This document shows, in pieces, positions 1-64,000 of a stretch of DNA of 64,000 bases. Below the pieces are notes generated by a model. The model had not been told where the DNA came from. It did not search any database and saw nothing but the letters and a program-made list of their open reading frames with translations. How positions within the stretch are numbered: the stretch's first letter is position 1; each line of letters starts with the position of its first letter. The position numbers and the translations under genes are program-made. The stretch is from Minisyncoccota bacterium (GTDB lineage: Bacteria; Patescibacteriota; Minisyncoccia; Phycocordibacterales; UBA9973), in the NCBI GenBank assembly GCA_018061035.1, contig JAGOUX010000001.1, forward strand, positions 76,249 to 140,248. Reading direction: 5' to 3'.

Positions 1-141
1 TTTTTTCAATTTCACCATCAAACTTCTCATTTGAGTTTTGGAATCTTTGGTTAAGATATTCCTCCACTTCTCTCTTGATTTTCTCATTACTAGAGTTTTT
101 ACCAATAATTTTATCAATGTGTGGTGGTAAGTTGTTTTCCA
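1..141 (-). CDS. hypothetical protein, 5' portion only (gene runs off the window start)
   Basis: Reverse-strand ATG at 141 opens MENNLPPHIDKIIGKNSSNEKIKREVEEYLNQRF... which stays open to position 1. No family recognised. Confidence 0.3.
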
Positions 142-199
142 TAACTAAAGTATATCAAATTTTTGATTTTTTCTGCAAAAATGCTATATTTTTCCTATT

Positions 200-271
200 G
201 GCCCTATCGTCTAACGGCTAGGACGGATCCTTCTCAAGGATCAAATCAGAGTTCGATTCTCTGTAGGGTCA
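200..271 (+). tRNA. tRNA-Glu (anticodon CTC)
   Basis: Cloverleaf parsed by eye. Acceptor GGCCCTA/TAGGGTC, D-stem GTCT/GGAC, anticodon stem GATCC/GGATC with loop TTCTCAA, and T-loop GTTCGATTC. Confidence 0.8.
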
Positions 272-558
272 CAAATTGCGAAAAGCAGATAAACTGCTTT
301 ATCTGTGGGCAATTTGTGAAGGCACAAGCATAATCCGCCAGCTGGCGGATAGCCGAGCCGGGGTCGGCAAGTACTTACGTAGAATTTAAGCAAAGCGAAA
401 AATTATACTTAGTAACTTGTGACCACATGAACGCAGAATGCGAAGCATACTAAATACGACTGCAAGCAAATTATTAGAACTTTGCAATTTCTAAACAAGG
501 ACATTATTTTCAAGAATACATCCTTGTATTATTCCATCATAGTTATATACTTTAACAT

Positions 559-1140
559 ATGCCTATTGTACTCATAACGCTTAGTCTAATAATTACAACA
601 TCTTTTTTAGCAAAAAACGCAAAGAAGGAAAATACAAAATTAGGATATTTTCTTGTGCTAGTGAGTGGAATTATAATTTTTTTATTTGAACCACTAATTC
701 AAATTTTTCTACTTGAAATTAGTAGTCCGTCCTCTTCTTTGATTTCTCTTTTTGGCTTATATTTTATTGTGCTCGCAATAGTACAATTAATTAAATTAAT
801 GAAGAATGAGAATAGAAGTTTAATAAAATTTAGCAATAAAAACATTTTAACAATCATAGTTTCTGTTTTTCTTTTTATAGCTTTATTTGACGGCTTACCT
901 TATGGATATTTTACTTTTTTAAGATTTGCTGTTTGTGCTGTTGGACTTTATATTGCATATCAAATATATCAAATCAATAAAGAATCATTATGGGTCTGGT
1001 TTTTTGGCTCTATTGTTGTTTTATTTAACCCGATTATAGTTATTCACCTAGAAAGAGAACAATGGTGGGTTATTGATTTGATTGTTGGAATATTTTTTGT
1101 AATATCTCTGTTTTTATTAAAGGCAAATAAAAATAATTAA
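559..1140 (+). CDS. polytopic membrane protein, hypothetical
   Basis: 193-aa ORF that is strongly hydrophobic with several predicted TM helices. No motif recognised. Confidence 0.5.
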   Translation: MPIVLITLSLIITTSFLAKNAKKENTKLGYFLVLVSGIIIFLFEPLIQIFLLEISSPSSSLISLFGLYFIVLAIVQLIKLMKNENRSLIKFSNKNILTIIVSVFLFIALFDGLPYGYFTFLRFAVCAVGLYIAYQIYQINKESLWVWFFGSIVVLFNPIIVIHLEREQWWVIDLIVGIFFVISLFLLKANKNN

Positions 1141-1143
1141 TTT

Positions 1144-1461
1144 GTGACACGAGAACAATATAAGCAAAAATTTAAAACATGTGTTCATGATTGGACACTT
1201 CACATGGATGCTGACAGTGGTGACAGGAAGAGTAATTCCATTTTTATGTGTGAAAACTGCAAAACCATAGTTACAATGCTAGAAAGAAACTCTTTAGATT
1301 CTTTAAAGCTGAAGGAAAAAGCGATGAAAGACAGCTTGCTGTCTCAACAAGATTCTCAAAAGATTCAAGAGAAAAGTATTCGAATTTCTGCATGGACTGC
1401 CGCACTGACAATAGTAGTTGCTGTTATCGTATTTCTTTTTGGAGATGGGATTTTGAAATAA
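1144..1461 (+). CDS. hypothetical small protein (Cys/His cluster, C-terminal TM helix)
   Basis: GTG start 4 nt after the upstream stop. Contains C-x-H...C-x-x-C and a hydrophobic C-terminus. Confidence 0.4.
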   Translation: MTREQYKQKFKTCVHDWTLHMDADSGDRKSNSIFMCENCKTIVTMLERNSLDSLKLKEKAMKDSLLSQQDSQKIQEKSIRISAWTAALTIVVAVIVFLFGDGILK

Positions 1462-1507
1462 TTTACACTGGAAGAAAAGTTTCACGTCAACTATTTATAG
1501 TAGATTA

Positions 1508-2056
1508 TTAGTTAATAACTGTAGTGATCTTATTTGCAATCGGGTCATATGTTCTATGCATAGACTTAACCTGCATTTTAGATATTTTTAAAATATAAGT
1601 TAGAAAATCTTTTATATCTAAAGAATATAGACAGTCTTCTTTTTGCCAGTCAGAGGTTACAAAAATACGCCTTATACATCCATTTCTACTTGAAAGAACC
1701 TGAAGGACGTGAGCGTGTATGAATTGATTTAATAGATTTACAAGTGATAAATTAGTTTTGATTGATTTATCAAAATCATACAATTTTTCATAATCAAAAC
1801 TCAGACTTTGAATTCTACTATTTCTCTTGTATTTAACACATTTCAATTCTAGGTTTTTAGCAGAATCGGGTAATCTTTGTGACTCGAGTAATTTCCTGAT
1901 TGAAAAAGCCATTAAAAATAGCTTTATTTCAATTTTGGAAAAATGTTCGTCAAACTTATATCCATCAAGGTCCCAAATTTTAACATCTACCTTTTTTTGT
2001 ATATAAGATATATCTCGTTTGAGGTCCTTTTTCCAGTAATAGGATTCAAATGCCAT
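1508..2056 (-). CDS. hypothetical protein
   Basis: 182-aa ORF with no recognisable domain. Confidence 0.4.
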   Translation of the reverse strand: MAFESYYWKKDLKRDISYIQKKVDVKIWDLDGYKFDEHFSKIEIKLFLMAFSIRKLLESQRLPDSAKNLELKCVKYKRNSRIQSLSFDYEKLYDFDKSIKTNLSLVNLLNQFIHAHVLQVLSSRNGCIRRIFVTSDWQKEDCLYSLDIKDFLTYILKISKMQVKSMHRTYDPIANKITTVIN

Positions 2057-2176
2057 ACAGAAAGATTATAGCAGACTCCTATGCTGATTCCAGAAAGTCC
2101 TTATCTAATTGAAAACTGAGTTCTAATTCCATATAATTAATGGAATGGACTACAAAACCATAATCAGCATTATTTG

Positions 2177-2611
2177 ATGTTATAATCTGCCTATGTTAAT
2201 TAATCTAATTCTAAATCTTGCACTCGGGGTACTCGTAGGCTTCATTCTTGAATTCGTTTACCGGTCTCAACAAGCCAAGAAAATTGTTTGGCCGGAATTT
2301 ATAAATATATTTATGTATGGAATAGTAGGAGTATGCCTAGTCTTACTATATTATTCTCATCTGAATTTATGGCTCGAACTAATTCTTCTCCTAATCATAC
2401 CTAGCTTAATTGAATTCCTAACTGGATACATATATTTAAAGTTTAAAGGAATTTATCTATGGGATTATTCACAAGAATTTTTAAACTTTAGGTCCATCAT
2501 TTGTATGAAATTTTCTTTAGCATGGTTTGTTCTTGCTGCGTTATACTACTATTTTATTTTTCCAAAAATATTTCTCTCATAGACACGTAAACAATTCCCT
2601 CCTTCCAATTA
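2177..2611 (+). repeat. 435-bp direct repeat, copy 1 (contains a 129-aa membrane-protein gene)
   Basis: Identical to 4639-5073 at an offset of 2462 bp. Match limits were found by flank comparison. Confidence 0.85.
2193..2582 (+). CDS. small membrane protein (4 predicted TM), copy 1
   Basis: 129-aa hydrophobic ORF that is identical to the ORF at 4655-5044. Confidence 0.5.
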   Translation: MLINLILNLALGVLVGFILEFVYRSQQAKKIVWPEFINIFMYGIVGVCLVLLYYSHLNLWLELILLLIIPSLIEFLTGYIYLKFKGIYLWDYSQEFLNFRSIICMKFSLAWFVLAALYYYFIFPKIFLS

Positions 2612-2753
2612 CTCCTCAAAATATAAAAGCCTCGTGAGAAGTTTCCTTTTCACGAGGCCATGAACCTCGTGAGGTTCATACTTGCGATAGCAAGATTTGA
2701 TGTGATGGTGCTTGGCTCGGCGGAGAGAATATCCTCCGCCGAGCGCGAGCAAG

Positions 2754-3188
2754 TTATTCCTCGTCCATCAGGACTTTGAGACGCTGATGAGAGAGCTTCT
2801 CGAGCTCGCTCCCTAGTTCGGCTACAGTATAAATCGTAAGCCAGTCATCGACGTCGAGCACGTCGTCGTAAGGACGAATCTTCTCCAAGAACGCGGCGCT
2901 TTGCTCGTGGTTGAAGAAAATTTTGCTTTCGGCAATGTCCATGAGATTCTGGACCGATGTTGCCTGGGCGATATCCGACATCAGGATCTCGTCCTCTTTC
3001 CGCCCGAGAACATCAGATTCCTTCGTCTCGGGAGGCTGGCTGAACTGCGCGCCTTGCGGAGGAGCACCACCTTGTTGCATGTTGGAGGCAAATTCGTCCC
3101 GCAGGATCTTCCTGATTCCAACAATTCCCAGCAGGACGGCGATGGTGATAAGAATCGACGTCACGTCAAAACTGATTCCCATTAGCAT
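2754..3188 (-). CDS. hypothetical membrane-anchored protein in a GC-rich patch
   Basis: 144-aa ORF with an N-terminal TM helix followed by an acidic soluble domain. Local GC is well above the window background. A stack of hairpins lies downstream at 2630-2745. Confidence 0.4.
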   Translation of the reverse strand: MLMGISFDVTSILITIAVLLGIVGIRKILRDEFASNMQQGGAPPQGAQFSQPPETKESDVLGRKEDEILMSDIAQATSVQNLMDIAESKIFFNHEQSAAFLEKIRPYDDVLDVDDWLTIYTVAELGSELEKLSHQRLKVLMDEE

Positions 3189-3353
3189 TACTCCTTTGGA
3201 AGGGCCGGCATGCCGGCTGACTGGTGAAAATTACTAAAACTATATAATATAATTGCTAAATGTCAATGCATAGTTTTGAATAAAAGTTCCGTGTAGTGTT
3301 TTCTAAATTCTACATTGCTACGTTTTTTTGGTTTAATGTTATGATTAATAATC

Positions 3354-4016
3354 ATGAAACTAAATTTCACCTACAACAAAGACAAGGATATATGGTGCCT
3401 TCTAAATAAAGACAAGAGTTCTAATAATTCTCAGGCTTCCACCGAGCAGTACCAGCAGCTTATAAATAAATATGGAGAAAATCCAACAGCAGAAAACACG
3501 GCAATTTTTGTTGATGAGTATATTACTGAGAATAATATTGACATCGAGAAGTATATAAAGAATTTTCAAAAGGATTGGGAAAATATCTCTACTGTTTTTC
3601 AAAAAAATGCCGAAGCAATTTTCAATGTTTCACTTCCGACTGATGTAATTGTTTACCTTACAATAAACAGTCGTTGTCCTTACAGCATACAAGACAAGTT
3701 CTTTTATGTATCTCTGCAATCATCACAAGCAACAAAGACTATAATGCACGAGCTCTGGCATTTCTACACATGGTACGGACTTGGAATATACCAAGAGGAA
3801 AAGCTCGGCAAACAAAAATATAATGATATAAAAGAAGCACTGACTGTTTTGTTAAATGTCGAGTGTAAAGATTTATTTCCTGAGGGTGTTATAGATATTG
3901 GTTATCCCCAACACCAGGAAACACGACAACTAATTCTGAATTACTGGGAGAAAAATAAAGATATTAAAAGACTTTGGGAATATTTAGTGAGCTCCCCCAC
4001 CGAACCTACTTTTTAG
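3354..4016 (+). CDS. hypothetical protein with an HExxH motif (possible metallopeptidase-like)
   Basis: 220-aa ORF containing TIMHELWHFYTWYG (HExxH). No further family assignment is possible. Confidence 0.45.
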   Translation: MKLNFTYNKDKDIWCLLNKDKSSNNSQASTEQYQQLINKYGENPTAENTAIFVDEYITENNIDIEKYIKNFQKDWENISTVFQKNAEAIFNVSLPTDVIVYLTINSRCPYSIQDKFFYVSLQSSQATKTIMHELWHFYTWYGLGIYQEEKLGKQKYNDIKEALTVLLNVECKDLFPEGVIDIGYPQHQETRQLILNYWEKNKDIKRLWEYLVSSPTEPTF

Positions 4017-4548
4017 CCGTACAGAAAAACTCTCGCACACACCAGACCTTTCCACCCACTGGCTGGCTTATAGATTCACTAACAAAAGAATTCGGCATTT
4101 TATGTCCACCGTATTTTAAATCAAAAGAATCCATCATTTGTTGAACTTTTCCTGACTGCTTTAATTCTGCTTCGACGTTATTATGAGCTATTTGAGCATT
4201 AGCTCCAGACAACAGTGTTCCGCGTCTATCGAAATAATAATCTGCATCTCTCTCCTCACATTTAACAAAATTGCAATTCCAAATAAATTTAAATTTTTGA
4301 TCAGAAACCTCGATTCTTACAGAAGGGTTTTCGATCCTAGAAGGATATTGTTGTTTCAGGATATTCCCTACTCTATTAGCAAATTCATTTCCACTTTTAT
4401 GTGCTTCTGCTCCGTCTCCGGACTCATATATATATTCTGATTTATTTTGAAAGGATTCGGAAGCGCTGGCGTCCAAAGAAGATACTATCGCTGTTCCAGC
4501 TATTGCCTTACCTACTTGTTTTATAAAATCTCTACGTGACTCGTCCAT
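4006..4548 (-). CDS. secreted hypothetical protein with a twin-arginine (Tat)-type signal
   Basis: N-terminus MDESRRDFIKQVGKAIAGTAIVSS matches the S-R-R-x-F-[LI]-K Tat consensus followed by a hydrophobic h-region. Confidence 0.5.
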   Translation of the reverse strand: MDESRRDFIKQVGKAIAGTAIVSSLDASASESFQNKSEYIYESGDGAEAHKSGNEFANRVGNILKQQYPSRIENPSVRIEVSDQKFKFIWNCNFVKCEERDADYYFDRRGTLLSGANAQIAHNNVEAELKQSGKVQQMMDSFDLKYGGHKMPNSFVSESISQPVGGKVWCVREFFCTAKK

Positions 4549-4638
4549 ATTTCTATATTACCATAGTTTCAAATACCAATAAATCTGAATAAATATTTAA
4601 TAGATATTCCTTTCCACGTGATTTTCTATACAATTATA

Positions 4639-5073
4639 ATGTTATAATCTGCCTATGTTAATTAATCTAATTCTAAATCTTGCACTCGGGGTACTCGTAG
4701 GCTTCATTCTTGAATTCGTTTACCGGTCTCAACAAGCCAAGAAAATTGTTTGGCCGGAATTTATAAATATATTTATGTATGGAATAGTAGGAGTATGCCT
4801 AGTCTTACTATATTATTCTCATCTGAATTTATGGCTCGAACTAATTCTTCTCCTAATCATACCTAGCTTAATTGAATTCCTAACTGGATACATATATTTA
4901 AAGTTTAAAGGAATTTATCTATGGGATTATTCACAAGAATTTTTAAACTTTAGGTCCATCATTTGTATGAAATTTTCTTTAGCATGGTTTGTTCTTGCTG
5001 CGTTATACTACTATTTTATTTTTCCAAAAATATTTCTCTCATAGACACGTAAACAATTCCCTCCTTCCAATTA
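4639..5073 (+). repeat. 435-bp direct repeat, copy 2
   Basis: Identical to 2177-2611. Confidence 0.85.
4655..5044 (+). CDS. small membrane protein, copy 2 (identical to 2193-2582)
   Basis: Identical 129-aa translation. Confidence 0.5.
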   Translation: MLINLILNLALGVLVGFILEFVYRSQQAKKIVWPEFINIFMYGIVGVCLVLLYYSHLNLWLELILLLIIPSLIEFLTGYIYLKFKGIYLWDYSQEFLNFRSIICMKFSLAWFVLAALYYYFIFPKIFLS

Positions 5074-5099
5074 TTCCCCCAAAAAGCTAAAATAAACAC

Positions 5100-5657
5100 A
5101 TGGAACTCACAGAACTAGTTTTAACTCTAAAAATCCCGGCAACCATAGTCCACGTGGTCGCAGTCGTATTTGGTATGGGTAGCGCACTCGTGTCTGATCT
5201 GCTTTTCTCATTCTTCAGCAAAGACAAGCATTTGAACAAGACCGAGATGTCTACCCTCTCTATCCTCGCCACTGCTGTCTTTTATAGTTTAATACTCATC
5301 AGCCTGTCTGGATTAATAATTTTTCTTTCTGATATTGAAAAGTATTCTCATTCTGCAAAATTCCTAGCAAAAATAAGCATTCTCGCAATACTGATAATAA
5401 ATGGTTATGTGCTTAATAAATATGTCTGGCCTCACCTGCTTAATAAAAATTTCTTCACACTCAAGAAAGAACGCAATATCCGCAAGCTCGCCTTCGGATC
5501 CGGAGCAATATCTGTGATCTCTTGGCTCTCTGTCTGCGCTCTCGGAGTATTGGATAGTCTAAATATGCCGTATGTGGCAATCGTTTCCCTATATGCTTCC
5601 ATAATTGTATTGGGAACAATCGTGGCATTAGTTATTGAAAGAAAAGAATTCAACTAG
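5100..5657 (+). CDS. membrane protein, hypothetical
   Basis: 185-aa ORF with multiple hydrophobic segments. Confidence 0.5.
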   Translation: MELTELVLTLKIPATIVHVVAVVFGMGSALVSDLLFSFFSKDKHLNKTEMSTLSILATAVFYSLILISLSGLIIFLSDIEKYSHSAKFLAKISILAILIINGYVLNKYVWPHLLNKNFFTLKKERNIRKLAFGSGAISVISWLSVCALGVLDSLNMPYVAIVSLYASIIVLGTIVALVIERKEFN

Positions 5658-5730
5658 CAACGCCTCGAGAACCGAGACGGCTTCGAGGCGTAAAATAAAA
5701 CTATTATATTAAAAGAACTATTCGCCTGAA

Positions 5731-5765
5731 CCCGCCGGTAGACATTCACGGCGGGTTGTTCTTGC
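5731..5765 (+). terminator. GC hairpin CCCGCCG-N11-CGGCGGG followed by a T-rich tract
   Basis: Inverted repeat read directly. It lies between the 5100-5657 gene and a GC-rich patch. Confidence 0.4.
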
Positions 5766-5766
5766 G

Positions 5767-6141
5767 CTATCCCCGCTTTATTTCATTGGTCAACATGATT
5801 GCCCGCGGACCATGAATCCTGCGAATCCCATCGAACGATCTCGAGGGAGGCACGACCATGCGTTCCCTCGACAGCACCTGGCTGATGTACACCACATCGT
5901 TCGGATTCGGATCACTAAAGATCCTCAGGATAGTCTCACCCTCCTTCAGGATGAGGTACGGGGGCCTTTCCACCAGGAACTCATCTGCCCGCGCGATCTC
6001 CGTCAGGAACTTCTGATTCTCCGGCAGACTGACCGGAGTGATCTTCGAGGGGAGGAAGCCGTATTTCATCATGAGGGACACCAGCAACTTCATGCTGAGT
6101 GAGTTGACCTCCACGGTCGTGATCATTTCCAAAACAAACAT
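5767..6141 (-). CDS. hypothetical protein (GC-rich patch)
   Basis: 124-aa ORF. Several overlapping ORFs exist in this GC-rich patch, so frame choice is uncertain. Confidence 0.3.
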   Translation of the reverse strand: MFVLEMITTVEVNSLSMKLLVSLMMKYGFLPSKITPVSLPENQKFLTEIARADEFLVERPPYLILKEGETILRIFSDPNPNDVVYISQVLSRERMVVPPSRSFDGIRRIHGPRAIMLTNEIKRG

Positions 6142-6202
6142 CTGACATCCTCTCTGTGATTTGCATTCCCCGCCGGCGTGAGTGCCGGCGGGGTCTTACT
6201 CA

Positions 6203-6514
6203 CTACTTGGGAACGGCAGCCTTGACCTGATCGACGATCGTGCTCGACTCCACGCCCTCGTGAACGGCCATGTTGCCACTCTCGGCGTGGATAATGTACA
6301 AAACGGGGTACCGTGGACGGGCCGCTCCGTAATGAAAGAAGCCCTTTTGAACCGCCTTCTGCTCGAAATAGTGAGCAAAAGGATCACCGGCAGTGAGAGG
6401 CGACGTATTGTAGCCAGCCGCCTGAAGTGCGTTCCGACATTTCGCGTACTCCGAGGCATTTCCCGACGAACCGCCGACAAGTTCTACTTGTAGCACAGGA
6501 ACCTCCACACGCAT
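6203..6514 (-). CDS. hypothetical protein (GC-rich patch)
   Basis: 103-aa ORF that overlaps two alternative ORFs on other frames. Chosen because it is co-directional with 5767-6141 and its composition looks protein-like. Confidence 0.25.
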   Translation of the reverse strand: MRVEVPVLQVELVGGSSGNASEYAKCRNALQAAGYNTSPLTAGDPFAHYFEQKAVQKGFFHYGAARPRYPVLYIIHAESGNMAVHEGVESSTIVDQVKAAVPK

Positions 6515-6605
6515 ACAATATAATTCCAGAATGAAAGTGTCAATATACTACAATTTGCAGTTCGCAAATAGATTATGAGATAATAAAATCAAAGAGAGGT
6601 GCACC

Positions 6606-6914
6606 ATGACAAATGAGCGGCTCGAAAAGCTTGGAGTTGTCGCCTTTGCAACAGGTATTGTGGTAGCGATAGATGGTATCGACGTTCCTCCATTTATCGT
6701 CTTCACTCTCACTTGCGGCGGCGCGGCAATCCTCGTGTTTTTGCACGACGCCTTCAAGTGGGCACTCGGCTCCGCGATTTTTATCGCTGCGGCCGTCTGT
6801 GCCTCGTCATGCACTAGCGACAAGTACATCCTGGCTGGTTGCTTTGCGATCTTCATGCTTGGCGTGAACTTCGCGCGACTTCTGGTCGGCGAAATGAAAA
6901 AGGAAATTGTTTGA
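6606..6914 (+). CDS. small membrane protein (GC-rich patch)
   Basis: 102-aa hydrophobic ORF. It is followed by a perfect 14+14 palindrome, TGGCCGGCGTCGTATACGACGCCGGCCA, at about 6923-6950. Confidence 0.35.
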   Translation: MTNERLEKLGVVAFATGIVVAIDGIDVPPFIVFTLTCGGAAILVFLHDAFKWALGSAIFIAAAVCASSCTSDKYILAGCFAIFMLGVNFARLLVGEMKKEIV

Positions 6915-7012
6915 TCAGTGGCCGGCGTCGTATACGACGCCGGCCATATTTATTTTAAATAAATCTAAGTTGATGCTATAATGGCACTATTATAATTAGT
7001 AAATATAAAAAT

Positions 7013-7387
7013 ATGAAAACAAAAGCACTTATTATAGGAATCATAATCATCGCCATCATCGGTTTTGCAGTAAATAAGCGTTCCGATAATGCACCGACAG
7101 TAGTAACTCCTGCGACCAACGATACAACAGGAATTCAAAAGGCTGAAACAGATTCATACACCATGGCCGAAGTAGCTACTCATAATACTCAGGCAGATTG
7201 TTGGACAACTATTAGTGGTAGTGTTTACAACGTAACTTCATGGATATCTGAGCACCCAGGAGGAGCAAAAGCTATCATCGGATTGTGTGGCATCGACGGC
7301 ACAGCAGGATTCACCGGACAGCACGGAGGACAGCCACGACCAGCAACAGAGCTTGCAGGATTCAAAATCGGAGCTCTCGCAAACTAG
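7013..7387 (+). CDS. cytochrome b5-like heme-binding domain protein with an N-terminal membrane anchor
   Basis: A-H-N-x(5)-C-W-x(4)-G-x-V-Y-N-V-T-x-W-x-x-E-H-P-G-G matches the cytochrome b5 family signature (HPGG). The N-terminus is a TM helix. Confidence 0.6.
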   Translation: MKTKALIIGIIIIAIIGFAVNKRSDNAPTVVTPATNDTTGIQKAETDSYTMAEVATHNTQADCWTTISGSVYNVTSWISEHPGGAKAIIGLCGIDGTAGFTGQHGGQPRPATELAGFKIGALAN

Positions 7388-7394
7388 ATATAAA

Positions 7395-8687
7395 TTATTT
7401 TTTCTCCAACCACTCAGGCTCTTGGCGCACCAAGAGCCTGTTTTGGTTTTTCTTGTCTTTTAGTATTGCTGATACGACTCTCTCCATGCGTACTCCTTGA
7501 GACCCTTTGACCAAAACCAAATCATTTTTTTCTAGTAATTTCTCTGCAAATGCTCCTGCTTCTGTAGAATTTGTAAAATCAAATATACTACCTTCGCTCA
7601 TGCCCGCCTCTATTGCACCCACTTTTATATCGCAAGCCCTAGGACCAACTACTACCAATATATCTGCATTCTCTTTTGCCACCTTTCCTACATTCTTATG
7701 GGCTTCGACTGTGTGTTTTCCGAGCTCAAGCATGTCGCCCAAAATCGCTATTTTCCTGCCACCATTAACTTCGCGAAGTGTGCGAAGTGCGCTTTCACAA
7801 GCAAATGGAGAAGAATTGTAAGTATCATCAATAATAAATGTATCATTGATTCCTGACAACAAACGCATACGACCTGCTGGTACATCATATGCTTTAAGGT
7901 GTTCGATAGCATGAAGAACATTGAATTTCAAACCTACAGATAATGTGATAGCAGCCAAAGATGCATATAAATGATTTCTTCCAAAAACTCCTTCGATAGC
8001 CACAGGCATACTGACCCCACTTTCATCAACACGGAAAATTATACCCTCGGGAATTCCATCGATGCCGTAATATATATTATCTTGCGAGGCCACTACATCT
8101 GCCTCAGGATTAAATCCATAAGTGATAGTGCGACATTTAGTTTTTTCCTTCATCCCTAATACGGCTTCATCGTCAGCATTGAGCACCAATAGTCCATCTT
8201 TTTTTAAGGTTTTAATGAGCTCACTTTTTTCTTCAATCAAATGTTTGCGAGAAGAAAAGAATTCTATATGTGCAGGTGTTTCTCCGATGGCAGTAATAAT
8301 TACTGCATCTGTCTTTAGCCATGATGCGGTTTTTTTCATGTCACCCGGCTTACCTACGCCCACCTCAAGGACTAGCCATTTGGGATATTTATGAGGTGCA
8401 ATGATCAACCACAAACCTAATAGGAAATTTTCGAACCAAACAAAAGGATTATTCCAACCATTTGGTAATCCGAGAATAGTTAACGGTAAACCAATTTCAC
8501 TATTGTAGCTCTTTTGACTTTTGCGCACATGGGTCATGCCTGAGAGTGCGGCATAAACCGCATCCTTTGTAGAAGTCTTACCTAGGCTACCAGTGATAGC
8601 TATAACCTTCGGCTTGTACTTCCAAAGCACAGCTCGAGACTCCATCTGAAGTACGTATGAAATTGATGTTTTTACAAATGCTCTCAT
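7395..8687 (-). CDS. murF: UDP-N-acetylmuramoyl-tripeptide--D-alanyl-D-alanine ligase
   Basis: Mur ligase P-loop GSLGKTSTKD and a DDTYNSSP motif. It sits downstream of ftsI in the dcw order. Confidence 0.85.
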   Translation of the reverse strand: MRAFVKTSISYVLQMESRAVLWKYKPKVIAITGSLGKTSTKDAVYAALSGMTHVRKSQKSYNSEIGLPLTILGLPNGWNNPFVWFENFLLGLWLIIAPHKYPKWLVLEVGVGKPGDMKKTASWLKTDAVIITAIGETPAHIEFFSSRKHLIEEKSELIKTLKKDGLLVLNADDEAVLGMKEKTKCRTITYGFNPEADVVASQDNIYYGIDGIPEGIIFRVDESGVSMPVAIEGVFGRNHLYASLAAITLSVGLKFNVLHAIEHLKAYDVPAGRMRLLSGINDTFIIDDTYNSSPFACESALRTLREVNGGRKIAILGDMLELGKHTVEAHKNVGKVAKENADILVVVGPRACDIKVGAIEAGMSEGSIFDFTNSTEAGAFAEKLLEKNDLVLVKGSQGVRMERVVSAILKDKKNQNRLLVRQEPEWLEKK

Positions 8688-8719
8688 GAATTGATTTATA
8701 CAAGTAATTAATAACAGTT

Positions 8720-10432
8720 CTATCTATCCGGCGGAACTTCGTAATAGTTTAGCAAAAACTTTGTTATATCCAAAAAAGGATCAGACCAAGTAGTAGCCGC
8801 ATACTGAGAACCCTTGGGATTTACTGCGTACAAAAAGACTATAAATTTCGGCTCATAAGCTGGGAAATATCCAAAAAATGAATGTGTGTGCCTATCTTCA
8901 TAGTAGCCTCCACCTCCATCCTTTGCAACCTGGGCTGTACCTGTTTTTACGGCAACACTATAATGATCGAGCTTGCCAAGGCCTCCTTTGATAGACTTGT
9001 CCATTACTGTTACAAGCATAGAAGTGATTTCTTCTGCCGTGGCCTTGCTGATCTTGCTCTGTGTTGTCGGATATTCCATCTTTTTAGATGTCCCATCATC
9101 GTATTTTATTTCTTTCACAAGATGTGGCACGACTAATGTACCTCCATTTCCAAGTGCTGCAAGTGCTCGAGTAATCTCGATCGGAGTAAGAGCGATACCT
9201 TGACCGAATGCAGCGTTGGCGTACTCAAGCTCTCTCGGGCTTTGAAGGTTGGAAACAAGACCACTAGTCTCATTTGGCAGGTCTATACCAGTTTTTTCTT
9301 TGATGCCAAAAGACAATAGATAATCTCGAAATCTTTCTTTGCCCAATTTTTGCTCTACAAAAACCATACCAGTGTTGAGTGACTGATTGAGCACATCCTG
9401 CATACTAGTGCCGGGGCCACGTCCTTGCTTGTCGAAATTAAATATTTCTTTTTTCTCAACTATTACAGAACCTTTGTCATTATAAGTCGTAGATGGTGTC
9501 ACCACTTTAGCATCAAGCGCGGCTGCCATTACAAGTGGCTTGACCACAGATCCAAATTCAAGCACATTTTCGACTATTGGATTAGAAAAAGTTGTTGCAC
9601 TTTTAACTTTAGAAAAATTATTAATATCGAAATCCGGCTTTACCGAAATCGCATAGATTGATCCATCGGTAGGATTCATAATTATGCCTCCGATAGAATC
9701 GGTCGAATACTTTGCTTTAACTGTGTTTAAAGTTTTCTCAAATTGACTCTGGACTGTGGGTTCGATAGTGCTCACCAAATTGCCTCCCTTCACTTGGTCG
9801 TCAAAAAATGTATCGCTAATATTAGAAAAAACTTCCGCGAAAAAGTTTACATAAGGATTATTCTTATCTCTAGCTAAAACTGTTTCATATTGTCGCTCTA
9901 GGCCATATCTCCCGCCCAGTTCATTGCCTTTATAGCCCACGAAGCCGACACTATGTGCTGCCATATTATCACCCGGATAAAATCGCCATTTCTCTTTGAA
10001 CAAAGAAATTCCCGATATTGCCAAAGCAGTAATCTTATCAGCTTCTTCTTTTGAAAGATGATGAGTGATTTCTTCATATGTATCACTTTTCTTATTCGCA
10101 CGTGCAAGAAAATCATTCTTATCAATTTCAATTATCTGAGAAAGTTTATTATAGGTTCCTTCAGCATCTGCCATCTTGCTTGGATCTATAGCCATTTTAA
10201 ATCCCGAGGTTTGAGTAGCAGCCGACACAAGAGTATTGTCCTTGGTACTGAAATATATAGTACCCCTTTCAAAGATATTTGATGATGGGGTGGCATATTG
10301 CCTGTCTGCCAACTCAGCGTAATAATTTTTATTAACTACTTGCACCAAAAAAAGCTTGCCACCAAGCAAGAGAGTAAATAGCACGATACCAAGAAAAAGA
10401 ATTTTAGTCCTAACCAAAAAACTAGATTTCAT
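8720..10432 (-). CDS. ftsI: peptidoglycan D,D-transpeptidase (class B PBP, FtsI-like)
   Basis: N-terminal TM helix with SVVKP (SxxK) and KTGTAQ (KTG) motifs. It has the dcw cluster position. Confidence 0.85.
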   Translation of the reverse strand: MKSSFLVRTKILFLGIVLFTLLLGGKLFLVQVVNKNYYAELADRQYATPSSNIFERGTIYFSTKDNTLVSAATQTSGFKMAIDPSKMADAEGTYNKLSQIIEIDKNDFLARANKKSDTYEEITHHLSKEEADKITALAISGISLFKEKWRFYPGDNMAAHSVGFVGYKGNELGGRYGLERQYETVLARDKNNPYVNFFAEVFSNISDTFFDDQVKGGNLVSTIEPTVQSQFEKTLNTVKAKYSTDSIGGIIMNPTDGSIYAISVKPDFDINNFSKVKSATTFSNPIVENVLEFGSVVKPLVMAAALDAKVVTPSTTYNDKGSVIVEKKEIFNFDKQGRGPGTSMQDVLNQSLNTGMVFVEQKLGKERFRDYLLSFGIKEKTGIDLPNETSGLVSNLQSPRELEYANAAFGQGIALTPIEITRALAALGNGGTLVVPHLVKEIKYDDGTSKKMEYPTTQSKISKATAEEITSMLVTVMDKSIKGGLGKLDHYSVAVKTGTAQVAKDGGGGYYEDRHTHSFFGYFPAYEPKFIVFLYAVNPKGSQYAATTWSDPFLDITKFLLNYYEVPPDR

Positions 10433-10784
10433 TGTTTGCCAATGTAGTAGGTAATGTGTTGCTTCCTAGAGCTTTGCGTGTAGCAAATTTAACAGTTGTT
10501 TCTCTGTATCCCAATGAATGTGAAAGTTCTAAATCAATTTTATTTGAAAGTGACAAATATGTAAGCTCTAAGTCTCCTACCTGATTAGACAAATTGCGAG
10601 CCTGAGATTCCAAGCTCTTTCTCTCTACGATATTAAAAACCATATTCCCCAGAAATATAACGTATAAAAAGCCAAGCGCCAAAGATGCAAACAGCATAGA
10701 TCTGAGTATGCGAATAGCCATATCATTATTGATCATATTCACATTGCCTGCGTACATTTTTAGTTTTATTGTTGCTTGTTTCAT
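10422..10784 (-). CDS. ftsL: cell division protein FtsL-like
   Basis: 120-aa single-TM coiled-coil protein positioned between rsmH and ftsI. Confidence 0.5.
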   Translation of the reverse strand: MKQATIKLKMYAGNVNMINNDMAIRILRSMLFASLALGFLYVIFLGNMVFNIVERKSLESQARNLSNQVGDLELTYLSLSNKIDLELSHSLGYRETTVKFATRKALGSNTLPTTLANNEI

Positions 10785-11785
10785 TAAATTTTTTCTATTA
10801 TTCTTAACTTTGCACTTCTTGAACGTGGGTTATCTCTAATTTCTTCGGGGCTTGCAGTAATAGGCTTTTTGCTAATCACTTTGCATTTCCCTTCGATTTT
10901 CAGCTCATTGAAGAATTTTTTGGTGATGCGGTCTTCCAGACTATGGAAACTAATCACCGACATTCTTCCCCCTTCTCGTATTGCCTCAAATCCTTTTCTC
11001 AAACCCATCTCTAATGCTCCCAATTCATCGTTGACTGCTATTCTGATGGCTTGGAAGGTTCTAGTGGCAAAATGAAGCCTACCTCTTCGATACAAACTCG
11101 GCACTGCATCACTTATGATCTTGACCAGTTCAAAGGTGGTCTTGATCTCTCTTTGCTCTCTAGCGTCTACTATCGCTTTCGCGATTCTTCTACTAAATCT
11201 CTCCTCTCCGTATCCGTAAATGATATTTGCGAGGTTTTCCTCACTCCAACCATTCACGACATCACCGGCGGTAAGATCTTCTCTAGAAGGATTTTCTTTC
11301 ATGGTCATATGAAGAGGCTCGTCTCTCATAAATGAAAATCCTCGTAGAGAATTGTCTAACTGATCTGAACTCAATCCTAGGTCAAAAATTATCCCATCAA
11401 CTTTTTGTATTCCTTCATTCTCCAAAGCTTTGTCTAAGTCTCGGAAGTTTATATTCACAAATGAAATCTGTGATTTATAATTCTTAAACTTATGCTCGGC
11501 TCTCTCAAATGCTCCTTTGTCTTGATCAAGAGCAATAATTTTTGCTTTTGGAAATTTTGAGAATACCAATTCCGAATGTCCTCCACCACCAAAGGTAGCG
11601 TCAAGGACGACCGGACTCTGGCCACTCAAATTCAAACCGTATATTGTTTCTTGTAAAAGAACTGTCTTGTGAATGGTCTGTATTTTGTCCTGCATCTTAC
11701 AAACTTCCGTCAGAACCAAGCTTTTCTGCCAAGGCTTCAGCTTGCTTCTCGACGACTTCCCTATGTTCCGACCATGCTTTCTCAT
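10784..11785 (-). CDS. rsmH: 16S rRNA (cytosine1402-N4)-methyltransferase
   Basis: A.FGGGGHS SAM-binding motif with an MraW family-like layout, adjacent to mraZ. Confidence 0.9.
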   Translation of the reverse strand: MRKHGRNIGKSSRSKLKPWQKSLVLTEVCKMQDKIQTIHKTVLLQETIYGLNLSGQSPVVLDATFGGGGHSELVFSKFPKAKIIALDQDKGAFERAEHKFKNYKSQISFVNINFRDLDKALENEGIQKVDGIIFDLGLSSDQLDNSLRGFSFMRDEPLHMTMKENPSREDLTAGDVVNGWSEENLANIIYGYGEERFSRRIAKAIVDAREQREIKTTFELVKIISDAVPSLYRRGRLHFATRTFQAIRIAVNDELGALEMGLRKGFEAIREGGRMSVISFHSLEDRITKKFFNELKIEGKCKVISKKPITASPEEIRDNPRSRSAKLRIIEKI

Positions 11786-12143
11786 TCCATATTTCCACGC
11801 GGTCCTTTACACCGACTATGGCTGCAGAATTTTTGAGTCCTATCCTCTCCTTGAGGAATTCGGGTATCAGTATTCTACCTATAGAATCAAGCTCTACCTC
11901 TGCCGCACGTCCAAACATGTACCTATTGAAGCTTCTCTGGTCAGCTTTCAAGAATGAAAGATCTGCGTCAGAAGATGAAAGCTTGTTGCTCACCTTCTCC
12001 CACTCTTTCACTGTGAAAACGAACAGACACGCCCCAAGTCCAGGAGTGATAATAATTTTCTTGCCGAGTTCCTTTCGGAATTTTGCCGGCATAGAAATTC
12101 TGCTTTTTTCATCTATGGTGTGTATGTATTCTCCGATTAACAT
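11697..12143 (-). CDS. mraZ: transcriptional regulator MraZ
   Basis: 148-aa protein with a duplicated MraZ-type fold sequence (DEKSRISMP... / ...GRILIPEFL). It is the first gene of the dcw cluster. Confidence 0.85.
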   Translation of the reverse strand: MLIGEYIHTIDEKSRISMPAKFRKELGKKIIITPGLGACLFVFTVKEWEKVSNKLSSSDADLSFLKADQRSFNRYMFGRAAEVELDSIGRILIPEFLKERIGLKNSAAIVGVKDRVEIWNEKAWSEHREVVEKQAEALAEKLGSDGSL

Positions 12144-12200
12144 ATGTGATTTTGCGAATCACATCGCGTAAGTCCCATAGACGCGATGCAAATTATTATT

Positions 12201-12218
12201 TCCCACTTCTTCCCACTT
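12201..12218 (-). promoter_or_regulatory. MraZ-type operator: two TCCCACTT direct repeats at 10-bp periodicity (GTGGG on the mraZ strand)
   Basis: tcccacttcttcccactt lies 60-75 bp upstream of the mraZ start. A third degenerate copy (tccact) is at about 12233. Confidence 0.5.
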
Positions 12219-12660
12219 GATATACATTATATTCCACTATAAGAAATAACACCAAGAAAAAATGTGGATAAGTAAGCAAAAAAGCCTTGACGTAGCCGGG
12301 GTTTTGTATCGGGATATGAATTATGCAAAATTTCCTAAGTATCTAGCCAATGCACCCTGCATTCTTGGGCTAAACTGTGTTTATTGATAATTTGACATAC
12401 ATAATATTTATAAACATAATTAGCGTGTTCAGCCATTATCGGCTGACATAAGGAGACACATGGAAAAGAAAAACGATTTGTGGCCGCTCGGCCTCATCGT
12501 GGCCGCTCAGTTCGTGACACTTGCGGTGGTATTCTTCCCACCGCTCCGTATGGGCATGTTCTAACGCCGACGCTCGCCGCCTTGGTTGCTCCGGTGACCA
12601 AGGCGGCGAGCAAGCAAATTGCTCTTTACATTTTTATCGGCGTGTTCACACCGCCATATC

Positions 12661-12690
12661 AAAAGCCCCGAATCATTACGATCGGGGCTT
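12661..12690 (-). terminator. rho-independent terminator downstream of lysS
   Basis: Hairpin GCCCCGA-N10-TCGGGGC followed on the minus strand by TTTTGATAT. Confidence 0.6.
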
Positions 12691-12709
12691 CAGACGTTTT
12701 AGTTCAATT

Positions 12710-14176
12710 TTATTCTTCCTGCTTCCCTTCGTCCTTCGGCTTCATAAGTGGAAATGTTTGAAGCTCGCGAAGTGGTTTGTCGACAAGTATCGCAAACATT
12801 CTTTCTCCGAATCCGAAACCGCATGTAGGTGGCATGCCGTGTTCAAGCATCTCTACGAATTCAAAATCCGCCATCATCGCTTCGGTATCACCTTTATCAA
12901 TAAGTTTCTGTTGGGTGTCGAATCTTTGTTTCTGGTCTATTGGGTCGTTGAGTTCAGAATATCCATTACCCACTTCGCTTCCTGCAAATATAGGCTGGAA
13001 ACGCTGAACTGTTTTCTCGTCAGGATTACTCTTGGCAAGCGGTGCAACCAATGTTGGATGATTTACAAGAAACGCCGGACCTGCAATATTCTTACGGCAG
13101 AATTTCCACAATGTGTCCATAAGTCTTTCTTTGTTGTCGCCATCGTAGACTACGCCAAGCTCCTTCAATTTCTTTTCCATCTCGGCTTCATCTGCTGTAT
13201 GTATATCTACACCAGTTTGTTTTAAAATTTCCTCCGCATAATCAATCTTTGGCCATTCGTTGGCCAAGTCAAACGTATAACCCTTAGAAGTAAACTGCGT
13301 GGTACCGAAAACTTTTTGAGCTATGTCTATATACATCTCCCGCACCAAAGCCATGCCATCATTGTAATTCGCAAAAGCCCAGTAGAATTCCATGTTTGTA
13401 AATTCTTGTGCATGCTCGGGTGAAGTGCCTTCATTTCTGTAAGCTCGTCCAATCTCAAATGTCTTTGGAAATCCCGCGGCCATTAATCTTTTCTGCCAGA
13501 GCTCTCCAATTGATATGCGCAGGTATACATCAAGATCATAATCATTATGATGGGTCTTAAATGGTGTCGCTTCCGCCCCGCCAGTCGTGGTTTCCAGAGT
13601 CGGAGTTTCCACTTCTAGAAAACCTTTGCTCTTCATAAATTCTCTGGTTGCATCCCAAAACTTTGATTTTTTAATTATCAAATCCCGAAGTTCCGGATTC
13701 ATTAGAAGATCCAAATATCTTTTTCGAAATCGCTCTTCTACATCCTGAAGTCCATGCCATTTCTCAGGCAATGGTCGCAAGGACTTGGATAGCATTCTCC
13801 ACTCGGTAGCTTCAACTGTTTTCTCGCCCCTTTGTGTGATAAAAAATTTTCCGTAAATTTCCACGAAGTCTCCGATGTCTACTGTTTCCTGCCAGAATGT
13901 GAGTTTGTCTTCGCCCAAGACATCCTTTTTGAGTAGACCCTGAAATGCTCCTGTACCGTCATTGAGTGTAATGAATACAATAGCACCCTGTCCGCGAATG
14001 GACATTACTCGGCCAGAGATCCATTTACTTTGACCCTCAATATCAGAAAAAGTATCTATGGCATCCTGAAGGGATATTTCTCTTTTAGAGACAGCTGGAT
14101 ACGGGTCCATACCTTTTGATTTCAAAAGGTCTAATTTTTGTATTCGAAGTCCTCTGATCTCGTCGAGTGAAGACAT
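12710..14176 (-). CDS. lysS: lysine--tRNA ligase (class II)
   Basis: Class II aaRS motifs including FEIGRAYRNEG, an OB-fold N-terminus, and length 488 aa. Confidence 0.9.
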   Translation of the reverse strand: MSSLDEIRGLRIQKLDLLKSKGMDPYPAVSKREISLQDAIDTFSDIEGQSKWISGRVMSIRGQGAIVFITLNDGTGAFQGLLKKDVLGEDKLTFWQETVDIGDFVEIYGKFFITQRGEKTVEATEWRMLSKSLRPLPEKWHGLQDVEERFRKRYLDLLMNPELRDLIIKKSKFWDATREFMKSKGFLEVETPTLETTTGGAEATPFKTHHNDYDLDVYLRISIGELWQKRLMAAGFPKTFEIGRAYRNEGTSPEHAQEFTNMEFYWAFANYNDGMALVREMYIDIAQKVFGTTQFTSKGYTFDLANEWPKIDYAEEILKQTGVDIHTADEAEMEKKLKELGVVYDGDNKERLMDTLWKFCRKNIAGPAFLVNHPTLVAPLAKSNPDEKTVQRFQPIFAGSEVGNGYSELNDPIDQKQRFDTQQKLIDKGDTEAMMADFEFVEMLEHGMPPTCGFGFGERMFAILVDKPLRELQTFPLMKPKDEGKQEE

Positions 14177-14187
14177 TTATTTATAGA

Positions 14188-14658
14188 TTATGAAACGCTA
14201 ATTATTTTATAATTGACCACACTTCCGCTCGGAGTTTTGAAGTGGACATCTTCGCCCTTTTTTTTGCCGAACAATGCTTCTCCAAAAGGAGAACGATTGG
14301 AAATTTTTCCTTTGGCCATATCTGCCTCCTCACTTCCTACTATAACATAATTTTTTGTTTCAGTTGTGCCAACCTTTTGCACTGAGACTTGAGACCCAAT
14401 CTCGACGACATCACCTCCTGCTGGCTTGATGACTTGTGAATTTTTCAAAATTTGGTCAATTTTTGCTATGCGCTCTTCGAGCTTTCCTTGATCCTCGCGT
14501 GCTTGGTGATACTCGGCATTTTCAGACAAGTCTCCCAATGATTTGGCATATTCAAGAGCAGCAATGATTTCCTTTCTTTTTGGCCCAGAAAGGTCTTTTA
14601 ATTCTTGCTCAAGTAAATCTCTTTTTTCTTCTGTAATATAATCGCCTGATTGATTCAT
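14188..14658 (-). CDS. greA: transcription elongation factor GreA
   Basis: Coiled-coil N-terminus with acidic tip ...GDLSENAEY..., a C-terminal FKBP-like domain, and length 156 aa. Confidence 0.9.
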   Translation of the reverse strand: MNQSGDYITEEKRDLLEQELKDLSGPKRKEIIAALEYAKSLGDLSENAEYHQAREDQGKLEERIAKIDQILKNSQVIKPAGGDVVEIGSQVSVQKVGTTETKNYVIVGSEEADMAKGKISNRSPFGEALFGKKKGEDVHFKTPSGSVVNYKIISVS

Positions 14659-14818
14659 CCCGTTTAGAAATTTTAAAGTTTATAATTAAACGACTAAATC
14701 CCGTATGTAGAATTTATAACGGGATTCATATAGTAGAATCTTAGCTTTTTTTGACCAAAAGTCAATTTATCAATACATAGTTGCTAAAAATAAATTTTAT
14801 GGTAACCTTATAGAACAT

Positions 14819-15049
14819 ATGGCAAAAACAGTAATTGAGGTCAACAAAAACCAGAACGAGAACAACGCGAGCATATTGCGACGTTTTTCACGCCGAATAC
14901 AGGAATCTGGAATAATCTACAAAGTTAAAGGTGCTCGATACAACGAAAGAAAGGAGTCGAAACTTAAAGTTAAGAAATCTGCATTGAAAAGAATGGGACG
15001 CCGAAAGGAAATCGAGATACTAAAGAAGCTCGGCAAGCCAATCAAATAA
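14819..15049 (+). CDS. rpsU: 30S ribosomal protein S21
   Basis: ILRRFSRRIQESG...ARYNERKESKLKVKKSALKR matches the S21 pattern ALRRFKR...G...R.EFYEKP...RK...A.KR. Strongly basic. Confidence 0.65.
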   Translation: MAKTVIEVNKNQNENNASILRRFSRRIQESGIIYKVKGARYNERKESKLKVKKSALKRMGRRKEIEILKKLGKPIK

Positions 15050-15050
15050 G

Positions 15051-15548
15051 ATGCTAGAGAACGTAAGTATGTTTGATCTCACAAACACAACCAAAGGTAA
15101 GCTTCCCCGCTTACCTTTTCTCGTTATTAAAGACGATATCCTAGGAGCGGATTACGACTTATCTATCGCATTTGTCAGTGGTAAAAAATCTCACGAGATA
15201 AACCTAGCCCACCGTGGCAAGGACAAAATGACAAATGTACTTTCATTTACTCTTAATAAAAAAAAGGGTGAGATCATTCTGTGTCCCAGCCTTATAAAAA
15301 AAGAATCTCTCGATCCTGAGAAAAATTTTGGTAAAAATTTTCCAAATTTACTTTTATTTTTAGTTATCCACGGAATGCTACATTTGAAAGGTATGGAACA
15401 TAGTAGTAGAATGGAAAGAGCAGAAAAGATATTTTTTGAAAAATATCAAAATAAGCATAATGAGAAACATTTCAATCGGAATCGACATGGGCACGACAAC
15501 CACCCGAGTAGTGGTGGGAGAATTCATCAAAGGAGAAAAAAATCCTAA
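15051..15548 (+). CDS. ybeY: rRNA maturation endoribonuclease YbeY
   Basis: H-box HGMLHLKGMEH (HxxxHxxxxxH zinc site). The listed ORF extends about 90 nt into ftsA. Confidence 0.75.
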   Translation: MLENVSMFDLTNTTKGKLPRLPFLVIKDDILGADYDLSIAFVSGKKSHEINLAHRGKDKMTNVLSFTLNKKKGEIILCPSLIKKESLDPEKNFGKNFPNLLLFLVIHGMLHLKGMEHSSRMERAEKIFFEKYQNKHNEKHFNRNRHGHDNHPSSGGRIHQRRKKS

Positions 15549-16620
15549 GATAATTGGTATTGGCGAAGCCGAGACTAGAGGCATGCGCCATGGTTATGTG
15601 GTTCAATACACCGATGCAGTCGTATCTCTAAAACAAGCTATTGCTCAAGCTGAAAAAACTTCTGGTATCAAAATCAAAAGAGCCTTTGTATCAGCGGGTG
15701 GTATTAGTCTCCGAGGCAATATGAGCGCAGGCTCAGCTATAGTCTCAAAGGCTGATGGCGAAGTAACAGGCTTAGATATTCGCAAAGCTCTCGAAGACGC
15801 AGAACAAAATCTTAGCTTGCAAAACAAGAAAGTTATCGATGTATCCCCTATTTCATATAAATTAGACGGCCAAGAGGTCCTAGGGCGCCTAGAGGGCATG
15901 CGAGGTAACAAATTGGAAGCCAAAGCACTTTTGACTACTTATTCTGTGCAACACCTCGAAGACTTACTCGAAGTCCTTGCTGGCGCCGGAGTAGAAGCTA
16001 TAGATGTGATACCGGGACCGATAGCAGATAGTTATGTAGCACTATCTGACCGACAGAAAATAGTAGGCTCAGCTCTAGTAAATATTGGATCCGAAAGCGT
16101 GACTCTCGCTGTATTTGAAAATGGTCTACTTATGTCTATGCATGCATTTTCGATTGGTGGTGGCGACATTACCAATGACATAGCACTCGGATTAAAAATA
16201 CCATTAGAAAAAGCAGAGAGCTTCAAACTAGGAATACTCGAAGAAGAATATTCCAAGCGTAAGCTAGATGAAATAATCGAAGCTAGACTTGGAGATATTT
16301 TTGAACTTATAGAAAATCATTTGAAAAAAATTAAACGCGCAGAATTGTTACCTGCAGGAATAGTTTTCGTTGGTGGCGGAGCAAATATCACTGGCTTAGC
16401 AGAATTTTCCAAGGACACTCTTCATTTGCCATCTGCAATTGGCTCAAGTGAACTTTTTGGCAACACAAAAACCAAATTGCGAGACCCTTCATGGTTTACT
16501 GCTATTGGTCTTTTACTCTCAGGAAAGGAAACTTCTGGATACTCAGAAGGTTCGTTCTTGAACGTATTTCGAGATATAAAAAACTCAGTAAAATCAAGCC
16601 TAAAACAGCTTATGCCTTAG
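15460..16620 (+). CDS. ftsA: cell division protein FtsA
   Basis: Actin-fold phosphate-1 motif IGIDMGTT, the FtsA family layout, and a position upstream of ftsZ. The start was taken at the MRNISIGID methionine. Confidence 0.8.
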   Translation: MRNISIGIDMGTTTTRVVVGEFIKGEKNPKIIGIGEAETRGMRHGYVVQYTDAVVSLKQAIAQAEKTSGIKIKRAFVSAGGISLRGNMSAGSAIVSKADGEVTGLDIRKALEDAEQNLSLQNKKVIDVSPISYKLDGQEVLGRLEGMRGNKLEAKALLTTYSVQHLEDLLEVLAGAGVEAIDVIPGPIADSYVALSDRQKIVGSALVNIGSESVTLAVFENGLLMSMHAFSIGGGDITNDIALGLKIPLEKAESFKLGILEEEYSKRKLDEIIEARLGDIFELIENHLKKIKRAELLPAGIVFVGGGANITGLAEFSKDTLHLPSAIGSSELFGNTKTKLRDPSWFTAIGLLLSGKETSGYSEGSFLNVFRDIKNSVKSSLKQLMP

Positions 16621-16761
16621 GGCTTCTCTTGCCTTTTTGGGTAGAATTGTCCTAAAAAGCAAAAATTTTGCTTTTTTTTGTGCACCGCGGTAGTATGGTT
16701 TTATAACAGTTTCCGCCAAAAGCGGATCAGCCAATGGCTGAAATTAGCAATAAAAAAAATT

Positions 16762-17964
16762 ATGCCAAAAGTAAATCAGGAAATAGAGACCTTCGCGCGT
16801 ATCGTAGTCATAGGTGTCGGAGGATCCGGAAAGAATGCCATCAACCACATGATCAACTCAAAGGTCAAAGGGGTTTCTTTTATTTGCATGAATACTGATA
16901 CTCAGGATCTTCATCACTCACTAGCTGAAAAGAAGATTCATATTGGAAAAAATTTAACTAAAGGACTCGGCGCTGGAATGAATCCAGATATCGGACGAAA
17001 AGCTGCAGAAGAAACAAAATCTGAAATCCAAGACGTGATCAAGGGAGCAGACATGATTTTCATCGCTTGCGGAATGGGTGGTGGTACTGGCACAGGTGCT
17101 GCACCTATCGTGGCACGAGCAGCTCGCGAACAAGGTATTCTTACTATTGGTGTCACCACTAAGCCATTCTTCTTCGAAGGTCAGCACAGAATGAAAATAG
17201 CTGAGAAAGGCATCGAAGACCTTTCCAAGGAAGTAGACGCAATCATTACTATCCCAAACGACAAGCTCCTACAATTGGCTGATAAAAATACTAATTTCAA
17301 GGACGCTTTTGCACAGTGCGACGATGTTCTTCGTCAGGCTGTGGAAGGTATTTCTGACCTGATAACTACTCCTGGTGTTATAAACGTTGACTTTGCAGAC
17401 ATTCGAGCGATTATGGCTGACGCAGGATCTGCCCTTATGGGTATTGGTCTCGCATCAGGTGAAAAGCGTGCAGAGAAGGCTGCACTTCAGGCTATCAATT
17501 CCCCACTTCTAGAAGTTTCTATCAACGGCGCTAAGGGTGTACTCTTCGCTATCTCTGGTGGCGACGACGTAACTATTCACGAAATTCAGGACGCTGCGAA
17601 GATTATCACTGAATCTATCGACAAGGATGCGAAGGTTATCTTCGGTACTATCCGAGACGAGAAGCTCAAGAAAGGTGAACTCAAGGTCACTGTTATTGCT
17701 ACAAGCTTTGCCGCAGAAATGCCTCGCAAGAATCTATTCTCAGGACAGCAAGCCGCTGCATCTACAAATCCAATACTCAAAGAAGAAAATGCTCCAATAA
17801 TAAAGAAAGAAATCCACAATAGTATTCAAAATGGCACCATGACTACAGGAAACGAATTCCTAAAAAAGATTGAAAAGAAACCAGAAGTTGAGGAAATAAT
17901 CATCGAAGACGATGGTGATGATTGGAGCGCTGTTCCAGCATTTTTGAGAAGAAATAAAAAATAA
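16762..17964 (+). CDS. ftsZ: cell division GTPase FtsZ
   Basis: Tubulin signature GGGTGTG and an N-terminal IGVGGSG motif. The start was taken at MPKVNQEIE rather than the upstream in-frame ATG. Confidence 0.9.
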   Translation: MPKVNQEIETFARIVVIGVGGSGKNAINHMINSKVKGVSFICMNTDTQDLHHSLAEKKIHIGKNLTKGLGAGMNPDIGRKAAEETKSEIQDVIKGADMIFIACGMGGGTGTGAAPIVARAAREQGILTIGVTTKPFFFEGQHRMKIAEKGIEDLSKEVDAIITIPNDKLLQLADKNTNFKDAFAQCDDVLRQAVEGISDLITTPGVINVDFADIRAIMADAGSALMGIGLASGEKRAEKAALQAINSPLLEVSINGAKGVLFAISGGDDVTIHEIQDAAKIITESIDKDAKVIFGTIRDEKLKKGELKVTVIATSFAAEMPRKNLFSGQQAAASTNPILKEENAPIIKKEIHNSIQNGTMTTGNEFLKKIEKKPEVEEIIIEDDGDDWSAVPAFLRRNKK

Positions 17965-17978
17965 GATATAATAGTCAT

Positions 17979-18905
17979 ATGACTTACGATTTAATTATTA
18001 TCGGTGGCGGACCGGCTGGTGTTGCTGCCTCTGTGTATGCTGCCCGCAAAAAACTAAAAACATTATTTATCACTTCAGAGTGGGGCGGACAATCCATAGT
18101 ATCAGAAAAAATTTATAACTGGATCGGAACTCCGGCTATTTCGGGCAATGAACTTGCCGAGAATTTTAAAAATCATGCTCTAGCCAATGCAGGCACTGAT
18201 TTGGAAATCAAAGAAGGTCACAAAGTTACAAATGTTTCAAAAAAAGATGAAGGATTTCTTGTTAAAACCGAAATCAATGAAGAATTCGAAACCAAAACTA
18301 TATTGGTAGCGAGTGGAAGTGGACGAAGAAAATTAGAGGCCAAAGGTGCCGATAGATTAGAACACAAGGGTCTCACCTATTGTGCTTCGTGCGACGGCCC
18401 CCTATTTGCAGACCAAGACGTGGTAGTCATAGGTGGAGGTAATGCCGGATTCGAATCCGCGGCCCAACTTGTAGCATACTGCAAATCAGTAACTATATTA
18501 AATCGAAGTGAAGTTTTTCGAGCCGACGAAGTCACAGTGGAAAAAGTTCTTCGTAATCCGAAAGTTACAGCAATCAAAAATGCTCAAACCCTAGAAGTAA
18601 CCGGCGATAAATTTGTAGATGGCATAATATACAAAGATGTAACTACAGGTGAAGAAAAGAAATTATCAGTTGCGGGTATATTCGTAGAGATAGGGCAAAT
18701 TCCAAATACAGATTATATAAAAGAAGTAGTGCCACTCGATGAATTAGGACGAGTAAAAATAAACTTTGCCAATCAAAAAACCGAAACACCTGGAATATGG
18801 GCCGCTGGAGACTGCACCAATGTCCTCTATCACCAGAACAATATCGCAGCCGGAGACGCCGTGCGTGCACTCGAAGATATCTATCTAGCTATTCACGCAA
18901 AATAA
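17979..18905 (+). CDS. trxB: thioredoxin-disulfide reductase
   Basis: FAD motif GGGPAG, redox-active CASCDG, and a second nucleotide-binding GGGNAG motif. Confidence 0.85.
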   Translation: MTYDLIIIGGGPAGVAASVYAARKKLKTLFITSEWGGQSIVSEKIYNWIGTPAISGNELAENFKNHALANAGTDLEIKEGHKVTNVSKKDEGFLVKTEINEEFETKTILVASGSGRRKLEAKGADRLEHKGLTYCASCDGPLFADQDVVVIGGGNAGFESAAQLVAYCKSVTILNRSEVFRADEVTVEKVLRNPKVTAIKNAQTLEVTGDKFVDGIIYKDVTTGEEKKLSVAGIFVEIGQIPNTDYIKEVVPLDELGRVKINFANQKTETPGIWAAGDCTNVLYHQNNIAAGDAVRALEDIYLAIHAK

Positions 18906-19340
18906 TTAAGCTGCAAAATCCAAATCAGTTTGGGAACTCGGCAAATGCTTGTCGATCTTATTATCTCTTTGTTTGTTCATAAGTTTTGAGTACATATATC
19001 TTAGGAGCTTTAAAGATGCCTCTGTCTCAGGCATATTTTTAAATTTTGCAAGATCTCTAACTACCTTGGCAATTTCTGGCGGAAAAACCCTTTTACTTTC
19101 AAATCTCTCGAACAATTCCATCATCTCATCAGTAAGGTGTTCTACATGAATTCTTTTAATTTCTGTATTATTAGAATCTCCTGCCAATATTTCCACTTTT
19201 GTGCGGAAGATTTTCATCTTATTTTGTAACTCCTTTTCGTTGTGCCGAGCAAAAGAATCTACTTCTTGCATATTGAAATATTCGTCAAATTTATTTTTCG
19301 GATCTGGCTTGTGGTCAAAATTTAGATTTCCCTCTTGCAT
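18906..19340 (-). CDS. hypothetical protein
   Basis: 144-aa ORF with no motif recognised. Confidence 0.4.
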   Translation of the reverse strand: MQEGNLNFDHKPDPKNKFDEYFNMQEVDSFARHNEKELQNKMKIFRTKVEILAGDSNNTEIKRIHVEHLTDEMMELFERFESKRVFPPEIAKVVRDLAKFKNMPETEASLKLLRYMYSKLMNKQRDNKIDKHLPSSQTDLDFAA

Positions 19341-19499
19341 CTAAATATTATACCACTTATTGCGGAGATGGTGAGAATTTCACTACTCGGCTAAAGCCTG
19401 CGTTTTGGAACCTTGAGGTTCCAACGCTGTCGCTGCCTCCACCACGGGGAAACTCCTGTTTCCCCGACCCCTTTCCCCGTTCAAACTCACGTCTTCCTG

Positions 19500-19585
19500 C
19501 GGAGATGGTGAGATTTGAACTCACGATACCTTTTGAGTATGCCGGTTTTCGAAACCGGTGCATTCAACCACTCTGCCACATCTCC
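19500..19585 (-). tRNA. tRNA-Ser (anticodon CGA), class II with long variable arm
   Basis: Acceptor GGAGATG/CATCTCC, anticodon stem CCGGT/ACCGG with loop TTCGAAA, a long variable arm, and T-loop GTTCAAATC. Confidence 0.75.
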
Positions 19586-19596
19586 AAGATTTTAAT

Positions 19597-19616
19597 TGTG
19601 ACCTTACCGGGAATCG
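19597..19616 (-). repeat. 20-nt duplicate of the 3' end of tRNA-Glu(TTC) (att-like fragment)
   Basis: tgtgaccttaccgggaatcg is identical to 19766-19785 (tRNA-Glu 3' end plus 2 nt). Confidence 0.6.
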
Positions 19617-19767
19617 CGAGTACGCTTTCGGTCACAAGTATTTTTCTGCTGAAAAATCTCGCGACCCCGCCTCGACACCGTCGTGTCTCCGGCTTTCGAT
19701 TCTCTCCGCAAGGAGATCACTGGCGATACAAAAACCACCAGATAAAATCTGATGTTTTTTGATCGTG

Positions 19768-19839
19768 TGACCTTACCGGGAATCGAACCCGGATTACAGC
19801 CTTGAAAAGGCCGTGTCCTAACCGTTAGACGATAAGGCC
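19768..19839 (-). tRNA. tRNA-Glu (anticodon TTC)
   Basis: Acceptor GGCCTTA/TAAGGTC, anticodon stem CGGCC/GGCTG with loop TTTTCAA, and T-arm CCGGGTTCGATTCCCGG. Confidence 0.8.
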
Positions 19840-19875
19840 AAACACTATTTTGATTCTCACTCAACTTAGTTTCTA

Positions 19876-19928
19876 CCCTTTTGAAAAGGCCGTGTCCGCT
19901 CCATTTAACTTGGTTAGACGATAAGGCC
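19876..19928 (-). pseudogene. tRNA-Glu 5'-half pseudo-copy (acceptor to anticodon loop, with an expanded D-loop and no 3' half)
   Basis: GGCCTTATCGTCTAAC...GGACACGGCCTTTTCAA is shared with the intact tRNA-Glu. The D-loop carries an insertion of about 10 nt, and the 3' side of the anticodon stem is absent. Confidence 0.5.
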
Positions 19929-20025
19929 AGCGATGAAACTAAGCAAAAATATAATAACATTTATATGGAAAATTGCAAAAATTGACCCTAAACTTTAATG
20001 ATGTTAATCTTTTAGCGGAGGCAAA

Positions 20026-20244
20026 ATGGTGACACAAAGTTGTGTGAGAGAATTTTTGCGTGCAATATCTGGCGCAACAAGACCGGTCACTGATCAGACC
20101 ATGGTCACTGATCTTGGTCTGTTCCATACGACCATCGCGAAGGTTGAGATTCGTTACCGTAGAATTTTGACCATGCCCGACGAGAGCGCGGCAACCGTGC
20201 GGGACATCATTCACCAGATCGCTGGCCAAGATGACACCTTCTAG
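20026..20244 (+). CDS. hypothetical small protein (GC-rich islet)
   Basis: GGAGG is 5 nt upstream of the ATG. Composition is GC-rich. First gene of a two-gene unit. Confidence 0.4.
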   Translation: MVTQSCVREFLRAISGATRPVTDQTMVTDLGLFHTTIAKVEIRYRRILTMPDESAATVRDIIHQIAGQDDTF

Positions 20245-20253
20245 GAGAAGAAC

Positions 20254-20523
20254 ATGACTGAAGCTAATTCTTCTATTTGGTGGAGCGTGTTTTCTTTCAT
20301 CCGCTTCCACACAAACATCGAGATCGGTGAAGGCACACTGTTGTCAGACATCAAGCGTTATCCAGCAGGGCTCGTCATGTTGTGCGAGCATCACTACGGA
20401 ATCGAGCTCAACATCGACAAACCAATGTCGGAGATCACAGTGGGAAGGCTCATTCGCGCGATCTTGCAAGCTCAAGTGAGCAAAGCAAGAGAAAGGGCAA
20501 GCCAGGCTGCCTCAGAAGCCTGA
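20254..20523 (+). CDS. hypothetical small protein (GC-rich islet)
   Basis: AGGAGA RBS, 9 nt after the upstream stop. A terminator hairpin follows at 20552-20592. Confidence 0.4.
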   Translation: MTEANSSIWWSVFSFIRFHTNIEIGEGTLLSDIKRYPAGLVMLCEHHYGIELNIDKPMSEITVGRLIRAILQAQVSKARERASQAASEA

Positions 20524-20551
20524 TAGTTCTTCGGTGTATTTGCGACCAGTG

Positions 20552-20592
20552 GGCCGGATGTCTCAGACACTCCGGCCATTACTTTTTATTTT
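20552..20592 (+). terminator. rho-independent terminator (GGCCGGA-N12-TCCGGCC then a T-run)
   Basis: Read directly from the sequence. Confidence 0.6.
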
Positions 20593-20742
20593 TATATTCA
20601 AAATGAGTGTATTTAAACGAAAGCACCCCACAAAAGCTGGGCGCCTTGCGGGGTGTTGATGAAAACTATTTTATTTAAAAAAAAGAACATTTCTATTTGC
20701 CCTCCCCGCTCCGACTTTCGCCGGAGCGGGTCGCTGACATTC

Positions 20743-21129
20743 TCAGTGCAGCGTGATCTTGGGTGGTGCCTTTGGCTCCATGCCAAGGTACATCTTGCCA
20801 ATCATCATCAGGAACTCTGGCGCCGGAAGGCATGCGGCCAGAAGAACCGTCTCGTCATCGCACAGAAATACCGCAGGAACACCCTCAGTCGCTCGGTTCC
20901 CGTAACGATTGGCCGCTGTTGCCTCTTCATGCAGTTCACCAAAGTGAACTGCACAAATGTCGCTGAACTCGATGTGGTTCACCAACAACCACTCGCGAAT
21001 CTGTTCACAGCGTGGATCGTGCGGATTCGGACCGAAGTACACCCGAATATTTGGATTGACCAATTCAGTCACAATACCTCCACGAAAGAAAGCTGCCTCG
21101 GTACCATGATGGTGCGAGGCAGAGATCAA
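20743..21129 (-). CDS. thioredoxin-fold (glutaredoxin-like) protein, start uncertain (no ATG; TTG/GTG)
   Basis: beta-alpha-beta order ...IRVYFGPNPHDPRCEQIREWLL...TEGVPAVFL.DDETVL resembles the glutaredoxin layout with a single Cys. GC-rich. Confidence 0.35.
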   Translation of the reverse strand: MISASHHHGTEAAFFRGGIVTELVNPNIRVYFGPNPHDPRCEQIREWLLVNHIEFSDICAVHFGELHEEATAANRYGNRATEGVPAVFLCDDETVLLAACLPAPEFLMMIGKMYLGMEPKAPPKITLH

Positions 21130-21222
21130 AACCGATATTACACTAGAAGAAAGGACAAACGAGATGTACTCCCCGTCCTCGCTCCGACTGGTATTCGGAG
21201 CGAGGAATCGGTCAGGTGGCGC

Positions 21223-21414
21223 CTATTCGCGATCGCCGCCGCAGTTCTTGCAAATGAGCACTCCGCCGAGACGGAGAAGCGGCTCACCGCAGGTCTCGCA
21301 ACTCAACTCCACAACCTGCGAAGGACGCCGGGCGATGATCTTCTGGACCATTGCGCGGGCCGCCGCAGTCTTCGACGGGTCGAACACGAGCCCGAGTTCA
21401 GCACATGTTTGCAT
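21223..21414 (-). CDS. small zinc-ribbon protein
   Basis: AAGGAG RBS 7 nt before the ATG. Two CxxC pairs (CETCG...CKNCG). Confidence 0.5.
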   Translation of the reverse strand: MQTCAELGLVFDPSKTAAARAMVQKIIARRPSQVVELSCETCGEPLLRLGGVLICKNCGGDRE

Positions 21415-21508
21415 GGTACATCTCCTTAATCAACATAATACCCCTATTTATCAAATCTGTCAATAATATTTAATTGAAAAAGAAGAGGCATAATGCTACT
21501 CTGTCTCT

Positions 21509-22255
21509 ATGGATAATGTCCAAATAATCATATTGGCCGCGGGTAAAGGCACACGAATGAACTCCGAGGAGCCCAAGGCTCTTGCTTTGCTCAAGGGCAA
21601 GCCTTTTTTAAAGCACATACTAGAAACCCTCGAAACTCTCAACCTCGCTCTCCCGCCAGTCATTGTTGTCGGTCACAAAAAGGAGCGAATATTCGAGGTT
21701 GTCGGACCAGACTACACATATGCAAACCAGCATGAACAACTCGGCACAGGGCATGCAGTAATGTCCGCCAAAGAAAGCCTTCATGATGATCACAAAATAA
21801 TATTAGTGATCTCAACCGACCAACCTCTCATCTCAAAAGAAACAATTTTGAACATTATCGAAAAGCACAAAGCACATGGCTCTACTATCACCATGGCCAC
21901 AGCCACACTCCCCGACTTCGAGGATTGGCGCGCGGGACTGGTGAAGTTCGGCAGAATATTGCGAGATAAAAATGGCGACCTTGAAAGCATCGTGGAATTC
22001 AAAGATGCAACCGATGAGCAAAAAAATATTACCGAAGTTAATCCCGCACTGTATGCTTTTGACGCGAAGTGGCTTTGGGAAAATATTGGTAAGCTCGGCA
22101 AACAAAATGCTCAAGGCGAATACTATCTTACTGATCTGATCCACCTGGCATTCGAGCAACACAAGAATATTGAAACTGTGCCACTTTCAAACACCAACGA
22201 AGTAATCCAGCCGAATTCGCAAGAAGAGCTTGAATTATTGGAGAAATTTGCGTAA
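21509..22255 (+). CDS. sugar-phosphate nucleotidyltransferase (GlmU N-terminal-like domain only)
   Basis: LAAGKGTRM nucleotidyltransferase signature. At 248 aa it lacks the acetyltransferase hexapeptide domain. Confidence 0.7.
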
Positions 22256-22266
22256 AGTACATTAAT

Positions 22267-22339
22267 GCGCGGTTAGCTCAGTTGGTAGAGCGACCCCTTG
22301 ACGTGGGGTAGGCCACAGGTTCGAATCCTGTATCGCGCA
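22267..22339 (+). tRNA. tRNA-Val (anticodon GAC)
   Basis: Acceptor GCGCGGT/ATCGCGC, D-arm GCTCAGTTGGTAGAGC, anticodon stem ACCCC/GGGGT with loop TTGACGT, and T-arm ACAGGTTCGAATCCTGT. Confidence 0.85.
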
Positions 22340-22346
22340 CAGCTTT

Positions 22347-23408
22347 ATGAAAATCTTATCAATCGAAACATCCTGCGACGACACAGGGATCAGCATACTA
22401 GAAGCAAAAGGAGCAATCAAAAATGCTTCGTTTAAAGTACTGGCAAATTATCTTTCTTCTCAGACCTTGATACATGCCCCATATGGAGGCGTTTTCCCCG
22501 CCCTCGCAAAACGAGAGCATATCAAAAACCTGCCACTACTTTTGAACAAAGCTCTTACAAAAACAAAATTAGATAAAAAAATAAAACCAGTAGACCTCAT
22601 AGTTGTAACTTCTGGTCCGGGACTCGAGCCAGCATTGTGGACCGGAATTGTTTTCGCCAAAGAGCTTGCCACAAAATGGAAAGTTCCTCTCCTTCCGGTC
22701 AACCACATGCAAGGACACATACTTTCTGTTTTCGGCAAAAATAAAGGAACATTTAAACTGGGTAAGGTAGCTGACCCAGTCATATCTCTGCTCGTCTCGG
22801 GTGGACACACTGAACTAGTCCTAACTAAAAACTGGACCAAGAACAAGATCCTCGGGCAAACACTTGATGATGCAGCCGGTGAAGCATTTGATAAAGTTGC
22901 GCGAATGATGGGCCTACCATACCCCGGCGGACCAGAAATTTCTAGGCTAGCAAGTTCTGTCCGCAAATCCCGTGAAGGACAGTCCTTCACGTTCCCTCGC
23001 CCTATGATGTATACGAAGAATTTTGATTTCTCTTTTTCTGGACTCAAAACATCTGTTTTATATTTCATACAAAAACTCCCAACACTTACCGAGGAAATGA
23101 AGAAAAAGATTTCTCTCGAGTTCGAAAATGCAGTGGTGGAAACTTTAGTATATAAAACCAAAAAAGCCGTCGAAAAGTACGACGCCAAGACACTCATAGT
23201 CGGTGGTGGAGTATCGGCAAACAAATATCTTAAGAGTGAAATTAAAAAAGCACTCAAAGGAATAACAATACTATTCCCAGAGCGTGGTCTTTCTATGGAT
23301 AATGCAGTTATGATAGGTACCGCTGGCTACATAGAATACTTGAAAAAGGAAGGAAAAGTTGGAAATGGAAAAAACATAAAAGCTGATGGTAATCTCAAAT
23401 TAAGCTAG
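22347..23408 (+). CDS. tsaD: tRNA N6-adenosine threonylcarbamoyltransferase
   Basis: HMQGHI metal-binding motif and the Kae1/TsaD family layout, 353 aa. Confidence 0.85.
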   Translation: MKILSIETSCDDTGISILEAKGAIKNASFKVLANYLSSQTLIHAPYGGVFPALAKREHIKNLPLLLNKALTKTKLDKKIKPVDLIVVTSGPGLEPALWTGIVFAKELATKWKVPLLPVNHMQGHILSVFGKNKGTFKLGKVADPVISLLVSGGHTELVLTKNWTKNKILGQTLDDAAGEAFDKVARMMGLPYPGGPEISRLASSVRKSREGQSFTFPRPMMYTKNFDFSFSGLKTSVLYFIQKLPTLTEEMKKKISLEFENAVVETLVYKTKKAVEKYDAKTLIVGGGVSANKYLKSEIKKALKGITILFPERGLSMDNAVMIGTAGYIEYLKKEGKVGNGKNIKADGNLKLS

Positions 23409-23440
23409 AAAAACCATATTTTGTGTGATACTATGGTTGA

Positions 23441-25597
23441 ATGAACGAAAAACTGCTCAAGCCCTACGACCCGAAAAATACAGAAAATCGCATATATAAA
23501 CTTTGGGAAGAAAGTGGTTTTTTTAATCCTGACAATGTGCCAGGAGAAAAGAAAGAGAGCTTCACCATAATCATGCCGCCAGTAAATGCCAATGGTTCTC
23601 TACATGCAGGACATGGCCTAGTGATGACCATCGAGGACATTATGGTTCGATATAAAAGAATGCAGGGATACAAAACTCTCTGGCTCCCCGGTCTAGACCA
23701 TGCAGGATTCGAAACCCAAGTGGTGTATGAGAAGAAACTTGAAAAAGAGGATCGTACACGATTCGGAATGGATCCGAAAGTTCTTTATAAAGAAATTCTG
23801 GACTTCACTCTAGCCAACTCAACTCACATAAAATCCCAGATAAGAAAAATGGGAGCTTCTTGTGACTGGTCTCGAGAAAAATTCACTCTCGATGACAGCA
23901 TAGTTAAAACAGTCTACCAAACATTCAAAAGAATGAGCGAGGATGACCTAATTTACCGAGGCAGTAGAATAGTAAGCTGGTGTTCCAAACATCAGACTTC
24001 CTTTTCTGATCTCGAGATCAAAGACGAAGAAAGAGTGGATAGTTTTTATTATTTGAAATACGGTCCATTCACTATCGCCACCGCCCGACCCGAAACGAAG
24101 TTTGGTGATAAGTATGTAGTTATGCATCCAGACGATACGAGATACGCAGAATATACCAACGGTCAAAAAATAAATCTCGAATGGATTAATGGCCCGATTG
24201 AAGCAACAATAATAAAGGATACAGCTGTTGATATGGAGTTTGGTACTGGAGTTATGACGATAACCCCATGGCATGACAATGCTGACTTTGAAATTGCAGA
24301 ACGACATGGTTTAGACAAGGAACAAGTTATCGACGAGAACGGCAAGCTCCTCCCTATAGCGGGAGAATTCGCTGGTCAACACATCAAGAAAGCTCGTCCT
24401 CTCATTATCGAGAAGCTTCAGACAAAAGGACTAGTTGAAAAAGTAGACGAGAATTATAAACACGTTGTTAGAACCTGCTATAAGTGTGGAACTGTGATCG
24501 AACCACAAATTAAAAGTCAGTGGTTCGTAAAAATGAAGCCCCTCGCAGAAAAAGCTCTAGCTAAAATTCAAAATGGAGAGATCACCTACCTTCCTGAACA
24601 CTACAAAAAGATCACCACATATTGGCTAGAAAATATAATGGACTGGAATATTTCCCGACAAATTGTCTGGGGTATCCCAATACCTGCAAAGATATGTACA
24701 GTATGCAAACACGGTATGGTAGACCTCGAGAATAAGGTTACTGCATGTGAGAAATGTGCTGGTGCCGTAGTACAAGACAATGATACATTTGATACATGGT
24801 TCTCTTCTAGTCAGTGGCCGTATGTATCACTCGGATATCCGGATTCACCAGATTTCAAAACTTTTTATCCAACTAATGTAATGGAGACAGGTGGAGATAT
24901 TATCTTTTTTTGGGTAGCTCGAATGATTATGTTGGGTCTTTATGTCACAGGTGAAGTTCCCTTCAAAACAGTTTATCTTCACGGTATGGTACTAGATGCC
25001 AAAAGCCAGAAGATGAGTAAGAGTAAAGGCAATGTTATCGATCCATTGACCCTTACAGATCAGTTTGGAACTGATGCATTTCGAATGGGTATGATCGTGG
25101 GAAATACTCCTGGTACTTCCCTAGCTCTTTCTCCTGATAAGATTCGTGGGTATAAGAATTTTGCCAACAAAATCTGGAATGCGACACGATTCGTACTCGA
25201 CAACACAAAAGATTTCGATATGACTTCTCTCCCAAAATATGACGAAGAGGATGCAAAGTCAGATGATGAACTCAAAACTCTCATAGCAGAAATCACAAAA
25301 GAAATGGACGAATACAAATTCTACATCGTTGCTGAGAAACTTTACCATTATTTCTGGCATACATTTGCTGATGTCATCATCGAAAGATCTAAGAAAAAAA
25401 TCATCGAAGGCGAACAGACTGGCGCAAATACAGACTCCGCTAAAGCTCTTTTATACTCTCAGCTTACAACCCTACTCAGAGCACTTCATCCATTTATACC
25501 GTTTGTAACCGAAGAAATATGGTCCATGCTTCCAGATAGCAAAAACCTGCTTATGATAGAAAATTGGCCTTTTTCTCAAACACAGGGTAAACTATAG
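23441..25597 (+). CDS. valS: valine--tRNA ligase
   Basis: Class I motifs PPVNANGSLHAGHG (HIGH) and KMSKS. The editing-domain region and an immediately upstream tRNA-Val are consistent. At 718 aa it is shorter than typical ValS. Confidence 0.8.
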   Translation: MNEKLLKPYDPKNTENRIYKLWEESGFFNPDNVPGEKKESFTIIMPPVNANGSLHAGHGLVMTIEDIMVRYKRMQGYKTLWLPGLDHAGFETQVVYEKKLEKEDRTRFGMDPKVLYKEILDFTLANSTHIKSQIRKMGASCDWSREKFTLDDSIVKTVYQTFKRMSEDDLIYRGSRIVSWCSKHQTSFSDLEIKDEERVDSFYYLKYGPFTIATARPETKFGDKYVVMHPDDTRYAEYTNGQKINLEWINGPIEATIIKDTAVDMEFGTGVMTITPWHDNADFEIAERHGLDKEQVIDENGKLLPIAGEFAGQHIKKARPLIIEKLQTKGLVEKVDENYKHVVRTCYKCGTVIEPQIKSQWFVKMKPLAEKALAKIQNGEITYLPEHYKKITTYWLENIMDWNISRQIVWGIPIPAKICTVCKHGMVDLENKVTACEKCAGAVVQDNDTFDTWFSSSQWPYVSLGYPDSPDFKTFYPTNVMETGGDIIFFWVARMIMLGLYVTGEVPFKTVYLHGMVLDAKSQKMSKSKGNVIDPLTLTDQFGTDAFRMGMIVGNTPGTSLALSPDKIRGYKNFANKIWNATRFVLDNTKDFDMTSLPKYDEEDAKSDDELKTLIAEITKEMDEYKFYIVAEKLYHYFWHTFADVIIERSKKKIIEGEQTGANTDSAKALLYSQLTTLLRALHPFIPFVTEEIWSMLPDSKNLLMIENWPFSQTQGKL

Positions 25598-25600
25598 CAA

Positions 25601-26287
25601 ATGCTATCCGGCAATCCAAAAATCATCGGTTTAGCGATCTTGGGAGGGATCACTCCTTCCTTGCTCTGGTTGTGGTTTTGGCTCAAAGAAGACAAGAAGA
25701 ATCCCGAGCCTCGGGGACTGCTGACTCTTGTATTCGTAATGGGAATGCTGGCAGTGATATTGGTCATACCTATTCAAAGATTTCTACAATCATTCACCCC
25801 TGGTGAAACCTGGGACTTTATACTATTAGCTGCGGCCGAAGAAATAATTAAATATGCTGCGGTGGTGGTATTTCTCTTCAGTAATGATTCTACCGATGAG
25901 CCTATCGATTGGCCGATCTACTTAATCACTGCAGCACTTGGTTTTGCAGCACTTGAAAATACGCTATATCTCATGAAGCCAATATCTCTTGGTCAAACCA
26001 CAGTTGGATTGCTGACAGGACAGCTTAGATTCCTTGGATCGACATTATTGCACACTGTATCAAGCGGAATTGTGGGTATTGCCTTGGGCTTTTCAATCCA
26101 TATGCACCGAGCCAAACAAAATTTGTATTTATTATTCGGACTTATCATTGCTATTACCTTGCATAGCGCATTTAATTTTTTTATAATTAAGAATAACGGA
26201 AGTGATTTCTTAAAAGTCTTTGCTTTCTTGTGGGTCGTCACGATAATGGTAATGCTCGTATTTGAAAAATTAAGAAGAATGGTTTAA
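25601..26287 (+). CDS. polytopic membrane protein, possibly PrsW-family intramembrane protease
   Basis: 228 aa with about 6 TM helices. The AAEEIIKY (EExxK) motif and a conserved His in TM are weak evidence. Confidence 0.35.
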   Translation: MLSGNPKIIGLAILGGITPSLLWLWFWLKEDKKNPEPRGLLTLVFVMGMLAVILVIPIQRFLQSFTPGETWDFILLAAAEEIIKYAAVVVFLFSNDSTDEPIDWPIYLITAALGFAALENTLYLMKPISLGQTTVGLLTGQLRFLGSTLLHTVSSGIVGIALGFSIHMHRAKQNLYLLFGLIIAITLHSAFNFFIIKNNGSDFLKVFAFLWVVTIMVMLVFEKLRRMV

Positions 26288-26352
26288 TAATTCTGCCCGA
26301 AAGGCGGACCAGTCCAAAGAGACTGAAATTAATATAATAAATTTAAAATATT

Positions 26353-26838
26353 ATGAGCGAAAATAAAAAAAGAAGTTTTTTTGATCGACTAACAGGAGCA
26401 AATCAAATAGAAGAGGAAGAAGAGAGACCTGATACTAGAAAAAACGCCCTAAAAGGTATAAAGGACGATAAGACTGGAGAGAAAAACTGGATGGAAGAAG
26501 AAAACGATGAAGCTGAATTAACAGTAGATGTATACCAGACCGCCAATGACATCGTGATTCAGACTATGGTCGCTGGTGTAAAGCCAGATGATCTAGATTT
26601 AACCATTGCTAGAGATATGATCACTATTCGTGGCAAACGCGAAGAGCATAGAAATATCGACGAAGAAAATTATTTTACCAAAGAACTCTACTGGGGTAAA
26701 TTTTCTCGAACTATTTCCCTACCACAAGAGGTAGAACCAGAAGAAGTCGAAGCCACCGAGAAACACGGTCTACTCACAATAAAAATCCAAAAAGTAGACA
26801 AAGAAAAGAAAAACTCTATTCGAGTAAAATCTATCTAA
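26353..26838 (+). CDS. Hsp20/alpha-crystallin family small heat-shock protein
   Basis: Central alpha-crystallin domain (DVYQT...DLDLTIARDMITIRGKREE...G.F.R.I.LP) with a disordered acidic N-terminus. Confidence 0.8.
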   Translation: MSENKKRSFFDRLTGANQIEEEEERPDTRKNALKGIKDDKTGEKNWMEEENDEAELTVDVYQTANDIVIQTMVAGVKPDDLDLTIARDMITIRGKREEHRNIDEENYFTKELYWGKFSRTISLPQEVEPEEVEATEKHGLLTIKIQKVDKEKKNSIRVKSI

Positions 26839-26909
26839 AGCCTTACTCTATTATGTAACATAATGCCCGACCTAGGCATTATACTTGTGTGATCACGTTA
26901 TAAATAAAT

Positions 26910-27398
26910 ATGAACCCGGACAAAGTTGCACTCGAGAAGCTGTGGGACGAAAATACTCCCAAATTGTATGGCTATCTCATAAATACCTTGAAGGATCGTT
27001 CGCTGGCGGATGATATCCTGCAAGGCACATGGGTCAAGGCGATCGAGGCCTTGCCTCAATATACTAATCGCGGAAACTTCTCTGCTTGGTTATTTAGTAT
27101 TGCCAAAAATGAGATGAGAATGCATTGGCGCAAAGGAGGGCGTGAAGTAGAGTACACCCCAGAAGTTCATGACGAAATAAAACATGATGAATATCATGAA
27201 GATAAAATATTTGTTAGCCAGATTCTTGAAAATTTACCCGCTGACGATCAAGAGACAATCAGACTACGGTATATTGCCGACTTATCTTTTGGAGAAATTG
27301 CCAAAATACTTGGCATAAATCAAATAAATATTCGTGTCCGAATGCATCGCATATTAAAAAATGTTAGAGCGAGTATTAACATACAAAATCATGAATAA
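26910..27398 (+). CDS. RNA polymerase sigma-70 factor, ECF subfamily
   Basis: Region 2 (WVKAIEAL...AWLFSIAKN) and region 4 HTH (LSFGEIAKILGINQINIRVRMHR). Confidence 0.8.
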   Translation: MNPDKVALEKLWDENTPKLYGYLINTLKDRSLADDILQGTWVKAIEALPQYTNRGNFSAWLFSIAKNEMRMHWRKGGREVEYTPEVHDEIKHDEYHEDKIFVSQILENLPADDQETIRLRYIADLSFGEIAKILGINQINIRVRMHRILKNVRASINIQNHE

Positions 27399-28260
27399 AA
27401 TGGACATGCATAAAATTTTAAAGACTTGGGGTAAAAATAATCAAGAATTACCCAAATCACACGAAACTCTCAAGAGAGATATCTTTTCTAAGGTTAATTT
27501 TTCACCTATTTCTTTTCGAGAAAAATCTCCTACTCCATGGCTATCACTAGGATTCGCCGTGCTCGCAATCGTAATCACAATCAATCACACAATACGGCCG
27601 GCTGGCACCATGACCAATATTTCCCTTCCCGTTGCTCCGACATCCTTGCTCATGAATAATACAAATCCGGAAATGTCTGCGACAAATGAAGTCGGAGATG
27701 CCACATTATTTTCCACCACAACTATGCCTGGATTCGATCGAAAAGTAAGTCCACCTATTTCTGATGCTCGAGAATTTCTACAAACCTTCTACAATGCTGA
27801 TATAAGTGCCACAAATGTAATTACCATCATACCGAAGGTAGAAATGGCTATAAGAGGCTCAGGTGGCCGTATAGACACCATCAAAAGTGGAGACCAGACT
27901 GGATATATAGCTTTTGCACTACCTGAACGTAAGTTTAAGCAATTCAAAAATGAAGTTAGAAATATCGCCGGTAATAAATTCATCTTAGAAAACATAAGTT
28001 CAGAAAATATGTTGGCTCAAAAAATATCTATTGAAGAGCGACAAGAACAAAGTGAAGTCTACCTGCACGTAGACGAAGAAGCTCTATCATTTGCAAAGAG
28101 TATTGCCACTGTAAATGGCAGTATATCCTTCCATAAGATTAACTTTTGGGAAATGTGTGACCTATATATTCCAGGCCCACTACTAGCATGGATAATGGCA
28201 ATAGCTTCTTTGGTCTCATATATCAAACGCAAAGAAATCCTAGAATCACTTCAGGATTAA
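27391..28260 (+). CDS. putative membrane anti-sigma factor
   Basis: Its start overlaps the sigma gene stop by 8 nt. It has a short cytoplasmic N-terminus, one TM helix and an extracytoplasmic domain. Function is inferred from context only. Confidence 0.4.
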   Translation: MNKMDMHKILKTWGKNNQELPKSHETLKRDIFSKVNFSPISFREKSPTPWLSLGFAVLAIVITINHTIRPAGTMTNISLPVAPTSLLMNNTNPEMSATNEVGDATLFSTTTMPGFDRKVSPPISDAREFLQTFYNADISATNVITIIPKVEMAIRGSGGRIDTIKSGDQTGYIAFALPERKFKQFKNEVRNIAGNKFILENISSENMLAQKISIEERQEQSEVYLHVDEEALSFAKSIATVNGSISFHKINFWEMCDLYIPGPLLAWIMAIASLVSYIKRKEILESLQD

Positions 28261-28281
28261 AACATACTGAGTTATTATTTG

Positions 28282-28354
28282 TGCCGAGGACCAGAGTTGA
28301 ACTGGTGACATCTCCCTCTTCAGGGGAGCGCTCTACCAACTGAGCTACCTCGGC
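28282..28354 (-). tRNA. tRNA-Phe (anticodon GAA)
   Basis: Acceptor GCCGAGG/CCTCGGC, D-arm AGCTCAGTTGGTAGAGC, anticodon stem CTCCC/GGGAG with loop CTGAAGA. Confidence 0.85.
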
Positions 28355-28422
28355 ATATTCTACTTATTGTAACTTAATTTGCGTATACCTACCAAAACAG
28401 CTACCTCGGCATATTCTACTTA

Positions 28423-28680
28423 CTACTTGTTAAAACTTTTGAAAAATTCTCCTATGCTGTCGAGGTTACTTTTAGCACCACCGTACGCATTTGCTATCTG
28501 GTCTACATATGGCTGTATGAAGTACCACGCTCCAATAGCAGAACCAATTATGAATACCCAATAAATAATGCTCATTATTCTTCTTGTTCTCATTGAACTA
28601 TGAAGAGATTTGAGCATTCTGTTGTTTTCTACTGTGAGACTGTGAGTCTCTTCTAACAACTTTTTTGTTTCAGGATCCAC
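28423..28680 (-). CDS. small membrane protein, hypothetical
   Basis: 85-aa ORF with one TM helix. Confidence 0.35.
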   Translation of the reverse strand: MDPETKKLLEETHSLTVENNRMLKSLHSSMRTRRIMSIIYWVFIIGSAIGAWYFIQPYVDQIANAYGGAKSNLDSIGEFFKSFNK

Positions 28681-28753
28681 GAGAATACTTTAGCATAAAT
28701 AGTAAAAAACGCCAATTCCAAATAGATCTTTTGTGTGCTAGATTATAAGCAAC

Positions 28754-28825
28754 GTCCTCGTAGTTAAATGGATATAACGACTCCGTCCTAAGGAGTAATT
28801 GTAGGTTCGATTCCCGCCGAGGACA
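28754..28825 (+). tRNA. tRNA-Arg (anticodon CCT)
   Basis: Acceptor GTCCTCG/CGAGGAC, D-stem GTTA/TAAC, anticodon stem ACTCC/GGAGT with loop GTCCTAA, and T-loop TTCGATT. Confidence 0.8.
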
Positions 28826-28829
28826 CAAA

Positions 28830-29063
28830 TTAAAGCCCGAGTAATTCTACTATCTTTGGCTTATTAAAGCCGATAATCATATCATTATCGATTATTATTA
28901 CAGGCACACCCATCTGACCACTTTTATCGATCAATTCAGCTCTTAGATTAGCATCAGAAGCTACATCATGATCAGTAAAGGCAATATTATTTTCCTTAAA
29001 AAAGTCTTTGGCCATGTGGCAAAAATGACAAGATGGGGTTGAGTAAATAGTTACGTTTTTCAT
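28830..29063 (-). CDS. glutaredoxin-like protein
   Basis: 77 aa with a CHFC active site after beta1, a GVPVIIID motif and a thioredoxin fold. Confidence 0.75.
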   Translation of the reverse strand: MKNVTIYSTPSCHFCHMAKDFFKENNIAFTDHDVASDANLRAELIDKSGQMGVPVIIIDNDMIIGFNKPKIVELLGL

Positions 29064-29189
29064 ATATTTAAATAATTAGCTGATAGGCATCCATTATAAC
29101 ATGGGTCAAAAATGATGCAAAAGTTATAAAACGCTGCCAAGCATCTCGGCCCAGCAGCGTTCAATGATTTTGTTTTTTCTTGTCTCGCC

Positions 29190-29789
29190 TTATTTGATAG
29201 ACGTCGGTGGCTTGGGTTGGATGTCAATATTCATCTGGTCGGGTGCAGTCCCATCCAGAACCCGATACACCTGTGCCTTGGCGTCGTAGCCCGTGTGGTA
29301 ATGCAGAGAGCGCCAGGCAATATCGCCTGGCTGAGCGAGTGAACACTTGAGCGCCCTATCGTCTCCGATGAAGGTGTAATCCCACCGCTCGCCCGTTTGA
29401 GGGTTAACTGCCAAGATCATGCAAGCCGCCCTCTCGCTTGCAATTTGCTTGGTGTCTGTAGAGCCGACAAGCGCGCCGAATGCCGTGCTTGTGAGAACAC
29501 CAATCGGTGTCCCATTCAAGAGGACCGCAACGCCGCCGCCCACGGCCGCCCCAGTACCTGCGTTCGACTTGACGGTCGAAATCACCGTGCGGTTTTGACG
29601 AACCGACTCGACAAGCCATGGTGTCCACTTCCAGACCCCAAGGATGTCTTTCTGCTCCCAAGGCGCGGGGAGCTGGACTTTGGCTTCCGTCGACACAGTT
29701 TGAACCGCCCTGCCCTTCTGGGCAAAAACCGGCGGCATAGCACAACATAGAGCAATTACAACTACGAAGAACAACCTAGCTCGGTTCAT
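29190..29789 (-). CDS. secreted hypothetical protein (GC-rich islet)
   Basis: Sec signal MNRARLFFVVVIALCCAMPPVFAQ. GC content is far above background. Confidence 0.5.
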   Translation of the reverse strand: MNRARLFFVVVIALCCAMPPVFAQKGRAVQTVSTEAKVQLPAPWEQKDILGVWKWTPWLVESVRQNRTVISTVKSNAGTGAAVGGGVAVLLNGTPIGVLTSTAFGALVGSTDTKQIASERAACMILAVNPQTGERWDYTFIGDDRALKCSLAQPGDIAWRSLHYHTGYDAKAQVYRVLDGTAPDQMNIDIQPKPPTSIK

Positions 29790-29849
29790 TTGTTTCTCCC
29801 TCCTTTCATTTTTATACCATAATAAGTTAAAAAATCAAGTTTATGATTG

Positions 29850-29920
29850 TGCGGGGTGCGGGGATCGAACCCGCGTCTCAGCCTTGGGAAGGCCGCATCA
29901 TACCACTAAAATAATCCCGC
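29850..29920 (-). tRNA. tRNA-Gly (anticodon CCC) with an atypical D-arm
   Basis: Acceptor GCGGGAT/ACCCCGC (one A.C mismatch), anticodon stem CGGCC/GGCTG with loop TTCCCAA, and a perfect T-arm GCGGGTTCGATCCCCGC. The D-stem pairs poorly. Confidence 0.55.
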
Positions 29921-29934
29921 TGTTTTTTAAATAT

Positions 29935-30306
29935 TTATTTAAACCAATTTCTAAAGAATGAAAAGAAGCCATTATCTTCTTTTTGAGCTGGAATTTCAGA
30001 CTTCTCATCGACAACAATTATCAATTTCTCCCCTTCTTTGGCTAAGCCGAATTTCTCTCGAATACTTGCTTCTTTGCCTTTATCTGTATCGAGGGCAACT
30101 ATATCGAGACTTAATTTTTCTTTTGTTCTAGCTAGCTCTCTGACCTTATCTTCTGCAATATTTTTATTCTTACGAGTATTTTCCATTTTACCGAGCAATC
30201 CCACAACACCCCAAGCAAAAAACAACAGCAACAAGCCAAATAAAAACAAAAAAGGCCATGATAGGAAAATTTGGCTTGCACCTCTTTTTTCTTGAAAATT
30301 CCGCAT
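29935..30306 (-). CDS. single-TM coiled-coil protein (FtsB/DivIC-like?)
   Basis: 123 aa with an N-terminal TM helix followed by a charged coiled-coil segment. The family call is weak. Confidence 0.35.
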   Translation of the reverse strand: MRNFQEKRGASQIFLSWPFLFLFGLLLLFFAWGVVGLLGKMENTRKNKNIAEDKVRELARTKEKLSLDIVALDTDKGKEASIREKFGLAKEGEKLIIVVDEKSEIPAQKEDNGFFSFFRNWFK

Positions 30307-30452
30307 CTCGTTAGAAGCAGATCGCGATCAGGTCGCGTTGCTTAATTATAATATTGCTAATTTCCTTTATATTTGACTTCATTTTTTATTTGTATTTATA
30401 TTGCGATCGCGGCTTCTAACGAGACGCATACTATGATAGTATCATAGTATGC
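30307..30452. promoter_or_regulatory. regulatory region: 19-bp inverted-repeat arms around an AT-rich loop carrying a TTGACT-N17-TATTTAT promoter-like pair, followed by a perfect 27-nt palindrome
   Basis: Arm ctcgttagaagcagatcgcgatc (30307-30329) pairs with gatcgcggcttctaacgag (30404-30422). The palindrome gcatactatgatagtatcatagtatgc is at 30426-30452. Confidence 0.35.
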
Positions 30453-30576
30453 TTTTTAATAAAAAACATCAGAAAAAGATTCAAGTAATTTGGGCAGTTG
30501 TGGGAGCTATCGTTATGATCAGCACCATTCTCCTTTACTCTCCTCTAGGAACAAGATAGCTTGTTTGATTAACTTA

Positions 30577-32385
30577 TTACTGCTCAGCACCTCCTGAGCG
30601 CATCATCTTCAGAAATACATCCTGGGGTATATTTACCCGTCCGCGTTCTTTCATTTTCTTCTTGCCTTTTTTCTGCTTTTCTCTTAATTTCATCTTACGA
30701 GTTATGTCACCTCCATACATGTGTTGAGTGACATCTTTTTTCATACCAGAGATCGTGCGAGACGATATTATTCTTCCAAGTGCTTTGCCCTGGATCTTCA
30801 TAGTGAACATTTGTCTTGGTAAAATAGTGTGAAGCTTTTCTACGGCTTTTTCAGCTTCTTCTTCTACCCTCTTCTTAGACACCACACGAGAGAATGCCGG
30901 AACCACTTCATCTGCGACTAGTATATCCATACGAGTTACATTTGCTTCCCTGAGCTCGTTGAGTTCATAAGAAATAGAAGCGTAGCCAGATGAAACGCTC
31001 TTTAAATCATCAAAGAAATTACGCATGAGCTCCCGAAGAGGCATTTTCACTGACACTGAAGATCGGTTATCACCGAAATTATCCGTCTCTCCAACTTCTC
31101 CTTCGTGATCGAAAAGTAACTGCATGATACCTCCGAGATAAGGAGATGGGGTGATTATCTTCACTGAAACCCATGGCTCATGCACTGATTCAATACTGCT
31201 GTCATCCGGAAAGAAATATGGGGAATATATTTTTTCTCTTTTGCCATGAATATCCACTACTTCATAAGTAATAGACGGTGTAGTGATTACCAATTCAAGA
31301 TCGAATTCTCTTTTTAGTCTTTCGGTAATAATCTCCAGGTGGAGCATACCCAAGAATCCACAACGAAAACCACGACCAAGAGATCCACTTGATTCTTCTT
31401 CATATGAAAATGCCGAGTCGGAAAGCTTAAGCTTACCGAGTGCTGCCTTCAATTCTGTAAAATCATCCGCATCTTCAGGAAACACCGATGCCCAAACTAC
31501 TGGCAAAGCTTTCATGTATCCAGAGAGTGGTGGCAAAGGATTCTTAGACATAGTGATGGTATCTCCAACCGATGCAATACCTGGCTTTTTAATTCCAGTA
31601 ACTATATATCCAGTATCACCGGAAGACAAAATATCACGCGGAGTTTCCTCGGGAGAAAATGTGCCTATCTCAAGTGACGAAAATTTTTCTTCAGAGATCG
31701 AGAACATTAGATTATCTCCTTTTCTCACCTGACCATCCAAAATTCGCACGAACACTATCACACCTTTATGGTTTGAATATTTAAAATCAAACACAAGCGC
31801 TCGAAGAACATTCTCGCCTGCATAAGTTTCTGTCGGTGCAGGGACTCGCTTGATAACCTCGCTCAAGAGATTCTCTACGCCCTCGCCTGTACGACCAGAA
31901 ACTAGAAGTATCTCACTTTCATCACAACCAAGTAGTTGCATTACTTCATCCTTGACCTCATCCACTCGAGAAAGCGGTGAGTCTATTTTGGATAACACAG
32001 GTATTATTTTCAATCCTCCATCTCTAGCCATAGCCAGAGTTGTAAGAGTCTGAGCTTGAACTCCCTGAGTCGAATCCACAAGCAATATGGAGCCTTCTAC
32101 GGCCTTTAGAGCTCGGGAAACCTCATAGGAGAAGTCTATGTGCCCAGGAGTATCAATGAGGTTTAAAACGTATTTTTCGCCGTTTAAAGAGTATTCCATT
32201 CGCACCGGTTGCATCTTGATAGTGATACCTCTCTCCCGCTCCAGCTCCATAGAATCAAGCACTTGATCCCGCATTTTACGAGTCTCGATAGTGTGAGTGA
32301 TTTCAAGCATTCTATCAGCCAAGGTACTTTTACCATGGTCGATATGAGCTATGATGCTGAAGTTTCTAATGTTATTTAATCTCAT
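30577..32385 (-). CDS. lepA: elongation factor 4 (LepA)
   Basis: GTPase motifs AHIDHGKST, DTPGH and NKID. The C-terminus is LepA-specific. 602 aa. Confidence 0.9.
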   Translation of the reverse strand: MRLNNIRNFSIIAHIDHGKSTLADRMLEITHTIETRKMRDQVLDSMELERERGITIKMQPVRMEYSLNGEKYVLNLIDTPGHIDFSYEVSRALKAVEGSILLVDSTQGVQAQTLTTLAMARDGGLKIIPVLSKIDSPLSRVDEVKDEVMQLLGCDESEILLVSGRTGEGVENLLSEVIKRVPAPTETYAGENVLRALVFDFKYSNHKGVIVFVRILDGQVRKGDNLMFSISEEKFSSLEIGTFSPEETPRDILSSGDTGYIVTGIKKPGIASVGDTITMSKNPLPPLSGYMKALPVVWASVFPEDADDFTELKAALGKLKLSDSAFSYEEESSGSLGRGFRCGFLGMLHLEIITERLKREFDLELVITTPSITYEVVDIHGKREKIYSPYFFPDDSSIESVHEPWVSVKIITPSPYLGGIMQLLFDHEGEVGETDNFGDNRSSVSVKMPLRELMRNFFDDLKSVSSGYASISYELNELREANVTRMDILVADEVVPAFSRVVSKKRVEEEAEKAVEKLHTILPRQMFTMKIQGKALGRIISSRTISGMKKDVTQHMYGGDITRKMKLREKQKKGKKKMKERGRVNIPQDVFLKMMRSGGAEQ

Positions 32386-32460
32386 CCCAGTACTAAATTT
32401 TAATTAATAATTCTCATCTTTATGCCCCGTAATCAAAAATTTAGTACGGGACAAGTATTT

Positions 32461-34224
32461 TTATTCTTCTAAAAATCCTCCTGTCTGATGATTCCACAGA
32501 TCTGCATATACACCACCTCTTGCTAAGAGCTCTTGGTGTGTACCATCTTCTACTATCTTACCAGCATCGAGCACTATTATCCTATCTAATTTTTGAATTG
32601 TTGAAAGTCTGTGTGCTATGACGATAGTGGTTTTTCCTTTCATTAGTTTTTCAAAAGCATCCTGAATATACGACTCGCTGATGCTGTCGAGGCTACTAGT
32701 TGCTTCGTCTAGTATCAATATAGGTGAATCCTTGAGCATAGCTCGAGCAATGGCTACTCGCTGTCGCTCTCCTCCTGAGAGCTTTACACCCCGCTCGCCC
32801 ACCAGTGTATCGTAGCCCTTAGGAAGCTTAGAAATGAATTCATGTGCATGCGCTTTTTTCGCAACTTCAATTATTTCTTCTTCAGTAGTATTGGGTTTGC
32901 TGTAAGAAATATTTTCCTTAATATTTCGGTGAAAAAGTATTGAGTCTTGAGGAACATATGCGATAGCCGAACGTAGGTCGTTTTGAGTAATGTCTTGAAT
33001 ATTCTGTCCATCGATGGCGATACTTCCCTTTGAAATCTCAGTAAATCTAAGCAGTAATTTTGTTATGGTAGATTTACCTGCTCCAGAGTGTCCAACCAAA
33101 CCAACTTTTTCTCCCGGCTTAATTTCTAAATTAAAATTCTCGAGCACATCAACTCCACCTGGATAACTAAACGAAATATTGTTAAATAAGATATGACCCT
33201 TATGAATTTTCATCTCTTCTGATTTATCTGAATCTTTAATGTCTATCGGAGTATCAAATATATCAACCACTTCCTGCATTTCAGTTAAAGATTTTACAGC
33301 TCGCGCAAGAGATCTGCCTAAAGTCCATAATATTCCAAACAAACTTATCATGTATGTTTCTATCATGATAAAGGTTCCCACACTTATTTTGCCCAAATAC
33401 CAAAATCTAAGACTCAAAAATAAGATAGTGAGCTGAAGAGAAAACATCATTATGGCCTTTGCAATATTTTGAAGATTGTCCAAATACCACGCTCTTCGAC
33501 GTTTTAGCTCCTCATCATTGGTTACAAGCTTAAAACTTTCTTCCTCCGATTTATCAGCACTGAATATCTTGATGTTTAAAATATTCATAACCGCATCTGA
33601 AAGCTTTCCTGTCACGATTGAGTCTGCCTCTGCCTCTATAGAATCATAAGCAATTTTCTTTTTGATAAAAAATATTGTTACCAATAGGTAGACTATCGCC
33701 CAGCCAAGAAATACCCACGCAATTGTTGGCGCATTTATAAATAAAACAACCACAACTCCGACCAATGAAATAAGCGAAAACCATATCTGAAAACTAACAA
33801 TATCGAAAAAAGTTTCGAACGACTTTCTGAATCTCTTCGCTTTTGCAACGATACTGCCAGAAAAATTGTTTGAGAAAAAATGATACGAGTGACGGAGAAT
33901 ACGAGAGAATGTGAAATCGTACATTTCCTTCATTGTTTTACTCTGAAAATATGCGTTCGCATAATCTCCCATTCGAAAACCGATATTGTAAATAATTGTC
34001 GTTATAAATATAACGACAAGGACATGAATCGCTTGGGAGTATACTAGATCTTTTGCCGCACCAGAAGAAAGAAGGTCGATGATTCTTCGAAACAATAGCG
34101 GCTGCACGATATCATTAAATACCACACCGATCAAATATCCCAAAAATACAAGACAAAAAGCCAGTCGCTGTTTGCGTATCTGGGGCCATAAATAATACCA
34201 AATTCGTCGAAAGTTAACTTCCAT
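32461..34224 (-). CDS. ABC transporter, fused permease/ATP-binding (MsbA-like exporter)
   Basis: 6-TM N-terminal half, Walker A GHSGAGKST, signature LSGGERQR and Walker B ILILDEATS. Confidence 0.85.
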   Translation of the reverse strand: MEVNFRRIWYYLWPQIRKQRLAFCLVFLGYLIGVVFNDIVQPLLFRRIIDLLSSGAAKDLVYSQAIHVLVVIFITTIIYNIGFRMGDYANAYFQSKTMKEMYDFTFSRILRHSYHFFSNNFSGSIVAKAKRFRKSFETFFDIVSFQIWFSLISLVGVVVVLFINAPTIAWVFLGWAIVYLLVTIFFIKKKIAYDSIEAEADSIVTGKLSDAVMNILNIKIFSADKSEEESFKLVTNDEELKRRRAWYLDNLQNIAKAIMMFSLQLTILFLSLRFWYLGKISVGTFIMIETYMISLFGILWTLGRSLARAVKSLTEMQEVVDIFDTPIDIKDSDKSEEMKIHKGHILFNNISFSYPGGVDVLENFNLEIKPGEKVGLVGHSGAGKSTITKLLLRFTEISKGSIAIDGQNIQDITQNDLRSAIAYVPQDSILFHRNIKENISYSKPNTTEEEIIEVAKKAHAHEFISKLPKGYDTLVGERGVKLSGGERQRVAIARAMLKDSPILILDEATSSLDSISESYIQDAFEKLMKGKTTIVIAHRLSTIQKLDRIIVLDAGKIVEDGTHQELLARGGVYADLWNHQTGGFLEE

Positions 34225-34272
34225 AATATTTATTGCATTCTAGCAGAAAAACCCTATATTTCAAAGACGAAA

Positions 34273-35952
34273 CTAGAGCCCTTCTTCGGGTGAAGTGACG
34301 ACTTTGGCTTTCCAGAACTTAGTCTTGAATGTTTGAATAAGCTCGTTCATCTCTTCGCTCTTCAGCATATAGAGCGTAAATATTGCAGCAATTATGCCAA
34401 ATAGTCCTGACAGGAAGCCTTGCAGGAAGACTCCCCAAAATGTCACCGTACCAAAAATAGGTGAAAGGATATTTAAGCTGATATAAGCAACCAAGCCGAG
34501 CATAAATGATGCTCCGAGGCTTTGGAAAAATGTTTTTGTGATAAATGACTCTTCTGGCATAAAATCTCTTTTTACAAATATCCAATGCAGGATAAAATTA
34601 ACTATTGTTCCTACAGAATACGCAAGTGGAAGCATGAGAACTTCAGTTCCCGGTATGTCACTAACCTTTAGCAGTGATTCTATGAAATATCTAAATACTA
34701 AAACATTTTGGAATAAGTGGGTAAACACAAAAGACAAAACAATTATTAGTATCGAGCAAATCAAATTTACAATAAGCGGGCGTTTGGTGTCTCCGGTCGC
34801 ATAATATGAACGGGAAATAAGTGTAATCATGCCTTGAGCAAGTATTGAAAGAGAAAATACTGCCAAGCAAGCCGCCACCAATCGAGTATCGTCCCAAGAA
34901 AATGATCCTGATCCGAGTATTACCCGCACTATCTGCGCACGCACGACGATAAACAGAAATATAACAGGCAGAGACCAAAATACGATCGCCCGCGCTGCCG
35001 CTTTGAGATGCACTCTGAACTCATCCATCTTCCCTGCTGAGATAGCTTTCGCGAGGGTTGGAAATGCCGCCACTGCATACGATATACCGATAATATTTAG
35101 TGGCACAGATTGAAGATTGAATGAGAAATTAAATACCGATATTGATCCTGGTTTAAGAAATGAAGCTAGAGCAATAATACATATCAGAGAAATATTATTA
35201 AATGCCAATCCTAGAGTTCTAGGCAATGAAGTTTTTGCGACTTTGGCCATATCACCAAAGTTGATGCTAAAGGAAAACTTGGGAGTGAAGCCCGATGAAT
35301 GAGAAGATATTGCCTGCACTACAAAATGCATAAAAGCACCAAATGCTACCCCTATTCCCAGGCCATATATTCCAAACATTGGATATAAAAACATTACCCC
35401 GACAATGATACCGAGATTGTAAAATATCGGCGATAATGAATAGATGAAGAATTTTCGAAACAATTGAGTCACTGTACCGAATAGATTAGACAATCCCATA
35501 AGTATTGGCGAGAGCAACATGATACGTGAGAGCATCACCACCTTTTCTTGGTACACAGGATCGAATCCGGGAGCTATGTAATGTACGACATATGGCATCA
35601 AAAAAAATGCGATCACTGATACGAATATCATAAGCATCAAAAATACCGTGAATACATCATTCAGGTATTTTTGTGCTTCTTTGGTAACCTTGTCTCCGTC
35701 CATCCTCGCAACTAAAAACGGGATAATCACAGTTATCGAGGCCAATGAAGCAATACAAATAAATATCAAATCAGGCACTCGAAACGCTGCATAGTAGGAA
35801 TCCAAGGATTGCGAAGGACCTATAAAGTGCGCAATTGCGCGATCACGAAATAAAGCCAGTATTTGTGAAAGCAGAGTAAAAGAGCCTAGCAACAACGCAG
35901 CCTGGTTGACGCTACGGTATTCTTTGCTGAAAATTCGGAAGATCTTCTCCAT
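34273..35952 (-). CDS. murJ: lipid II flippase MurJ (MviN family)
   Basis: 559 aa with about 14 TM helices and an MviN-type N-terminal region (AALLLGSFTLLSQILALFRDR). Confidence 0.75.
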   Translation of the reverse strand: MEKIFRIFSKEYRSVNQAALLLGSFTLLSQILALFRDRAIAHFIGPSQSLDSYYAAFRVPDLIFICIASLASITVIIPFLVARMDGDKVTKEAQKYLNDVFTVFLMLMIFVSVIAFFLMPYVVHYIAPGFDPVYQEKVVMLSRIMLLSPILMGLSNLFGTVTQLFRKFFIYSLSPIFYNLGIIVGVMFLYPMFGIYGLGIGVAFGAFMHFVVQAISSHSSGFTPKFSFSINFGDMAKVAKTSLPRTLGLAFNNISLICIIALASFLKPGSISVFNFSFNLQSVPLNIIGISYAVAAFPTLAKAISAGKMDEFRVHLKAAARAIVFWSLPVIFLFIVVRAQIVRVILGSGSFSWDDTRLVAACLAVFSLSILAQGMITLISRSYYATGDTKRPLIVNLICSILIIVLSFVFTHLFQNVLVFRYFIESLLKVSDIPGTEVLMLPLAYSVGTIVNFILHWIFVKRDFMPEESFITKTFFQSLGASFMLGLVAYISLNILSPIFGTVTFWGVFLQGFLSGLFGIIAAIFTLYMLKSEEMNELIQTFKTKFWKAKVVTSPEEGL

Positions 35953-36092
35953 CCCGTTAGAGATAGGAAATGCAATGCATTTCCATATTTATATTAATTC
36001 TAATGAGTGACCTTTCCATAAACCTATTATTACATATAGGCTTAGAATAATAAACTGAGTAATCTCTAATGGGATCCATTCTTATTCAATTA

Positions 36093-38234
36093 CTAATTGT
36101 TAGACTTTTCTTCTTTTACAGTTTCAGGAATTACAGGTGGAGTAGAGTTATTCTTTAAAGCATTCACATAATTTATCAAATCAGTATTCTGTGGATACAA
36201 GGCTAGTGCTTGTTCTGCATAAGCTATAGCTGTCTTTAGATCTCCCTGATTCTTGGCAATCTGAGCAAGGGTAATTATCGCATCTAAGAAGTTTGGCTTG
36301 AGAGCGAGAGCCTTAAGGGTGAGTTCTTTGGCCTCAGAAACTTTGTCAGCATTGAGGGCCACATTGGCTAGTGCTAATTGAATACCTGGATTAAGTGGAT
36401 TTAGTGTTGCAGCTTTGGTGTATGAATCTACTGCACCCTCGTAGGCATCTTTTATTCCTAATACAGCCGCGGTTCCGTACACATTTCCTAGTGATTGAAA
36501 GTTGAGATGATTCATATTATTGAACCTTGTTGCTGCTTGTGCACCATTAACTGCTTCTTGAAATGCAGTTTGAAATTGCGCCTTCTCAGCTTCAGTGAGA
36601 TCATTTCCCTTTTGAGACAATAGACTAATCTTACTTAAATACACCTGAGAATATGTTCTGAGGTACAAATCATTTACATACAATGACAATGTCTTAGCAA
36701 TAGATGCTTCTGCTTGTGCAACTCGTGGACTTGGATTTTCGGTCGAAGTCTGAAATGCTTGTAAGGTTTTAGCATAATAAGGCACTGAGGCAAAGCGTTC
36801 GATGAACTTAAATGTTGCTGCAGCTGAGGCCACAAGGACCACAACAAGAAACAGAATGAAGAAGAAACTTTTTCTATGATCATCTAAGAATTGTATTGTG
36901 ACATGGCCGTGAGATTTCTGGTGTGCAGAGAGACCGATAAATACTCCAGTAAAAGCAAAGGCCAATAAGAAACTCGCAGTTCCGACTGAGTAGAAAAAAG
37001 ATGAAATAAACAAATATAATGCTAGGACAAAAAATGCCACCATTTCTTTATTTACTCCTTTGTCTAGGTTCGAAAATACTGATCTAACACCAATAGTTAT
37101 GAATAGAGCGAAAAACACTAGCCAAGAAAGAATTCCCAAGTAGCCATTTGTCGCCAGAAGACTAGGAATCAAACCCGAGCCATGATCAAAGGATACGTCC
37201 CAAAAATCGCTTGTATTTACTTTCGCTGGCTTGTACATTGACCAGATATCTGCAAATCTATTTGGACCTATTCCCAAAACAGGGTTGTGAGCAAGTGATT
37301 GCTTTGCTACAGACATGGTAGCCAAGAAATTAGGACTAGGGTCGATGTTGGCAAGACCAAGTTTTTGTGGAATCATTCCTCCAATAAATTGACCTGACAT
37401 AAAGAACAAAAGAGATATCATCACGATAGCAAAAGAAAATGCTGGGAACTGTGGTTTTGCTCCTTCATTTTCCTTACGAGAAAAAAATGACACTTTGTAA
37501 ACAAATATAATGAGAGAGAATATACCGAGCATCTCCCAGGCAAAAGTAAAATTCACCGCAGCAACCAATGTCATCGATAATGCGATCAAGGCTCCAAAGA
37601 AAAATTTACTTTTTTTAGTTACCGAAAAGAATTCAATAATTATAAGCGACAATAGAGCTGAGAATCCTGCAAATATTCCAAATGCATTCCATGATCCAAA
37701 CATGTTGTCTGTCTTTGCACCCATCACTCCAAGTGAGAGTAAAGTTGGCATAAAGAATCTCATAATTTGAAATAACATAACTACTGCACCAGAAATCAGT
37801 GTTCCAAACAAAACCATATTAGCATTACGCGCATCCCTTAGAACGACAGAACATGCACACATAAACAAAATTGCAGTAAAAATAAACCAGAAGCTACCAA
37901 TATCAAACATTGTTCCAAAAAATGATACATTAGGTGCCGAAGAGAAGAATGCCGAGAGAAGTACTACCAACACCACTCCAAAACCCGAGAACAACAGCCA
38001 AGATTTAGGAAGAGTTATCTTTCCATCAGAGAAACGTGCGAGTGCCCAGAAAATCACTGAGACTGACAAACCCACTACAAATAAAAGGGCCTTCGAAGTT
38101 TCAATCGGTATCTGAGTAAAAGGCAAGAAAAAAACTGGCAAAAGCACTATGACCAAGAACAAGGATAAGAAAGAAATTCTATCTAAAATATTTGACCACA
38201 TATGATTTAAGGAAATCATGCAGAGCAACGACAA
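36093..38234 (-). CDS. O-antigen ligase-like polytopic membrane protein with C-terminal TPR repeats
   Basis: About 12 TM helices plus a large periplasmic loop, and C-terminal TPR units (AYEGAVDSYTKAATLNP..., ...ALALKPNFLDAI...). Confidence 0.5.
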   Translation of the reverse strand: MSLLCMISLNHMWSNILDRISFLSLFLVIVLLPVFFLPFTQIPIETSKALLFVVGLSVSVIFWALARFSDGKITLPKSWLLFSGFGVVLVVLLSAFFSSAPNVSFFGTMFDIGSFWFIFTAILFMCACSVVLRDARNANMVLFGTLISGAVVMLFQIMRFFMPTLLSLGVMGAKTDNMFGSWNAFGIFAGFSALLSLIIIEFFSVTKKSKFFFGALIALSMTLVAAVNFTFAWEMLGIFSLIIFVYKVSFFSRKENEGAKPQFPAFSFAIVMISLLFFMSGQFIGGMIPQKLGLANIDPSPNFLATMSVAKQSLAHNPVLGIGPNRFADIWSMYKPAKVNTSDFWDVSFDHGSGLIPSLLATNGYLGILSWLVFFALFITIGVRSVFSNLDKGVNKEMVAFFVLALYLFISSFFYSVGTASFLLAFAFTGVFIGLSAHQKSHGHVTIQFLDDHRKSFFFILFLVVVLVASAAATFKFIERFASVPYYAKTLQAFQTSTENPSPRVAQAEASIAKTLSLYVNDLYLRTYSQVYLSKISLLSQKGNDLTEAEKAQFQTAFQEAVNGAQAATRFNNMNHLNFQSLGNVYGTAAVLGIKDAYEGAVDSYTKAATLNPLNPGIQLALANVALNADKVSEAKELTLKALALKPNFLDAIITLAQIAKNQGDLKTAIAYAEQALALYPQNTDLINYVNALKNNSTPPVIPETVKEEKSNN

Positions 38235-38320
38235 TTACAGCTCGGCACTAATAAATTCTAATAAAGACGACTATTAACTTAATAATTATATCTAGTATAC
38301 CAACAAAAAACAAACTAAGC

Positions 38321-40894
38321 TTAAATTACAATGTTGATAAGTCTATTCTTTACGTAAATTATTTTTTTAGGAACTGATCCTCCGAGATATTTAATCACAT
38401 TTTCATTGGCGAGCGCTGACTCCTTGATAATATCTTCTCCGTCATCGGCAGAGACAAGTATATCTGCTCTCACTTTTCCATTGACCTGAATCATAATCTT
38501 CATTTCCTGATCTACAATCTTCTTTGGATCAAATTTTGGCCAAGATTCATTGACTAAGAGTGATTTATTGCCCATCAGACTCCAAAGCTCCTCGGTAATA
38601 TGAGGTGCAAAAGGAGCGAGTATTTTCAAAAATATTTCGAAATCCTTTTGTGCTATCTCTTCTTGTTTTTCCATTTCGTTTAATAAGATCATCATAGTAG
38701 AAATAGAAGTATTGAAAGAAAAAGTCTCGATATCTTCCCCTACTTTTTTAATAGCTTTGTGAAGAATTTTCTCAACAGAAATTGCTGATGTTTTTCTTAT
38801 CTTTTGTTCTAAAATCTTTTGGCCGAGCTTCCAGACTCTCTCGACAAAACGTCGAGAACCTACGATATTGTCAGTACTCCATGGCAATGATGCAGCAAAT
38901 GGGCCCATAAACATCTCGTACACTCGAAGGGTGTCCGCACCATGAATTCGAATAACTTCATCGGGATTGACCACATTGCCCCAACGCTTGCTCATCTTGC
39001 GGTTATCAGTTCCCAGGATCATTCCTAGATTGCGGAGCGTCTGAAATGGTTCTTCGGTCACCACCAAGCCATAATCTTTCAAAAATTTGTGCCAAAAACG
39101 AGCATAAAGAAGATGCCCGGTAGCGTGCTCAGCACCGCCCACATACATATCTACATTTTTCCAATATTTAATTGCGCTCTTGTCTGCGAAGGCTTTCTTG
39201 TTCTTCGGATCCATATAACGGAGGAAATACCATGAAGATCCTGCCCAACCCGGCATTGTATTTGTCTCATATCCCTTCTTTGTCCACGCAGATACGCTCG
39301 CTAGTGGAGATTCTCCTGTGCCAGTAGGCTGGTATGTTTTTACTGGTGGAAGCCGAAGTGGTAGACTTTTCTCTGGCAATTCATGAATCATGCCAGCTTT
39401 ATCATATGATAGAGGTATCGGCTCGCCCCAATATCTCTGGCGAGCAAATATCGCATCACGCATCTTGTAACTCACCTTGCGAACTGCATATCCTTTACGA
39501 ACTACATAGTCCGCGATCTCTTCCCGCACATCTTTTATTTCTCTACCAGCAAATTCTTTCGGTTCGGTAAGTACGCCATCTAAAATAGGATTTTCAAAAT
39601 TTCTCTGTTCGCCATTTTTGGGAACAATAACTTCTTTTAATTTTATTCCATACTTGTTCGCAAAGACAAAATCTCTTTCATCGTGCGCAGAGCATTTCAC
39701 AATACCTGTACCGTAATCTTTAAGTGCAAAACTCGCTACCCATATCGGCAAGTCGCCATTGCCAAGCGGGTCAACAGCATATCTTCCGGTGAAAATTCCT
39801 TCAACCTCTTTGTATTCTCCTTCTTTGGCTGCATCTCTTTTAGCAGTAATTTCCTTCGCTTTTCTAAGGACCTCATCTTTTTGCTTACTTCCTTCTAGGA
39901 GTTTTGGCAAAAATGGATGGTCGGGAGCAATGACAAAAAATGTATCTGCATAACACGCTTCAAAATGCGCAGAAAATGTTTGGATAGTTAGATCTGTGTC
40001 TTTAACTTTAGCAGAAAATATTAATCCTTCAGATTTACCGATCCAATTTTTCTGAATCTCCTTTATGTGGGTAGACCAGTCCAGACCCTCAAGCCCTGAA
40101 AGAAGTCTGTCTGCATATGCAGTAATTCGCATGAACCATTGACGCATTTCCTTTTTCTCAACTGGGTAGCCTCCACGTTCAGACACAGGACCATCTTTAC
40201 CATCCACCACTTCATCATTTGCAAGTACTGTACCAAGCTTGGGACACCAATTCACCTGCGCATAGCCTTCGTATGCTAAACGGTATTTCATCAGTACATC
40301 CTGTTTTTCTTTTGGATTTTTTATTTTCCACTCCGCACTGCTAAATATCTCGGTATTCTGACTCGAGACTGCATGGACATCCTTATTACCTGACTTGGCA
40401 AAAATCTTCTCCAATTTCTCGATCGGCTCAGCTTTATTCGTATCTGTGTTGTACCAAGAATTATAAATCTTGAGAAATATCCATTGTGTCCATTTATAAA
40501 ATTCAGGATCTGTAGTATTCACTCTCCTATCCCAATCATACGAAAGACCGATTATAGAAAGTTGTTTCTCGAAGGTCTTAACATTTTTCTCAACAGCCTG
40601 ACGCGGATTGATATTGTGCTCTATTGCGTACTGTTCTGCCGGCAAACCAAAAGCATCATAACCCATCGGGTGAAGCACATTGAAGCCCTGCATTCGCTTC
40701 AACCTCGCATATATATCAGAACCGATATATCCCTTCGGATGTCCAACATGAAGACCCACTCCAGATGGATATGGGAACATGTCTAGCACATAGTGCTTTT
40801 TCTTTTTTGAATTATTAAGAGTTTTGTAGGCCTTTTTCTTATCCCAGACAGTCTGCCATTTCTTTTCAATTTTTTTGTGGTCGTAAGCTTTCAC
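38321..40894 (-). CDS. leuS: leucine--tRNA ligase
   Basis: PYPSGVGLHVGH (HIGH region) and KMSKRWGN (KMSKS). 857 aa. Confidence 0.9.
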   Translation of the reverse strand: MKAYDHKKIEKKWQTVWDKKKAYKTLNNSKKKKHYVLDMFPYPSGVGLHVGHPKGYIGSDIYARLKRMQGFNVLHPMGYDAFGLPAEQYAIEHNINPRQAVEKNVKTFEKQLSIIGLSYDWDRRVNTTDPEFYKWTQWIFLKIYNSWYNTDTNKAEPIEKLEKIFAKSGNKDVHAVSSQNTEIFSSAEWKIKNPKEKQDVLMKYRLAYEGYAQVNWCPKLGTVLANDEVVDGKDGPVSERGGYPVEKKEMRQWFMRITAYADRLLSGLEGLDWSTHIKEIQKNWIGKSEGLIFSAKVKDTDLTIQTFSAHFEACYADTFFVIAPDHPFLPKLLEGSKQKDEVLRKAKEITAKRDAAKEGEYKEVEGIFTGRYAVDPLGNGDLPIWVASFALKDYGTGIVKCSAHDERDFVFANKYGIKLKEVIVPKNGEQRNFENPILDGVLTEPKEFAGREIKDVREEIADYVVRKGYAVRKVSYKMRDAIFARQRYWGEPIPLSYDKAGMIHELPEKSLPLRLPPVKTYQPTGTGESPLASVSAWTKKGYETNTMPGWAGSSWYFLRYMDPKNKKAFADKSAIKYWKNVDMYVGGAEHATGHLLYARFWHKFLKDYGLVVTEEPFQTLRNLGMILGTDNRKMSKRWGNVVNPDEVIRIHGADTLRVYEMFMGPFAASLPWSTDNIVGSRRFVERVWKLGQKILEQKIRKTSAISVEKILHKAIKKVGEDIETFSFNTSISTMMILLNEMEKQEEIAQKDFEIFLKILAPFAPHITEELWSLMGNKSLLVNESWPKFDPKKIVDQEMKIMIQVNGKVRADILVSADDGEDIIKESALANENVIKYLGGSVPKKIIYVKNRLINIVI

Positions 40895-40902
40895 GTGTAT
40901 TG

Positions 40903-41439
40903 CTAGTTATCTTTAAATCTTTTCATAGCCACCCAAATCAGAATACCTAAGACAATCGCAAGAATAATTACTTTTATCAAATTATCAGCAGAAGACCAGT
41001 ATCTCATAGAAGCGATGATAAATGACAATACACCAGCGAGTGACATAGCGATACTGATGACTGTATTACCAGTTAGAAATGAACCAATAGCCACACACAA
41101 AGCACCCAGTATTACGAGAGTAATAAATACATTTCTATCATATACCTTCTGTGCCGCCATGAATTCTTGTTGTTTGGTAAAATTAGGATCACAGTAGCCT
41201 TTAACTACCTCCTTTGTGCCTTCTATTTTTTGAGGAACAGTATTTTCATTCCACTGACCACCGATATTCAAACAAGCTTCTTTGGTGGTGACCGGCTCCA
41301 CTACTTGCGATTGGGGAAAGTAATTATTGTAGTCAGGTGACTTATAAACTAAAGATAATGCGTAATTAAAAAACAAATTAAGGACAATAACAATACCTAT
41401 AATGAGAGACCACTTTAGGACTTTTGATTGTGTTTGCAT
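40903..41439 (-). CDS. membrane protein, hypothetical
   Basis: 178 aa with N-terminal and C-terminal TM helices. Confidence 0.4.
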   Translation of the reverse strand: MQTQSKVLKWSLIIGIVIVLNLFFNYALSLVYKSPDYNNYFPQSQVVEPVTTKEACLNIGGQWNENTVPQKIEGTKEVVKGYCDPNFTKQQEFMAAQKVYDRNVFITLVILGALCVAIGSFLTGNTVISIAMSLAGVLSFIIASMRYWSSADNLIKVIILAIVLGILIWVAMKRFKDN

Positions 41440-41483
41440 TCTTCTATCATACTACAAAGTAGCTTATATTTCTAGCCTAAAAA

Positions 41484-42383
41484 TTAAGCACTCCAAATAG
41501 CAGTATTCGCGAGTGGAATGGTTCTTTTATTGGATGTCTCGAGCACGCACATTTCTCCTGCTTGTACTTCCCCCTTTTTATCCTTCATTGTTTCAGAAAG
41601 AGCATAGCCTAGAGACAGCGACGAAGACTCTATTGCGTATGAAGTAAGGATGACGAAAAGTGGTTTATTGCTGAGTACTCTCTTTACAGCTGTTAGAAGT
41701 TTCGGTAGACTCTCTTCTATTTTCCATACCTCGCCTTTTGGTCCGCGTCCAAATTTTGGCGGATCCATAATAACAGCATCGTATGTATTCCCACGCTTGG
41801 CTTCCCGCTCTAGGAATTTCAAAACATCGTCTTCGATGATGCGCATTGGTGATTCTACTAGACCAGTATTTAAATTTTGATTTTCTTTAGCAAGCTTGAG
41901 CGACTGCGATGATGCATCAAGATGAGTGACATCTGCTCCTGCACGAAGCGCAAAAAGACTCGCGACACCGGTATATCCGAACAAGTTCAAGAACTTAGGT
42001 TTTTGTAAAGGACTGTCCTTTACAAAACTACCTATTTTTTGTTCGATAAAATCCCAATGAGTGGCTTGCTCAGGGAAAAAGCTCAAGTGGCGAAATGGTG
42101 TTGGTGATGCATGGAATTTAATACCTTTGTATTCCATTTCCCAACGTTCTGCAAATTTACGCTCCATCTTCCACCCTGGCTTTGCACCAGTCTTCGCAGA
42201 CCAGAATTTACCATCTATATCTGTCCATTCTTTTTTGCTTAATGTCTTGGGCCAGACTGCATCCTCATATGGACGCACAAAGTTATGCCGTCCGAAACGC
42301 TCAAGCTTCTCGCCTTCTCCTGTATCTAGGAGCTCGTAATCAGTCCAGTCTTCGGTATAAAAAATTTTAATTTTGTGGTCCAT
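41484..42383 (-). CDS. class I SAM-dependent rRNA methyltransferase (RlmI/RlmK-like)
   Basis: FLNLFGYTGVASLFAL (motif I), the DPPKFGRG motif, and an N-terminal EEHD-like domain. Confidence 0.65.
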   Translation of the reverse strand: MDHKIKIFYTEDWTDYELLDTGEGEKLERFGRHNFVRPYEDAVWPKTLSKKEWTDIDGKFWSAKTGAKPGWKMERKFAERWEMEYKGIKFHASPTPFRHLSFFPEQATHWDFIEQKIGSFVKDSPLQKPKFLNLFGYTGVASLFALRAGADVTHLDASSQSLKLAKENQNLNTGLVESPMRIIEDDVLKFLEREAKRGNTYDAVIMDPPKFGRGPKGEVWKIEESLPKLLTAVKRVLSNKPLFVILTSYAIESSSLSLGYALSETMKDKKGEVQAGEMCVLETSNKRTIPLANTAIWSA

Positions 42384-43375
42384 TATATCTTAAACTCTAT
42401 CACATCCCCATCTTTTACAATATATTCCTTGCCTTCAGTGCGGACCAACCCCTTAGACCGTGCGGCAGCATATGAACCTGAATCAAGAAGATCTTTCCAG
42501 AAGACTACTTCCGCACGGATAAACTTATCTTTAAAGTCTGTATGAATTGCAGTTCCAGCTATCGGCGCAGTGGAACCTACCTTTATAGTCCAAGCACGAG
42601 TCTCGTCTTCACCAGTAGTGAGGAATGTTTCCAGCCCGAGAAGTTTGTAACTGCCAGTGATCAGGTCATCAAAACCTTTTTCAAAAACTGAATCAATATG
42701 AACAAATGGTCCAGGTACGGCAAACTCCACATTCTGGTTTGCTTCAGAAGTATTGAGCACATAGAGCATTGGCTTGAGGGTTAGGAGGTTGAGGGACTTG
42801 ATTCTAAACTTTTCATCATCATTAAGCTCCACATCTGTAGCCATTCTGCCTTCTTCGAGAACTTTTTCAATTTTCTTTAAAATAGCTTCTTCCGCTATTG
42901 CATCCTTGCTTCCCTTTTTCAAATCACCAGCCAAAGTTTTAATTCTTTTTGAAACTATTTCCATATCAGAGAGTACAAGCTCGAGGTTGATCACACCAAT
43001 ATCAGAAAGCGGGTCAATCTTGTTCGCAACGTGAATCACTGATGGATCTTCAAACACTCTCACCACATGAGCGATAGCATCAACCTCTCGAATATTTGAG
43101 AGAAATTTATTTCCAAGTCCTTCACCCTTAGAAGCACCAGCCACAAGACCCGCAATGTCTACGAATTCAATGACAGCTGGAATTGTCTTAGCAGATTTAG
43201 AAAATCCTGAGAGCTTCTGCACTCGCTCATCCGGCACTGGCACAATGCCTACTGATGGATCAATGGTGCAGAATGGATAGTTTTCTGCCGGAACGCTTTT
43301 CTTTGTAAGCGCGTTAAAAAGCGTGGACTTCCCCACATTCGGCAATCCGACAATACCGATAGCTAGTGCAGACAT
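42383..43375 (-). CDS. ychF: ribosome-binding ATPase YchF (Obg-family GTPase)
   Basis: G1 GIVGLPNVGKSTLFNALT and a C-terminal TGS domain. 330 aa. Confidence 0.85.
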   Translation of the reverse strand: MSALAIGIVGLPNVGKSTLFNALTKKSVPAENYPFCTIDPSVGIVPVPDERVQKLSGFSKSAKTIPAVIEFVDIAGLVAGASKGEGLGNKFLSNIREVDAIAHVVRVFEDPSVIHVANKIDPLSDIGVINLELVLSDMEIVSKRIKTLAGDLKKGSKDAIAEEAILKKIEKVLEEGRMATDVELNDDEKFRIKSLNLLTLKPMLYVLNTSEANQNVEFAVPGPFVHIDSVFEKGFDDLITGSYKLLGLETFLTTGEDETRAWTIKVGSTAPIAGTAIHTDFKDKFIRAEVVFWKDLLDSGSYAAARSKGLVRTEGKEYIVKDGDVIEFKI

Positions 43376-44969
43376 TGATATTTGATATTATTGGAACGAA
43401 TCCATAAACTTGTAATTTCTCTCTGGTACCGACCGCTTTATCTATAATACCTCTTACTATCTCCTTTTTTTCATCAAAACTCAAGTTTTTGAGTTCTTCT
43501 GGTGCATTTTGAGCAAAAGCTTCTATGTCACCCAACTTGGGAACCACACCCCCTTCTTTTTTACGATCCTCCGTTATTTCACTTATTTGGACATTAAGAA
43601 AAGAAATCTTGTCTCTAATTGGTATTGTATATTCTTTAAACTGATCTAAAGTAATAGCCCCAGCGCCATAAGCTTTAGCGTATCGATCTTCCTGGTTTTT
43701 TAATTTGGAGATCTCTCTTTCTGTTTCTTGGATGTTTATTGTCGGCCCTAGAATTGTCTGATTCTTAAGGTTGAGCCACACTTCAGCTTGTTCCAATAGT
43801 CGTTCCGGTGAACTTATAAGCTGAATTATCTCCTGCCAAACCATTTTATCAACTATACGTGCATTCAAACCTTTTTCATTACAAAGAGAAGGTAAAGGAA
43901 ATGAATTAACTCTACCAGAACAACGATAATATAAATGCTTACCTTTTTGAGGACCTTCCCCAGCTCGTCTTTGCCCGCAAACACACCATATCTGACCAGC
44001 TAGCAGATACTCGTTTTTGGTGTTTCTTCTTGAAAGAATGAAGCTTGATTTCAACTTCTGCCCAACTCTATTAAATACATCCTCGTCAATAATTTTTGGT
44101 ACAGGAATCTTTATCCATTCGCTTTCAGGTTTCATTTTTCTACTCGTTTTCTTGATCTTTTTGTAAGTCTCTTGCTTTAGTGGTTTTTGTGGTACCACAG
44201 CATACGAAGCTCCATAATGAGCTTCACCGATATAAGTTCTATTTCGCAAGAGAGTGCTCAATGTGCTCGTACTCCAAACACCTCGTTCGCTTTTTCGTGG
44301 TTTTATTTCTAATTCTTGAAGTTTTCGTACTAGTGCTCTTAAGGTCAAACCCTCATCATCTACCCATGAAAAAAGCTTCTTAACGGTCTCTGCTTCCTCT
44401 TCATTGACTTCGTAGTGACCTTGAGCAAAATCCGAATCTCCTCTTTTACCCTTTTTGATTAGAAGCGTATAACCATAAGGGGCTTGGCTACTGACTACAT
44501 GTCCTTCCTTAGCTTTCCGTACTTTACCCAATCTAAATCTCTCTTTGATTTTCATTCTTTCATACTCAGTAAAAACTCCTCTCATTTTATACATGATGAT
44601 ATCTTCGTCAGTTTTTGCTTGAGGGATTGTCACAAAGAGGACATCTATTTCTAACTCTTTGAGTTCTTCCATCACCACCTCTTGCCACGAACCACGCCTG
44701 GCAAGCCTATCTGGATCATACATTAAAACAGCTTCCCAGCTTTTTTTCTTCGCGTCCATACGAAGCTGATCAAGACCTGGCCTCGCTAGACTGTCACCAC
44801 TCCATCCATTATCTTCATATTCTTGCACAATAGTATAACCATTTTTTTGGGCAAATTCTTTGATAGCTAAGTTTTGAGTTTCAATAGTTCCCTCGTTTTC
44901 TTGATTCGAAGTAGACACCCGCTTATATGTAGCAACTAGCTTATTTACTTTTTTTATTTCTTCAATCAT
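43314..44969 (-). CDS. large serine recombinase (integrase)
   Basis: N-terminal resolvase catalytic domain (YKRVSTSNQ...), recombinase domain, zinc-ribbon Cys cluster (CVCGQ...YYRCSGR) and coiled coil. The final 20 codons read into the ychF start region. Confidence 0.85.
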   Translation of the reverse strand: MIEEIKKVNKLVATYKRVSTSNQENEGTIETQNLAIKEFAQKNGYTIVQEYEDNGWSGDSLARPGLDQLRMDAKKKSWEAVLMYDPDRLARRGSWQEVVMEELKELEIDVLFVTIPQAKTDEDIIMYKMRGVFTEYERMKIKERFRLGKVRKAKEGHVVSSQAPYGYTLLIKKGKRGDSDFAQGHYEVNEEEAETVKKLFSWVDDEGLTLRALVRKLQELEIKPRKSERGVWSTSTLSTLLRNRTYIGEAHYGASYAVVPQKPLKQETYKKIKKTSRKMKPESEWIKIPVPKIIDEDVFNRVGQKLKSSFILSRRNTKNEYLLAGQIWCVCGQRRAGEGPQKGKHLYYRCSGRVNSFPLPSLCNEKGLNARIVDKMVWQEIIQLISSPERLLEQAEVWLNLKNQTILGPTINIQETEREISKLKNQEDRYAKAYGAGAITLDQFKEYTIPIRDKISFLNVQISEITEDRKKEGGVVPKLGDIEAFAQNAPEELKNLSFDEKKEIVRGIIDKAVGTREKLQVYGFVPIISNINVCTSYRYCRIAECGEVHAF

Positions 44970-45184
44970 TTTTTGTTTTTACTTCTTTCCAAAAACTTTT
45001 TAATTTCAGATTTTGGTATCCGCAAAAGAGACGTCTTGCCTTCACCTAGCTTGTAACTTTTTAAAATACCGCTCTCAATCCAGCGATCAACCGTTCTTTC
45101 GTGAACCCTAAAGTATTTTGCTACTTCATTCCTTGTGAGAAATTCCATAAATATATTATGCTCAAAATTGTCTATTATTGTCAA
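44966..45184 (-). CDS. excisionase-family HTH DNA-binding protein
   Basis: LTRNEVAKYFRVHERTVDRWIESG is a MerR/excisionase-type HTH. It overlaps the recombinase start by 4 nt. Confidence 0.65.
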   Translation of the reverse strand: MTIIDNFEHNIFMEFLTRNEVAKYFRVHERTVDRWIESGILKSYKLGEGKTSLLRIPKSEIKKFLERSKNKK

Positions 45185-45399
45185 TTCAACTTATCCACAC
45201 TGTACATCTTTTTATATACCTTACTAAAGATAATATCGTAAACTTTGGCCAATCTTCTTTGTGTATCTTCCTCTGAAGCAGACTCAGAAACAAAATACGA
45301 AATCTTGGGGATTAAAACCTTTTTGGGCTTCCGTTTTCGTACCTCTTCCTTTGTTTCGACTTCAAATGACATATAAATTTTACTTTTTTGATAGCCCAA
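45181..45399 (-). CDS. hypothetical small protein
   Basis: 72-aa ORF whose stop overlaps the next gene's start. Confidence 0.3.
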   Translation of the reverse strand: MGYQKSKIYMSFEVETKEEVRKRKPKKVLIPKISYFVSESASEEDTQRRLAKVYDIIFSKVYKKMYSVDKLN

Positions 45400-45874
45400 A
45401 ATCCTGCTCTTCTCTCAACTGTTTTAGAGCCTTAATCATTTCTTTTTTGAGTTTTTCTTGAGTGAGATTATTTTCTCTGATTTCATCAGTGATTTTAACC
45501 TTGGAGAGATTTCTTATTCTTCTTCTAGATTCAGGGCCCCACGAATCATTAAAGGATTCTATCTCATCCCATTCTTGAAATTTTTGTTGACTGTTAAAAA
45601 TATTCCTCTCAATTTCACGGAATCTTCTCAATTTCCATCCCGAAAAAATATATGTTTTTAAAAATTCTTCTTCGATTTTCGATTGAGCACCCATCTTTTC
45701 ACGTATTTTAAGGACATAATCAGTAAAAATCCTCTTATTCTCCCCTTTTATGAGTACCTGTCGGCCCAAAACAACAGGATCTAACCCGTCTTCTAGTTCC
45801 TTAATTATTCTTTGTACTTTCTTAAAAGAGTTTATTCGCTGCTTATTCAATTTTATTTCTTTAATATTTTTCAT
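45380..45874 (-). CDS. hypothetical protein
   Basis: 164 aa, basic, with no motif. Confidence 0.35.
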   Translation of the reverse strand: MKNIKEIKLNKQRINSFKKVQRIIKELEDGLDPVVLGRQVLIKGENKRIFTDYVLKIREKMGAQSKIEEEFLKTYIFSGWKLRRFREIERNIFNSQQKFQEWDEIESFNDSWGPESRRRIRNLSKVKITDEIRENNLTQEKLKKEMIKALKQLREEQDFGLSKK

Positions 45875-45885
45875 ATTTTAAAACC

Positions 45886-48228
45886 CTAAAAAGGTATATC
45901 TTCCACATTAAGAAAAGACTTTTTTGGTAACTCCGGAGGCAGTTCATCAATTCCGTCTTGATCTTTTTCTACTACCGAACTTAAACCATGAAAAAGGTCA
46001 ACATCTTGCAGCGATGAAGCGATGGGAGCGATGTTTTCCTTAATCTTACGGATGGTTATCTTCCTATGTTGTCCACCTTCTCTTTCAACATAAATTCCTA
46101 CTTCTTCTAAGGTAGTTTTTAATGCCATGATATTACGACTAAAAACTTGAGGTGTATCTGGTATTTTTGTACGCCAGTCATCAATATATTTTAAACGTAA
46201 AATGGCAAGAAGTTCGGTAGCACTACCACTCCACTCTTCTTTATCAGCCATAAATTCCACAATGAAGGATGCTTCAAGGTTGTCATTAATAACTTCATCA
46301 CTCTGAAGATTTATATTCTGTGTATATGCACGCAAAAACTCTGCTCTGCTGTGACCCAATGCTTCAGCAATAGCACAACCCCATAATGTAAAATCAGCCA
46401 TGCGTGGAAGATTAGTCTCTTTTACTGTAGGGCGTATTTCCATAGCTTTAGATAACACAGTGAAGATAGAACCAAGCAATGACGGCAATTCAGCAGTGAA
46501 GTTATCTAGCATATCCTTCTCTTCCTTGCGCTTACCCTTTGGAATTCTCGCAAGGTCCACCAGGACACTACGCTCTAGTAGGTCTGGCTTGAGTGAAGGT
46601 AGATTAATGCCATTAAGTGATATACACCTCTTAAAGTTGTAGATAATATCGCTATCATCGCTGTATAGCTCCCGTTTAGAAAAGCCACTGCCTGTAACGG
46701 CTCTACACAATATGTCAGATAGTTCAGACGGTATTATGGTGATATTGTCGAAAACTAAAAACCAGTGGTGTGCTAATTGCTGTATCAATTCTTTCTGATC
46801 CTTCGGAAAATCACTACCATCAATCTTTGAGGGGTCAATTATCTTTTTGAGTATTTTAGATACAGTTGATTTTGCCGAACCTTGGGGACCATGAAAATAT
46901 ATCATTGGGTGTGGAAATCCAGGGATGAAACAACAAATTAACCATACTGCGAGCAATAATTTGTGGTCCTCGCGCTCAATGTTTATATAACTAAATAGAT
47001 TAAAAATATCACCACCTAACACAGGAGTCACTTGAGGTTGCTGATGGTTATACGTTCGAAAAAGAATAGGTGGATTCTTTTCTATGGTCCACCCAGTAGC
47101 AGATATTTTTACGCTTTGCCATTCACTATCGCTTAAAAAATAAAATATAGAATCACCTTTCTGGTTCACCCTATTTTCTAGTTCATATTGATTTCCTTCA
47201 TATGCCGCATGACCCTCAACTGTGTTTAGAGCAGTACTAATAGCATCATTGTTTGGCGTTTTAGAATACTTTTTCCAGTATTCTCTTCCAAGCCACATTT
47301 TTGTTTTCTTACTTCTGCACACATAGTATTCTTTATGATTATCAACAGGAAATTGTATGTATGGTTCATCTAGTTCACTACAAAAAAGTAGTATATCAGG
47401 GGATTCTAAAACTAGACTTACAATTTTATCGGCCTGACTTGTTGCTTTTTCCTTTCTCTCTTCTTCTTTATTTATATGATATTTTTTTATACTTTCCCAA
47501 ACCCCTCTTAATTCCTTTTCTGACATAGGCGGAATATTTTCACTATTCCAAACTTTAAAGTTTTTCCAGCCTACGCTTTCCCATAATTCCACAGGAGCAG
47601 AAAACAGCAACCTTCCTGCCATAGAAGCGGCAGTGTCATTTCTTAAGCCTTTGGGAGCGCCGTCTTTGAATGACAACCATTTTTTGTCGTTATTGCCTTG
47701 AGTCCTAATTTGAACAACCCATTCTGGCAGTTCAGAAAAATCAGAATCATCTGGCGAGATGAGCCACTCATACTCCCCTTTAGTACTTACGGACGGTGGT
47801 GCTACTACATAACCCCCATCCCCTCTTATATCTGTTAATTCTCGAACCCTTGTCCCATTTGAGACCTTCTCACTTGGGTGTTTGTAATAAAAATGCATAC
47901 CTCCCCCTCCAGTTTTAGCCGCCACTGTTGGCAGATACCCAGAACTATTGCCGTCTTTTTCAACATCTACAACAACGACCCCTGAAATCTTTCCAGTTAC
48001 GATAGCGATGCCTGCGTTTGGCCATACCGTCCACCAATTATTTATTTCTTCTTGTGTAGGAAATCTACTTTGAAATTCTGCCCAACTTATAAATGGTTTT
48101 TTATCAGCTTGAACAGGTATTATACTGAAACCTTTTCTAAGATAATGTAATGCCCAATCTAGATTTGTTTTTTTATTCTCTGGTGACATAAATATACAAA
48201 GCCGATGACATGTAACGCCTAGTAACAC
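45886..48228 (-). CDS. replicase: bifunctional DNA primase/polymerase (Prim-Pol) N-terminal domain fused to a P-loop SF3-like helicase/primase C-terminal domain
   Basis: Prim-Pol motifs VVVVDVEKDG and GGGMHFYYKH, then Walker A GPQGSAKST and Walker B LVFDNI. The listed start is GTG; an in-frame ATG lies 13 codons downstream (MSPENKK). Confidence 0.8.
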   Translation of the reverse strand: MLLGVTCHRLCIFMSPENKKTNLDWALHYLRKGFSIIPVQADKKPFISWAEFQSRFPTQEEINNWWTVWPNAGIAIVTGKISGVVVVDVEKDGNSSGYLPTVAAKTGGGGMHFYYKHPSEKVSNGTRVRELTDIRGDGGYVVAPPSVSTKGEYEWLISPDDSDFSELPEWVVQIRTQGNNDKKWLSFKDGAPKGLRNDTAASMAGRLLFSAPVELWESVGWKNFKVWNSENIPPMSEKELRGVWESIKKYHINKEEERKEKATSQADKIVSLVLESPDILLFCSELDEPYIQFPVDNHKEYYVCRSKKTKMWLGREYWKKYSKTPNNDAISTALNTVEGHAAYEGNQYELENRVNQKGDSIFYFLSDSEWQSVKISATGWTIEKNPPILFRTYNHQQPQVTPVLGGDIFNLFSYINIEREDHKLLLAVWLICCFIPGFPHPMIYFHGPQGSAKSTVSKILKKIIDPSKIDGSDFPKDQKELIQQLAHHWFLVFDNITIIPSELSDILCRAVTGSGFSKRELYSDDSDIIYNFKRCISLNGINLPSLKPDLLERSVLVDLARIPKGKRKEEKDMLDNFTAELPSLLGSIFTVLSKAMEIRPTVKETNLPRMADFTLWGCAIAEALGHSRAEFLRAYTQNINLQSDEVINDNLEASFIVEFMADKEEWSGSATELLAILRLKYIDDWRTKIPDTPQVFSRNIMALKTTLEEVGIYVEREGGQHRKITIRKIKENIAPIASSLQDVDLFHGLSSVVEKDQDGIDELPPELPKKSFLNVEDIPF

Positions 48229-48256
48229 ATCATCGGCTTTGTATACTAGGCGTTAC
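48196..48256. promoter_or_regulatory. two interleaved perfect 13-bp inverted repeats (A-B-A'-B') at the replicase 5' end
   Basis: A is acaaagccgatga (48196-48208), B is gtaacgcctagta (48212-48224), A' is tcatcggctttgt (48230-42) and B' is tactaggcgttac (48244-56). Confidence 0.4.
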
Positions 48257-48326
48257 CATATTAAAAACACCGAACTTATATATTCAGTGTAGTCATTTGA
48301 ATTATTATGTATAAAGTATTAAGGAG

Positions 48327-48971
48327 TTACTTATCCCTGATTTTTTTACCGAAGACTTTAGGTCGTTCTTTCTTTGGAATACCTAGCATATTGCATACAT
48401 CCGTCACAATGGTTCTCACGTTGGTTTCATCAATTTTTTGTTTGAAAGTTTTAAAAATATTATCTTGGATATTTTGCAAAGTGGAGCCACTTTTCGCCAT
48501 TTTAAAAATTGACAGATCTCTTTCCGAGTACAACTTCTTTCTATTCCTTTTGATTATTTGAGGCTTGAAATACTCTCCCATCAACTTAAATGCCAACTCA
48601 AAATCTTGGAGTCGCGTATTAGGTCCCACTTTTAAAAAATAATAATCAATAGTCTTTTTCTTTTCAGGAATTTGTATTACTAAACCATCTTTATCAAAAC
48701 AATGGTTTACATTTCTCAGCCCTTTATTTTGAATGAAATCAATCACTTCTTCTTGGTAACTTTTTTCTACATGTAGCCTTTTAAACAACTTTGTTATTTC
48801 AAGCTGTTTTTTCTTAGGAGAGGTTATTTTCATTATCTCCTCCGCTTCAGATAAAAATGATTCGTCATCAAAAATAGACTTGGATTTTAAATCGTAGGAC
48901 TTCTTAGGGGTTACATATTCTAGGCGCATACATTGAAAATGATACATTTTTTTGTCATAATAACAATACAA
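48327..48971 (-). CDS. hypothetical protein (element-encoded)
   Basis: 214 aa, basic. Confidence 0.4.
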   Translation of the reverse strand: MYCYYDKKMYHFQCMRLEYVTPKKSYDLKSKSIFDDESFLSEAEEIMKITSPKKKQLEITKLFKRLHVEKSYQEEVIDFIQNKGLRNVNHCFDKDGLVIQIPEKKKTIDYYFLKVGPNTRLQDFELAFKLMGEYFKPQIIKRNRKKLYSERDLSIFKMAKSGSTLQNIQDNIFKTFKQKIDETNVRTIVTDVCNMLGIPKKERPKVFGKKIRDK

Positions 48972-48989
48972 CTAAATAAATGACCTAAC

Positions 48990-49160
48990 CCTTAGGTATC
49001 CCTTAAGGTATGGCCGCAAGACCCATGGAAAGTACTGAACCCTACGTTCAGCGCTCTTCCATGGGCCGTATCTGGAAACGGATACGGGGTCGCAAGACCC
49101 AGCTGGCGTGGGGTTCTGTGCGTTCTCACGCTAGCTATTATTAGCTAGCTTTTATTTTTT
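48990..49160 (+). ncRNA. candidate structured RNA (GC-rich, multi-hairpin) ending in a strong intrinsic terminator
   Basis: Hairpins include CCCATGGAA...TTCCATGGG, CTGAAC/GTTCAG, GTATC/GATAC and GGGTC-GCAA-GACCC (GNRA loop). The terminator is GCTAGCT-attatt-AGCTAGC followed by TTTTATTTTTT. GC content is far above background. Confidence 0.3.
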
Positions 49161-49331
49161 ATGGTAACACTTTATTTGTGGGAAAAAGTAGTTTTAGGAG
49201 TAGTAGCTCTAGTATCGTTTGTTGCCGGAGTACAAACAGGTGGAATTATTGACGGTGTAATGGCGATGGCTATTAATACTCTTATTGCCTTTGTTCTATT
49301 TAAGGTTGGCAATAGAACTTTTAGGAGAAAA
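49161..49331 (+). CDS. small hydrophobic peptide (56 aa, 2 TM)
   Basis: ATG immediately after the terminator T-run. Sequence MVTLYLWEKVVLGVVALVSFVAG... Confidence 0.3.
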
Positions 49332-49338
49332 AAGTAAC

Positions 49339-49518
49339 ATGGAAGAAGATAATTGGAAACACACTCTGATTGGGTTGTTCATATTTATTGCAATCTGTCT
49401 TTTGGCTGGTTGGCTAAGTGAAAGGTTCCATGAACCTAAAGATTTGTGGGAATGTAATGGTGCTAATTCTCATCTTGATGACAACTTGCCGAAGTGTCCA
49501 TCTTGGATGTTTAAATAG
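49339..49518 (+). CDS. small hydrophobic peptide (59 aa, 1 TM)
   Basis: AGGAG RBS. Sequence MEEDNWKHTLIGLFIFIAICLLAGWL... The listed ORF has an in-frame upstream extension from 49285. Confidence 0.35.
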   Translation: MEEDNWKHTLIGLFIFIAICLLAGWLSERFHEPKDLWECNGANSHLDDNLPKCPSWMFK

Positions 49519-52500
49519 TTACAGCTCCCAATATTTACTTGGATTCCTCTCCCGTAATATATTTATTATCTTTTTAGCATCTTTGTTGGTTTTTGATAGT
49601 TCTTTAATAGTAGATACTAAATGGTCCGACTCATGAAGTTCTATTCCTTTAGGAAAGGAGAAGAATATTTTTGCAGCCTGCATGAAGTTATCTTTGCCTA
49701 CTTTTTCGTACAATAATTCCATAATATTGGTATGATACAGAGAAGGATACCAATAAACTTCTGATCTATTCCCTTTTTTTAGTTCTTTTTCGTAAAATTT
49801 CTTTTCAATCTTTAAACATTTAACTAACAAGTTAAACCATTTACTACTATGCTTATCTACACTCCTGAATTTATGCTCAATAGTCTGGTAAATCAAATTG
49901 AAAATGTTATGTGCATAAACGTCTGAAAGTAAGTCAAAGTATTCAATCGTCAAATTAATACATTTATCTATGTTATCTTCAGGTGAAACTTCACGCATCG
50001 TGTGTTCAGCCATTGAAGCAAATCGAAAACAACTATCCGGATTTTCTTTTTGTAATTTTTTTATAGTTTTAATTAAAATCGCCTTGAATTTTCTTTGATC
50101 GTATTTTTCTGGGCCTAAATCGTCATACAACCCTGGGGCACTAAATCTCCATTTTTTATATGTATTTTTCCTAAACTCAGCATAATATAAGAACAAGGCC
50201 GCAGACTCTTCCGTAACGTCTATTGGTAATTTAGTGAGAGCATTAACTAATCGAAGGGCTTCTGTCTCATTAAGCGAGCGTATACGATCAAAAACATGCA
50301 ATACACTCTTTGTCATAGCTTTTTGGACATTTAAGGGCCACAGAATCAACCTATCTAATAAATCGAATGCTATGTTTTCAATATCTTTTGATATTTGTAG
50401 AGCTTTCTTTTTATCGTTATTAAGAAATAAGGTATCACGATCACTCGGTAAAACTGTTAGGCGCACAGAGGCAAGCTGAGCAAGAGCATAGGATCCCATA
50501 TGTATTGCATAATAGTTTTTATCTTGCACTAATCTTTCGGTCAGATTAATTATCTTTCCTAAAAATTCTCTCCCTTCTAGCACAGAGCAGTTCATTAAAA
50601 CCCATCCACACCAACCCCTGACAGATGTAATACTGTGAGGTTCTTTTCCTCCCTCTATTCTCTTATGTTCATTATGTTCGTTATTTTTTTCTTGAGGATC
50701 TTGGCCAGGCATGTATGGATCAGGATCTTCCATAAAAATTTCAACAACTCTTAATGCCTCTTTTATTTTTTTATATTTAGCTAGCCTGTCAGCAAATTGT
50801 AAAATCGCAGACCTATGGCCTCCGATAGGAAATCTAATATATATTTTCTCTATATTGTTATCTAACTCGTTCAAAGCAGGATTTACAATATTCTCATATA
50901 TTTGCATAGTTGTTTCTTCACTATCTTTTGTGTTTTCATTTATATTGAGAAGACCATGAGTGTAGATAGCTTGTTGGTCTGGGCTAAGTACTTTTTTGCT
51001 TTCAAGTAGTCTAAAAATATCCAAACCCTGTGAGAAATCTTTCAATAAAATGTCATGCAAAAGACGAGCAAGTTCAAAAGCACTAAAGTGATCGCTCTTT
51101 TCTGACTCTCGATATTCACTTGTTATAACTAACTTGAATAAATAGATAGCAAAATCAATATCATTTTCTAGGAAGTTTCTAATTGTCGAAGTAGTATCCA
51201 TATCTGACATGAAACGATTATAATACTTAGGATTTTTGAACCATTTTTTTAATTCTTCGCGAGCTTTCTCATGACCTTTTTTTGCTAACTCACTTACAAC
51301 TTTTTCTACAAATGGATTAACTGGCACATTATATTTTTCCGTAGTTAATCTGATTAAATTCCACTTCTTAGAATCTGAAATGGTCGAACCCATTGTTGCC
51401 TGATAAATTAAATCGGATTTATGAGGAATACCTTTTCTCGACATAACAAACTCCCTCAGTATCTTAAATGCTTCTCCTGATATTTTTAGGTCTTCACTAG
51501 AATAACGCTGAAAAACAATTTCATATACAGATCTATTTAAGAAATCTGGTCTGTTTTTTGAAACTTTACTGGTTTGGTTAATGCAATAACTTTTAATAAA
51601 CTTCCAGCCCTTAGTTTTATCTTTATTGTAATATTGTAAAATACATGGAGCGAGAATAAATCCAATAAAATGCCTGTCTTCGATGTGATAATTACTTCCC
51701 CAGAAAGCTGTACCCCCACCCATGTGCTCCCAACCCTTAAATTCAAGCTTCTTACCAATCTTTTTGTAGTAGCGATCAAACTGACCAATAATTACTTTCA
51801 ACAAAACAGGAAATCTATGAGGAAAATCTTCATTTAGCCATTCTTTTAGAATATCGTAGACTTCTTTTGGGGCGTAATGATTAAACTGGCCATCGTCACG
51901 TGTGATGTTGAAAGAAGAAGTAAGTAACTTAAATATTTTCTGTTTTAATTCAAAATCTCCTTGTTTAAATATTTGGCCAATAAGCTTACAAACTTCTGCC
52001 TTCTCCCATTCCAAGTGGCTGTCATTATTACTCTTTAAGTAGAAAAATTCATCTTTATTGTAGCTAATAAGATCTTGTGTGATATTAAAAGCAATATTTA
52101 AATAATTTTCCCCATCTTTATTTTCGATAATTTTCTTCAAAATTTTAATAACTGACGTACTAAAGAAATCTGAAGAACTATAATACCCCCTAATAGTTCT
52201 AGAATGACTTTTAATATAGCTAAGTGCGTATTCTTTATTTTTTATCGTTGTTAAATTATTTTCAAAAACATTAAAAATACCAAAGGAAAATGGGTGCACC
52301 TTGTTTAACTTCCACAAACTACTCCATTTCCTCAAATCTAAGTCCTGACGATTCTTTAGACGGTCCATAGCAAATGACATAAGATCCCATCTGGCCGAAA
52401 AGGCAGACAGAGAACCAGTACCCCATTTAATACCCTTATGTCCATTTATATTTTTTTCTAAAAGAAAAAATTGTTTCTTCTTTTTATTTTGATTATTGAA

Positions 52501-53127
52501 ATAATCGCTTCTTTCCTCAACTCTAGTCCTTAAAGCAATTACATCTTGATTAAAATCAACACGAGAGTAAGTGGAGCCTGTAGTTGATTTTTTGAAAATG
52601 TTATTTTTAAAAATACTGTCAGTAAATTCCTTTACATCTTCTTCAGGAAGCCAAAATTTAATAGCATCAGCAACTAAAGAATAATTTAATTCCTCGTCAA
52701 TTTTTTCTGATAGTTTCCAAAATTTAACTTTAGATAAAAGTTCAATACATTCATCACTATAACCTTTTCTCTTAAAAAAACTTTTAATATCTTCAAAATA
52801 TTTAATATTTTTAACTTTAGATTCTAAATCAGTACTAAGCTTTTTGCAAACTATCAAGATTTCATCCTGAACTCCAATTGATTTTTTCTTTTCTATGTTC
52901 TCTAAAATTTCTTTAAGTTGAGCATAGTCTAAATTAACTCCTTTATATTTTGATTCACAGACTATTTTTTTATCTTCTGCAAAAACAAGATCGAAATCCT
53001 CAGATTTACTTGATTCTAAATGAATATATGAAAATCTATGATCACGCAAAAACTGCAAGAATAAAGACATAGCTGCCCAATTCTGTACGTATATTCCTAT
53101 TTGTGTATTTTGTCCGGCTTTAGTCAT
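49519..53127 (-). CDS. 1202-aa protein: N-terminal PD-(D/E)xK-like nuclease domain plus a long alpha-helical repeat region, no NTPase motifs
   Basis: The N-terminus has a G-I-Y-V-Q...EDFDLVF...CESK signature that aligns with the N-terminus of the upstream 268-aa protein. I found no Walker A. It is translationally coupled, lying 4 nt after the upstream gene. Confidence 0.75.
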   Translation of the reverse strand: MTKAGQNTQIGIYVQNWAAMSLFLQFLRDHRFSYIHLESSKSEDFDLVFAEDKKIVCESKYKGVNLDYAQLKEILENIEKKKSIGVQDEILIVCKKLSTDLESKVKNIKYFEDIKSFFKRKGYSDECIELLSKVKFWKLSEKIDEELNYSLVADAIKFWLPEEDVKEFTDSIFKNNIFKKSTTGSTYSRVDFNQDVIALRTRVEERSDYFNNQNKKKKQFFLLEKNINGHKGIKWGTGSLSAFSARWDLMSFAMDRLKNRQDLDLRKWSSLWKLNKVHPFSFGIFNVFENNLTTIKNKEYALSYIKSHSRTIRGYYSSSDFFSTSVIKILKKIIENKDGENYLNIAFNITQDLISYNKDEFFYLKSNNDSHLEWEKAEVCKLIGQIFKQGDFELKQKIFKLLTSSFNITRDDGQFNHYAPKEVYDILKEWLNEDFPHRFPVLLKVIIGQFDRYYKKIGKKLEFKGWEHMGGGTAFWGSNYHIEDRHFIGFILAPCILQYYNKDKTKGWKFIKSYCINQTSKVSKNRPDFLNRSVYEIVFQRYSSEDLKISGEAFKILREFVMSRKGIPHKSDLIYQATMGSTISDSKKWNLIRLTTEKYNVPVNPFVEKVVSELAKKGHEKAREELKKWFKNPKYYNRFMSDMDTTSTIRNFLENDIDFAIYLFKLVITSEYRESEKSDHFSAFELARLLHDILLKDFSQGLDIFRLLESKKVLSPDQQAIYTHGLLNINENTKDSEETTMQIYENIVNPALNELDNNIEKIYIRFPIGGHRSAILQFADRLAKYKKIKEALRVVEIFMEDPDPYMPGQDPQEKNNEHNEHKRIEGGKEPHSITSVRGWCGWVLMNCSVLEGREFLGKIINLTERLVQDKNYYAIHMGSYALAQLASVRLTVLPSDRDTLFLNNDKKKALQISKDIENIAFDLLDRLILWPLNVQKAMTKSVLHVFDRIRSLNETEALRLVNALTKLPIDVTEESAALFLYYAEFRKNTYKKWRFSAPGLYDDLGPEKYDQRKFKAILIKTIKKLQKENPDSCFRFASMAEHTMREVSPEDNIDKCINLTIEYFDLLSDVYAHNIFNLIYQTIEHKFRSVDKHSSKWFNLLVKCLKIEKKFYEKELKKGNRSEVYWYPSLYHTNIMELLYEKVGKDNFMQAAKIFFSFPKGIELHESDHLVSTIKELSKTNKDAKKIINILRERNPSKYWEL

Positions 53128-53131
53128 ATAT

Positions 53132-53938
53132 TTATGATTTTATGGCTTCTCCTTCTTTATTCTTATCTTTTTTAATCTTAATTGGATTCGCCCTCATTCT
53201 ATCATCAATAATTTTATTGATAACATCCAAAGGTAACCTTACCTCAGTTGAGTGAAGACCTTCTTTAAGTAAATTTGATCCACGAAAACTTACAAGAAAA
53301 TCATTTATGAGATCTTTAATATTCCCCACAGAATAGATTCTTTCCAAGGAGTTCCCTTTACAGGAAATTTTATCTATCTCATCCCTGAGTCTGGCTATAA
53401 AACTTCTTACCGCCTCAGTATGTATGTCAGAACCTGGCCCTAGTGCCTTTTTAAGTATCTCAGTCGCCGCCAAAAGAACTAGTCCGTCAATTTGTCTGTG
53501 GTCATAAGCTAAATAATCAATTTCAATCCGATTTTTATCTATTCCTTTTAATGATGCTTCTATAAATCTTTTAGTTGCAGTGCTATATTTAATACCCCTA
53601 TCGTCTCCTCTAATATTTAAAAATAAATAGGCAAGAGATTTTGAAGGGTTTTTTGTAAAGATAAATTTAAAAGAGCTGTCCTTTTTGCTTGATTGTGTCG
53701 CCTTGCTAAAATAATACAATAGAATATTATTAGTTTCCTTGGCAGTTAAGCCCACTAAGCTTGATTTAACTTGATACCCAGCAAAGCTCGACTTACTCCA
53801 AATTTCAAAGTCCATTTTATCCTGCTCACAAAATACTTGTTCAAATTCTGCGTTATTACCTAAATTTTCTAAGGCAAAATAAACAGAACATAAATCTTGA
53901 TACCTGAAACCAGTTTTTGCTGATGGTCCTCCGCTCAT
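53132..53938 (-). CDS. 268-aa protein with an N-terminal PD-(D/E)xK-like (DUF4297/Cap4-nuclease-like) domain
   Basis: GFRYQDLCSVYFAL ... MDFEIW ... YQVK, i.e. D...(Q/E)xK spacing. It is paralogous to the N-terminus of the 1202-aa protein. Confidence 0.7.
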   Translation of the reverse strand: MSGGPSAKTGFRYQDLCSVYFALENLGNNAEFEQVFCEQDKMDFEIWSKSSFAGYQVKSSLVGLTAKETNNILLYYFSKATQSSKKDSSFKFIFTKNPSKSLAYLFLNIRGDDRGIKYSTATKRFIEASLKGIDKNRIEIDYLAYDHRQIDGLVLLAATEILKKALGPGSDIHTEAVRSFIARLRDEIDKISCKGNSLERIYSVGNIKDLINDFLVSFRGSNLLKEGLHSTEVRLPLDVINKIIDDRMRANPIKIKKDKNKEGEAIKS

Positions 53939-53959
53939 AATAATTAATACATTCTAGCA

Positions 53960-53999
53960 TTTAAATTAAAAATTGCTTGCTTTTAGGTGAGGTAAGCAA
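53960..53999 (-). terminator. terminator-like hairpin separating the upstream operon from the nuclease-pair operon
   Basis: On the minus strand, TTGCTTAC-N12-GCAAGCAA is followed by TTTTTAATTT. Confidence 0.45.
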
Positions 54000-54063
54000 T
54001 GGATATCCGCTCCATGCACATGACAGGTACTTTTCTGGTTTATAGTACGTGTAGGATCAGATC

Positions 54064-54462
54064 TTAGTGATAATTTATATATTGACCATACAGAGAATCC
54101 GCAATCATTTCCTTTAAAGTATCGAATTTCCGCACCCCTTCCTCTAAACTCTTAATCTTTTGCCAAACCTCATTCTCTGCCCCAACATTTATATCTAACT
54201 TATTTATATCATCCTCAAAAACAACATAAATCGTATAAGCATTTACTGCATCGTGCCAAGCATTACCTTTCACACTCGTCCGCAAAATGTCTACGAAAGG
54301 AAGTATCTCTGCTTCTGGCACAACAACCAAAAACTTATCCTTCTCATCTACCTCAAACGCTATGCCTTTTATCTTTGAAACTTCAGCTTTAAGTGAATCA
54401 AAGTCCTTAGACCAGACTCGTTTAATGTAACATACGAAAGAGTTATTGATTATATTTTCCAT
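54064..54462 (-). CDS. hypothetical protein
   Basis: 132 aa. It is the last gene of the ABC-F operon, 13 nt after the DUF1905 gene. Confidence 0.45.
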   Translation of the reverse strand: MENIINNSFVCYIKRVWSKDFDSLKAEVSKIKGIAFEVDEKDKFLVVVPEAEILPFVDILRTSVKGNAWHDAVNAYTIYVVFEDDINKLDINVGAENEVWQKIKSLEEGVRKFDTLKEMIADSLYGQYINYH

Positions 54463-54475
54463 ATATTCCAGTATA

Positions 54476-54790
54476 CTAAACTAAGATCTTTATACTAAAC
54501 TTAATTAAATCACCTTTATAAACACCTTCCTTTTTGCGAATAGTAGCTTTAAGCGGAACAAGATAACTGTCCGTTCGAGAATCAAGGAATATTGAAGTTT
54601 GCCAGATGCTTTTACCAATAGTCACTGACACAGGCAGCGAACGCCAGCCGCGAGACAGTGCACCGAAGTCTTTTTTAATCTGGGTAGTTTCTTTTTGTGG
54701 AATACTTACGAAATGCCAAGGAGCATTAGTGTCATAACCCCAAAGCCAGACTTCACCATTTAATTTTAAGTTATTGTTCTTCTTTGGCAT
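54476..54790 (-). CDS. DUF1905 domain protein
   Basis: W.WGYD...WHFVSIP.E.T..IKK......GWRSLPVSVTIGKSIWQTSIF......YLVPLKATIRKKEGVYKGD matches the DUF1905 consensus as I recall it. Confidence 0.6.
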   Translation of the reverse strand: MPKKNNNLKLNGEVWLWGYDTNAPWHFVSIPQKETTQIKKDFGALSRGWRSLPVSVTIGKSIWQTSIFLDSRTDSYLVPLKATIRKKEGVYKGDLIKFSIKILV

Positions 54791-54794
54791 AACT

Positions 54795-55202
54795 CTATTT
54801 ATTTCTTAAATATTCTTCTATTAAAACAACATCTTGTGCAGTTTTTGGTTTTTTGTCTCCTTCTTTAAGCCATTGTTTTTTAACGATAAGTAGAAACTCA
54901 AGTGAGTTATATCGTACCCCGTCTATAACAGTAGTCTTATCAAGTACTTGTTCAAGATTGAAAGATTCGCCGAGTGGTTTCCAGTTTGGACCTATTTCAA
55001 AAACTCCGTCAGTAAGCACGTCTTCTTTTTCGCCTCTTTTAAAGCGAAGATTTTTAGACAATTCTGTAAACTTTTTTTCCGTAACAACAACGTCAATATC
55101 AGCACTTTTACGAATGCCTAGGACTTCTAAAATACCCGAACCAATGACGATAGAATTATCGGTATCAAGTCCAATTTCTTTTAATTTATCTTTAAGATTC
55201 AT
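54795..55202 (-). CDS. minimal nucleotidyltransferase (Lnu/LinA-like or MNT-like fold)
   Basis: IVIGSGILEVLGIRKSADIDVVV matches the hG[GS]-x9-DhD NTase motif. It resembles the LnuA segment WLDGGWGVDVLTGKQQREHRDIDID. Confidence 0.5.
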   Translation of the reverse strand: MNLKDKLKEIGLDTDNSIVIGSGILEVLGIRKSADIDVVVTEKKFTELSKNLRFKRGEKEDVLTDGVFEIGPNWKPLGESFNLEQVLDKTTVIDGVRYNSLEFLLIVKKQWLKEGDKKPKTAQDVVLIEEYLRNK

Positions 55203-55266
55203 GTTTTGTAGTATACCAGCTTATAATACTTTTTTCCTAGATAGCACTTGAAATACTTTGGGCTTT

Positions 55267-56628
55267 TTAAAAGTCATTAAGACGTTCTTTTAGCCAGCCA
55301 TTTTCAGGGTAAATAAATTTATCTACCTCAATTTTACTAGTAAAGTATCTATCGTGCGAGACTACAAGAATCGCACCTTGGTATTCCATAAGTGCGTTTT
55401 CAATTACCTCCCTCGACTGTATATCTAAGTGATTTGTCGGTTCATCCAAAACCAATAGCTCGTGCTTCTGATTTGTCAGTTTTGCAAATATAAGACGAAC
55501 TCGTTCACCATGACTAAGTGATGATACTTTTTTAAACACAGCTTGATCCGAAAAAAGAAAAGCTCCGAGAACTTGTCGTGGATCTTTTGAAGTTATTAAA
55601 CTAGAAGTACTCAAGAATTCTTCCAGTACGGTCTTGTTAACATCGAGCTGTTCGTGCTCTTGTGCAAAATATCCAATAGACACATTAGTCCCGATTTTTA
55701 TTTCACCGCTATCTGGTTTTAAATCACCTGTGATTATTTTAAGTAATGTAGTTTTACCTGAACCATTATTTCCCGACAACAGTATTTTCTCTTTTCCTCT
55801 AATCTCAAAAGAAACATTCTTAAGTACAGGTTTTTGGTTAAAACTTTTTACAAGGTTATCACATCGCAAAACAAGTTTTGTATTTGCTACTTCGCCAAGA
55901 ATATTCACTCCTTTGATTTTCTTAAAGCTTTCTGGTTTTTTAATCTCCTTGTTGTGAATTTCTCTTTCTAGATATTTTTCTTTGGCACGAATCATCTTTC
56001 CCTTGCTAGCACTAGAGTAAATTGAGGCTTCCTGTTTTTTGAGAACTAGCCAATTTTCGAGTCGTTTCTTTTCTCTCTGTTGTAATCTATATGAGTTTTC
56101 TTGTCTTTCAGTACTTCTCTTTTTCTCAGTTATGTAATTGGTATATCCACCCAGATATTCATTAAAAGAATTGTTGACGGGATCAATTTCCAATATTTTG
56201 TTTACAGTATTATCAAGCAACCGCCTGTCATGGGAAATGACCAGCACACAGCCCCTAAAGTTCTTTATGACGTCCTCAAGCCACAGAATTGCGTCTAGAT
56301 CCAAGTGATTGGTCGGCTCATCTAAAAGAAGCACTGTTGGTTTTTCTTTCAAGATGGTTTCTAAAGCTAGACGAGTTTTCTGCCCACCACTTAACTTTGA
56401 GTCATTAAATACTATTTGCTGAGGAAGATAACCTATGCGTTCATTCTCTATTTTGATTAAGCCATTATCGATTTCGACTTCACCGACGATTGCTTTAAGT
56501 AAAGTAGATTTACCTGCACCATTTGGTCCTACTAGCCCGATACGATCACCTCTATGCAACACAAAAGAAACCTTTTCAAAAAGATTCTCACCTGCAATAC
56601 TTACGCTTACGTTTTTTATGATTATCAT
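55267..56628 (-). CDS. ABC-F family ATPase (two tandem NBDs, no TMD), compact at 453 aa
   Basis: NBD1 has GPNGAGKST, LSGGQK, LLLDEPTNHLD and SHDR. An inter-domain linker of about 75 aa follows. NBD2 has GNNGSGKTT, LSHGER, LVLDEPTNHLD and SHDR. Confidence 0.8.
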   Translation of the reverse strand: MIIIKNVSVSIAGENLFEKVSFVLHRGDRIGLVGPNGAGKSTLLKAIVGEVEIDNGLIKIENERIGYLPQQIVFNDSKLSGGQKTRLALETILKEKPTVLLLDEPTNHLDLDAILWLEDVIKNFRGCVLVISHDRRLLDNTVNKILEIDPVNNSFNEYLGGYTNYITEKKRSTERQENSYRLQQREKKRLENWLVLKKQEASIYSSASKGKMIRAKEKYLEREIHNKEIKKPESFKKIKGVNILGEVANTKLVLRCDNLVKSFNQKPVLKNVSFEIRGKEKILLSGNNGSGKTTLLKIITGDLKPDSGEIKIGTNVSIGYFAQEHEQLDVNKTVLEEFLSTSSLITSKDPRQVLGAFLFSDQAVFKKVSSLSHGERVRLIFAKLTNQKHELLVLDEPTNHLDIQSREVIENALMEYQGAILVVSHDRYFTSKIEVDKFIYPENGWLKERLNDF

Positions 56629-56629
56629 G

Positions 56630-56690
56630 TTTAGTAGAAAAAAGACCCAATAGAAATTCTGTTGGGTCTTTTTTCTTTATATATTTAGTA
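56630..56690. terminator. bidirectional terminator hairpin (AGACCCAA-N12-TTGGGTCT flanked by A/T runs)
   Basis: Read directly from the sequence. It lies between the HIT operon end and the ABC-F start. Confidence 0.5.
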
Positions 56691-56844
56691 ATTAATTAGT
56701 GTTTAAAAAGAAAAGTTCCCGCGTCGAAAAAGCCCACGGATGTGAAGCCCTCAAAGTTTTTGAACAAGAATAATTCTTTTCGTTTCATGTGTTGTAATAA
56801 TAACATATCAGAAAACATATACAACTTCAACTTTCCAAACAATT

Positions 56845-57204
56845 CTATAAACCCTGCTTAATCCACATATCTAAACCATCATTTGGAAAACGAGGCACAA
56901 CATGAAAATGTAAGTGATTTACAGATTGTTGAGCGTCTTTGCCAGAAGCATTAAGTATGTTTACACCAGTTGCTCCGGTTTCATTAAGTAAGTGGCAACT
57001 TAATTCTTTAGTCACAGAAATAACCTCTCTTAAAACTGAATCATCCACATCAAAAATGTTTTCAAAGTGATTCCTTGGTATTACGAGAGTATGGCCTTTT
57101 GATACTTGATCGAGAGGAAGGATTGCTAAAACTAAGTCATTTTCAAATGTAATTTGAGCTGGAGCTTCTTTTTTTATTATGTTACAAAAAATACAATTGC
57201 TCAT
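56845..57204 (-). CDS. HIT (histidine triad) family protein
   Basis: HLHFHVVPR histidine-triad motif. 119 aa. Confidence 0.8.
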   Translation of the reverse strand: MSNCIFCNIIKKEAPAQITFENDLVLAILPLDQVSKGHTLVIPRNHFENIFDVDDSVLREVISVTKELSCHLLNETGATGVNILNASGKDAQQSVNHLHFHVVPRFPNDGLDMWIKQGL

Positions 57205-57208
57205 GGAT

Positions 57209-58108
57209 TTATTTTAAAATTCTACTAATCTTCTCAATTGAATGTACTACAAAATCAACATTCTGCCAATCCTCCTTGTTATCAAAAGCCCACTTAATAC
57301 TATCTACCAATCGAAGCATCACTAAAGTTTCAACGTCGTGCGCTATGGCAGTATATTCCTCAGAAGTAATTCCATACCCTTGCATAAATGCCTCCTCGTA
57401 TTCTTTTTTCCATTCCCAAGTAAAGACGTCGGATAATTCTAAGTGTGGAGCTCGGTGTGCCATAGCGGTCCCCCAATCAATAACATAGATAGTTCCATCA
57501 GGGTGAACAATTGTGTTTTTCGGTGCTAAATTGCTATGACATAAAACCGGATTAAAATTCCACGACTTAAGCTCCGTGAGCCTTGTCTTGAGTCTTTCAA
57601 TTTGAGATGAAGATAGTATATTTTCTTTCTGAAAAAAGTCATCGTCAAATAAGTAATTTAGGGACCAATCCATCGTTCCGATCCAGTCGTTACCGAAATC
57701 ATTCTGCTCTGGAAATTTGAGATCACTGCCATATCCTTTTACCTGAATTTGATTAATAATATTTGCGTATTTGCCTAACGTAAACCAAATTCTGCTGTGT
57801 TCCTCTTTTAGCTCGGATCCATCTATCCCTTCAAGGTATGTTTGAAAAGAATATGCATAGCTTTCATAGACACCCAACGCAACACATTGTGCGGTTGGAA
57901 CTCCCACCGCAGCTGCTTTTTCCATACACCATTTTTCTTTTACATATGTTTTTAAGTTCGTGTTTTTACTCAAACGCAGTATATATATTAAGTCCTCGAA
58001 AGTCACTTTAAAAACTAGATTTGCATGACCTTTATCAACAATTGGAAAGATATCGACTGGTGTTTTATGAAAAACATTTTTACAAATTTGTGTGACTGAT
58101 TCGTTCAT
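57209..58108 (-). CDS. aminoglycoside/choline-kinase-like phosphotransferase fold protein (atypical catalytic loop)
   Basis: APH/ChoK-like layout with IDWG (DFG-equivalent). The catalytic-loop position reads HSNLAPKN where HGDxxxxN is expected. Confidence 0.55.
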   Translation of the reverse strand: MNESVTQICKNVFHKTPVDIFPIVDKGHANLVFKVTFEDLIYILRLSKNTNLKTYVKEKWCMEKAAAVGVPTAQCVALGVYESYAYSFQTYLEGIDGSELKEEHSRIWFTLGKYANIINQIQVKGYGSDLKFPEQNDFGNDWIGTMDWSLNYLFDDDFFQKENILSSSQIERLKTRLTELKSWNFNPVLCHSNLAPKNTIVHPDGTIYVIDWGTAMAHRAPHLELSDVFTWEWKKEYEEAFMQGYGITSEEYTAIAHDVETLVMLRLVDSIKWAFDNKEDWQNVDFVVHSIEKISRILK

Positions 58109-58141
58109 AATAGTTATTGTTTAAGCTTAAATACATAAAAA

Positions 58142-58768
58142 TCATAGGAAAACTTCTTCTCCATCCCCAATAAAACGGTATGTGCCATCTTCTACTAGAA
58201 TCCCTTGCCCATCTTTCAATATTCGTAATGGGTATTTTAAAGTCTTCGCCCTTTCTTTAATCTCTGCCTCAGCTTTGTCCTTATAGTGAGCCTTAAGAAT
58301 AAATGGCACATAGTTAAGAGCAGTAAAATCAGTTATACCGAACCTGTCTACTGTCTCATCATTCCAATCCGACACTTCGATTGTTGGACACATCAAGTAT
58401 GCCCCTGCACTTACTCCAATATACACTATGCCTTCCTCCAGTAATTCTTTTACCACTTCACCAAAACCAGTTTCTCGTACTATTTTAAGTAAATAAAAGG
58501 TATTACCTCCTTCTACATATACTATGTTTTTATCACTAAAAAAGTTTTTCAACTCTTCCTTATTTTTTCCTTCAATATCTATATCTTCTAAAAAGTAGCC
58601 ATCTTCTCTTAAAGTTTTTTTGACGTTTTCAAAAAAATCTTGATGAGTTCGAACCCTTTTCGTCGCAGTAATAACGTAACCAATTTTTATTTGGTCTTTA
58701 GGAATACCCGCTAGGTCAAAACCGTATTTCAATAAAAAACTTAAATCTGATGCGAGGATTAATTTCAT
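58142..58768 (-). CDS. peptidase S51 (dipeptidase E/cyanophycinase-like) family protein
   Basis: VEGGNTFYLL and GVSAGA nucleophile-elbow motifs. 208 aa. Confidence 0.6.
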   Translation of the reverse strand: MKLILASDLSFLLKYGFDLAGIPKDQIKIGYVITATKRVRTHQDFFENVKKTLREDGYFLEDIDIEGKNKEELKNFFSDKNIVYVEGGNTFYLLKIVRETGFGEVVKELLEEGIVYIGVSAGAYLMCPTIEVSDWNDETVDRFGITDFTALNYVPFILKAHYKDKAEAEIKERAKTLKYPLRILKDGQGILVEDGTYRFIGDGEEVFL

Positions 58769-58772
58769 AAAT

Positions 58773-59318
58773 TTATTTAAATTTTTCTAACTCTTCAGCC
58801 CATTTTTTATAATTCTCTCGTGCAAGTCCTTTACGTTCTTCTGAACTTATCCTATCAAACATCCAATCAAGCTTTGCTTTTACTTTAGTGTATCCCTCAA
58901 CTAGGACTTTCTTATTTACAAACATTTCAACATTTGTTTCAAAGAAGCTTACAGAATCTGCATCCATAAGTGCATTCTGTTCAGAGTCACCACCAACTTC
59001 GTGCTTGGACACTAAGTAATGAACCTTTTCAACTATATCCTTAGAAGCATTATTTTCTTGTAAAAATTCAGAAATAATCTTTGATCCTTTTTCTTGGTGG
59101 TACTGCAAGAACTTTTCATCCAAATAATCATCTGGAACTATAGTTTCTTCGTCTCGAAAGGCTCTTTCAATGTCATGGGCATACGCAGCTATCTTGTGAG
59201 CTTCTGTCACATTCGGCTCAAACTTTCCAATCCAAAATACTGTGCGTTCAAAATGAGGTTTTTGTTTTCCTTGAAATGCTTGGTTTACATATTCGATTGT
59301 TTTTTTGTATAAATTCAT
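58773..59318 (-). CDS. HD-domain-like hydrolase, hypothetical
   Basis: H...AYAHDIER (an HD motif). 181 aa. Confidence 0.4.
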   Translation of the reverse strand: MNLYKKTIEYVNQAFQGKQKPHFERTVFWIGKFEPNVTEAHKIAAYAHDIERAFRDEETIVPDDYLDEKFLQYHQEKGSKIISEFLQENNASKDIVEKVHYLVSKHEVGGDSEQNALMDADSVSFFETNVEMFVNKKVLVEGYTKVKAKLDWMFDRISSEERKGLARENYKKWAEELEKFK

Positions 59319-59322
59319 AGAG

Positions 59323-59901
59323 CTATTTTAATTCAAAACTGTTTAATAATTTTTTACACGTACCATGCTTCCCTAAATGGAAAAGTCCAACAGATATGGG
59401 TTTGAAAGTAATAGGAAATTCTAATTGCGTATCTGTTACCCCTTTACCAAGTGTTATATGTGGATGATAATTTTCGTACGCACTGTTTATCTTAAAATTA
59501 TTGACCCAATCAATGATAGAGCTTGATTCTGACAGTTCAAAGAAATTTTCTTTGGTTACAACACCTGCACTGTGCTTGGTAATCAAGTCAAAAACAGCAT
59601 TATGTAGAGTCTGAAGTTCCTCACTGACATAAAGGTTAAAATGACAGTATTTACCGGAACCTAAAGAAGTTAATGTAACTTCAGGCATATTGGACTTTTC
59701 AAGTAGCGAGCCTAATTCACTTTTAAAGCTATCAATACTTTCAACAAGCAGACTTCCCATACCTAAAGTGATGTGAGGATAGTAGCCGTTTTCAAAAGAG
59801 ACATAGTCCTCTATCTCTAAACTTCTATTTAATTCTTTACAGATATTGCTTATGTTTTCAGGAAGTAACAATACAATATCGATGGCTATTTTTTCTTGCA
59901 T
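59323..59901 (-). CDS. 2H phosphoesterase superfamily protein (LigT-like)
   Basis: Two H-x-T-x motifs (YPHITLG, HPHITLG) with the spacing characteristic of 2',3'-cyclic phosphodiesterase/LigT. Confidence 0.7.
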   Translation of the reverse strand: MQEKIAIDIVLLLPENISNICKELNRSLEIEDYVSFENGYYPHITLGMGSLLVESIDSFKSELGSLLEKSNMPEVTLTSLGSGKYCHFNLYVSEELQTLHNAVFDLITKHSAGVVTKENFFELSESSSIIDWVNNFKINSAYENYHPHITLGKGVTDTQLEFPITFKPISVGLFHLGKHGTCKKLLNSFELK

Positions 59902-59903
59902 AA

Positions 59904-60287
59904 TTAATTCATTGCTGGCTTATAAACCTCAATCTGATTGCCGTCAGGATCAGACAAGAAGAAATACTGTCCTCCGCTCGCACCTACTCTAAATTGTCCG
60001 CAATTAATTCCTTTTTCTATGAAACTATTTCGGAGAGCTTCTGGATCATTATGAGTAAAAGCAATATGTCGTATACCAGTGAAAGACAGTTCTTCTTTAG
60101 CTCCTTCATTTAAAACATCAAACTGCCAAAGTTCAATAATTATATTCTCTCCTTCAAGCATTACTCCTGTTCCACCCATGTCGTCCCTACGGAATCTAAC
60201 TTTTTCTTTAAAACCAAAATACTCCTCGTAAAAAGGTATCGATACTGTTAAATCCTTTATTGTGATTGCGACGTGGTGGAGTTTCAT
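59904..60287 (-). CDS. VOC (glyoxalase/bleomycin-resistance) family protein
   Basis: MKLHHVAITIKDL...FY..FGF N-terminal beta-alpha-beta-beta-beta module. 127 aa. Confidence 0.7.
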   Translation of the reverse strand: MKLHHVAITIKDLTVSIPFYEEYFGFKEKVRFRRDDMGGTGVMLEGENIIIELWQFDVLNEGAKEELSFTGIRHIAFTHNDPEALRNSFIEKGINCGQFRVGASGGQYFFLSDPDGNQIEVYKPAMN

Positions 60288-60805
60288 AAATTTTTCATTA
60301 CTTCCTCTAACAAAACTTTATTCTCTTGGCACCATACTGACTTTTCAAATTCATTAAACGGAAGCCAGACTCTACCGTGAGCGTCTTCGTTGCCATTGAA
60401 TTCTTCTTCGCTTTCAACATCGCATAAATAATAAAGCATATAACCCGTTGGGTATGGGTAACGTGACGGATTCTCGGGTTTCGTCACATGCGTAGTTATT
60501 TTTATATATCCCACCAATTTAGGATTTTTAACATGGACACCTGTTTCTTCATACGTTTCCCTGACTGCAGTTACTTCTGGATTCTCACCTTCATCTATGT
60601 GTCCACCTGGAATATCCAGCCTTCTTTCTGGACGTTCTCCTTCTCTCAGTTCTGTCTGTAAAAATTTATTGTCTTTGAAGACGAAAGTATAAGAAGCAGT
60701 ACAAAGTGCTAATTCTGGAAGTTCATCAGATAAATAAACTTCCACAGTATTGTTATGTCCATCGATCCAGTATAAATTTTTTACTGTATGTATTAGTTTT
60801 TTCAT
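60284..60805 (-). CDS. NUDIX hydrolase
   Basis: Nudix box GGHIDEGENPEVTAVRETYEETGV. Confidence 0.7.
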   Translation of the reverse strand: MKKLIHTVKNLYWIDGHNNTVEVYLSDELPELALCTASYTFVFKDNKFLQTELREGERPERRLDIPGGHIDEGENPEVTAVRETYEETGVHVKNPKLVGYIKITTHVTKPENPSRYPYPTGYMLYYLCDVESEEEFNGNEDAHGRVWLPFNEFEKSVWCQENKVLLEEVMKNL

Positions 60806-60809
60806 GATT

Positions 60810-61712
60810 TTACATTAACGCAGTTACTTCTTCTAGGCTCGGCATAGACGGCCCAGCTCCTGCTTTTGTCACAGAAAGAGATGCAGCGATATTGGCAAAC
60901 TTCAGACTCTCAGAAAAGGACTTATCTTGAGCTAGAGCTGCTGCGACAGCTCCAACAAAGCAATCTCCTGCACCTGTAGTATCTACCGCTTTTACTTTTC
61001 TGCCTTCAATTGTGATTATTTCGCCATTCTCAAAAGCTACAACTCCTTTCTCTCCAAGAGTTACAACGATCTTTATCTTATTGTTTTCTATTTTTGCCAC
61101 TGCCTCTAAGAGAGATTCTTCCTTGTCAGTATCTATAGTCATTCCTGATAGGAAACTTAATTCCGTTTCGTTAAGAATCAAAACATCTATCAAGTTGAAA
61201 AGGTCGTCAGGGATAACTTTTGCAGGAGCAGGATTGAAGACATTGATTGTTCCAACTTCTCTGCCTTCTTTAAAGAATGCGATAATCGTTTCTGTTGGAA
61301 TCTCAAATTGAGAAACAAGAACATCGCCTTCTTTAATCGTTACATTTTCAATATCTTTTCTCTTTAGTTCAAAATTTGCTCCAGGAACAACCACAATTGT
61401 ATTATCTGCAGTTTCTTCAGCGATAGTGATAAGAGCTATGCCAGTGGATGTTTCTTCTTTAGAAACTTGAGTATTGATATTCTGTTCTTTCAAGAAATTA
61501 GTGAGCTTTTCGCCAAAAGCATCGTTGCCCACTTTACCCAGCAAAACAGTTGTTGCTCCAAGCTTTGCAGCTGCTACGGCTTGATTTGCTCCTTTACCAC
61601 CTGGAAAATATTTAAGATCGGTGCCAAAAACTGTCTCGCCCGCATCAGGATGGCGTTTAGTGGTGACAACAATATCCATATTTATGCTTCCCGCAACGAT
61701 TACTCTACTCAT
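60810..61712 (-). CDS. ribokinase (PfkB family)
   Basis: GGKGANQAVAAAKLG and the DTTGAGDCFVGA anion-hole motif. 300 aa. Confidence 0.8.
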   Translation of the reverse strand: MSRVIVAGSINMDIVVTTKRHPDAGETVFGTDLKYFPGGKGANQAVAAAKLGATTVLLGKVGNDAFGEKLTNFLKEQNINTQVSKEETSTGIALITIAEETADNTIVVVPGANFELKRKDIENVTIKEGDVLVSQFEIPTETIIAFFKEGREVGTINVFNPAPAKVIPDDLFNLIDVLILNETELSFLSGMTIDTDKEESLLEAVAKIENNKIKIVVTLGEKGVVAFENGEIITIEGRKVKAVDTTGAGDCFVGAVAAALAQDKSFSESLKFANIAASLSVTKAGAGPSMPSLEEVTALM

Positions 61713-62344
61713 AAAGGAAAAGTTTCAGTATTAATACTTTCAGCCACCGCCAATCTGATAAACTGCTCTCTGGTCTCAAGAATCTTTTCATAATGCATTG
61801 GGATAACATTACCCACCTTTTTAAATTGTTTTACGAAATCCAAAGCTTCTTGCGGACCAAAGGTGTAGAAAGTTCCAACGGGGATAAGGGCAATATCTAC
61901 TTCTAATTTTGATACGTCAATTCCTGAGGAATAAAACATGTCTCCAGCAAAATAAACTTTCTTTCCATCAACTTCTATAAGAAAACCGAAGTTCTCCTTC
62001 AAGGGCGAAGATACGTTAGGTCCATGATCAACGTTAAATATCTGTACTTTTATATCTCCAATATTTATTATTTCTCCGTCTTTGATTTGGACTACTTCAA
62101 AGGGCAAAGTTTCTTCTCCAAGAGTTTCTATACATTCCGCATTGAGATAAAGTTTTTTCGGTGAAAGTTTTTTAATTTGGTCCAGTGAGAAATGATCTCC
62201 GTGAATATGAGAAACAAGCATTGCATCACAAGCAACCCCATCTAATTTTTCCATAGGAGTTTTGTTTGCAATATCTAGAGCCAATCGAAAACCATTCTCT
62301 GTTTCAAAAATAAATCCAGATTGTTCAAATTTTGTGAGTTTCAT
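61709..62344 (-). CDS. MBL-fold metallo-hydrolase
   Basis: HIHGDH (HxHxDH) motif. 211 aa. Confidence 0.7.
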   Translation of the reverse strand: MKLTKFEQSGFIFETENGFRLALDIANKTPMEKLDGVACDAMLVSHIHGDHFSLDQIKKLSPKKLYLNAECIETLGEETLPFEVVQIKDGEIINIGDIKVQIFNVDHGPNVSSPLKENFGFLIEVDGKKVYFAGDMFYSSGIDVSKLEVDIALIPVGTFYTFGPQEALDFVKQFKKVGNVIPMHYEKILETREQFIRLAVAESINTETFPL

Positions 62345-62406
62345 ATATTTTTATTATACACAAAAGTAATCAGGGTTCAAAAGGCTTGAGACCTGTAAAC
62401 TCATAC

Positions 62407-63087
62407 TTAAATGTTCTCTCTAACCAAATAAATCAAATCATTCTCAACTACTTTCTTAATCACAAAATCAAATCTGTGAAAATCTAAACATAAATCAATG
62501 TCAGATTGTGGCACGCCAGCTTCATTTAACAAGAAGGCAGCTACAGAAGTTGTTGCTAATTTTTCCTTAATATCTAATTCATTAACTTCTTTACCTTCCA
62601 AAACATCTCGTATGTAGTAAGCAAGTAGGATATCTTCATTATCAGCTTCGGGATGTGGAGCGGTTGATACAAGGGATATGTTTTGAATATTATTCTTTTT
62701 TATGTATTTAATAATGCTATCTGCAACTACAAAACTTCCTGTTAAAACCACTTCCGCATTAATAGCATTGATTAAACCCTTTGTGCCGTTCATAGTACTA
62801 TGAACGATTGTTTTTCCGCGGAAGTCGACATCCAATACTTCTGTAGGGCCATTTCCGAAATCAAAACCTTCAGGTTTTACCCCTTTCCTTTCACCTACCA
62901 AAACATACTCCGGATTTTCTTTCTTTAATTTATGAGCTTCTTCCAAATCCAATACTGGAATGATCTTTTCTGCACCATTTGCAAATATATATGCTTCAGT
63001 GGTGAAAGCTCTATACACGTCAATAATGACAGCTAGACCTATGGCTTTGTGAGCATCTTCTAAGGATCTGATAATTTGGATTTGCAT
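62407..63087 (-). CDS. 2-phosphosulfolactate phosphatase (ComB) family protein
   Basis: The N-terminal AVIIDVYRAFTTEAYIFANGA resembles the ComB family VIDVLRA[ST]T pattern. 226 aa. Confidence 0.5.
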   Translation of the reverse strand: MQIQIIRSLEDAHKAIGLAVIIDVYRAFTTEAYIFANGAEKIIPVLDLEEAHKLKKENPEYVLVGERKGVKPEGFDFGNGPTEVLDVDFRGKTIVHSTMNGTKGLINAINAEVVLTGSFVVADSIIKYIKKNNIQNISLVSTAPHPEADNEDILLAYYIRDVLEGKEVNELDIKEKLATTSVAAFLLNEAGVPQSDIDLCLDFHRFDFVIKKVVENDLIYLVRENI

Positions 63088-63094
63088 ATATTAA

Positions 63095-63625
63095 TTACGC
63101 CAAATGACTAAAGAAAGTTCTGATAATAAAATGGAAAGGATCACCAAAAGATGTGGGACTTTCCTTTAACTTACTTTTTAATTCTTCCTCAGTTAAATAT
63201 TCCCAACTATCAGCTTCATGATTGAGTACTGGTTTGAGGTTAGAATGTATTTTATATACTGCAAAGAGATGATTCTCTTGTCTCCCGAGAACATGACGAT
63301 TAAATACTTTCTTTCCTACAAGTTCGTACTTAAAATCTCCAGTTAATCCAATTTCTTCTTCGGATTCTCGTTTCAGGGCATCGACTTCGGTTTCTCCTGA
63401 AGAAACGTGACCACCCACAGGGGAAACATATTGTCCTGCGTCTTGTCTGTCATTAGATTGCTTAACGAGCAGCCATCGCCCTTCTGAATCAATCACTTCG
63501 CTGATAACGGTCGTGTGTAGCAGTCCTTGTTGATGAGCTTCGGACTTAGTGACCACTTTGAGAATACTTCCTTCTTCATCAATAACATCAACCAATTCTT
63601 CTTGTGCGGTGTTAGAGGTTTCCAT
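63095..63625 (-). CDS. NUDIX hydrolase
   Basis: Nudix box GGHVSSGETEVDALKRESEEEIGL. Confidence 0.7.
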   Translation of the reverse strand: METSNTAQEELVDVIDEEGSILKVVTKSEAHQQGLLHTTVISEVIDSEGRWLLVKQSNDRQDAGQYVSPVGGHVSSGETEVDALKRESEEEIGLTGDFKYELVGKKVFNRHVLGRQENHLFAVYKIHSNLKPVLNHEADSWEYLTEEELKSKLKESPTSFGDPFHFIIRTFFSHLA

Positions 63626-63632
63626 GGTTTGA

Positions 63633-64000
63633 TTATAGCATTTCTAAAATTTCACTCATCTTTGAAACAATTTTATATGGTTTTCCTTTTTCAAGAGTTT
63701 CTCTAGGATGAAACCCAAAATCGACTGCGATGGTTGTAACCTTAACTTCGTTAGCTTCCAAAATATCGCCCAAGGTATCTGTAATGAAAAGGCAGTCTTC
63801 TGGGATAAGGTTGTGAGTTTTAAATATAGAGTTAAATTTATCTATTTTTGATCTATAAGATTCTAAGCCTAGTATTTCTTTAAAAATGTTTCCAACACCG
63901 TTACTCTCTAAGTAATCAGTAATATTTTTCTTTCCGCCAGAGGTAATAATAAATAAATCATGTGTCTTGCCTAGTTCAAGTAACACACTTTTGATTTCAG
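63633..64000 (-). CDS. HAD-like hydrolase, C-terminal part (reading frame stays open to the window end)
   Basis: ITDTLGDI (HAD motif IV-like). The frame upstream of the listed Met has no stop before position 64000. Confidence 0.4.
   Translation of the reverse strand, partial: EIKSVLLELGKTHDLFIITSGGKKNITDYLESNGVGNIFKEILGLESYRSKIDKFNSIFKTHNLIPEDCLFITDTLGDILEANEVKVTTIAVDFGFHPRETLEKGKPYKIVSKMSEILEML

Follow-up and report, generated by a model that had tools for sequence, protein, structure and literature searches.

Identical direct repeats of a PF06541 membrane-protein gene and structural alleles of a variable region beside tRNA-Glu in Paceibacteria

A 435-bp sequence that carries a complete membrane-protein gene (here called R) is present twice, in the same orientation, in the variable region that separates a tRNA-Glu gene from the cell-wall genes (mraW/PBP/murF cluster) of a Paceibacteria genome, which NCBI lists as a "Candidatus Pacebacteria" MAG (the genes concerned are KBD55_00470 through KBD55_00490). 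Our best reading of this locus is that recombination drives a polymorphism in the presence of a segment within a mosaic variable region next to tRNA-Glu. We think it fairly probable that the two copies, R1 and R2, are a genuine dispersed direct duplication of the PF06541 gene and that they act there as substrates for the host's homologous recombination. This is ordinary strain-to-strain gain and loss of genes by recombination, and not a new element or mechanism. Positions are those of the analyzed window, a 64-kb stretch of DNA in which R is the sole long repeat.

The initial annotation had described R1 (positions 2177–2611, plus strand) and R2 (4639–5073, plus strand) as apparently identical, and on careful alignment they are a perfect match at 435 of 435 bp; its coordinates were all correct. 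Such a match cannot arise by chance, although the copies may be less than perfectly alike if small bubbles between them were popped during assembly. The match does not extend by even one bp to the left and on the right it ends exactly at 2611/5073. Local alignments of 60–300 bp past the edges are no better than those of shuffled sequences (p = 0.05–1.0), so the boundaries of R are sharp. Each copy contains a complete 129-AA open reading frame together with 16 bp upstream (with a TATAAT box) and 29 bp downstream; these genes occupy 2193–2582 (MBP9711496.1, which would be KBD55_00470 by its neighbours' numbering) and 4655–5044 (KBD55_00490, MBP9711500.1), both on the plus strand. The protein has the four hydrophobic segments expected from its earlier description as a four-TM protein, and it is a small polytopic membrane protein that belongs to family PF06541 (ABC_trans_CmpB, DUF1113), with a score of 70.6 bits against a gathering threshold of 25.9 over model positions 5–120 of 151. 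Only three other relatives of it were found among 5.8 billion proteins.

The region as assembled in the MAG begins at its left with tRNA-Glu(CTC) (200–272, plus strand; found by ARAGORN and Rfam) and the non-coding block "a" (273–475). Block A' (476–2176) follows with three AT-rich genes (GC3 0.18–0.31) that encode a 193-AA DUF6804 membrane protein (559–1140, plus strand) and proteins of 105 AAs (1144–1461, plus strand) and 182 AAs (1508–2056, minus strand). To the right of R1 are block G (2612–3271), which is GC-rich and foreign in composition and contains a hairpin array, a gene for a 144-AA protein and that gene's promoter region, and block Y (3272–4638), which is followed by R2. Block B (5074–7000) encodes a 185-AA membrane protein (5100–5657, plus strand) followed by a second GC-rich patch (about 5700–6950, GC3 0.59–0.75). 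Across these blocks GC3 thus ranges in mosaic fashion from 0.18 to 0.75.

Three structural alleles of this locus are present in public data. The first is that of the MAG, with the order a-A'-R-G-Y-R-B. The second, A'-R-B, is found on contig JAHZTN010027118.1 of assembly GCA_020047435.1 (5411 bp; called L001 here), in which window positions 1339–2611 are joined directly to 5074–9211 with no mismatches over the common 5.4 kb. L001 lacks one R and the 2027-bp interval between the copies and is otherwise 100% identical to the MAG; it retains exactly one repeat copy between identical flanks, and this is the structure expected of the product of recombination between R1 and R2. The initial annotation had suggested, as one of several possibilities, that the repeats are a substrate for recombination, and this independent contig supports that suggestion. 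Among contigs other than the Logan contigs described below, the three interval genes are found on one (that of the MAG) and the genes for the flanking 129-, 182- and 185-AA proteins on two; the absence of the interval genes from GCA_020047435.1 is by itself weak evidence, because that assembly is fragmentary and also lacks the 193-AA gene of block A'.

The third allele, a-Y-R-B, comes from a strain that is about 1% diverged (JGI 3300043411, a 2955-bp contig called L011 here). Its homology to the window begins only at about 261–264, within the 3'-end of tRNA-Glu; its positions 623–834 align by blastn to 264–475, 48 unique bp come next, and it then continues with 3272–5344 at 98.6% identity. L011 therefore has no A', R1 or block G, which is also missing from L001, and a search of its 48-bp filler for a remnant of block G gave only weak, unconvincing matches. 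Block "a" (97.6% identical in L011) is the left anchor of both this allele and that of the MAG, R2 is the orthologue of L011's lone R, and block B follows R in all three alleles. The layout of L011 shows that Y, R and B adjoin on the chromosome of an independently sampled strain, where no R precedes Y. Public data hold further strain variation in the form of a variant of the 185-AA protein (P0130).

Comparison with sister genomes, which the initial annotation had recommended for finding the ancestral arrangement, was informative about adjacency in the case of L011, but distant relatives of the 129-AA protein, at 40–53% identity in GTDB genomes and JGI metagenomes (L005, L012 and L013), have no neighbouring gene in common with the window and so say nothing of the ancestral state. 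The idea that a single copy without an insert is ancestral is not supported, since L011 already has the genes for the 220- and 180-AA proteins of block Y directly 5' of R-B; relative to this outgroup the extra DNA in the MAG is 476–3271 rather than 2612–4638. Y-R-B is probably the older adjacency, judging from this one outgroup contig, and from this we infer that A'-R-B is a deletion derivative. Block Y (99.3% identical in L011) has diverged by 0.66% between the MAG and L011 and its flanks by 2.1% (p = 0.015), and this low divergence would also be compatible with an A'-R-B genome having acquired Y recently. The suggestion of ongoing amplification found no counterpart in the data; nothing points to more than two copies, and the assembly contains one unit plus one extra R. 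The R of L011 differs from that of the MAG at 16 positions (about 12 silent differences and four AA changes), all of which fall at R positions 155–250 (Fisher p = 6e-14 for clustering relative to the rest of the alignment); outside of this 96-bp tract it is identical to both MAG copies. Such a clustered divergent tract indicates that recombination is active at the locus.

A second line of evidence comes from Logan contigs of run SRR11088468 (k = 31), which were assembled separately from the MAG and show the topology of the junctions. Their independence is of the assembler and not of the reads if, as may be the case, this run contains the MAG's own reads. These contigs support five of the six MAG junctions (a/A', A'/R, R/G, G/Y and Y/R), and the sixth, R/B, is seen only in L001 and L011. 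The contigs that cover 337–1280 (L015, which crosses the a/A' junction), 1251–2206 (L004) and 2582–4668 (L002) are all 100% identical to the window. L004 ends after exactly 30 bp of R, a sign that the graph branches at the R head, and L002 carries 30 bp of R at each end; such end points are expected where two paths (A' and Y) lead into R and two (G and B) lead out of it.

The region is thus a simple loop in the k = 31 graph, and short-read de Bruijn-graph assemblers can cross such loops without proof from a single molecule. It could therefore be argued that no single chromosome has two full copies of R and that the assembler threaded the loop once, having met an A'-R-B haplotype together with a second haplotype in which G-Y-R-B follows a fragment of the R tail (at least 30 bp) or some k-mer-sharing sequence. 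The existence of several strains of this lineage in public data (that of L011 and that of the 185-AA variant) and of A'-R-B as an uninterrupted contig elsewhere would suit this explanation. On the other hand, the junction between the R tail and G must exist in some molecule, so there is real R sequence 5' of G; the only known Y-R-B haplotype, L011, has neither G nor a remnant of R upstream; and A' and B of the MAG are both 100% identical to L001, with no chimeric seam except possibly inside R. The k = 31 junctions reduce the likelihood of an artefact, which we regard as unlikely but worth keeping in mind. The MAG assembly indicates that one molecule carries A', a full-length R in front of G, and B, a linkage beyond what the k = 31 contigs can show.

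We consider it improbable that R1 and R2 are instead old PF06541 paralogues, a tandem-like pair that a recent whole-gene conversion made identical. R does approximate one gene unit with short margins, and the clustered and mostly silent differences in the 96-bp tract imply patchy recombination in the R gene between strains. However, there is no residual similarity past either boundary, the related strain has one R at the locus, and each of the distant relatives has one PF06541 homologue within up to 10 kb on each side. In addition, the identity of the L011 R to both MAG copies outside the tract fits a recent copying event better than an old pair.

The genes between the copies had been called an accessory segment, and this is only partly so: the gene for the 144-AA protein (142 AAs as annotated, KBD55_00475; 2754–3188, minus strand) is the only one that looks foreign. 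It is GC-rich, as first reported (GC 52%, and GC3 0.65 vs 0.18–0.39 in neighbouring native genes), its product has one N-terminal TM segment, and it has only eight distant homologues among 1.84 billion representative proteins. Four consecutive hairpins had been noted next to it, and they do form a stable array at about 2628–2750 (MFE −76 kcal/mol), with z-scores of −9.4 (plus strand) and −6.0 (minus strand), that lies 3' of this minus-strand gene. A U-rich tract comes after the last hairpin on the minus strand (2628–2657), as would be expected of an intrinsic terminator. The array matches no Rfam family even at E values up to 1, and we treat its hairpins as terminators of the GC-rich gene.

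The other two interval genes, both in block Y, have a different character. The 220-AA HExxH protein (KBD55_00480; 3354–4016, plus strand) has an HELWH motif that is invariant in 26 homologues, and its family has 632 hits, the named ones of which are Paceibacteria/Patescibacteria, in varied contexts. It matched no family in a Pfam search, and its AF2 model (pLDDT 91) finds the M1/LTA4H peptidases as its best PDB matches, weakly (E about 0.5, TM about 0.3); it is possibly zincin-like. The 180-AA protein (KBD55_00485; 4006–4548, minus strand) was previously described as having a Tat signal, and its SRRDFIK N-terminus and a weak match to the TAT-region model TIGR02811 agree with that description. 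The N-terminus, MDESRRDFIKQVGKAIAGTAIVSSLDASAS, has an S/T-R-R-x-F-L-K-type motif, then a hydrophobic stretch and an A-x-A site, and export is predicted from it. SRR(D/N)F is common to the 12 closest of its 19 homologues, and the more distant ones have other N-termini. Its predicted fold is alpha/beta and has no significant match among solved structures in the PDB; confident models of the interval proteins gave no significant PDB match from which a function could be read. Homologues of the 220- and 180-AA proteins (70–79% identity) are encoded in unrelated neighbourhoods, never together and never beside a PF06541 gene, so the interval does not constitute a conserved module.

Searches of window positions 1–7000 with Pfam, PHROGs, NCBIfam and PADLOC found no integrase, transposase, Rep or defence gene, and comparison with PLSDB and INPHARED and a pattern scan of IMG/VR gave no plasmid or phage relative. 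A transposon or IS element does not explain the locus, as there is no transposase (Pfam, NCBIfam, PHROGs), there are no terminal inverted repeats at 2612/4638, and the duplication is 435 bp long vs the 2–14 bp of target-site duplications. An integrase-mediated tRNA element is likewise rejected for want of an integrase in that part of the window, and the only second copy of the tRNA-Glu 3'-end in the window is in the other tRNA-Glu gene at 19.8 kb. It is very improbable that R-G-Y is a separate 2462-bp circle (a mini-plasmid or episome that the assembler merged or that cycles through recombination at R): the graph is cyclic, a site that lacks the segment and keeps exactly one R is known, and the unit has four complete genes, promoter-like sites of its own and terminator hairpins, but neither a replication initiator (Rep), relaxase, integrase or iteron array nor any match in the three databases was found, L011 has Y-R-B in its chromosome, other Paceibacteria carry the HExxH and Tat-signal genes as ordinary parts of theirs, and an excised circle that does not replicate would be too scarce to assemble.

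With no recombinase encoded by an element, the duplicated R would be used by the homologous recombination machinery of the host. Crossing over between R1 and R2 would remove one R and the interval, a 2462-bp unit, and leave A'-R-B; in the reverse direction, an R-G-Y circle that integrates again, or an incoming DNA fragment with one-sided homology, would restore the MAG allele. This resembles RecA-dependent deletion and duplication between direct repeats, including Campbell-type single-crossover integration and excision, in that a segment is flanked by two identical repeats several hundred bp long, the other allele keeps exactly one repeat, and there is no dedicated recombinase at the site. It is unlike those cases in that the repeat is an intact, apparently functional gene and not an IS or rRNA operon, and in that the event is known here from end alleles and not from a circle or reciprocal product.

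The second R likely originated when an A'-R-type and a G-Y-R-B-type haplotype were joined, with homologous pairing at block "a" or R and illegitimate joining across the short similarity CTCCTCAAAA / TTCCCCCAAAAA. Naturally competent bacteria offer a parallel in transformation-triggered merodiploidy and homology-facilitated illegitimate recombination (HFIR; e.g., PMC3240628). Here the A'-R-B and Y-R-B haplotypes have R-B and block "a" in common, and the R/G joint shows short similarity to the R/B joint, although the mechanism is deduced from end products. According to Johnston et al. (2013; PMC3784515), a fragment that pairs one-sidedly or with an alternative repeat can give rise to a repeat-bordered duplication; the pneumococcal duplications are 100–900 kb long and bordered by IS861 remnants, and the unit here is 2.5 kb. 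The locus also resembles tRNA-adjacent genomic islets or plasticity zones, as it lies directly 3' of tRNA-Glu, is built of mosaic blocks of differing GC3, and differs in gene content between strains that are 99–100% identical elsewhere. Unlike such islets it has no integrase (positions 1–7000) and no direct repeat of the tRNA 3'-end anywhere in the window, and R is unrelated to the tRNA.

A more ambitious view, which we hold to be quite improbable, is that the PF06541 gene is a portable homology arm, such that strains swap or stack cassettes (A', G-Y) between "a" and R by natural transformation and R-G-Y leaves and re-enters as a recombinase-free 2.5-kb circle. If true, an ultra-small bacterium of episymbiotic type would have a cassette system driven by host recombination. 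The polymorphism described here is mainly of use for quality control and as a modest case study. It illustrates how independent public assemblies and k-mer contigs can serve to check a perfect repeat seen in a MAG, and in this instance they uncover one locus with three structural alleles among uncultured Paceibacteria that are nearly identical. The 2.5-kb indel and the imported 96-bp tract show directly that the gene content of this lineage, whose genomes are reduced, is altered by homologous recombination.

The proteins encoded in the window are identical to MBP9711493-MBP9711506 of the NCBI metagenome-assembled genome (MAG) "Candidatus Pacebacteria bacterium" (locus tags KBD55_00455 to about _00520, on a contig of 156,303 bp). 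The repeat locus is bounded on the left by a tRNA-Glu(CTC) gene (200-272) and on the right by the cyt-b5/murF/PBP2/mraW genes (from about 7000), and we divide it into blocks a (273-475), A' (476-2176), G (2612-3271), Y (3272-4638) and B (5074 onward), together with the 435-bp repeat R, whose upstream copy R1 (2177-2611) and downstream copy R2 (4639-5073) enclose the G-Y interval. The two copies are identical at 435 of 435 positions, as the initial annotation had claimed, and their ends are exact; the match extends leftward by 0 bases and stops on the right at 2611/5073. When 60–300 bp beyond each edge are aligned, the scores do not exceed those of shuffled sequence; the boundaries are therefore sharp rather than decayed, and there is no other long repeat within the 64-kb window. 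In the assembly the repeat is genuine, and chance falls far short of explaining it. Each copy comprises an intact 129-amino-acid (aa) ORF (MBP9711496.1 and MBP9711500.1), preceded by 16 bp that include a TATAAT box and followed by 29 bp past the stop codon; the four transmembrane segments attributed to this ORF earlier are present as four hydrophobic segments, and it is a clear member of Pfam family PF06541 (ABC_trans_CmpB/DUF1113; 70.6 bits versus a cutoff of 25.9).

Public data hold these blocks in other arrangements. The MAG allele (1) is a-A'-R-G-Y-R-B. Allele (2), A'-R-B, is found in JAHZTN010027118.1 of GCA_020047435.1 (L001, 5411 bp), in which window 1339-2611 is fused directly to 5074-9211 with zero mismatches; relative to the MAG it lacks one repeat copy plus the 2027-bp interval (2462 bp altogether). 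Allele (3), a-Y-R-B, comes from a related strain (L011; JGI contig Ga0451708_0028659, metagenome 3300043411, 2955 bp) and reads 622 bp of unrelated sequence, window 264-475 (97.6%), 48 unique bp and window 3272-5344 (98.6%), with Y directly upstream of the sole R and with A', R1 and G absent. Homology of L011 to the window is lost at about 261-264, within the tRNA-Glu 3' end, where L011 lacks an intact tRNA and has a degenerate copy of that end, 5 nt shorter (TCGATT-AGGCTCACA). A 57-aa gene lies upstream; clustered at 90% identity it has 22 members, located on many long contigs from many metagenomes. This left part of L011 resembles the boundary of an element inserted at the tRNA-Glu of that strain.

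Assembler-independent evidence comes from Logan contigs (k=31) built from run SRR11088468, three of which match the window at 100%: L015 (337-1280) crosses the a|A' junction, L004 (1251-2206) ends 30 bp inside the head of R, and L002 (2582-4668) starts with the last 30 bp of R and ends 30 bp into its head. Contig ends of this kind in L004 and L002 are the mark of a graph in which A' and Y both enter R and G and B both exit from it. The a|A', A'|R, R|G, G|Y and Y|R junctions are thus present in the raw reads, L001 and L011 supply R|B, and the repeat junctions are read-supported. The Logan contigs show topology, not depth; that the molecule with A' and B also has a full-length R in front of G is probable, and the main alternative, an assembly-graph artefact in which a loop was threaded once or two co-occurring haplotypes were joined via R, we consider unlikely. 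L015 and L004 overlap by 30 bp, both ending at 1251-1280, and L001 begins at 1339, which suggests a further strain-level branch within the 105-aa gene of block A'.

The best supported step is homologous recombination between the R copies as the link from allele (1) to allele (2): all shared bases are identical and the difference is exactly R plus the interval. A crossover between the copies would remove one R together with the interval. Recombination is visibly active in the R gene, since the 16 differences between the L011 and MAG repeats (about 12 silent, 4 amino-acid changing) all fall at R positions 155-250 (window 4793-4888; Fisher p = 6e-14), the other 339 bp being identical. This is the pattern of an imported tract, about 17% divergent. 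The initial annotation had raised a single copy without insert as the possible ancestor. This is probably not so, as L011 is already Y-R-B; with the same arrangement at the same place in a roughly 1%-diverged strain, we infer that the Y-R-B adjacency probably predates the MAG/L001 split, and A'-R-B would then be a deletion derivative and not an ancestral empty site. The opposite direction, import of G-Y-R into an A'-R-B chromosome, is less likely but would be in keeping with the lower divergence of Y (0.66% versus 2.1% in the flanks, p = 0.015).

Between a and R, A' and Y act as alternative cassettes, and the MAG allele resembles a stack of both haplotypes. What follows R1 (CTCCTCAAAATAT) is weakly similar to what follows R2 (TTCCCCCAAAAAG). 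We propose, as a suggestion and not a result, that a fragment ending just past R would pair homologously at a and join illegitimately at this short similarity, giving the observed structure; in pneumococcus, transformation yields comparable repeat-bordered duplications (PMC3784515). That the copies are old paralogues homogenised by gene conversion is distinctly improbable, given the lack of homology in the flanks of R, the single R of L011 and the single copies that more distant relatives show within up to 10 kb on each side. No integrase, transposase, replication protein, defence system or phage family matched the proteins of the interval, A' and B, plasmid and phage searches gave no relative for the 2.9-kb region, and an IMG/VR scan with a 20-nt R-tail pattern found nothing; the interval bears no mark of a self-mobilising nature. 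A free 2462-bp replicon is scarcely credible, as replication functions are absent and Y is chromosomal in L011.

The interval genes noted initially were all recovered. The minus-strand GC-rich ORF (2754-3188; 144 aa, GC 52%) has a foreign base composition, with GC3 0.65 versus 0.18-0.39 in native neighbours; its protein has a single N-terminal transmembrane segment and only 8 homologues, all distant, among 1.84 billion representative proteins. The four stable hairpins downstream (about 2628-2750; z = -9.4) match no Rfam family and are best read as its terminator region, because on the minus strand a U-rich tract follows the last one. The HExxH protein (3354-4016; 220 aa) comes from a well-conserved protein family with 632 matches (identity 57-76% in the best 120 listed), of which those named are Paceibacteria/Patescibacteria; HELWH and three cysteines are invariant across 26 aligned members, and the homologues lie in unrelated neighbourhoods. 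Its AlphaFold model is confident (pLDDT 91), and resemblance to M1/LTA4H zinc peptidase catalytic domains is weak and non-significant. The 180-aa protein (4006-4548) has the twin-arginine leader claimed for it and 19 homologues, likewise in unrelated contexts; no solved structure is significantly related to its model (pLDDT 87.5). A second GC-rich patch at 5700-6950 (GC 52.7%), found in both the MAG and L001, has three small ORFs (GC3 0.59-0.75) without a Pfam match, followed by a strong GC hairpin (6918-6947), and is probably another foreign insertion adjoining the repeat locus.

Elsewhere in the window, at 28333-28422, 34 nt that take in the 5' end of the minus-strand tRNA-Phe gene (28281-28354) and part of the adjacent flank recur beside the gene, 56 bp away, at 91% identity, and may be the remnant of an integration site. 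GC-rich stretches at 20000-22300 and 29000-30000 (48-50% versus a window mean of 38.6%) adjoin tRNA genes (Glu, Ser, Val, Gly), and a full-length match to the LOOT RNA motif (RF03000; 48982-49100, 78.4 bits versus a gathering score of 46.4) is located upstream of an opposite-strand ORF of 214 aa.

The repeat locus is a fresh instance of a well-known type of event, neither a new element nor a new mechanism: R is best read as marking a presence/absence polymorphism driven by recombination, within a mosaic variable region that adjoins a tRNA gene in an uncultured Paceibacteria lineage.

Follow-up and report, generated by a model that had tools for sequence, protein, structure and literature searches.

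tRNA genes are classic landing sites of genomic islands, and partial tRNAs are routinely taken as the scars of an integrase. The closest described systems are tRNA-targeted islands (Islander, PMC4383910) and the tycheposons of Prochlorococcus (bioRxiv 10.1101/2020.12.28.424599), in which a tRNA is split and then regenerated from sequence of the insert, as is proposed below for a small element at tRNA genes. Both also share with this element a displaced fragment from the T-loop to the 3' end, which lies at the far end in direct orientation, hotspots that gather tandem arrays and scattered partial tRNAs, and the occurrence of the same pattern in streamlined genomes. Unlike tRNA-targeted islands, the inserts described here measure only 100–250 nt, contain no ORF and no integrase, and have a covarying single-strand fold exactly at the junction. 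Their repeats are 7–46 nt long, with varied insertion points and 5'-side versions, and one core serves many tRNA isotypes. The gene-bearing islet found nearby also differs from such islands, as it has no bounding tRNA repeats.

REP/REPIN sequences (RAYT transposases), the PATE of IS200/IS605 and the omega-RNA of TnpB are non-autonomous hairpin elements which are moved as single-stranded DNA. REP/REPIN and PATE resemble the element in being small, ORF-less, multi-copy and intergenic, and in strand-specific hairpins that tolerate G.T or G.U pairs; together with omega-RNA they also share a structured end followed by flank and a short antisense 'guide' beside the hairpin. In contrast to the element, REP/REPIN and PATE duplicate their target either not at all or over a fixed length, and the gene that was entered is not regenerated. 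Hairpins are common to the element and to REP/IS200 ends, whereas its three-helix core is unlike the known ends of these kinds.

In integron attC sites and the attP hairpin of CTX phage (XerCD), as in the element, sense and antisense arms could fold into a duplex that mimics a double-stranded target, and stems conserve structure more than sequence. However, the core described here is also highly conserved in sequence, its target is a tRNA gene, and neither an integron integrase nor a dif-like site is present. Non-canonical tRNA introns and split tRNAs of archaea (Thermoproteales, Nanoarchaeum) are similarly interrupted at D-loop, variable-region and T-loop positions, and in split tRNA genes complementary arms unite the tRNA parts. 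One tRNA-Ser(UGA) among the loci compared (contig L091, about 3345–3560) is interrupted by the element, much as an archaeal gene is by its intron, and lacks an adjacent intact copy. We know of no bulge-helix-bulge (BHB) splicing endonuclease in the bacteria considered here; in almost all loci splicing is not needed, because an intact tRNA copy adjoins the interrupted partial copy.

Inserts at two tRNA genes in the trxB–ntp interval

The window analysed here is a stretch of 64,000 nucleotides from a Minisyncoccota bacterium, to which all positions refer unless a contig is named. An intact tRNA-Ser(CGA) (19499–19585, minus strand) and an intact tRNA-Glu(UUC) (19767–19839, minus strand) were identified by ARAGORN and Rfam, both inside the interval between trxB and an NTP-transferase gene (ntp). 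The genes surrounding these tRNAs and the islet are ftsA, ftsZ, trxB, ntp, tsaD and valS. Gene content and orientation of the interval vary among relatives, tRNA-Glu being reversed in some of them (L028, L011), and throughout this lineage of Paceibacteria (candidate phyla radiation, CPR) the interval is a hotspot where changes accumulate. As the initial annotation had stated, there is no integrase here; none was found within about 3 kb, and the neighbours are housekeeping genes. The best explanation of the locus, favoured with moderate confidence, is that two unrelated kinds of change have piled up in the interval, namely small ORF-less inserts at tRNA genes and a separate, independent GC-rich islet, a species-specific block of four small orphan genes. 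At another tRNA gene of the window, tRNA-Phe, a simple 56-nt tandem duplication was observed, which takes in its first 22 nt and its upstream flank.

Features connected to the tRNA genes:
273–425, plus strand: variant second member of the element family, directly after tRNA-Glu(CUC) (200–272)
19356–19384, minus strand: displaced 3' end of tRNA-Ser(CGA), T-loop to 3' terminus plus 2–6 nt
19377–19498, minus strand: non-coding insert of 122 nt between tRNA-Ser and its displaced 3' end
19597–19616, minus strand: copy of the tRNA-Glu(UUC) 3' end, T-loop C56 to terminus plus 1 nt, 11 nt from tRNA-Ser
19617–19629, minus strand: linker with mini-hairpin GAAAGCGTACTCG, between the core and the tRNA-Glu copy
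19630–19697, minus strand: conserved structured core (covariance model, 83 bits, and covariation)
19698–19720, minus strand: left arm, which copies the tRNA-Glu 3' end imperfectly in antisense and pairs with 19598–19615 as helix P0
19724–19765, minus strand: hairpin resembling an intrinsic terminator, directly 3' of tRNA-Glu and within the inserted unit
19881–19929, minus strand: pseudo 5' half of tRNA-Glu, stopping right after the anticodon loop
19951–19979, minus strand: site resembling a promoter, with TTGCAA and TATTAT 16 nt apart and a TG extension, upstream of the pseudo 5' half

An exact 20-nt copy of the tRNA-Glu 3' end had been noticed earlier, and all 20 nucleotides of 19597–19616 are indeed identical to 19766–19785. 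The copy covers tRNA positions 55/56 to 73 and one base beyond. In a blastn-short search within the window it reached an E-value of 1e-5, and a 21-nt pattern allowing up to three mismatches gave no match in 100 shuffles; a chance origin of the tRNA fragments is ruled out by these shuffles and E-values. The copy is the right arm of a non-coding insert of about 170 nt (19597–19766, minus strand) without any ORF, which lies between a regenerated intact tRNA-Glu and, as its far end, the displaced 3' fragment in direct orientation. From the end of tRNA-Glu to the motif are 98 nt, and the copy begins 25 nt past the motif pattern, where it forms the 3' strand of the closing helix P0. The whole element after tRNA-Glu has a predicted folding energy of -70.9 kcal/mol (z -6.2). 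Its 13-nt linker is common to L037, L040, L041, L102, L118 and L141, and the terminator-like hairpin is kept in L041 and L141. The fragment at 19597–19616 is an arm of a widespread conserved element and is fully accounted for by it. In L091 the native CCA and terminator are found with the copy beyond the core, and by analogy the copy in the window would be the native 3' end of tRNA-Glu, displaced by the insert.

A further feature, absent from the initial annotation, was found at tRNA-Ser. An exact 15-nt copy of its 3' end (19362–19376) lies 122 nt downstream of the gene, within a 29-nt stretch of 83% identity (19356–19384). The intervening sequence is predicted to form many hairpins, with a closing helix that includes the tRNA fragment (-50.8 kcal/mol, z -2.5). 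Its layout is that of the tRNA-Glu insert, with a core unlike the conserved family; it is placed in the same class by layout alone, because no relatives of it were found among the loci compared.

The previously described 5'-half pseudo-copy of tRNA-Glu with an inflated D-loop proved to consist of two exact colinear 17-nt blocks, of which 19913–19929 corresponds to tRNA positions 1–16 and 19881–19897 to positions 22–38, with a 15-nt filler in place of the 5-nt D-loop. Among the loci compared, a pseudo 5' half with the same filler occurs only in one unrelated contig (L105), where it lies within an array of partial 5' copies. The covariance model found no conserved core in it, and its fold is no better than that of shuffled sequence (z +0.3). 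Lying upstream of tRNA-Glu, it may be left over from an older event of the same sort that affected the 5' side. The promoter-like site beyond it resembles the promoter before tRNA-Glu in L009 and L010.

A conserved core and its relation to tRNA genes

Metagenome contigs contain at least 130 copies of the family to which the 66-nt core belongs, and the core motif is present in at least 120 such contigs. Viral contigs gave no match to the motif, and a phage origin of the core was rejected on this ground. A covariance model (R1) was built from a gapless seed of 47 sequences, from which the copy in the window was left out, and yielded 132 matches from 100 sources. The core of the window (19630–19697, minus strand) matched R1 over the full model length with 83.1 bits (E 1.6e-17) and with all three helices intact. 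The variant member at 273–425, which is homologous to sequences in L009, L010 and L011, reached 14 bits.

The core is composed of a GAAAG stretch, a 3-bp helix, a GGA/GA internal loop that would resemble tandem sheared G.A pairs, the hairpin P2 and a long hairpin P3, in which one G.U pair is invariant, an A is bulged and UUUUCAGCAGAAAA forms the apex. At the fifth pair of P3, 118 of 124 sequences have G.U, and because of this invariant pair the fold is valid on one strand only. Across the alignment 98% of the cells are paired, compared with 34–50% when the partners are slid. Compensatory changes were seen at 8 of 23 pairs in the seed alignment and at 21 of 23 in the full alignment, which is itself based on the model. 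Searching 19597–19766 against Rfam 15 gave only tRNA matches above the gathering score and none overlapping the core at E ≤10; a known RNA family was rejected, since the matches were tRNAs and noise only. By eye, hammerhead, twister and HDV-like ribozymes, parts of group I and II introns and the k-turn did not fit the core. Literature searches found no description of this core element.

A tRNA on the same strand lies 30–260 nt upstream of the core at 57 of 98 sites (58%), compared with 3.1% of random positions; a tRNA on the opposite strand alone was seen at a single site, and about 40% of the sites have no upstream tRNA within 260 nt. Many tRNA isotypes adjoin the core. Direct repeats of at least 8 nt flank 28% of the sites (control 3%) and repeats of at least 18 nt flank 12% (control 0), while about half of the core sites are without an exact repeat. 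With lengths of 7–46 nt, including the comparison of L009 with L010, the repeats fit no standard transposase with fixed duplication and would be unusual for a single integrase. At about 20 sites the repeat is the site's own tRNA from position 55/56 to the 3' end, beginning directly after GUGAC. Besides this T-loop position, insertion points lie in the D-loop, at position 26 and at position 46/47, and 5'-side versions occur too. The antisense arm is complementary to the tRNA copy, with helices of at least 7 bp in 34% compared with 14% in a crude test, an excess that is only modest because T-arms are alike in all tRNAs. This arm is always on the tRNA-proximal side of the core, both in the 3' and in the 5' (tRNA-Asn) arrangement.

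The near-identical L009 and L010 are polymorphic for presence or absence at three sites, one of them with a 46-nt repeat that equals tRNA-Glu positions 1–46. Units in tandem were found in L035, L055 and L120, copies inside truncated tRNA copies in L113, L142, L054 and L073, and one element at the 3' end of a protein-coding gene (L096); among syntenic relatives the distribution is patchy. In L091 the same left module is located at two different tRNA-Ser genes, with a right arm that matches locally in each. Within 3.5 kb of about 120 sites no protein family was enriched, recombinases included, and neither an HUH transposase nor TnpB was found; large serine recombinases stand beside tRNA-Asn in a few loci only. 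The same roughly 120 sites revealed no larger cargo-carrying element and no distant copies of the arms.

These observations are consistent with a non-autonomous element that may be mobile or recombinogenic. It would enter tRNA genes at loop positions, here at T-loop 55/56, and regenerate the gene entered. Along the tRNA strand each 3' insert is laid out like an integrated element, in the order intact tRNA, terminator hairpin, antisense arm, structured core and displaced native 3' end; the T-loop-to-3' end of the intact tRNA would be supplied by the insert. In the family of the tRNA-Glu insert the core is closed by the helix of antisense arm and tRNA copy, and the element is assumed to be co-transcribed with the tRNA. 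Tentatively, the core may represent a previously undescribed class of ORF-less CPR elements with single-strand structure that enter tRNA genes at loops and regenerate them, using a built-in antisense arm for targeting, either as a guide- or ribozyme-like mobile RNA or single-stranded DNA or as a decoy-and-antisense switch of tRNA maturation.

The strong conservation of the core in sequence and structure would fit an RNA that benefits the host equally well. A rather doubtful alternative is that the element is not mobile at all and acts in tRNA transcripts as a cis-acting host RNA, for instance a small RNA derived from the trailer, a module to which a protein binds, or a conformational switch. 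Pairing of the antisense arm with either the real tRNA or the decoy copy would couple core folding to tRNA maturation, and the tRNA-derived arms would be built-in structural parts. Such a role is suggested by the very strong constraint on sequence and covariation of the core, including the G.U pair, the bulged A and the apical loop, by its strict co-orientation with tRNA genes and by the lack of an associated mobility gene. Two mutually exclusive helices are possible because the antisense arm lies on the tRNA-proximal side of the core, and from genome to genome the copy changes along with the tRNA to which it belongs, as between the window and L141. However, regulation leaves the exact duplications of 17–46 nt unexplained, and the differences between near-identical genomes, the tandem arrays, the several elements found in one locus, adjoining many different tRNAs and in one case the end of a protein gene, the copies inside truncated tRNA copies and the patchy distribution among syntenic relatives argue against it.

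The GC-rich islet beside the tRNA genes

A GC-rich block next to the pseudo 5' half had been reported earlier, and a compositionally atypical islet was found at about 19980–21470. Its GC content is 0.496 compared with 0.386 in the window (z 2.7). Of 1250 windows of equal size only 16 are at least as GC-rich, and nearly all of these overlap the islet itself. GC3 of its four ORFs is 0.56–0.72 compared with 0.35 ± 0.10 (z 2.1–3.7). The ribosome binding sites annotated before 20026, 20254 and 21414 were all recovered, and GGAGG also lies ahead of a GTG start near 21072.

Genes of the islet:
20026–20523, plus strand: two orphan ORFs of 72 and 89 aa with ribosome binding sites, followed by a terminator hairpin at about 20534–20575
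20743–21414, minus strand: two orphan ORFs, one of about 110 aa (start near 21072) and one of 63 aa (21223–21414)

Related hairpins lie 3' of each minus-strand ORF (20700–20735 and 21173–21206). Among billions of proteins none of the four ORFs had a homologue: three word-indexed searches returned only near-identical matches attributable to the same species, and an exhaustive phmmer search gave only weak, repeat-driven matches to two giant repetitive proteins, which were judged uninformative. Against Pfam and PHROGs none of the four ORFs scored above threshold, and no recombinase was among them. For the thioredoxin fold suggested earlier for the ORF at 20743–21075 there is no Pfam match and no CxxC motif, the single Cys lying in DPRC; in a single-sequence AlphaFold2 model (pLDDT 45) a beta-alpha...beta-beta-alpha pattern is at most suggestive. 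A zinc ribbon in the ORF at 21223–21414 is plausible from its CETC...CKNC pattern and from sub-threshold matches to Pfam zinc-ribbon families (best E 7.6e-4, 20 bits against a cut-off of 24).

The islet is missing from all syntenic relatives and has no homologue in 27 related loci; in L015 just 157 nt separate tRNA-Glu from ntp. Between the window and a strain of 99.3% identity, the region 18117–21609 differs by only 2 SNPs, compared with 8–19 per kb in flanking genes, and the islet itself is free of SNPs. A search of phage and plasmid DNA with the islet gave no match, and a phage or plasmid origin is left without a DNA match. Composition and distribution together suggest that the islet is foreign and was probably placed between the tRNA-Glu promoter and ntp by horizontal transfer, from a donor that the searches did not find.

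In the initial annotation the islet was regarded as a decayed island that had integrated site-specifically into tRNA-Glu and lost its integrase, with the tRNA-Glu and tRNA-Ser fragments as its att scars. This is unlikely, even if the atypical GC and GC3, the orphan ORFs, the absence from syntenic relatives, the near lack of SNPs between two strains and the position of the pseudo 5' half right next to the islet would all suit an island. A 2.2-kb segment with three ORFs is in fact flanked by two tRNA-Glu 3'-end repeats in L011, and the reversed tRNA-Glu of L028 and L011 makes past inversions conceivable. Canonical tRNA-targeted islands, however, span the region from the regenerated tRNA to the displaced 3' fragment (PMC4383910). 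Here the islet is located 5' of tRNA-Glu, past the extended -10 promoter (about 19951–19979), and a pattern search found no tRNA-Glu-like repeat at its far end (21400–21510) or elsewhere in it, the only matches being 19598–19618 and 19911–19928. Both 3' fragments are downstream of their tRNAs, on the side facing away from the islet, and the stretch that each encloses is structured, non-coding and just 122–150 nt long. The conserved element accounts for the tRNA-Glu 3' fragment, and a homologous pseudo 5' half occurs in L105 among an array of partial copies. Judged as in Islander, the islet has foreign composition and is absent in relatives, and it is neither bounded by tRNA sequence nor does it contain an integrase. 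The fragments do record insertion at tRNA genes, with the tRNA regenerated and its native 3' end displaced in the direct orientation, but they do not delimit the islet. The decayed island with att scars conflates two separate things, because the fragments are arms of small structured inserts, which adjoin tRNA genes in many CPR bacteria, and not ends of the islet.

Another reading, in which slippage during replication or unequal recombination simply duplicated parts of the tRNA cluster locally and neither element nor integration took part, is very improbable: the simple 56-nt tandem duplication at tRNA-Phe and the pseudo 5' half, with its missing core and its fold no better than shuffled, would suit this, but what separates each tRNA from its 3' copy is an unrelated structured insert and not duplicated tRNA flank, one of these inserts belongs to a family of more than 130 members, the same T-loop start recurs in about 20 independent loci of many isotypes, and element-dependent junctions have largely been shown in other genomes, which speaks against local duplication as a general account, though not for the pseudo 5' half.

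Consequences for tRNA fragments in CPR genomes

Under the favoured explanation of small tRNA-gene inserts beside an independent islet, many tRNA 'scars' in this CPR lineage are arms of a tiny, protein-less, covarying element, and tRNA fragments alone are unsafe for delimiting islands in CPR genomes. Covariance model R1 provides a direct handle to survey the element family. If the element is mobile, it would be a minimal element that targets tRNA genes and may recognise them through base pairing, with no dedicated integrase, whereas if it is a host RNA, it would add an abundant new class of RNA associated with tRNA transcripts. Should the reading as an undescribed class be true, a new mechanism would connect genome plasticity in ultra-small bacteria with tRNA genes and small structured RNAs.

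tRNA fragments around tRNA-Ser and tRNA-Glu

Three tRNA-derived fragments accompany the two tRNA genes that precede ntp, the NTP-transferase gene, and chance does not account for any of them:

19499-19585, minus strand: tRNA-Ser(CGA), called by ARAGORN and Rfam
19767-19839, minus strand: tRNA-Glu(UUC), called by ARAGORN and Rfam
19597-19616: exact 20-nt copy of the tRNA-Glu 3' end, from T-loop C56 to the 3' end plus one base
Before the intact tRNA-Glu: pseudo 5' half of tRNA-Glu, two exact 17-nt blocks corresponding to tRNA positions 1-16 and 22-38
19362-19376: copy of the tRNA-Ser 3' end, 83% over 29 nt (19356-19384), 122 nt downstream of tRNA-Ser

Both tRNA-Glu fragments had been reported in the initial annotation. 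The 3' copy was confirmed as an exact match, and the pseudo 5' half with its enlarged D-loop is indeed present, with a 15-nt filler in place of the D-loop between the exact blocks and similarity to tRNA-Glu stopping directly after the anticodon loop. The tRNA-Ser fragment had been overlooked. It closes an insert (19377-19498) with the same layout as at tRNA-Glu, in which the intact tRNA is followed by a structured non-coding insert and the displaced 3' end from the T-loop on, and the closing helix is built with the tRNA copy. The core of this insert is different, and no relatives of it were found among the loci compared.

The pseudo half, and not the intact tRNA-Glu, is preceded by a good extended -10 promoter (TTGCAA, 16 nt, TATTAT), which is similar to the promoter preceding tRNA-Glu in two related loci, L009 and L010. 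The former 5' end of the gene is therefore marked by the pseudo half, with the intact tRNA-Glu placed 89 nt further in. The same order of pseudo half and intact gene occurs in L009 and L105, where the conserved core described below is still found in the intervening sequence; L105 also has a pseudo half with the same odd D-loop filler (CGTCTAACCAAGTTA...AGCGGACA), which lies within an array of partial 5' copies. In the window, the pseudo half was without the core in a scan with the covariance model R1, and its fold is no better than that of shuffled sequence. It may have arisen by plain slippage, as tRNA-Phe in the window has a simple 56-nt tandem duplication including its first 22 nt. At this gene (28281-28354, minus strand), a 34-nt copy (91%) of the first 22 nt and 12 nt of upstream flank lies 56 nt further upstream (28333-28422), a plain tandem duplication that lacks the core. 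Elsewhere in the window, a LOOT RNA (RF03000) was identified at 48982-49100 (plus strand) with 78 bits, far over the gathering score.

The GC-rich islet

The composition shift reported for the block between the tRNA-Glu promoter and ntp (the islet, about 19980-21470) was borne out, with a GC content of 0.496 versus 0.386 and a GC3 of 0.56-0.72 in its ORFs versus 0.35 +/- 0.10. Two of the ORFs lie on the plus strand (72 and 89 aa) and two on the minus strand (about 110 and 63 aa), all four with ribosome-binding sites and terminator-like hairpins. Word-indexed protein searches returned near-identical hits only, all attributable to this species, an exhaustive phmmer search hit only repetitive giant proteins and was uninformative, and neither Pfam nor PHROGs gave a match above threshold for any of the four. 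The putative thioredoxin-fold ORF has no CxxC and a structure model with a pLDDT of 45; two CxxC pairs are present in the 63-aa ORF, whose matches to Pfam zinc-ribbon families stay below threshold. Nor was there a DNA match to the islet in phage or plasmid collections, where the initial annotation had proposed to look for it.

The same block is present on same-species contigs from four samples; metagenomes containing this species are JGI 3300043411, GCA_020047435.1, SRR11088468, and SRR35185575. Compared with strain L001 (99.3% identical), 52 single nucleotide polymorphisms were found over 7.4 kb, with 8-19 per kb in ftsA, ftsZ, and tsaD. The 3.5 kb from 18117 to 21609 has two, at 19682 (in the loop of the core hairpin P2) and at 19877, and the islet none, which suggests recent recombination, sharing or spread of the whole variable segment. 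This stretch also takes in a 144-aa orphan ORF (18906-19340).

The islet begins past the promoter of tRNA-Glu and extends to the promoter region of ntp, and no tRNA-derived repeat was found on its ntp side. The tRNA fragments thus do not bracket the islet. Duplicated tRNA ends had been read as footprints of integration at tRNA genes, and this principle holds; their assignment to the islet fails. A second GC-rich ORF (29190-29789, minus strand; GC 0.57, 199 aa) with a signal-peptide-like N-terminus and no Pfam hit lies just downstream of tRNA-Gly(CCC). In L008, the gap between tRNA-Arg and tRNA-Gly is only about 340 nt, so this ORF may be another tRNA-adjacent islet.

A conserved core associated with tRNA genes

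The tRNA-Glu 3' fragment belongs to a family of tRNA-associated elements that are conserved and show covariation. On the tRNA strand, the window, L009, and L010 have in common the motif ...GAAAGCCGGAG-hairpin-CGAGGC-GGGGUCGCGAG AUUUUUCAGCAGAAAAAU A CUUGUGACC, and a degenerate 27-nt pattern of it matched at least 120 metagenome contigs and none of the viral contigs scanned. A covariance model built from a gapless seed of 47 sequences, from which the window copy was left out, gave 132 hits in 100 sources and scored the window copy (19630-19697, minus strand) with 83 bits. The core folds into a 3-bp helix, a GGA/GA internal loop, a 4-5-bp hairpin (P2), and a 16-bp hairpin with a bulged A (P3). 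In the alignment, 98% of cells are paired versus 34-50% with the partners slid, and compensatory changes were found at 8 of 23 pairs in the seed and at 21 of 23 in all hits. G.U occupies the fifth base-pair position of P3 in 118 of 124 sequences, which restricts the fold to the tRNA-sense strand, whether as RNA or as single-stranded DNA. No family in Rfam 15 resembles it.

A same-strand tRNA gene ends 30-260 nt upstream of the core at 57 of the 98 sites with sufficient upstream sequence, versus 3.1% for random positions in the same loci, and an opposite-strand tRNA alone was found at one of the 98. The upstream tRNAs include those for Ala, Arg, Asn, Glu, Gly, Ile, Leu, Lys, Met, Pro, Ser, Thr, Trp, Tyr, and Val. 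At about 20 sites, the GUGAC of the core is directly followed by an exact 13-21-nt copy of the site's own tRNA, from T-loop position 55/56 to the 3' end. Flanking direct repeats of at least 8 nt occur at 28% of sites (control 3%) and of at least 18 nt at 12% (control 0). An arm complementary to all or the first part of the tRNA copy immediately precedes the core on its 5' side; in the window, 19698-19720 pairs with 19598-19615. The whole window unit (19597-19766) has a dG of -70.9 kcal/mol (z -6.2) and includes a terminator-like hairpin directly after tRNA-Glu, a part conserved with L041 and L141. In the window, a 13-nt linker separates the core from the tRNA copy, and six other loci have this linker too. 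No protein family was enriched near element sites, and no cargo-carrying version was seen.

A variant family member (GGGGTCGGCAAGTACTTAC...GTAACTTGTGACC) lies in the window at 273-425 (plus strand), directly after tRNA-Glu(CUC) (200-272), with a hairpin formed from the terminal CAC of the tRNA and the trailer; it is homologous to L009 6627-6732, L010 75-180, and L011 196-367. In L147 (1746-3446), and also in L065, L123, and L100, a gene for a large serine recombinase overlaps tRNA-Asn(GUU) at the tRNA's 3' end, and the core lies on the 5' side of this tRNA, between sense 1-11 and antisense 18-1 copies.

Gain, loss, and the nature of the element

The window comes from a candidate-phyla-radiation bacterium of the Paceibacteria/Nomurabacteria type, whose proteins carry the name 'Candidatus Pacebacteria' in the sources matched. 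Across 27 related loci retrieved via the adjacent ntp gene, of which Nomurabacteria or Paceibacterota metagenome-assembled genomes are closest to the window, the backbone ftsZ-trxB-[tRNA-Ser, tRNA-Glu]-ntp-(tRNA-Val)-tsaD is conserved and all content from trxB to ntp is variable, which makes this interval a hotspot. From tRNA-Glu to ntp there are 157 nt in L015, about 1.6 kb with a different gene in L013, and 3.7 kb with five genes in L012; tRNA-Glu is inverted in L028, and L009, L010, and L011 are rearranged. No homologues of the four islet ORFs or of the 144-aa ORF beside tRNA-Ser were found in these loci. Some relatives have tRNA fragments of their own, such as a 46-nt copy of tRNA-Glu (positions 1-46) ahead of the gene in L009, and two 15-nt tRNA-Glu 3' end copies plus tRNA-Val 5' copies in L011. 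In the latter (187-2820), a 2.2-kb three-ORF segment lies between tRNA-Glu 3' end repeats at 393-407 and 2806-2820, with several T-arm-like scraps inside; the second repeat is preceded by an element with a second, AT-rich core, a type also found downstream of tRNA-Glu in L105. L009 has a 690-aa ORF (4125-6197, minus strand; GC 0.25) adjoining tRNA-Glu and absent from the window, a putative P-loop ATPase by its N-terminal GxxGxGKS motif, which could represent defence-type cargo at this hotspot.

The near-identical genomes L009 and L010 differ at three sites, where the element is present in L009 and absent in L010: in the gap from tRNA-Ser to tRNA-Val, in that from tRNA-Val to the ntp start, and at tRNA-Glu, as a 192-nt insertion flanked by a 46-nt repeat of tRNA positions 1-46. 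Tandem units occur in L035, L055, and L120. In L091, one left-hand module is found at both tRNA-Ser(CGA) and tRNA-Ser(UGA), and in each case the 3' end that comes after it matches the local gene. At the tRNA-Ser(CGA) of L091, the distal copy has an encoded CCA and a terminator, and the 3' end of the intact gene continues into element sequence; the distal copy is therefore the native end, now displaced, and the proximal copy was brought by the element. Islands in tRNA genes are defined by this arrangement, a regenerated tRNA with a displaced native 3' end (PMC4383910). At about 3345-3560 (minus strand) of L091, the 5' part of tRNA-Ser(UGA) (1-43) is followed by the element and the matching native 3' end with CCA, with no adjoining intact copy and no ARAGORN call; this is either a pseudogene or a tRNA requiring removal of the insert from its T-loop region. 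In the window, 11 nt separate the tRNA-Glu 3' copy from tRNA-Ser, which is what former adjacency of tRNA-Glu and tRNA-Ser would predict; in L013, they are 33 nt apart.

In 5'-side versions, the intact gene is preceded by partial 5' tRNA copies that the core interrupts or ends:

Glu, positions 1-46: L009, L105
Pro, positions 1-55: L073
Val, positions 1-26: L113
Ala, positions 1-24: L142
Ser, positions 1-17: L054
tRNA-Asn type: sense copy of positions 1-11, core, antisense copy of positions 18-1

The specificity of the element for tRNA genes is not absolute, since in L096 (about 10673-10790, minus strand) the core is inserted at the 3' terminus of an rplL-like ORF and flanked by a 17-nt direct repeat spanning the stop codon.

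The main alternative to mobility is a host cis-RNA, in which the antisense arm and the decoy copy would together act as a switch for tRNA folding. Among known systems, tRNA-targeted integrative elements come closest, including the degraded arrays seen with tycheposons (bioRxiv 10.1101/2020.12.28.424599). Unlike these, the element is 100-250 nt long and without an ORF, has a conserved single-strand fold at the junction and a built-in antisense arm, varies in repeat length, enters at several tRNA loops, and uses one core for many isotypes. No description of it was found in Rfam or the literature searched, which is not proof of novelty; there is a modest but genuine chance that it forms a new class of element or RNA. 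Candidate agents would be an integrase that uses a mini-attP, a route through single-stranded DNA (HUH-transposon-like or with a folded att site), or an RNA-level process. The small inserts are probably mobile or recombinogenic elements of a non-autonomous kind, which restore the tRNA they enter, and the islet is probably an independent acquisition.

Follow-up and report, generated by a model that had tools for sequence, protein, structure and literature searches.

The window analyzed here (the whole 64,000-nucleotide stretch) contains a ychF gene whose start is overlapped by the gene for a large serine recombinase (LSR). The question is whether this arrangement marks an integrative element inserted at the 5' end of ychF, as the original prediction held, and where such an element begins and ends. 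The element is real, larger than first proposed, and bounded by junctions at different places; the features first listed lie where they had been located (Table 1). It is very likely an integrated copy, of approximately 22,056 bp, of a family of plasmid-like integrative elements of Patescibacteria that target the first codons of ychF.

Homologues of the LSR number more than 1000, mostly from Patescibacteria. The LSR frame enters ychF as in the window in 61 of 85 independent loci, a recurrence that exceeds chance. Relatives lacking the insertion, the check originally proposed, were found: in species closest by ychF (L002–L005, L007, and others) no LSR lies upstream, and ychF begins with MSLSIG or MLSIG right behind a -10-like box. 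Synteny with the window is kept downstream of ychF and ends exactly at the ychF start. An attL consisting of the host promoter, ychF codons 1 to 7, AT, and the P' arm was present in L085, L113, L119, L120, L121, L126, and L025, and the unintegrated attP form (P-AT-P' in place of ychF) in 20 further loci. One of these, L091, a 15,290-nt contig encoding an AAA_25 replicase, an RHS toxin, and a KAP NTPase, is circular, as judged from its 127-nt terminal repeat; no circular or attP form was observed for the window's own element. Cargo and replicases differ from locus to locus, and decayed remnants were seen in L006 and L025. The empty sites, the variable cargo, and the free circular relative bear out an integrative element at this position.

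The reading frame of ychF, an essential-type GTPase gene, is whole, with its N-terminus (MSALAIGIVGLPNVGKS) intact. A comparison of attL and attR showed that 43355–43375 (codons 1 to 7 plus the initial base of codon 8) is derived from the element and that 43352 downward is host DNA; the gene is intact because the element supplies its own ATG and first seven codons. From eight attL/attR pairs, the crossover maps to a 2-bp AT located 22 nt into the gene; this AT forms the first two bases of codon 8, the second Ile codon in MSLSIG-I-VG. The junction had been expected at 43376–43400, upstream of the ATG; the core instead lies within ychF, and 43355 to ~43400 is the P arm of the element. This arm holds ATGTC (43375–43371)-N16-AT and the TGATAT-T-TGATAT repeat (43376–43394; minus-strand reading, atatcaaatatca) already noticed at the proposed site. 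It mimics the ychF 5' end, with its own ATG within the ATGTC motif, mirrored by the GACAT of the P' arm, and attP contigs contain the complete dyad, ATGTC-N16-AT-N16-GACAT. attB consists of the initial ~45 bp of ychF. One point against this reading is the palindromic crossover AT, since in characterized serine integrases the orientation is set by non-palindromic cores.

The overlap between the LSR and ychF measures 62 nt (20 codons and the stop, as first described) in different frames. The LSR (PHROG integrase, 5.5e-88) is native up to approximately Y531, and its last 19 codons (CRIAECGEVHAF, then the stop) are ychF read out of frame. Comparison across the family shows that this overlap is not incidental: attP lies inside the 3' end of the integrase gene throughout, so that integration both rebuilds ychF and exchanges a conserved C-terminal tail of 35 to 60 aa (RH…(I/L)PFxFxIKLPPP…), which is stranded at attL. 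Integrated LSR genes end in 12 to 20 out-of-frame ychF codons; the tail protein is conserved in attP contigs and occurs as an orphan ORF at attL, and a tail profile HMM matched every attP and attL tested (E 1e-5 to 1e-21). AlphaFold2 predicted the tail as a beta-strand (pLDDT ~80). Of the 120 nearest database proteins, 103 have an out-of-frame ychF tail and 17 a free-form tail; the native tail of the window's element (53 aa) is sited at attL, outside the window. Some free-form tails end in -AA and resemble ssrA-type tags, which makes a degradation-tag function putative at most.

Table 1. Features of the ychF locus and its integrative element (window coordinates)
Feature	Position	Strand	Description
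ychF, target gene	42383–43375	-	330 aa; Pfam MMR_HSR1 and YchF-GTPase_C
LSR, integrated form	43314–44969	-	551 aa; Pfam Resolvase 5e-29, Recombinase 1.7e-18, Zn_ribbon_recom 2.8e-5
attR	43330–43400	-	P arm, AT core (43353–43354), and B' arm; junctions of 80+ loci aligned
HTH_17 (excisionase/AlpA-type) gene	44966–45184	-	Pfam HTH_17 5.4e-13; PHROG excisionase
Small ORF	45181–45399	-	72 aa
Small ORF	45380–45874	-	164 aa; homologues in three related elements
Prim-Pol and PriCT_1 primase-polymerase, C-terminal P-loop NTPase region	45886–48228	-	780 aa; Pfam; PHROG DNA primase/polymerase
First gene of replication operon	48327–48971	-	214 aa
LOOT small-RNA unit	48933–49149	+	Promoter-like 48933–48961; intrinsic terminator 49130–49149
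LOOT RNA	48982–49100	+	Rfam RF03000, 78.4 bits
Two small hydrophobic membrane-type ORFs, 3' of LOOT	49161–49518	+	Weak holin/TM-type matches only
Cargo operon	49519–53938	-	Cap4-nuclease/HamA/LmuA-like, 268 aa (53132–53938); orphan, 1202 aa (49519–53127)
Cargo operon	54064–56628	-	ABC-F ATPase (55267–56628), 135-aa ORF, DUF1905, 132-aa ORFan
Palindromic bidirectional terminator	56636–56676	.	Inside element, not a boundary
Distal cargo, first part	within 56845–64000	-	HIT, APH-type kinase, S51 peptidase, DUF4202, LigT/2H, glyoxalase (Pfam)
Distal cargo, second part	within 56845–64000	-	NUDIX, PfkB, MBL, ComB, NUDIX, HAD (Pfam)
Element limits	43353–43354 (attR core) to 65409–65410 (attL core, equivalent coordinate)		attL core ~1.4 kb past window end

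The far end was read on L174, a contig from another assembly of the window's sample (SRR11088468), which matches 62795–64000 with 100% identity over 1206 nt. Its first bases fall within the B arm: it starts with (AT)GTCATTATCTATAGGAAT/AGATTGTGTAGGCCGCGACTT, followed by a tail containing LLPFSFVIKLPPP (tail HMM, E = 2.4e-10). Joining B and B' gives MSLSIGIVGLPNVGKS, an N-terminus identical to those at the empty sites L004 and L007. Because attL lies at this position, the element measures ~22,056 bp, and the HIT and kinase genes, previously taken for resumed host genes, are cargo, as are a NADAR and a MazG-like gene between the window end and the orphaned LSR tail at attL. GC3 was 0.22–0.35 for all genes in 43.4–64 kb versus 0.37 ± 0.06 for 1–43 kb, and the element genes are co-directional with ychF, the LOOT unit excepted (strands are given in Table 1).

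Part of the 22 kb could nevertheless have an older composite or nested origin, which we keep in play because the distal 9–11 kb encodes ordinary-looking small enzymes and ABC-F is distributed broadly across Patescibacteria, in a pattern that looks vertical (it also lies beside other LSRs, in L170–L173). The currently mobile unit would then be only the proximal ~10–11 kb, running from the LSR through the Cap4-like operon to an end near 54.0 kb; 54–65 kb, with the old attL, would be left over from an earlier element or be host DNA that was captured. The elements with both ends visible (the attL-bearing loci named above) measure 8–11.5 kb, the GC minimum lies at 49.5–54 kb (0.28–0.33, the lowest, in 49519–53938), and a 125-nt gap contains a weak attL-like string, ATGTGCAT/GGAGCGGA (54008–54021). 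However, the outer GACAT half is absent from this string, and neither the PWM nor the tail HMM gives it any score. The window has two occurrences of the motif GVATGGMGYG where 0.65 would be expected, a non-significant excess. Larger elements are common, since in 17 of 22 integrated loci no attL lies inside 10 kb; free-form contigs reach 15–64 kb, and the locus here has a single LSR and a single attL/attR pair. We therefore regard a composite island as unlikely.

The 22-kb element has its own replication module, as was proposed. Homologues of its Prim-Pol protein occur in eight related elements, and its C-terminal half contains a deviant Walker A motif (GPQGSAKST) and a Walker-B-like WFLVFDN; no Pfam helicase family scored above threshold for this protein, so the label originally given to this region, an SF3-like P-loop, is putative though plausible. 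The HTH gene adjoins the LSR in most loci, and its excisionase-type assignment agrees with the Pfam and PHROG matches. Its start is likely ~45148, with a promoter-like TTGACA-18-CATAAT at 45184–45155 in a promoter scan, and its product may be a recombination directionality factor or a regulator. The structured RNA locus noted earlier is LOOT, supported by covariation besides the Rfam match. Its unit is divergent from the replication operon, and LOOT was found in 27 related loci, every time within the element; in these elements it recurs beside the replication module.

A temperate prophage or phage satellite, instead of a plasmid-like element, would fit the PHROG matches for integrase, excisionase, and primase, the defence- or anti-defence-like look of the cargo, and the holin-like ORFs with their weak matches. 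This reading is very improbable, given that no element ORF matched capsid, portal, terminase, or tail families in Pfam or PHROGs, that no relatives were found among the viral contigs of IMG/VR, and that the circular relative L091 likewise has no capsid, portal, terminase, or tail genes. Conjugation genes were also not found in the element.

The right end first proposed, near 56650–56690, would give a 13.4-kb element followed by host chromosome comprising HIT, kinase, and later genes. The strong bidirectional terminator reported there is present and ordinary small enzymes follow it, but the site has no att features, and 56629–56844 contains no ychF remnant. Across 43376–64000 we found no attL or P' arm (best PWM score ≤5.3 bits versus 17–34 bits for true sites) and, with the tail HMM, no orphaned integrase tail; attL and tail lie at 65409 instead, and the low GC3 continues up to 64 kb, which leaves the shorter version hardly credible. 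An immobile chromosomal arrangement, with the recombinase as a housekeeping invertase or resolvase beside ychF, would account for the very widespread LSR-ychF adjacency, but it is practically excluded by the empty sites, the varying replicases and cargo, the attL/attR/attP triads, the circular contig, and the decayed remnants.

Taken together, the sequence comparisons show that the LSR recombines attP with attB at the 2-bp AT and thereby rebuilds ychF with element-encoded residues 1 to 7, and that the host ychF promoter and first seven host codons end up ~22 kb away, at attL. The same event splits the LSR gene, stranding its tail and substituting out-of-frame ychF codons. Transcription of ychF may then originate within the element and read through from the promoter at 45184–45155 and/or an AATAAT box at 43392–43387. 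The element may replicate as a circle via the Prim-Pol/P-loop replicase, with the LOOT RNA possibly belonging to its replication or control module and the HTH_17 protein possibly acting as excisionase or directionality factor. We infer that the tail swap ties recombinase properties to the integration state; if such a switch is true, recombinase stability or direction would follow from whether the element is integrated.

The recombinase shares its three domains (Resolvase, Recombinase, and zinc ribbon) with those of phiC31, Bxb1, A118, TP901-1, SPbeta, and SCCmec-type elements. Elements of this type also have short att sites with 2-bp identity at the crossover and without long direct repeats, and a small HTH gene beside int as candidate directionality factor. 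Unlike them, the ychF element has attP in the recombinase ORF, losing a 35–60 aa tail on integration; its P arm copies the target start, its crossover AT is palindromic, and its hosts are Patescibacteria. A118, skin, and SPbeta split comK, sigK, and spsM, respectively, whereas ychF is restored, not disrupted, because the P arm mimics the start of the target gene. In tRNA-gene-targeting elements and PICI/P4-type satellites, an element copy of the target gene end likewise keeps the gene functional, and int, xis-like, and primase-helicase genes form a core with variable defence-type cargo; the ychF element differs in targeting a protein-coding 5' end with a serine, not tyrosine, recombinase, and no helper-phage-related genes were seen in it.

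A defective pneumococcal prophage (PPH005/Spn1 site) also places int directly upstream of ychF, with reported control of ychF expression (PMC8637289). It is a phage remnant in another phylum, with attB between a DUF951 gene and ychF, outside the ORF, and a reading-frame fusion with ychF is not described. In archaeal viruses and plasmids with SSV-type "suicidal" tyrosine integrases, the recombination site also lies in the integrase ORF, and the gene is split with pieces left at both element ends (PMC7253208). Those integrases target tRNA genes and become two inactive halves, whereas the serine recombinase of the ychF element drops only its C-terminal tail, for which it acquires a short substitute, and retains every catalytic and DNA-binding domain. 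Mycobacteriophage BPs and relatives, with integration-dependent immunity, likewise have attP inside a coding gene, and integration alters the C-terminus and behaviour of the protein (PMC4557955); there the repressor gene is cut and the integrase belongs to the tyrosine type, whereas in the ychF element the cut gene is the integrase itself.

The window, which belongs to a Patescibacteria MAG ("Candidatus Pacebacteria"), holds every feature listed in the original prediction, namely, ychF, the large serine recombinase (LSR), HTH_17, Prim-Pol, the structured RNA, the cargo operons, the terminator, and the HIT and kinase genes. All long ORFs between 38 and 64 kb are on its minus strand. The LSR has the architecture of a serine integrase, with a resolvase catalytic domain containing the catalytic serine followed by recombinase and zinc-ribbon domains, and Y15, R17, V18, and S19 were invariant in an alignment of 42 sequences. 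Its frame ends in …YGFVPIISNINVCTSYRYCRIAECGEVHAF and a stop codon, and it shares its final 62 nt, read in a different frame, with the beginning of ychF (ATG at 43375). A strong promoter-like site precedes the HTH_17-LSR pair, and no terminator was found between LSR and ychF in the window, which suggests that transcription of ychF is probably driven from the element.

Features of the window, the integrated element, and its relatives. Coordinates are those of the window unless a relative (L-number, a contig or locus) is named. attR, LSR-side junction with ychF; attL, far end; attP, site of the free form; attB, empty ychF 5' end; P and P' arms, element halves of att sites; B and B' arms, host halves.
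Feature	Coordinates	Strand	Description
ychF	42383-43375	-	330 aa; MMR_HSR1 and YchF-GTPase_C (Pfam)
LSR	43314-44969	-	551 aa; Resolvase 5e-29, Recombinase 1.7e-18, Zn_ribbon_recom 2.8e-5 (Pfam)
AT at attR	43353-43354		22 nt inside ychF
HTH_17 gene, two small ORFs, 780-aa Prim-Pol/PriCT_1, 214-aa ORF			Next to LSR; HTH_17 and Prim-Pol/PriCT_1 by Pfam
Promoter-like site	45184-45155		Precedes HTH_17-LSR pair
LOOT unit	48933-49149	+	Own promoter-like site 48933-48961, terminator 49130-49149
LOOT RNA	48982-49100	+	Rfam RF03000
Two small ORFs		+	
Cargo operon	49519-53938	-	1202-aa orphan and Cap4-nuclease-like protein
Second operon			ABC-F, 135-aa ORF, DUF1905, 132-aa ORF
132-aa ORF	54064-54462	-	
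Palindromic terminator	56636-56676		
HIT and APH-type kinase			Beyond the terminator
Distal cargo	56845-64000 and L174:299-1794	-	About 14 small co-directional hydrolase/kinase genes: HIT, APH, S51, DUF4202, LigT/2H, glyoxalase, NUDIX ×2, PfkB, MBL, ComB, HAD, NADAR, MazG-like
attL core	65409-65410		Equivalent coordinate, on L174
LOOT RNA in relatives	L091:5394-5512; L113:4831-4942; L119:6798-6916; L121:6409-6530		Rfam matches
LOOT RNA beside another recombinase	L171:7636-7748		
Shorter serine recombinases	L171:3480-4808; L170:12787-14172		442-461 aa
Decayed remnant	L025:1241-1320, 2918-2965		1.67 kb
Duplicated ychF start	L013:9877-9918 / 9998-10040		First 42 nt of ychF
-10-like box at attL	L085:361-390		
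Two tRNA genes	L113:222-365		Just inside attL

More than 1000 homologues of the LSR were detected at E ≤ 1e-20, and the closest were 55-73% identical and mostly annotated as Patescibacteria. The three found on long contigs all lay directly upstream of ychF and read into it, each preceded by an HTH_17 gene. The overrun past the ychF ATG was 62 nt in two of them; the LSR of L084, in which the conserved stop is missing, overruns by about 170 nt. The replicases (AAA_25, or D5_N/DUF5906) and the cargo (Fic, SLFN/AlbA_2, HEPN-AbiU2) varied among the three. A metagenome scan with an LSR alignment added 80 loci. With the window included, the LSR reads into ychF in 61 of 85 loci; 20 have something other than ychF after the LSR, and four are truncated by the end of the contig. 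The closest species by ychF (78-67% amino acid identity) keep the downstream order ychF-methyltransferase-178-aa-leuS, and their synteny with the window ends exactly at the ychF start. They have no LSR there, and a -10-like box sits a few bases before their ychF, which starts with MSLSIG… or MLSIG…. Empty sites, which the original prediction proposed to look for in relatives, were thus found in L002-L005, L007, and others, and decayed remnants of the element in L006 and L025. The L025 remnant has no recombinase; it retains attL and the tail ORF described below, and a direct repeat of 43 nt, within which the ychF promoter lies, flanks it. In L013, the first 42 nt of ychF are duplicated at a distance of 120 nt upstream; the copies differ at synonymous sites, no recombinase is nearby, and the duplicate may be a scar left by another element that crossed over farther into the gene, in the P-loop codons. 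A -10-like box (TATATT, TAATAT) lies 6-12 nt before the ychF ATG in L004, L007, L012, L014, and L085, both in empty sites and at attL, which suggests that ychF mRNA is leaderless or has a very short leader in these bacteria.

The crossover was located with L085, a relative whose far element end lies inside the fetched flank. Its attL reads ttgctaatatcctaagtATGTCATTAAGTATCGGAAT joined to GGAGTGAACACACCACGACAT, and its attR reads tatcaATGTCTTCTCTTTCAATCGGAAT joined to TGTGGGGTTGCC. These sequences indicate that the element supplies its own ATG and first ychF codons, and that the host promoter and original ychF codons 1-7 were moved to the other end. The same anatomy was repeated in L113, L119, L120, L121, L126, and the decayed L025. 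The eight attL/attR pairs available, i.e., these seven and that of L174 (the contig carrying the far end of the window element), share AT alone at the junction; on both sides of it, at the preceding wobble base and at the next base, attL and attR differ. No long direct repeats were found in the window, and a search for direct or inverted repeats between the ychF junction and 48-64 kb gave nothing meaningful. The att sites are short, as the original prediction stated for serine recombinases in general, and the putative 2-bp crossover without long repeats is the behavior expected of a serine integrase. The junction itself had been placed at 43376-43400 with a TGATAT repeat, a region that belongs to the P arm of the element. 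Characterized serine integrases set orientation by a non-palindromic core. Here, the sole shared dinucleotide, AT, is palindromic, with the cleavage position derived from sequence, and such a core is unusual for this enzyme class.

At the 20 loci without ychF, the P arm continues into a P' arm, and attP forms the dyad ATGTC-N16-AT-N16-GACAT, with the new ychF start codon as part of the outer motif. One of these contigs, L091 (15,290 nt; LSR 66% identical to that of the window), is circular, as shown by a direct repeat of 127 nt at its termini. Besides the LSR, it carries genes for an RHS toxin, an AAA_25 replicase, and a KAP NTPase, but none for virion proteins. Free forms were thus seen at the family level, as circular L091 and 19 other attP-type contigs, all relatives of the window element. 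The LSR ORF ran on across attP in 12 of 12 translated attP contigs for another 35-60 codons. This tail is conserved at the protein level, with the consensus …R-H-x(4-12)-(I/L/V/M)PFxFx(I/V)K(L/I)P(P/A)P…, often followed by LxxGxDYGF, and in integrated elements its ORF persists as an orphan directly after attL. A profile HMM built from 13 tails matched at every attP and attL checked (E 1e-5 to 1e-21). The 120 closest database proteins divide into 17 with the tail (565-625 aa) and 103 that end in an out-of-frame ychF peptide (…NRNCRxAKCGEVHAF). Because attP lies within the LSR ORF and the tail is orphaned at attL, integration cuts the integrase gene in two and exchanges the C-terminus of its product. 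In an AlphaFold2 model of a free-form member, the IPFxFTIKL segment was predicted as a β-strand (residues 547-555, pLDDT about 80) following a disordered linker, past the C-terminal β-hairpin. In L148, two P' sites (1569 and 2664) are separated by about 1.1 kb, and the C-terminal fragment of a recombinase comes before the second; this may reflect tandem copies or a remnant.

The far end of the window element was found beyond the window. A PWM from 16 P' arms scored true sites at 17-34 bits and never exceeded 5.3 in 43376-64000, and neither Hamming nor PWM searches found a P' arm in the window. Likewise, no tail (tail HMM, six-frame translation) and no second copy of the ychF 5' end (degenerate patterns) were found in 43376-64000. 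Exact-protein look-ups with ychF, ComB, and the 214-aa ORF gave no record; that with the NUDIX gene at 63095-63625 led to contig L174, which belongs to another assembly made from the same sample (SRR11088468). L174:1427-2632 is 100% identical to window 64000-62795 over 1206 nt, so L174 reaches 1426 nt past the window end, a stretch that completes the HAD gene and adds genes for a NADAR protein and a MazG-like protein. The contig starts within the B arm of attL: its first 200 nt read (AT)GTCATTATCTATAGGAAT joined to AGATTGTGTAGGCCGCGACTT…, and their translation in the LSR frame is RLCRPRLLTNGESVKLLPFSFVIKLPPPRYERVIVSRDEQGRIIRSTPPSIKN followed by a stop codon (tail HMM E = 2.4e-10). With this 53-aa tail after 531 residues of the window protein, the LSR would be full-length. 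The site is attL and not attP because its left arm is the host-type MSLSIGI, not the MSALAIGI of the element. The B arm of L174 and the B' arm of the window rebuild MSLSIGIVGLPNVGKS, identical to the empty sites of L004 and L007. The reconstructed attP is …ATGTCTGCACTAGCTATCGGTAT joined to AGATTGTGTAGGCCGCGACTT…, and the reconstructed attB is ATGTCATTATCTATAGGAAT joined to TGTCGGATTGCCGAATGTGG. From the position of the attL core, the element measures about 22,056 bp, and on these reconstructed sites all of 43355-64000 is inside it. The predicted insertion is real and its boundaries were wrong: the interval 56629-56844 proposed for the right end has no att features, and the HIT and kinase genes taken for resumed host sequence are part of the element.

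Other observations fit a 22-kb extent. GC3 was 0.22-0.35 for every gene from 43.4 to 64 kb, against 0.37 ± 0.06 for the long genes of 1-43 kb. Of the 22 integrated loci for which the 10-kb flank was complete, 17 had no attL within that distance, showing that large elements are common, and ABC-F, glyoxalase, and MBL genes adjoin other LSRs in L170-L173. It is possible that the distal part of the element has a composite history. The broad distribution of ABC-F, and an MBL neighbor shared with L170, could instead point to host DNA from ABC-F onward, a reading that the position of attL argues against. A weak attL candidate at 54008-54021 (ATGTGCAT joined to GGAGCGGA), where a Logan contig ends, was rejected, since other assemblies run straight through it, its motif is not enriched and has no PWM or HMM support, and the true attL is on L174. 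Composition was too gradual to mark a boundary, GC3 being uniformly lower over the whole 43-64 kb.

From its gene content, the 22-kb element is best described as a plasmid-like integrative element. No element ORF matched capsid, terminase, or tail families in Pfam or PHROG; two weak partial portal-family matches (5e-07 and 6.3e-06) lay under stronger NUDIX matches in NUDIX proteins. A search of IMG/VR viral contigs with the LSR and Prim-Pol gave no relatives. Relaxase, coupling protein, and type IV secretion genes were not found in the window element, and a TrwB-like protein occurred only in a distant relative, L155. Its enzyme and deduced att-site logic place the window element in the class of serine-integrase elements. 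Unlike other such elements, it has attP within the integrase ORF, restores the 5' end of its target gene, and has a palindromic crossover core. No description of ychF-targeting serine-recombinase elements in Patescibacteria (CPR), or of a serine integrase gene spanning attP, was found in the literature, and we know of no described serine integrase whose gene extends across its own attP and gives up a conserved tail when the element integrates. Among systems with an att site inside a gene, the nearest analogues are the archaeal suicidal tyrosine integrases of the SSV type (PMC7253208) and mycobacteriophage BPs with its integration-dependent immunity (PMC4557955). SSV-type integrases also have the att site inside the integrase ORF, but with a tyrosine recombinase fold, whereas the LSR is a serine recombinase. 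A defective pneumococcal prophage upstream of ychF provides a precedent for the target neighborhood (PMC8637289).

We infer that the tail swap may act as a regulatory switch. The free circle would produce a full-length integrase with the conserved tail (IPFxFxIKLPPP…, sometimes ending in -AA), and the tail would govern direction, stability, or which orientation is chosen at the palindromic AT core. From the integrated copy, a tail-less integrase fused to out-of-frame ychF codons would be produced, and it would behave differently. Excision by large serine recombinases requires a separate directionality factor; the HTH_17 gene adjoins the LSR in most loci and is a candidate for it. Free-form tails ending in -AA (…RKAA, …KMAA, …KRAA, …KEAA, …KKAA) occur in the homologous database proteins P0044, P0050, P0054, P0074, and P0093 and in translated ORFs of L095 and L129. 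They resemble the ssrA-like degradation tags of BPs Int and Rep, which is only a hint.

To our knowledge, LOOT RNA is an orphan motif known from metagenomes only. The window copy scored 78.4 bits against a gathering threshold of 46.4 bits. A covariance model built from five copies found LOOT in 27 loci, each time inside the element. Of the 30 loci whose upstream flank spans the full 10 kb, 17 carry it, and L171, which has a different LSR, is also among the 27. In the loci checked, LOOT lies 0.6-1.8 kb upstream of the replicase gene, mostly divergent, and is placed alike for Prim-Pol and AAA_25 replicases. Covariation was strong: among 28 sequences, 92.8% of cells were paired and compensatory double changes occurred in 30 of 35 pairs; none of 500 shuffles was as high. 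This placement sets the orphan RNA beside the replication module of these elements, and we infer that it is part of a replication or control module. The joint reading, in which attP within the integrase gene would be an integration-state switch and LOOT the RNA that controls replication or copy number in these integrative plasmids, is tentative and rather unlikely as a whole; if true, it would give CPR bacteria a natural vector system that integrates at a defined attB, located in a gene of universal conservation.

Patescibacteria make up a large share of bacterial diversity, and we know of few described mobile elements from them. A family with more than 1000 integrase homologues, a defined attP/attB in a conserved gene, and a circular member offers a base from which to develop CPR integrating vectors. 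It also offers new attP/attB pairs for serine-integrase engineering, and an integrase gene that spans attP and loses its tail gives a direct hypothesis for direction or stability control. In addition, the element is a caution for annotation, as it shows that, even in a reduced genome, about 16 kb of enzymes that look like ordinary "housekeeping" functions can be cargo of a mobile element.

GC content is lowest (0.28-0.33) in the cargo operon at 49519-53938. In its 268-aa protein, the N-terminal ~60 aa alone match Cap4_nuclease/HamA, and there is a longer weak LmuA match (E 1e-5 to 1e-8); the 1202-aa protein has no match in Pfam, PADLOC, PHROG, or PDB sequences. Hachiman/Lamassu-type defense pairs a HamA/LmuA-type nuclease with a HamB helicase or LmuB SMC ATPase. 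The operon may be an undescribed defense system. The 132-aa ORF is an ORFan, having no homologue but itself among 5.8 billion clustered proteins. Several distal cargo genes fall in families that include anti-defense or signal-degrading enzymes. In L170 and L171, a different, shorter serine recombinase lies beside ABC-F, glyoxalase, and MBL homologues, accompanied in L171 by a reverse transcriptase, an SNase, and another LOOT RNA; this looks like a second LOOT-bearing element family.
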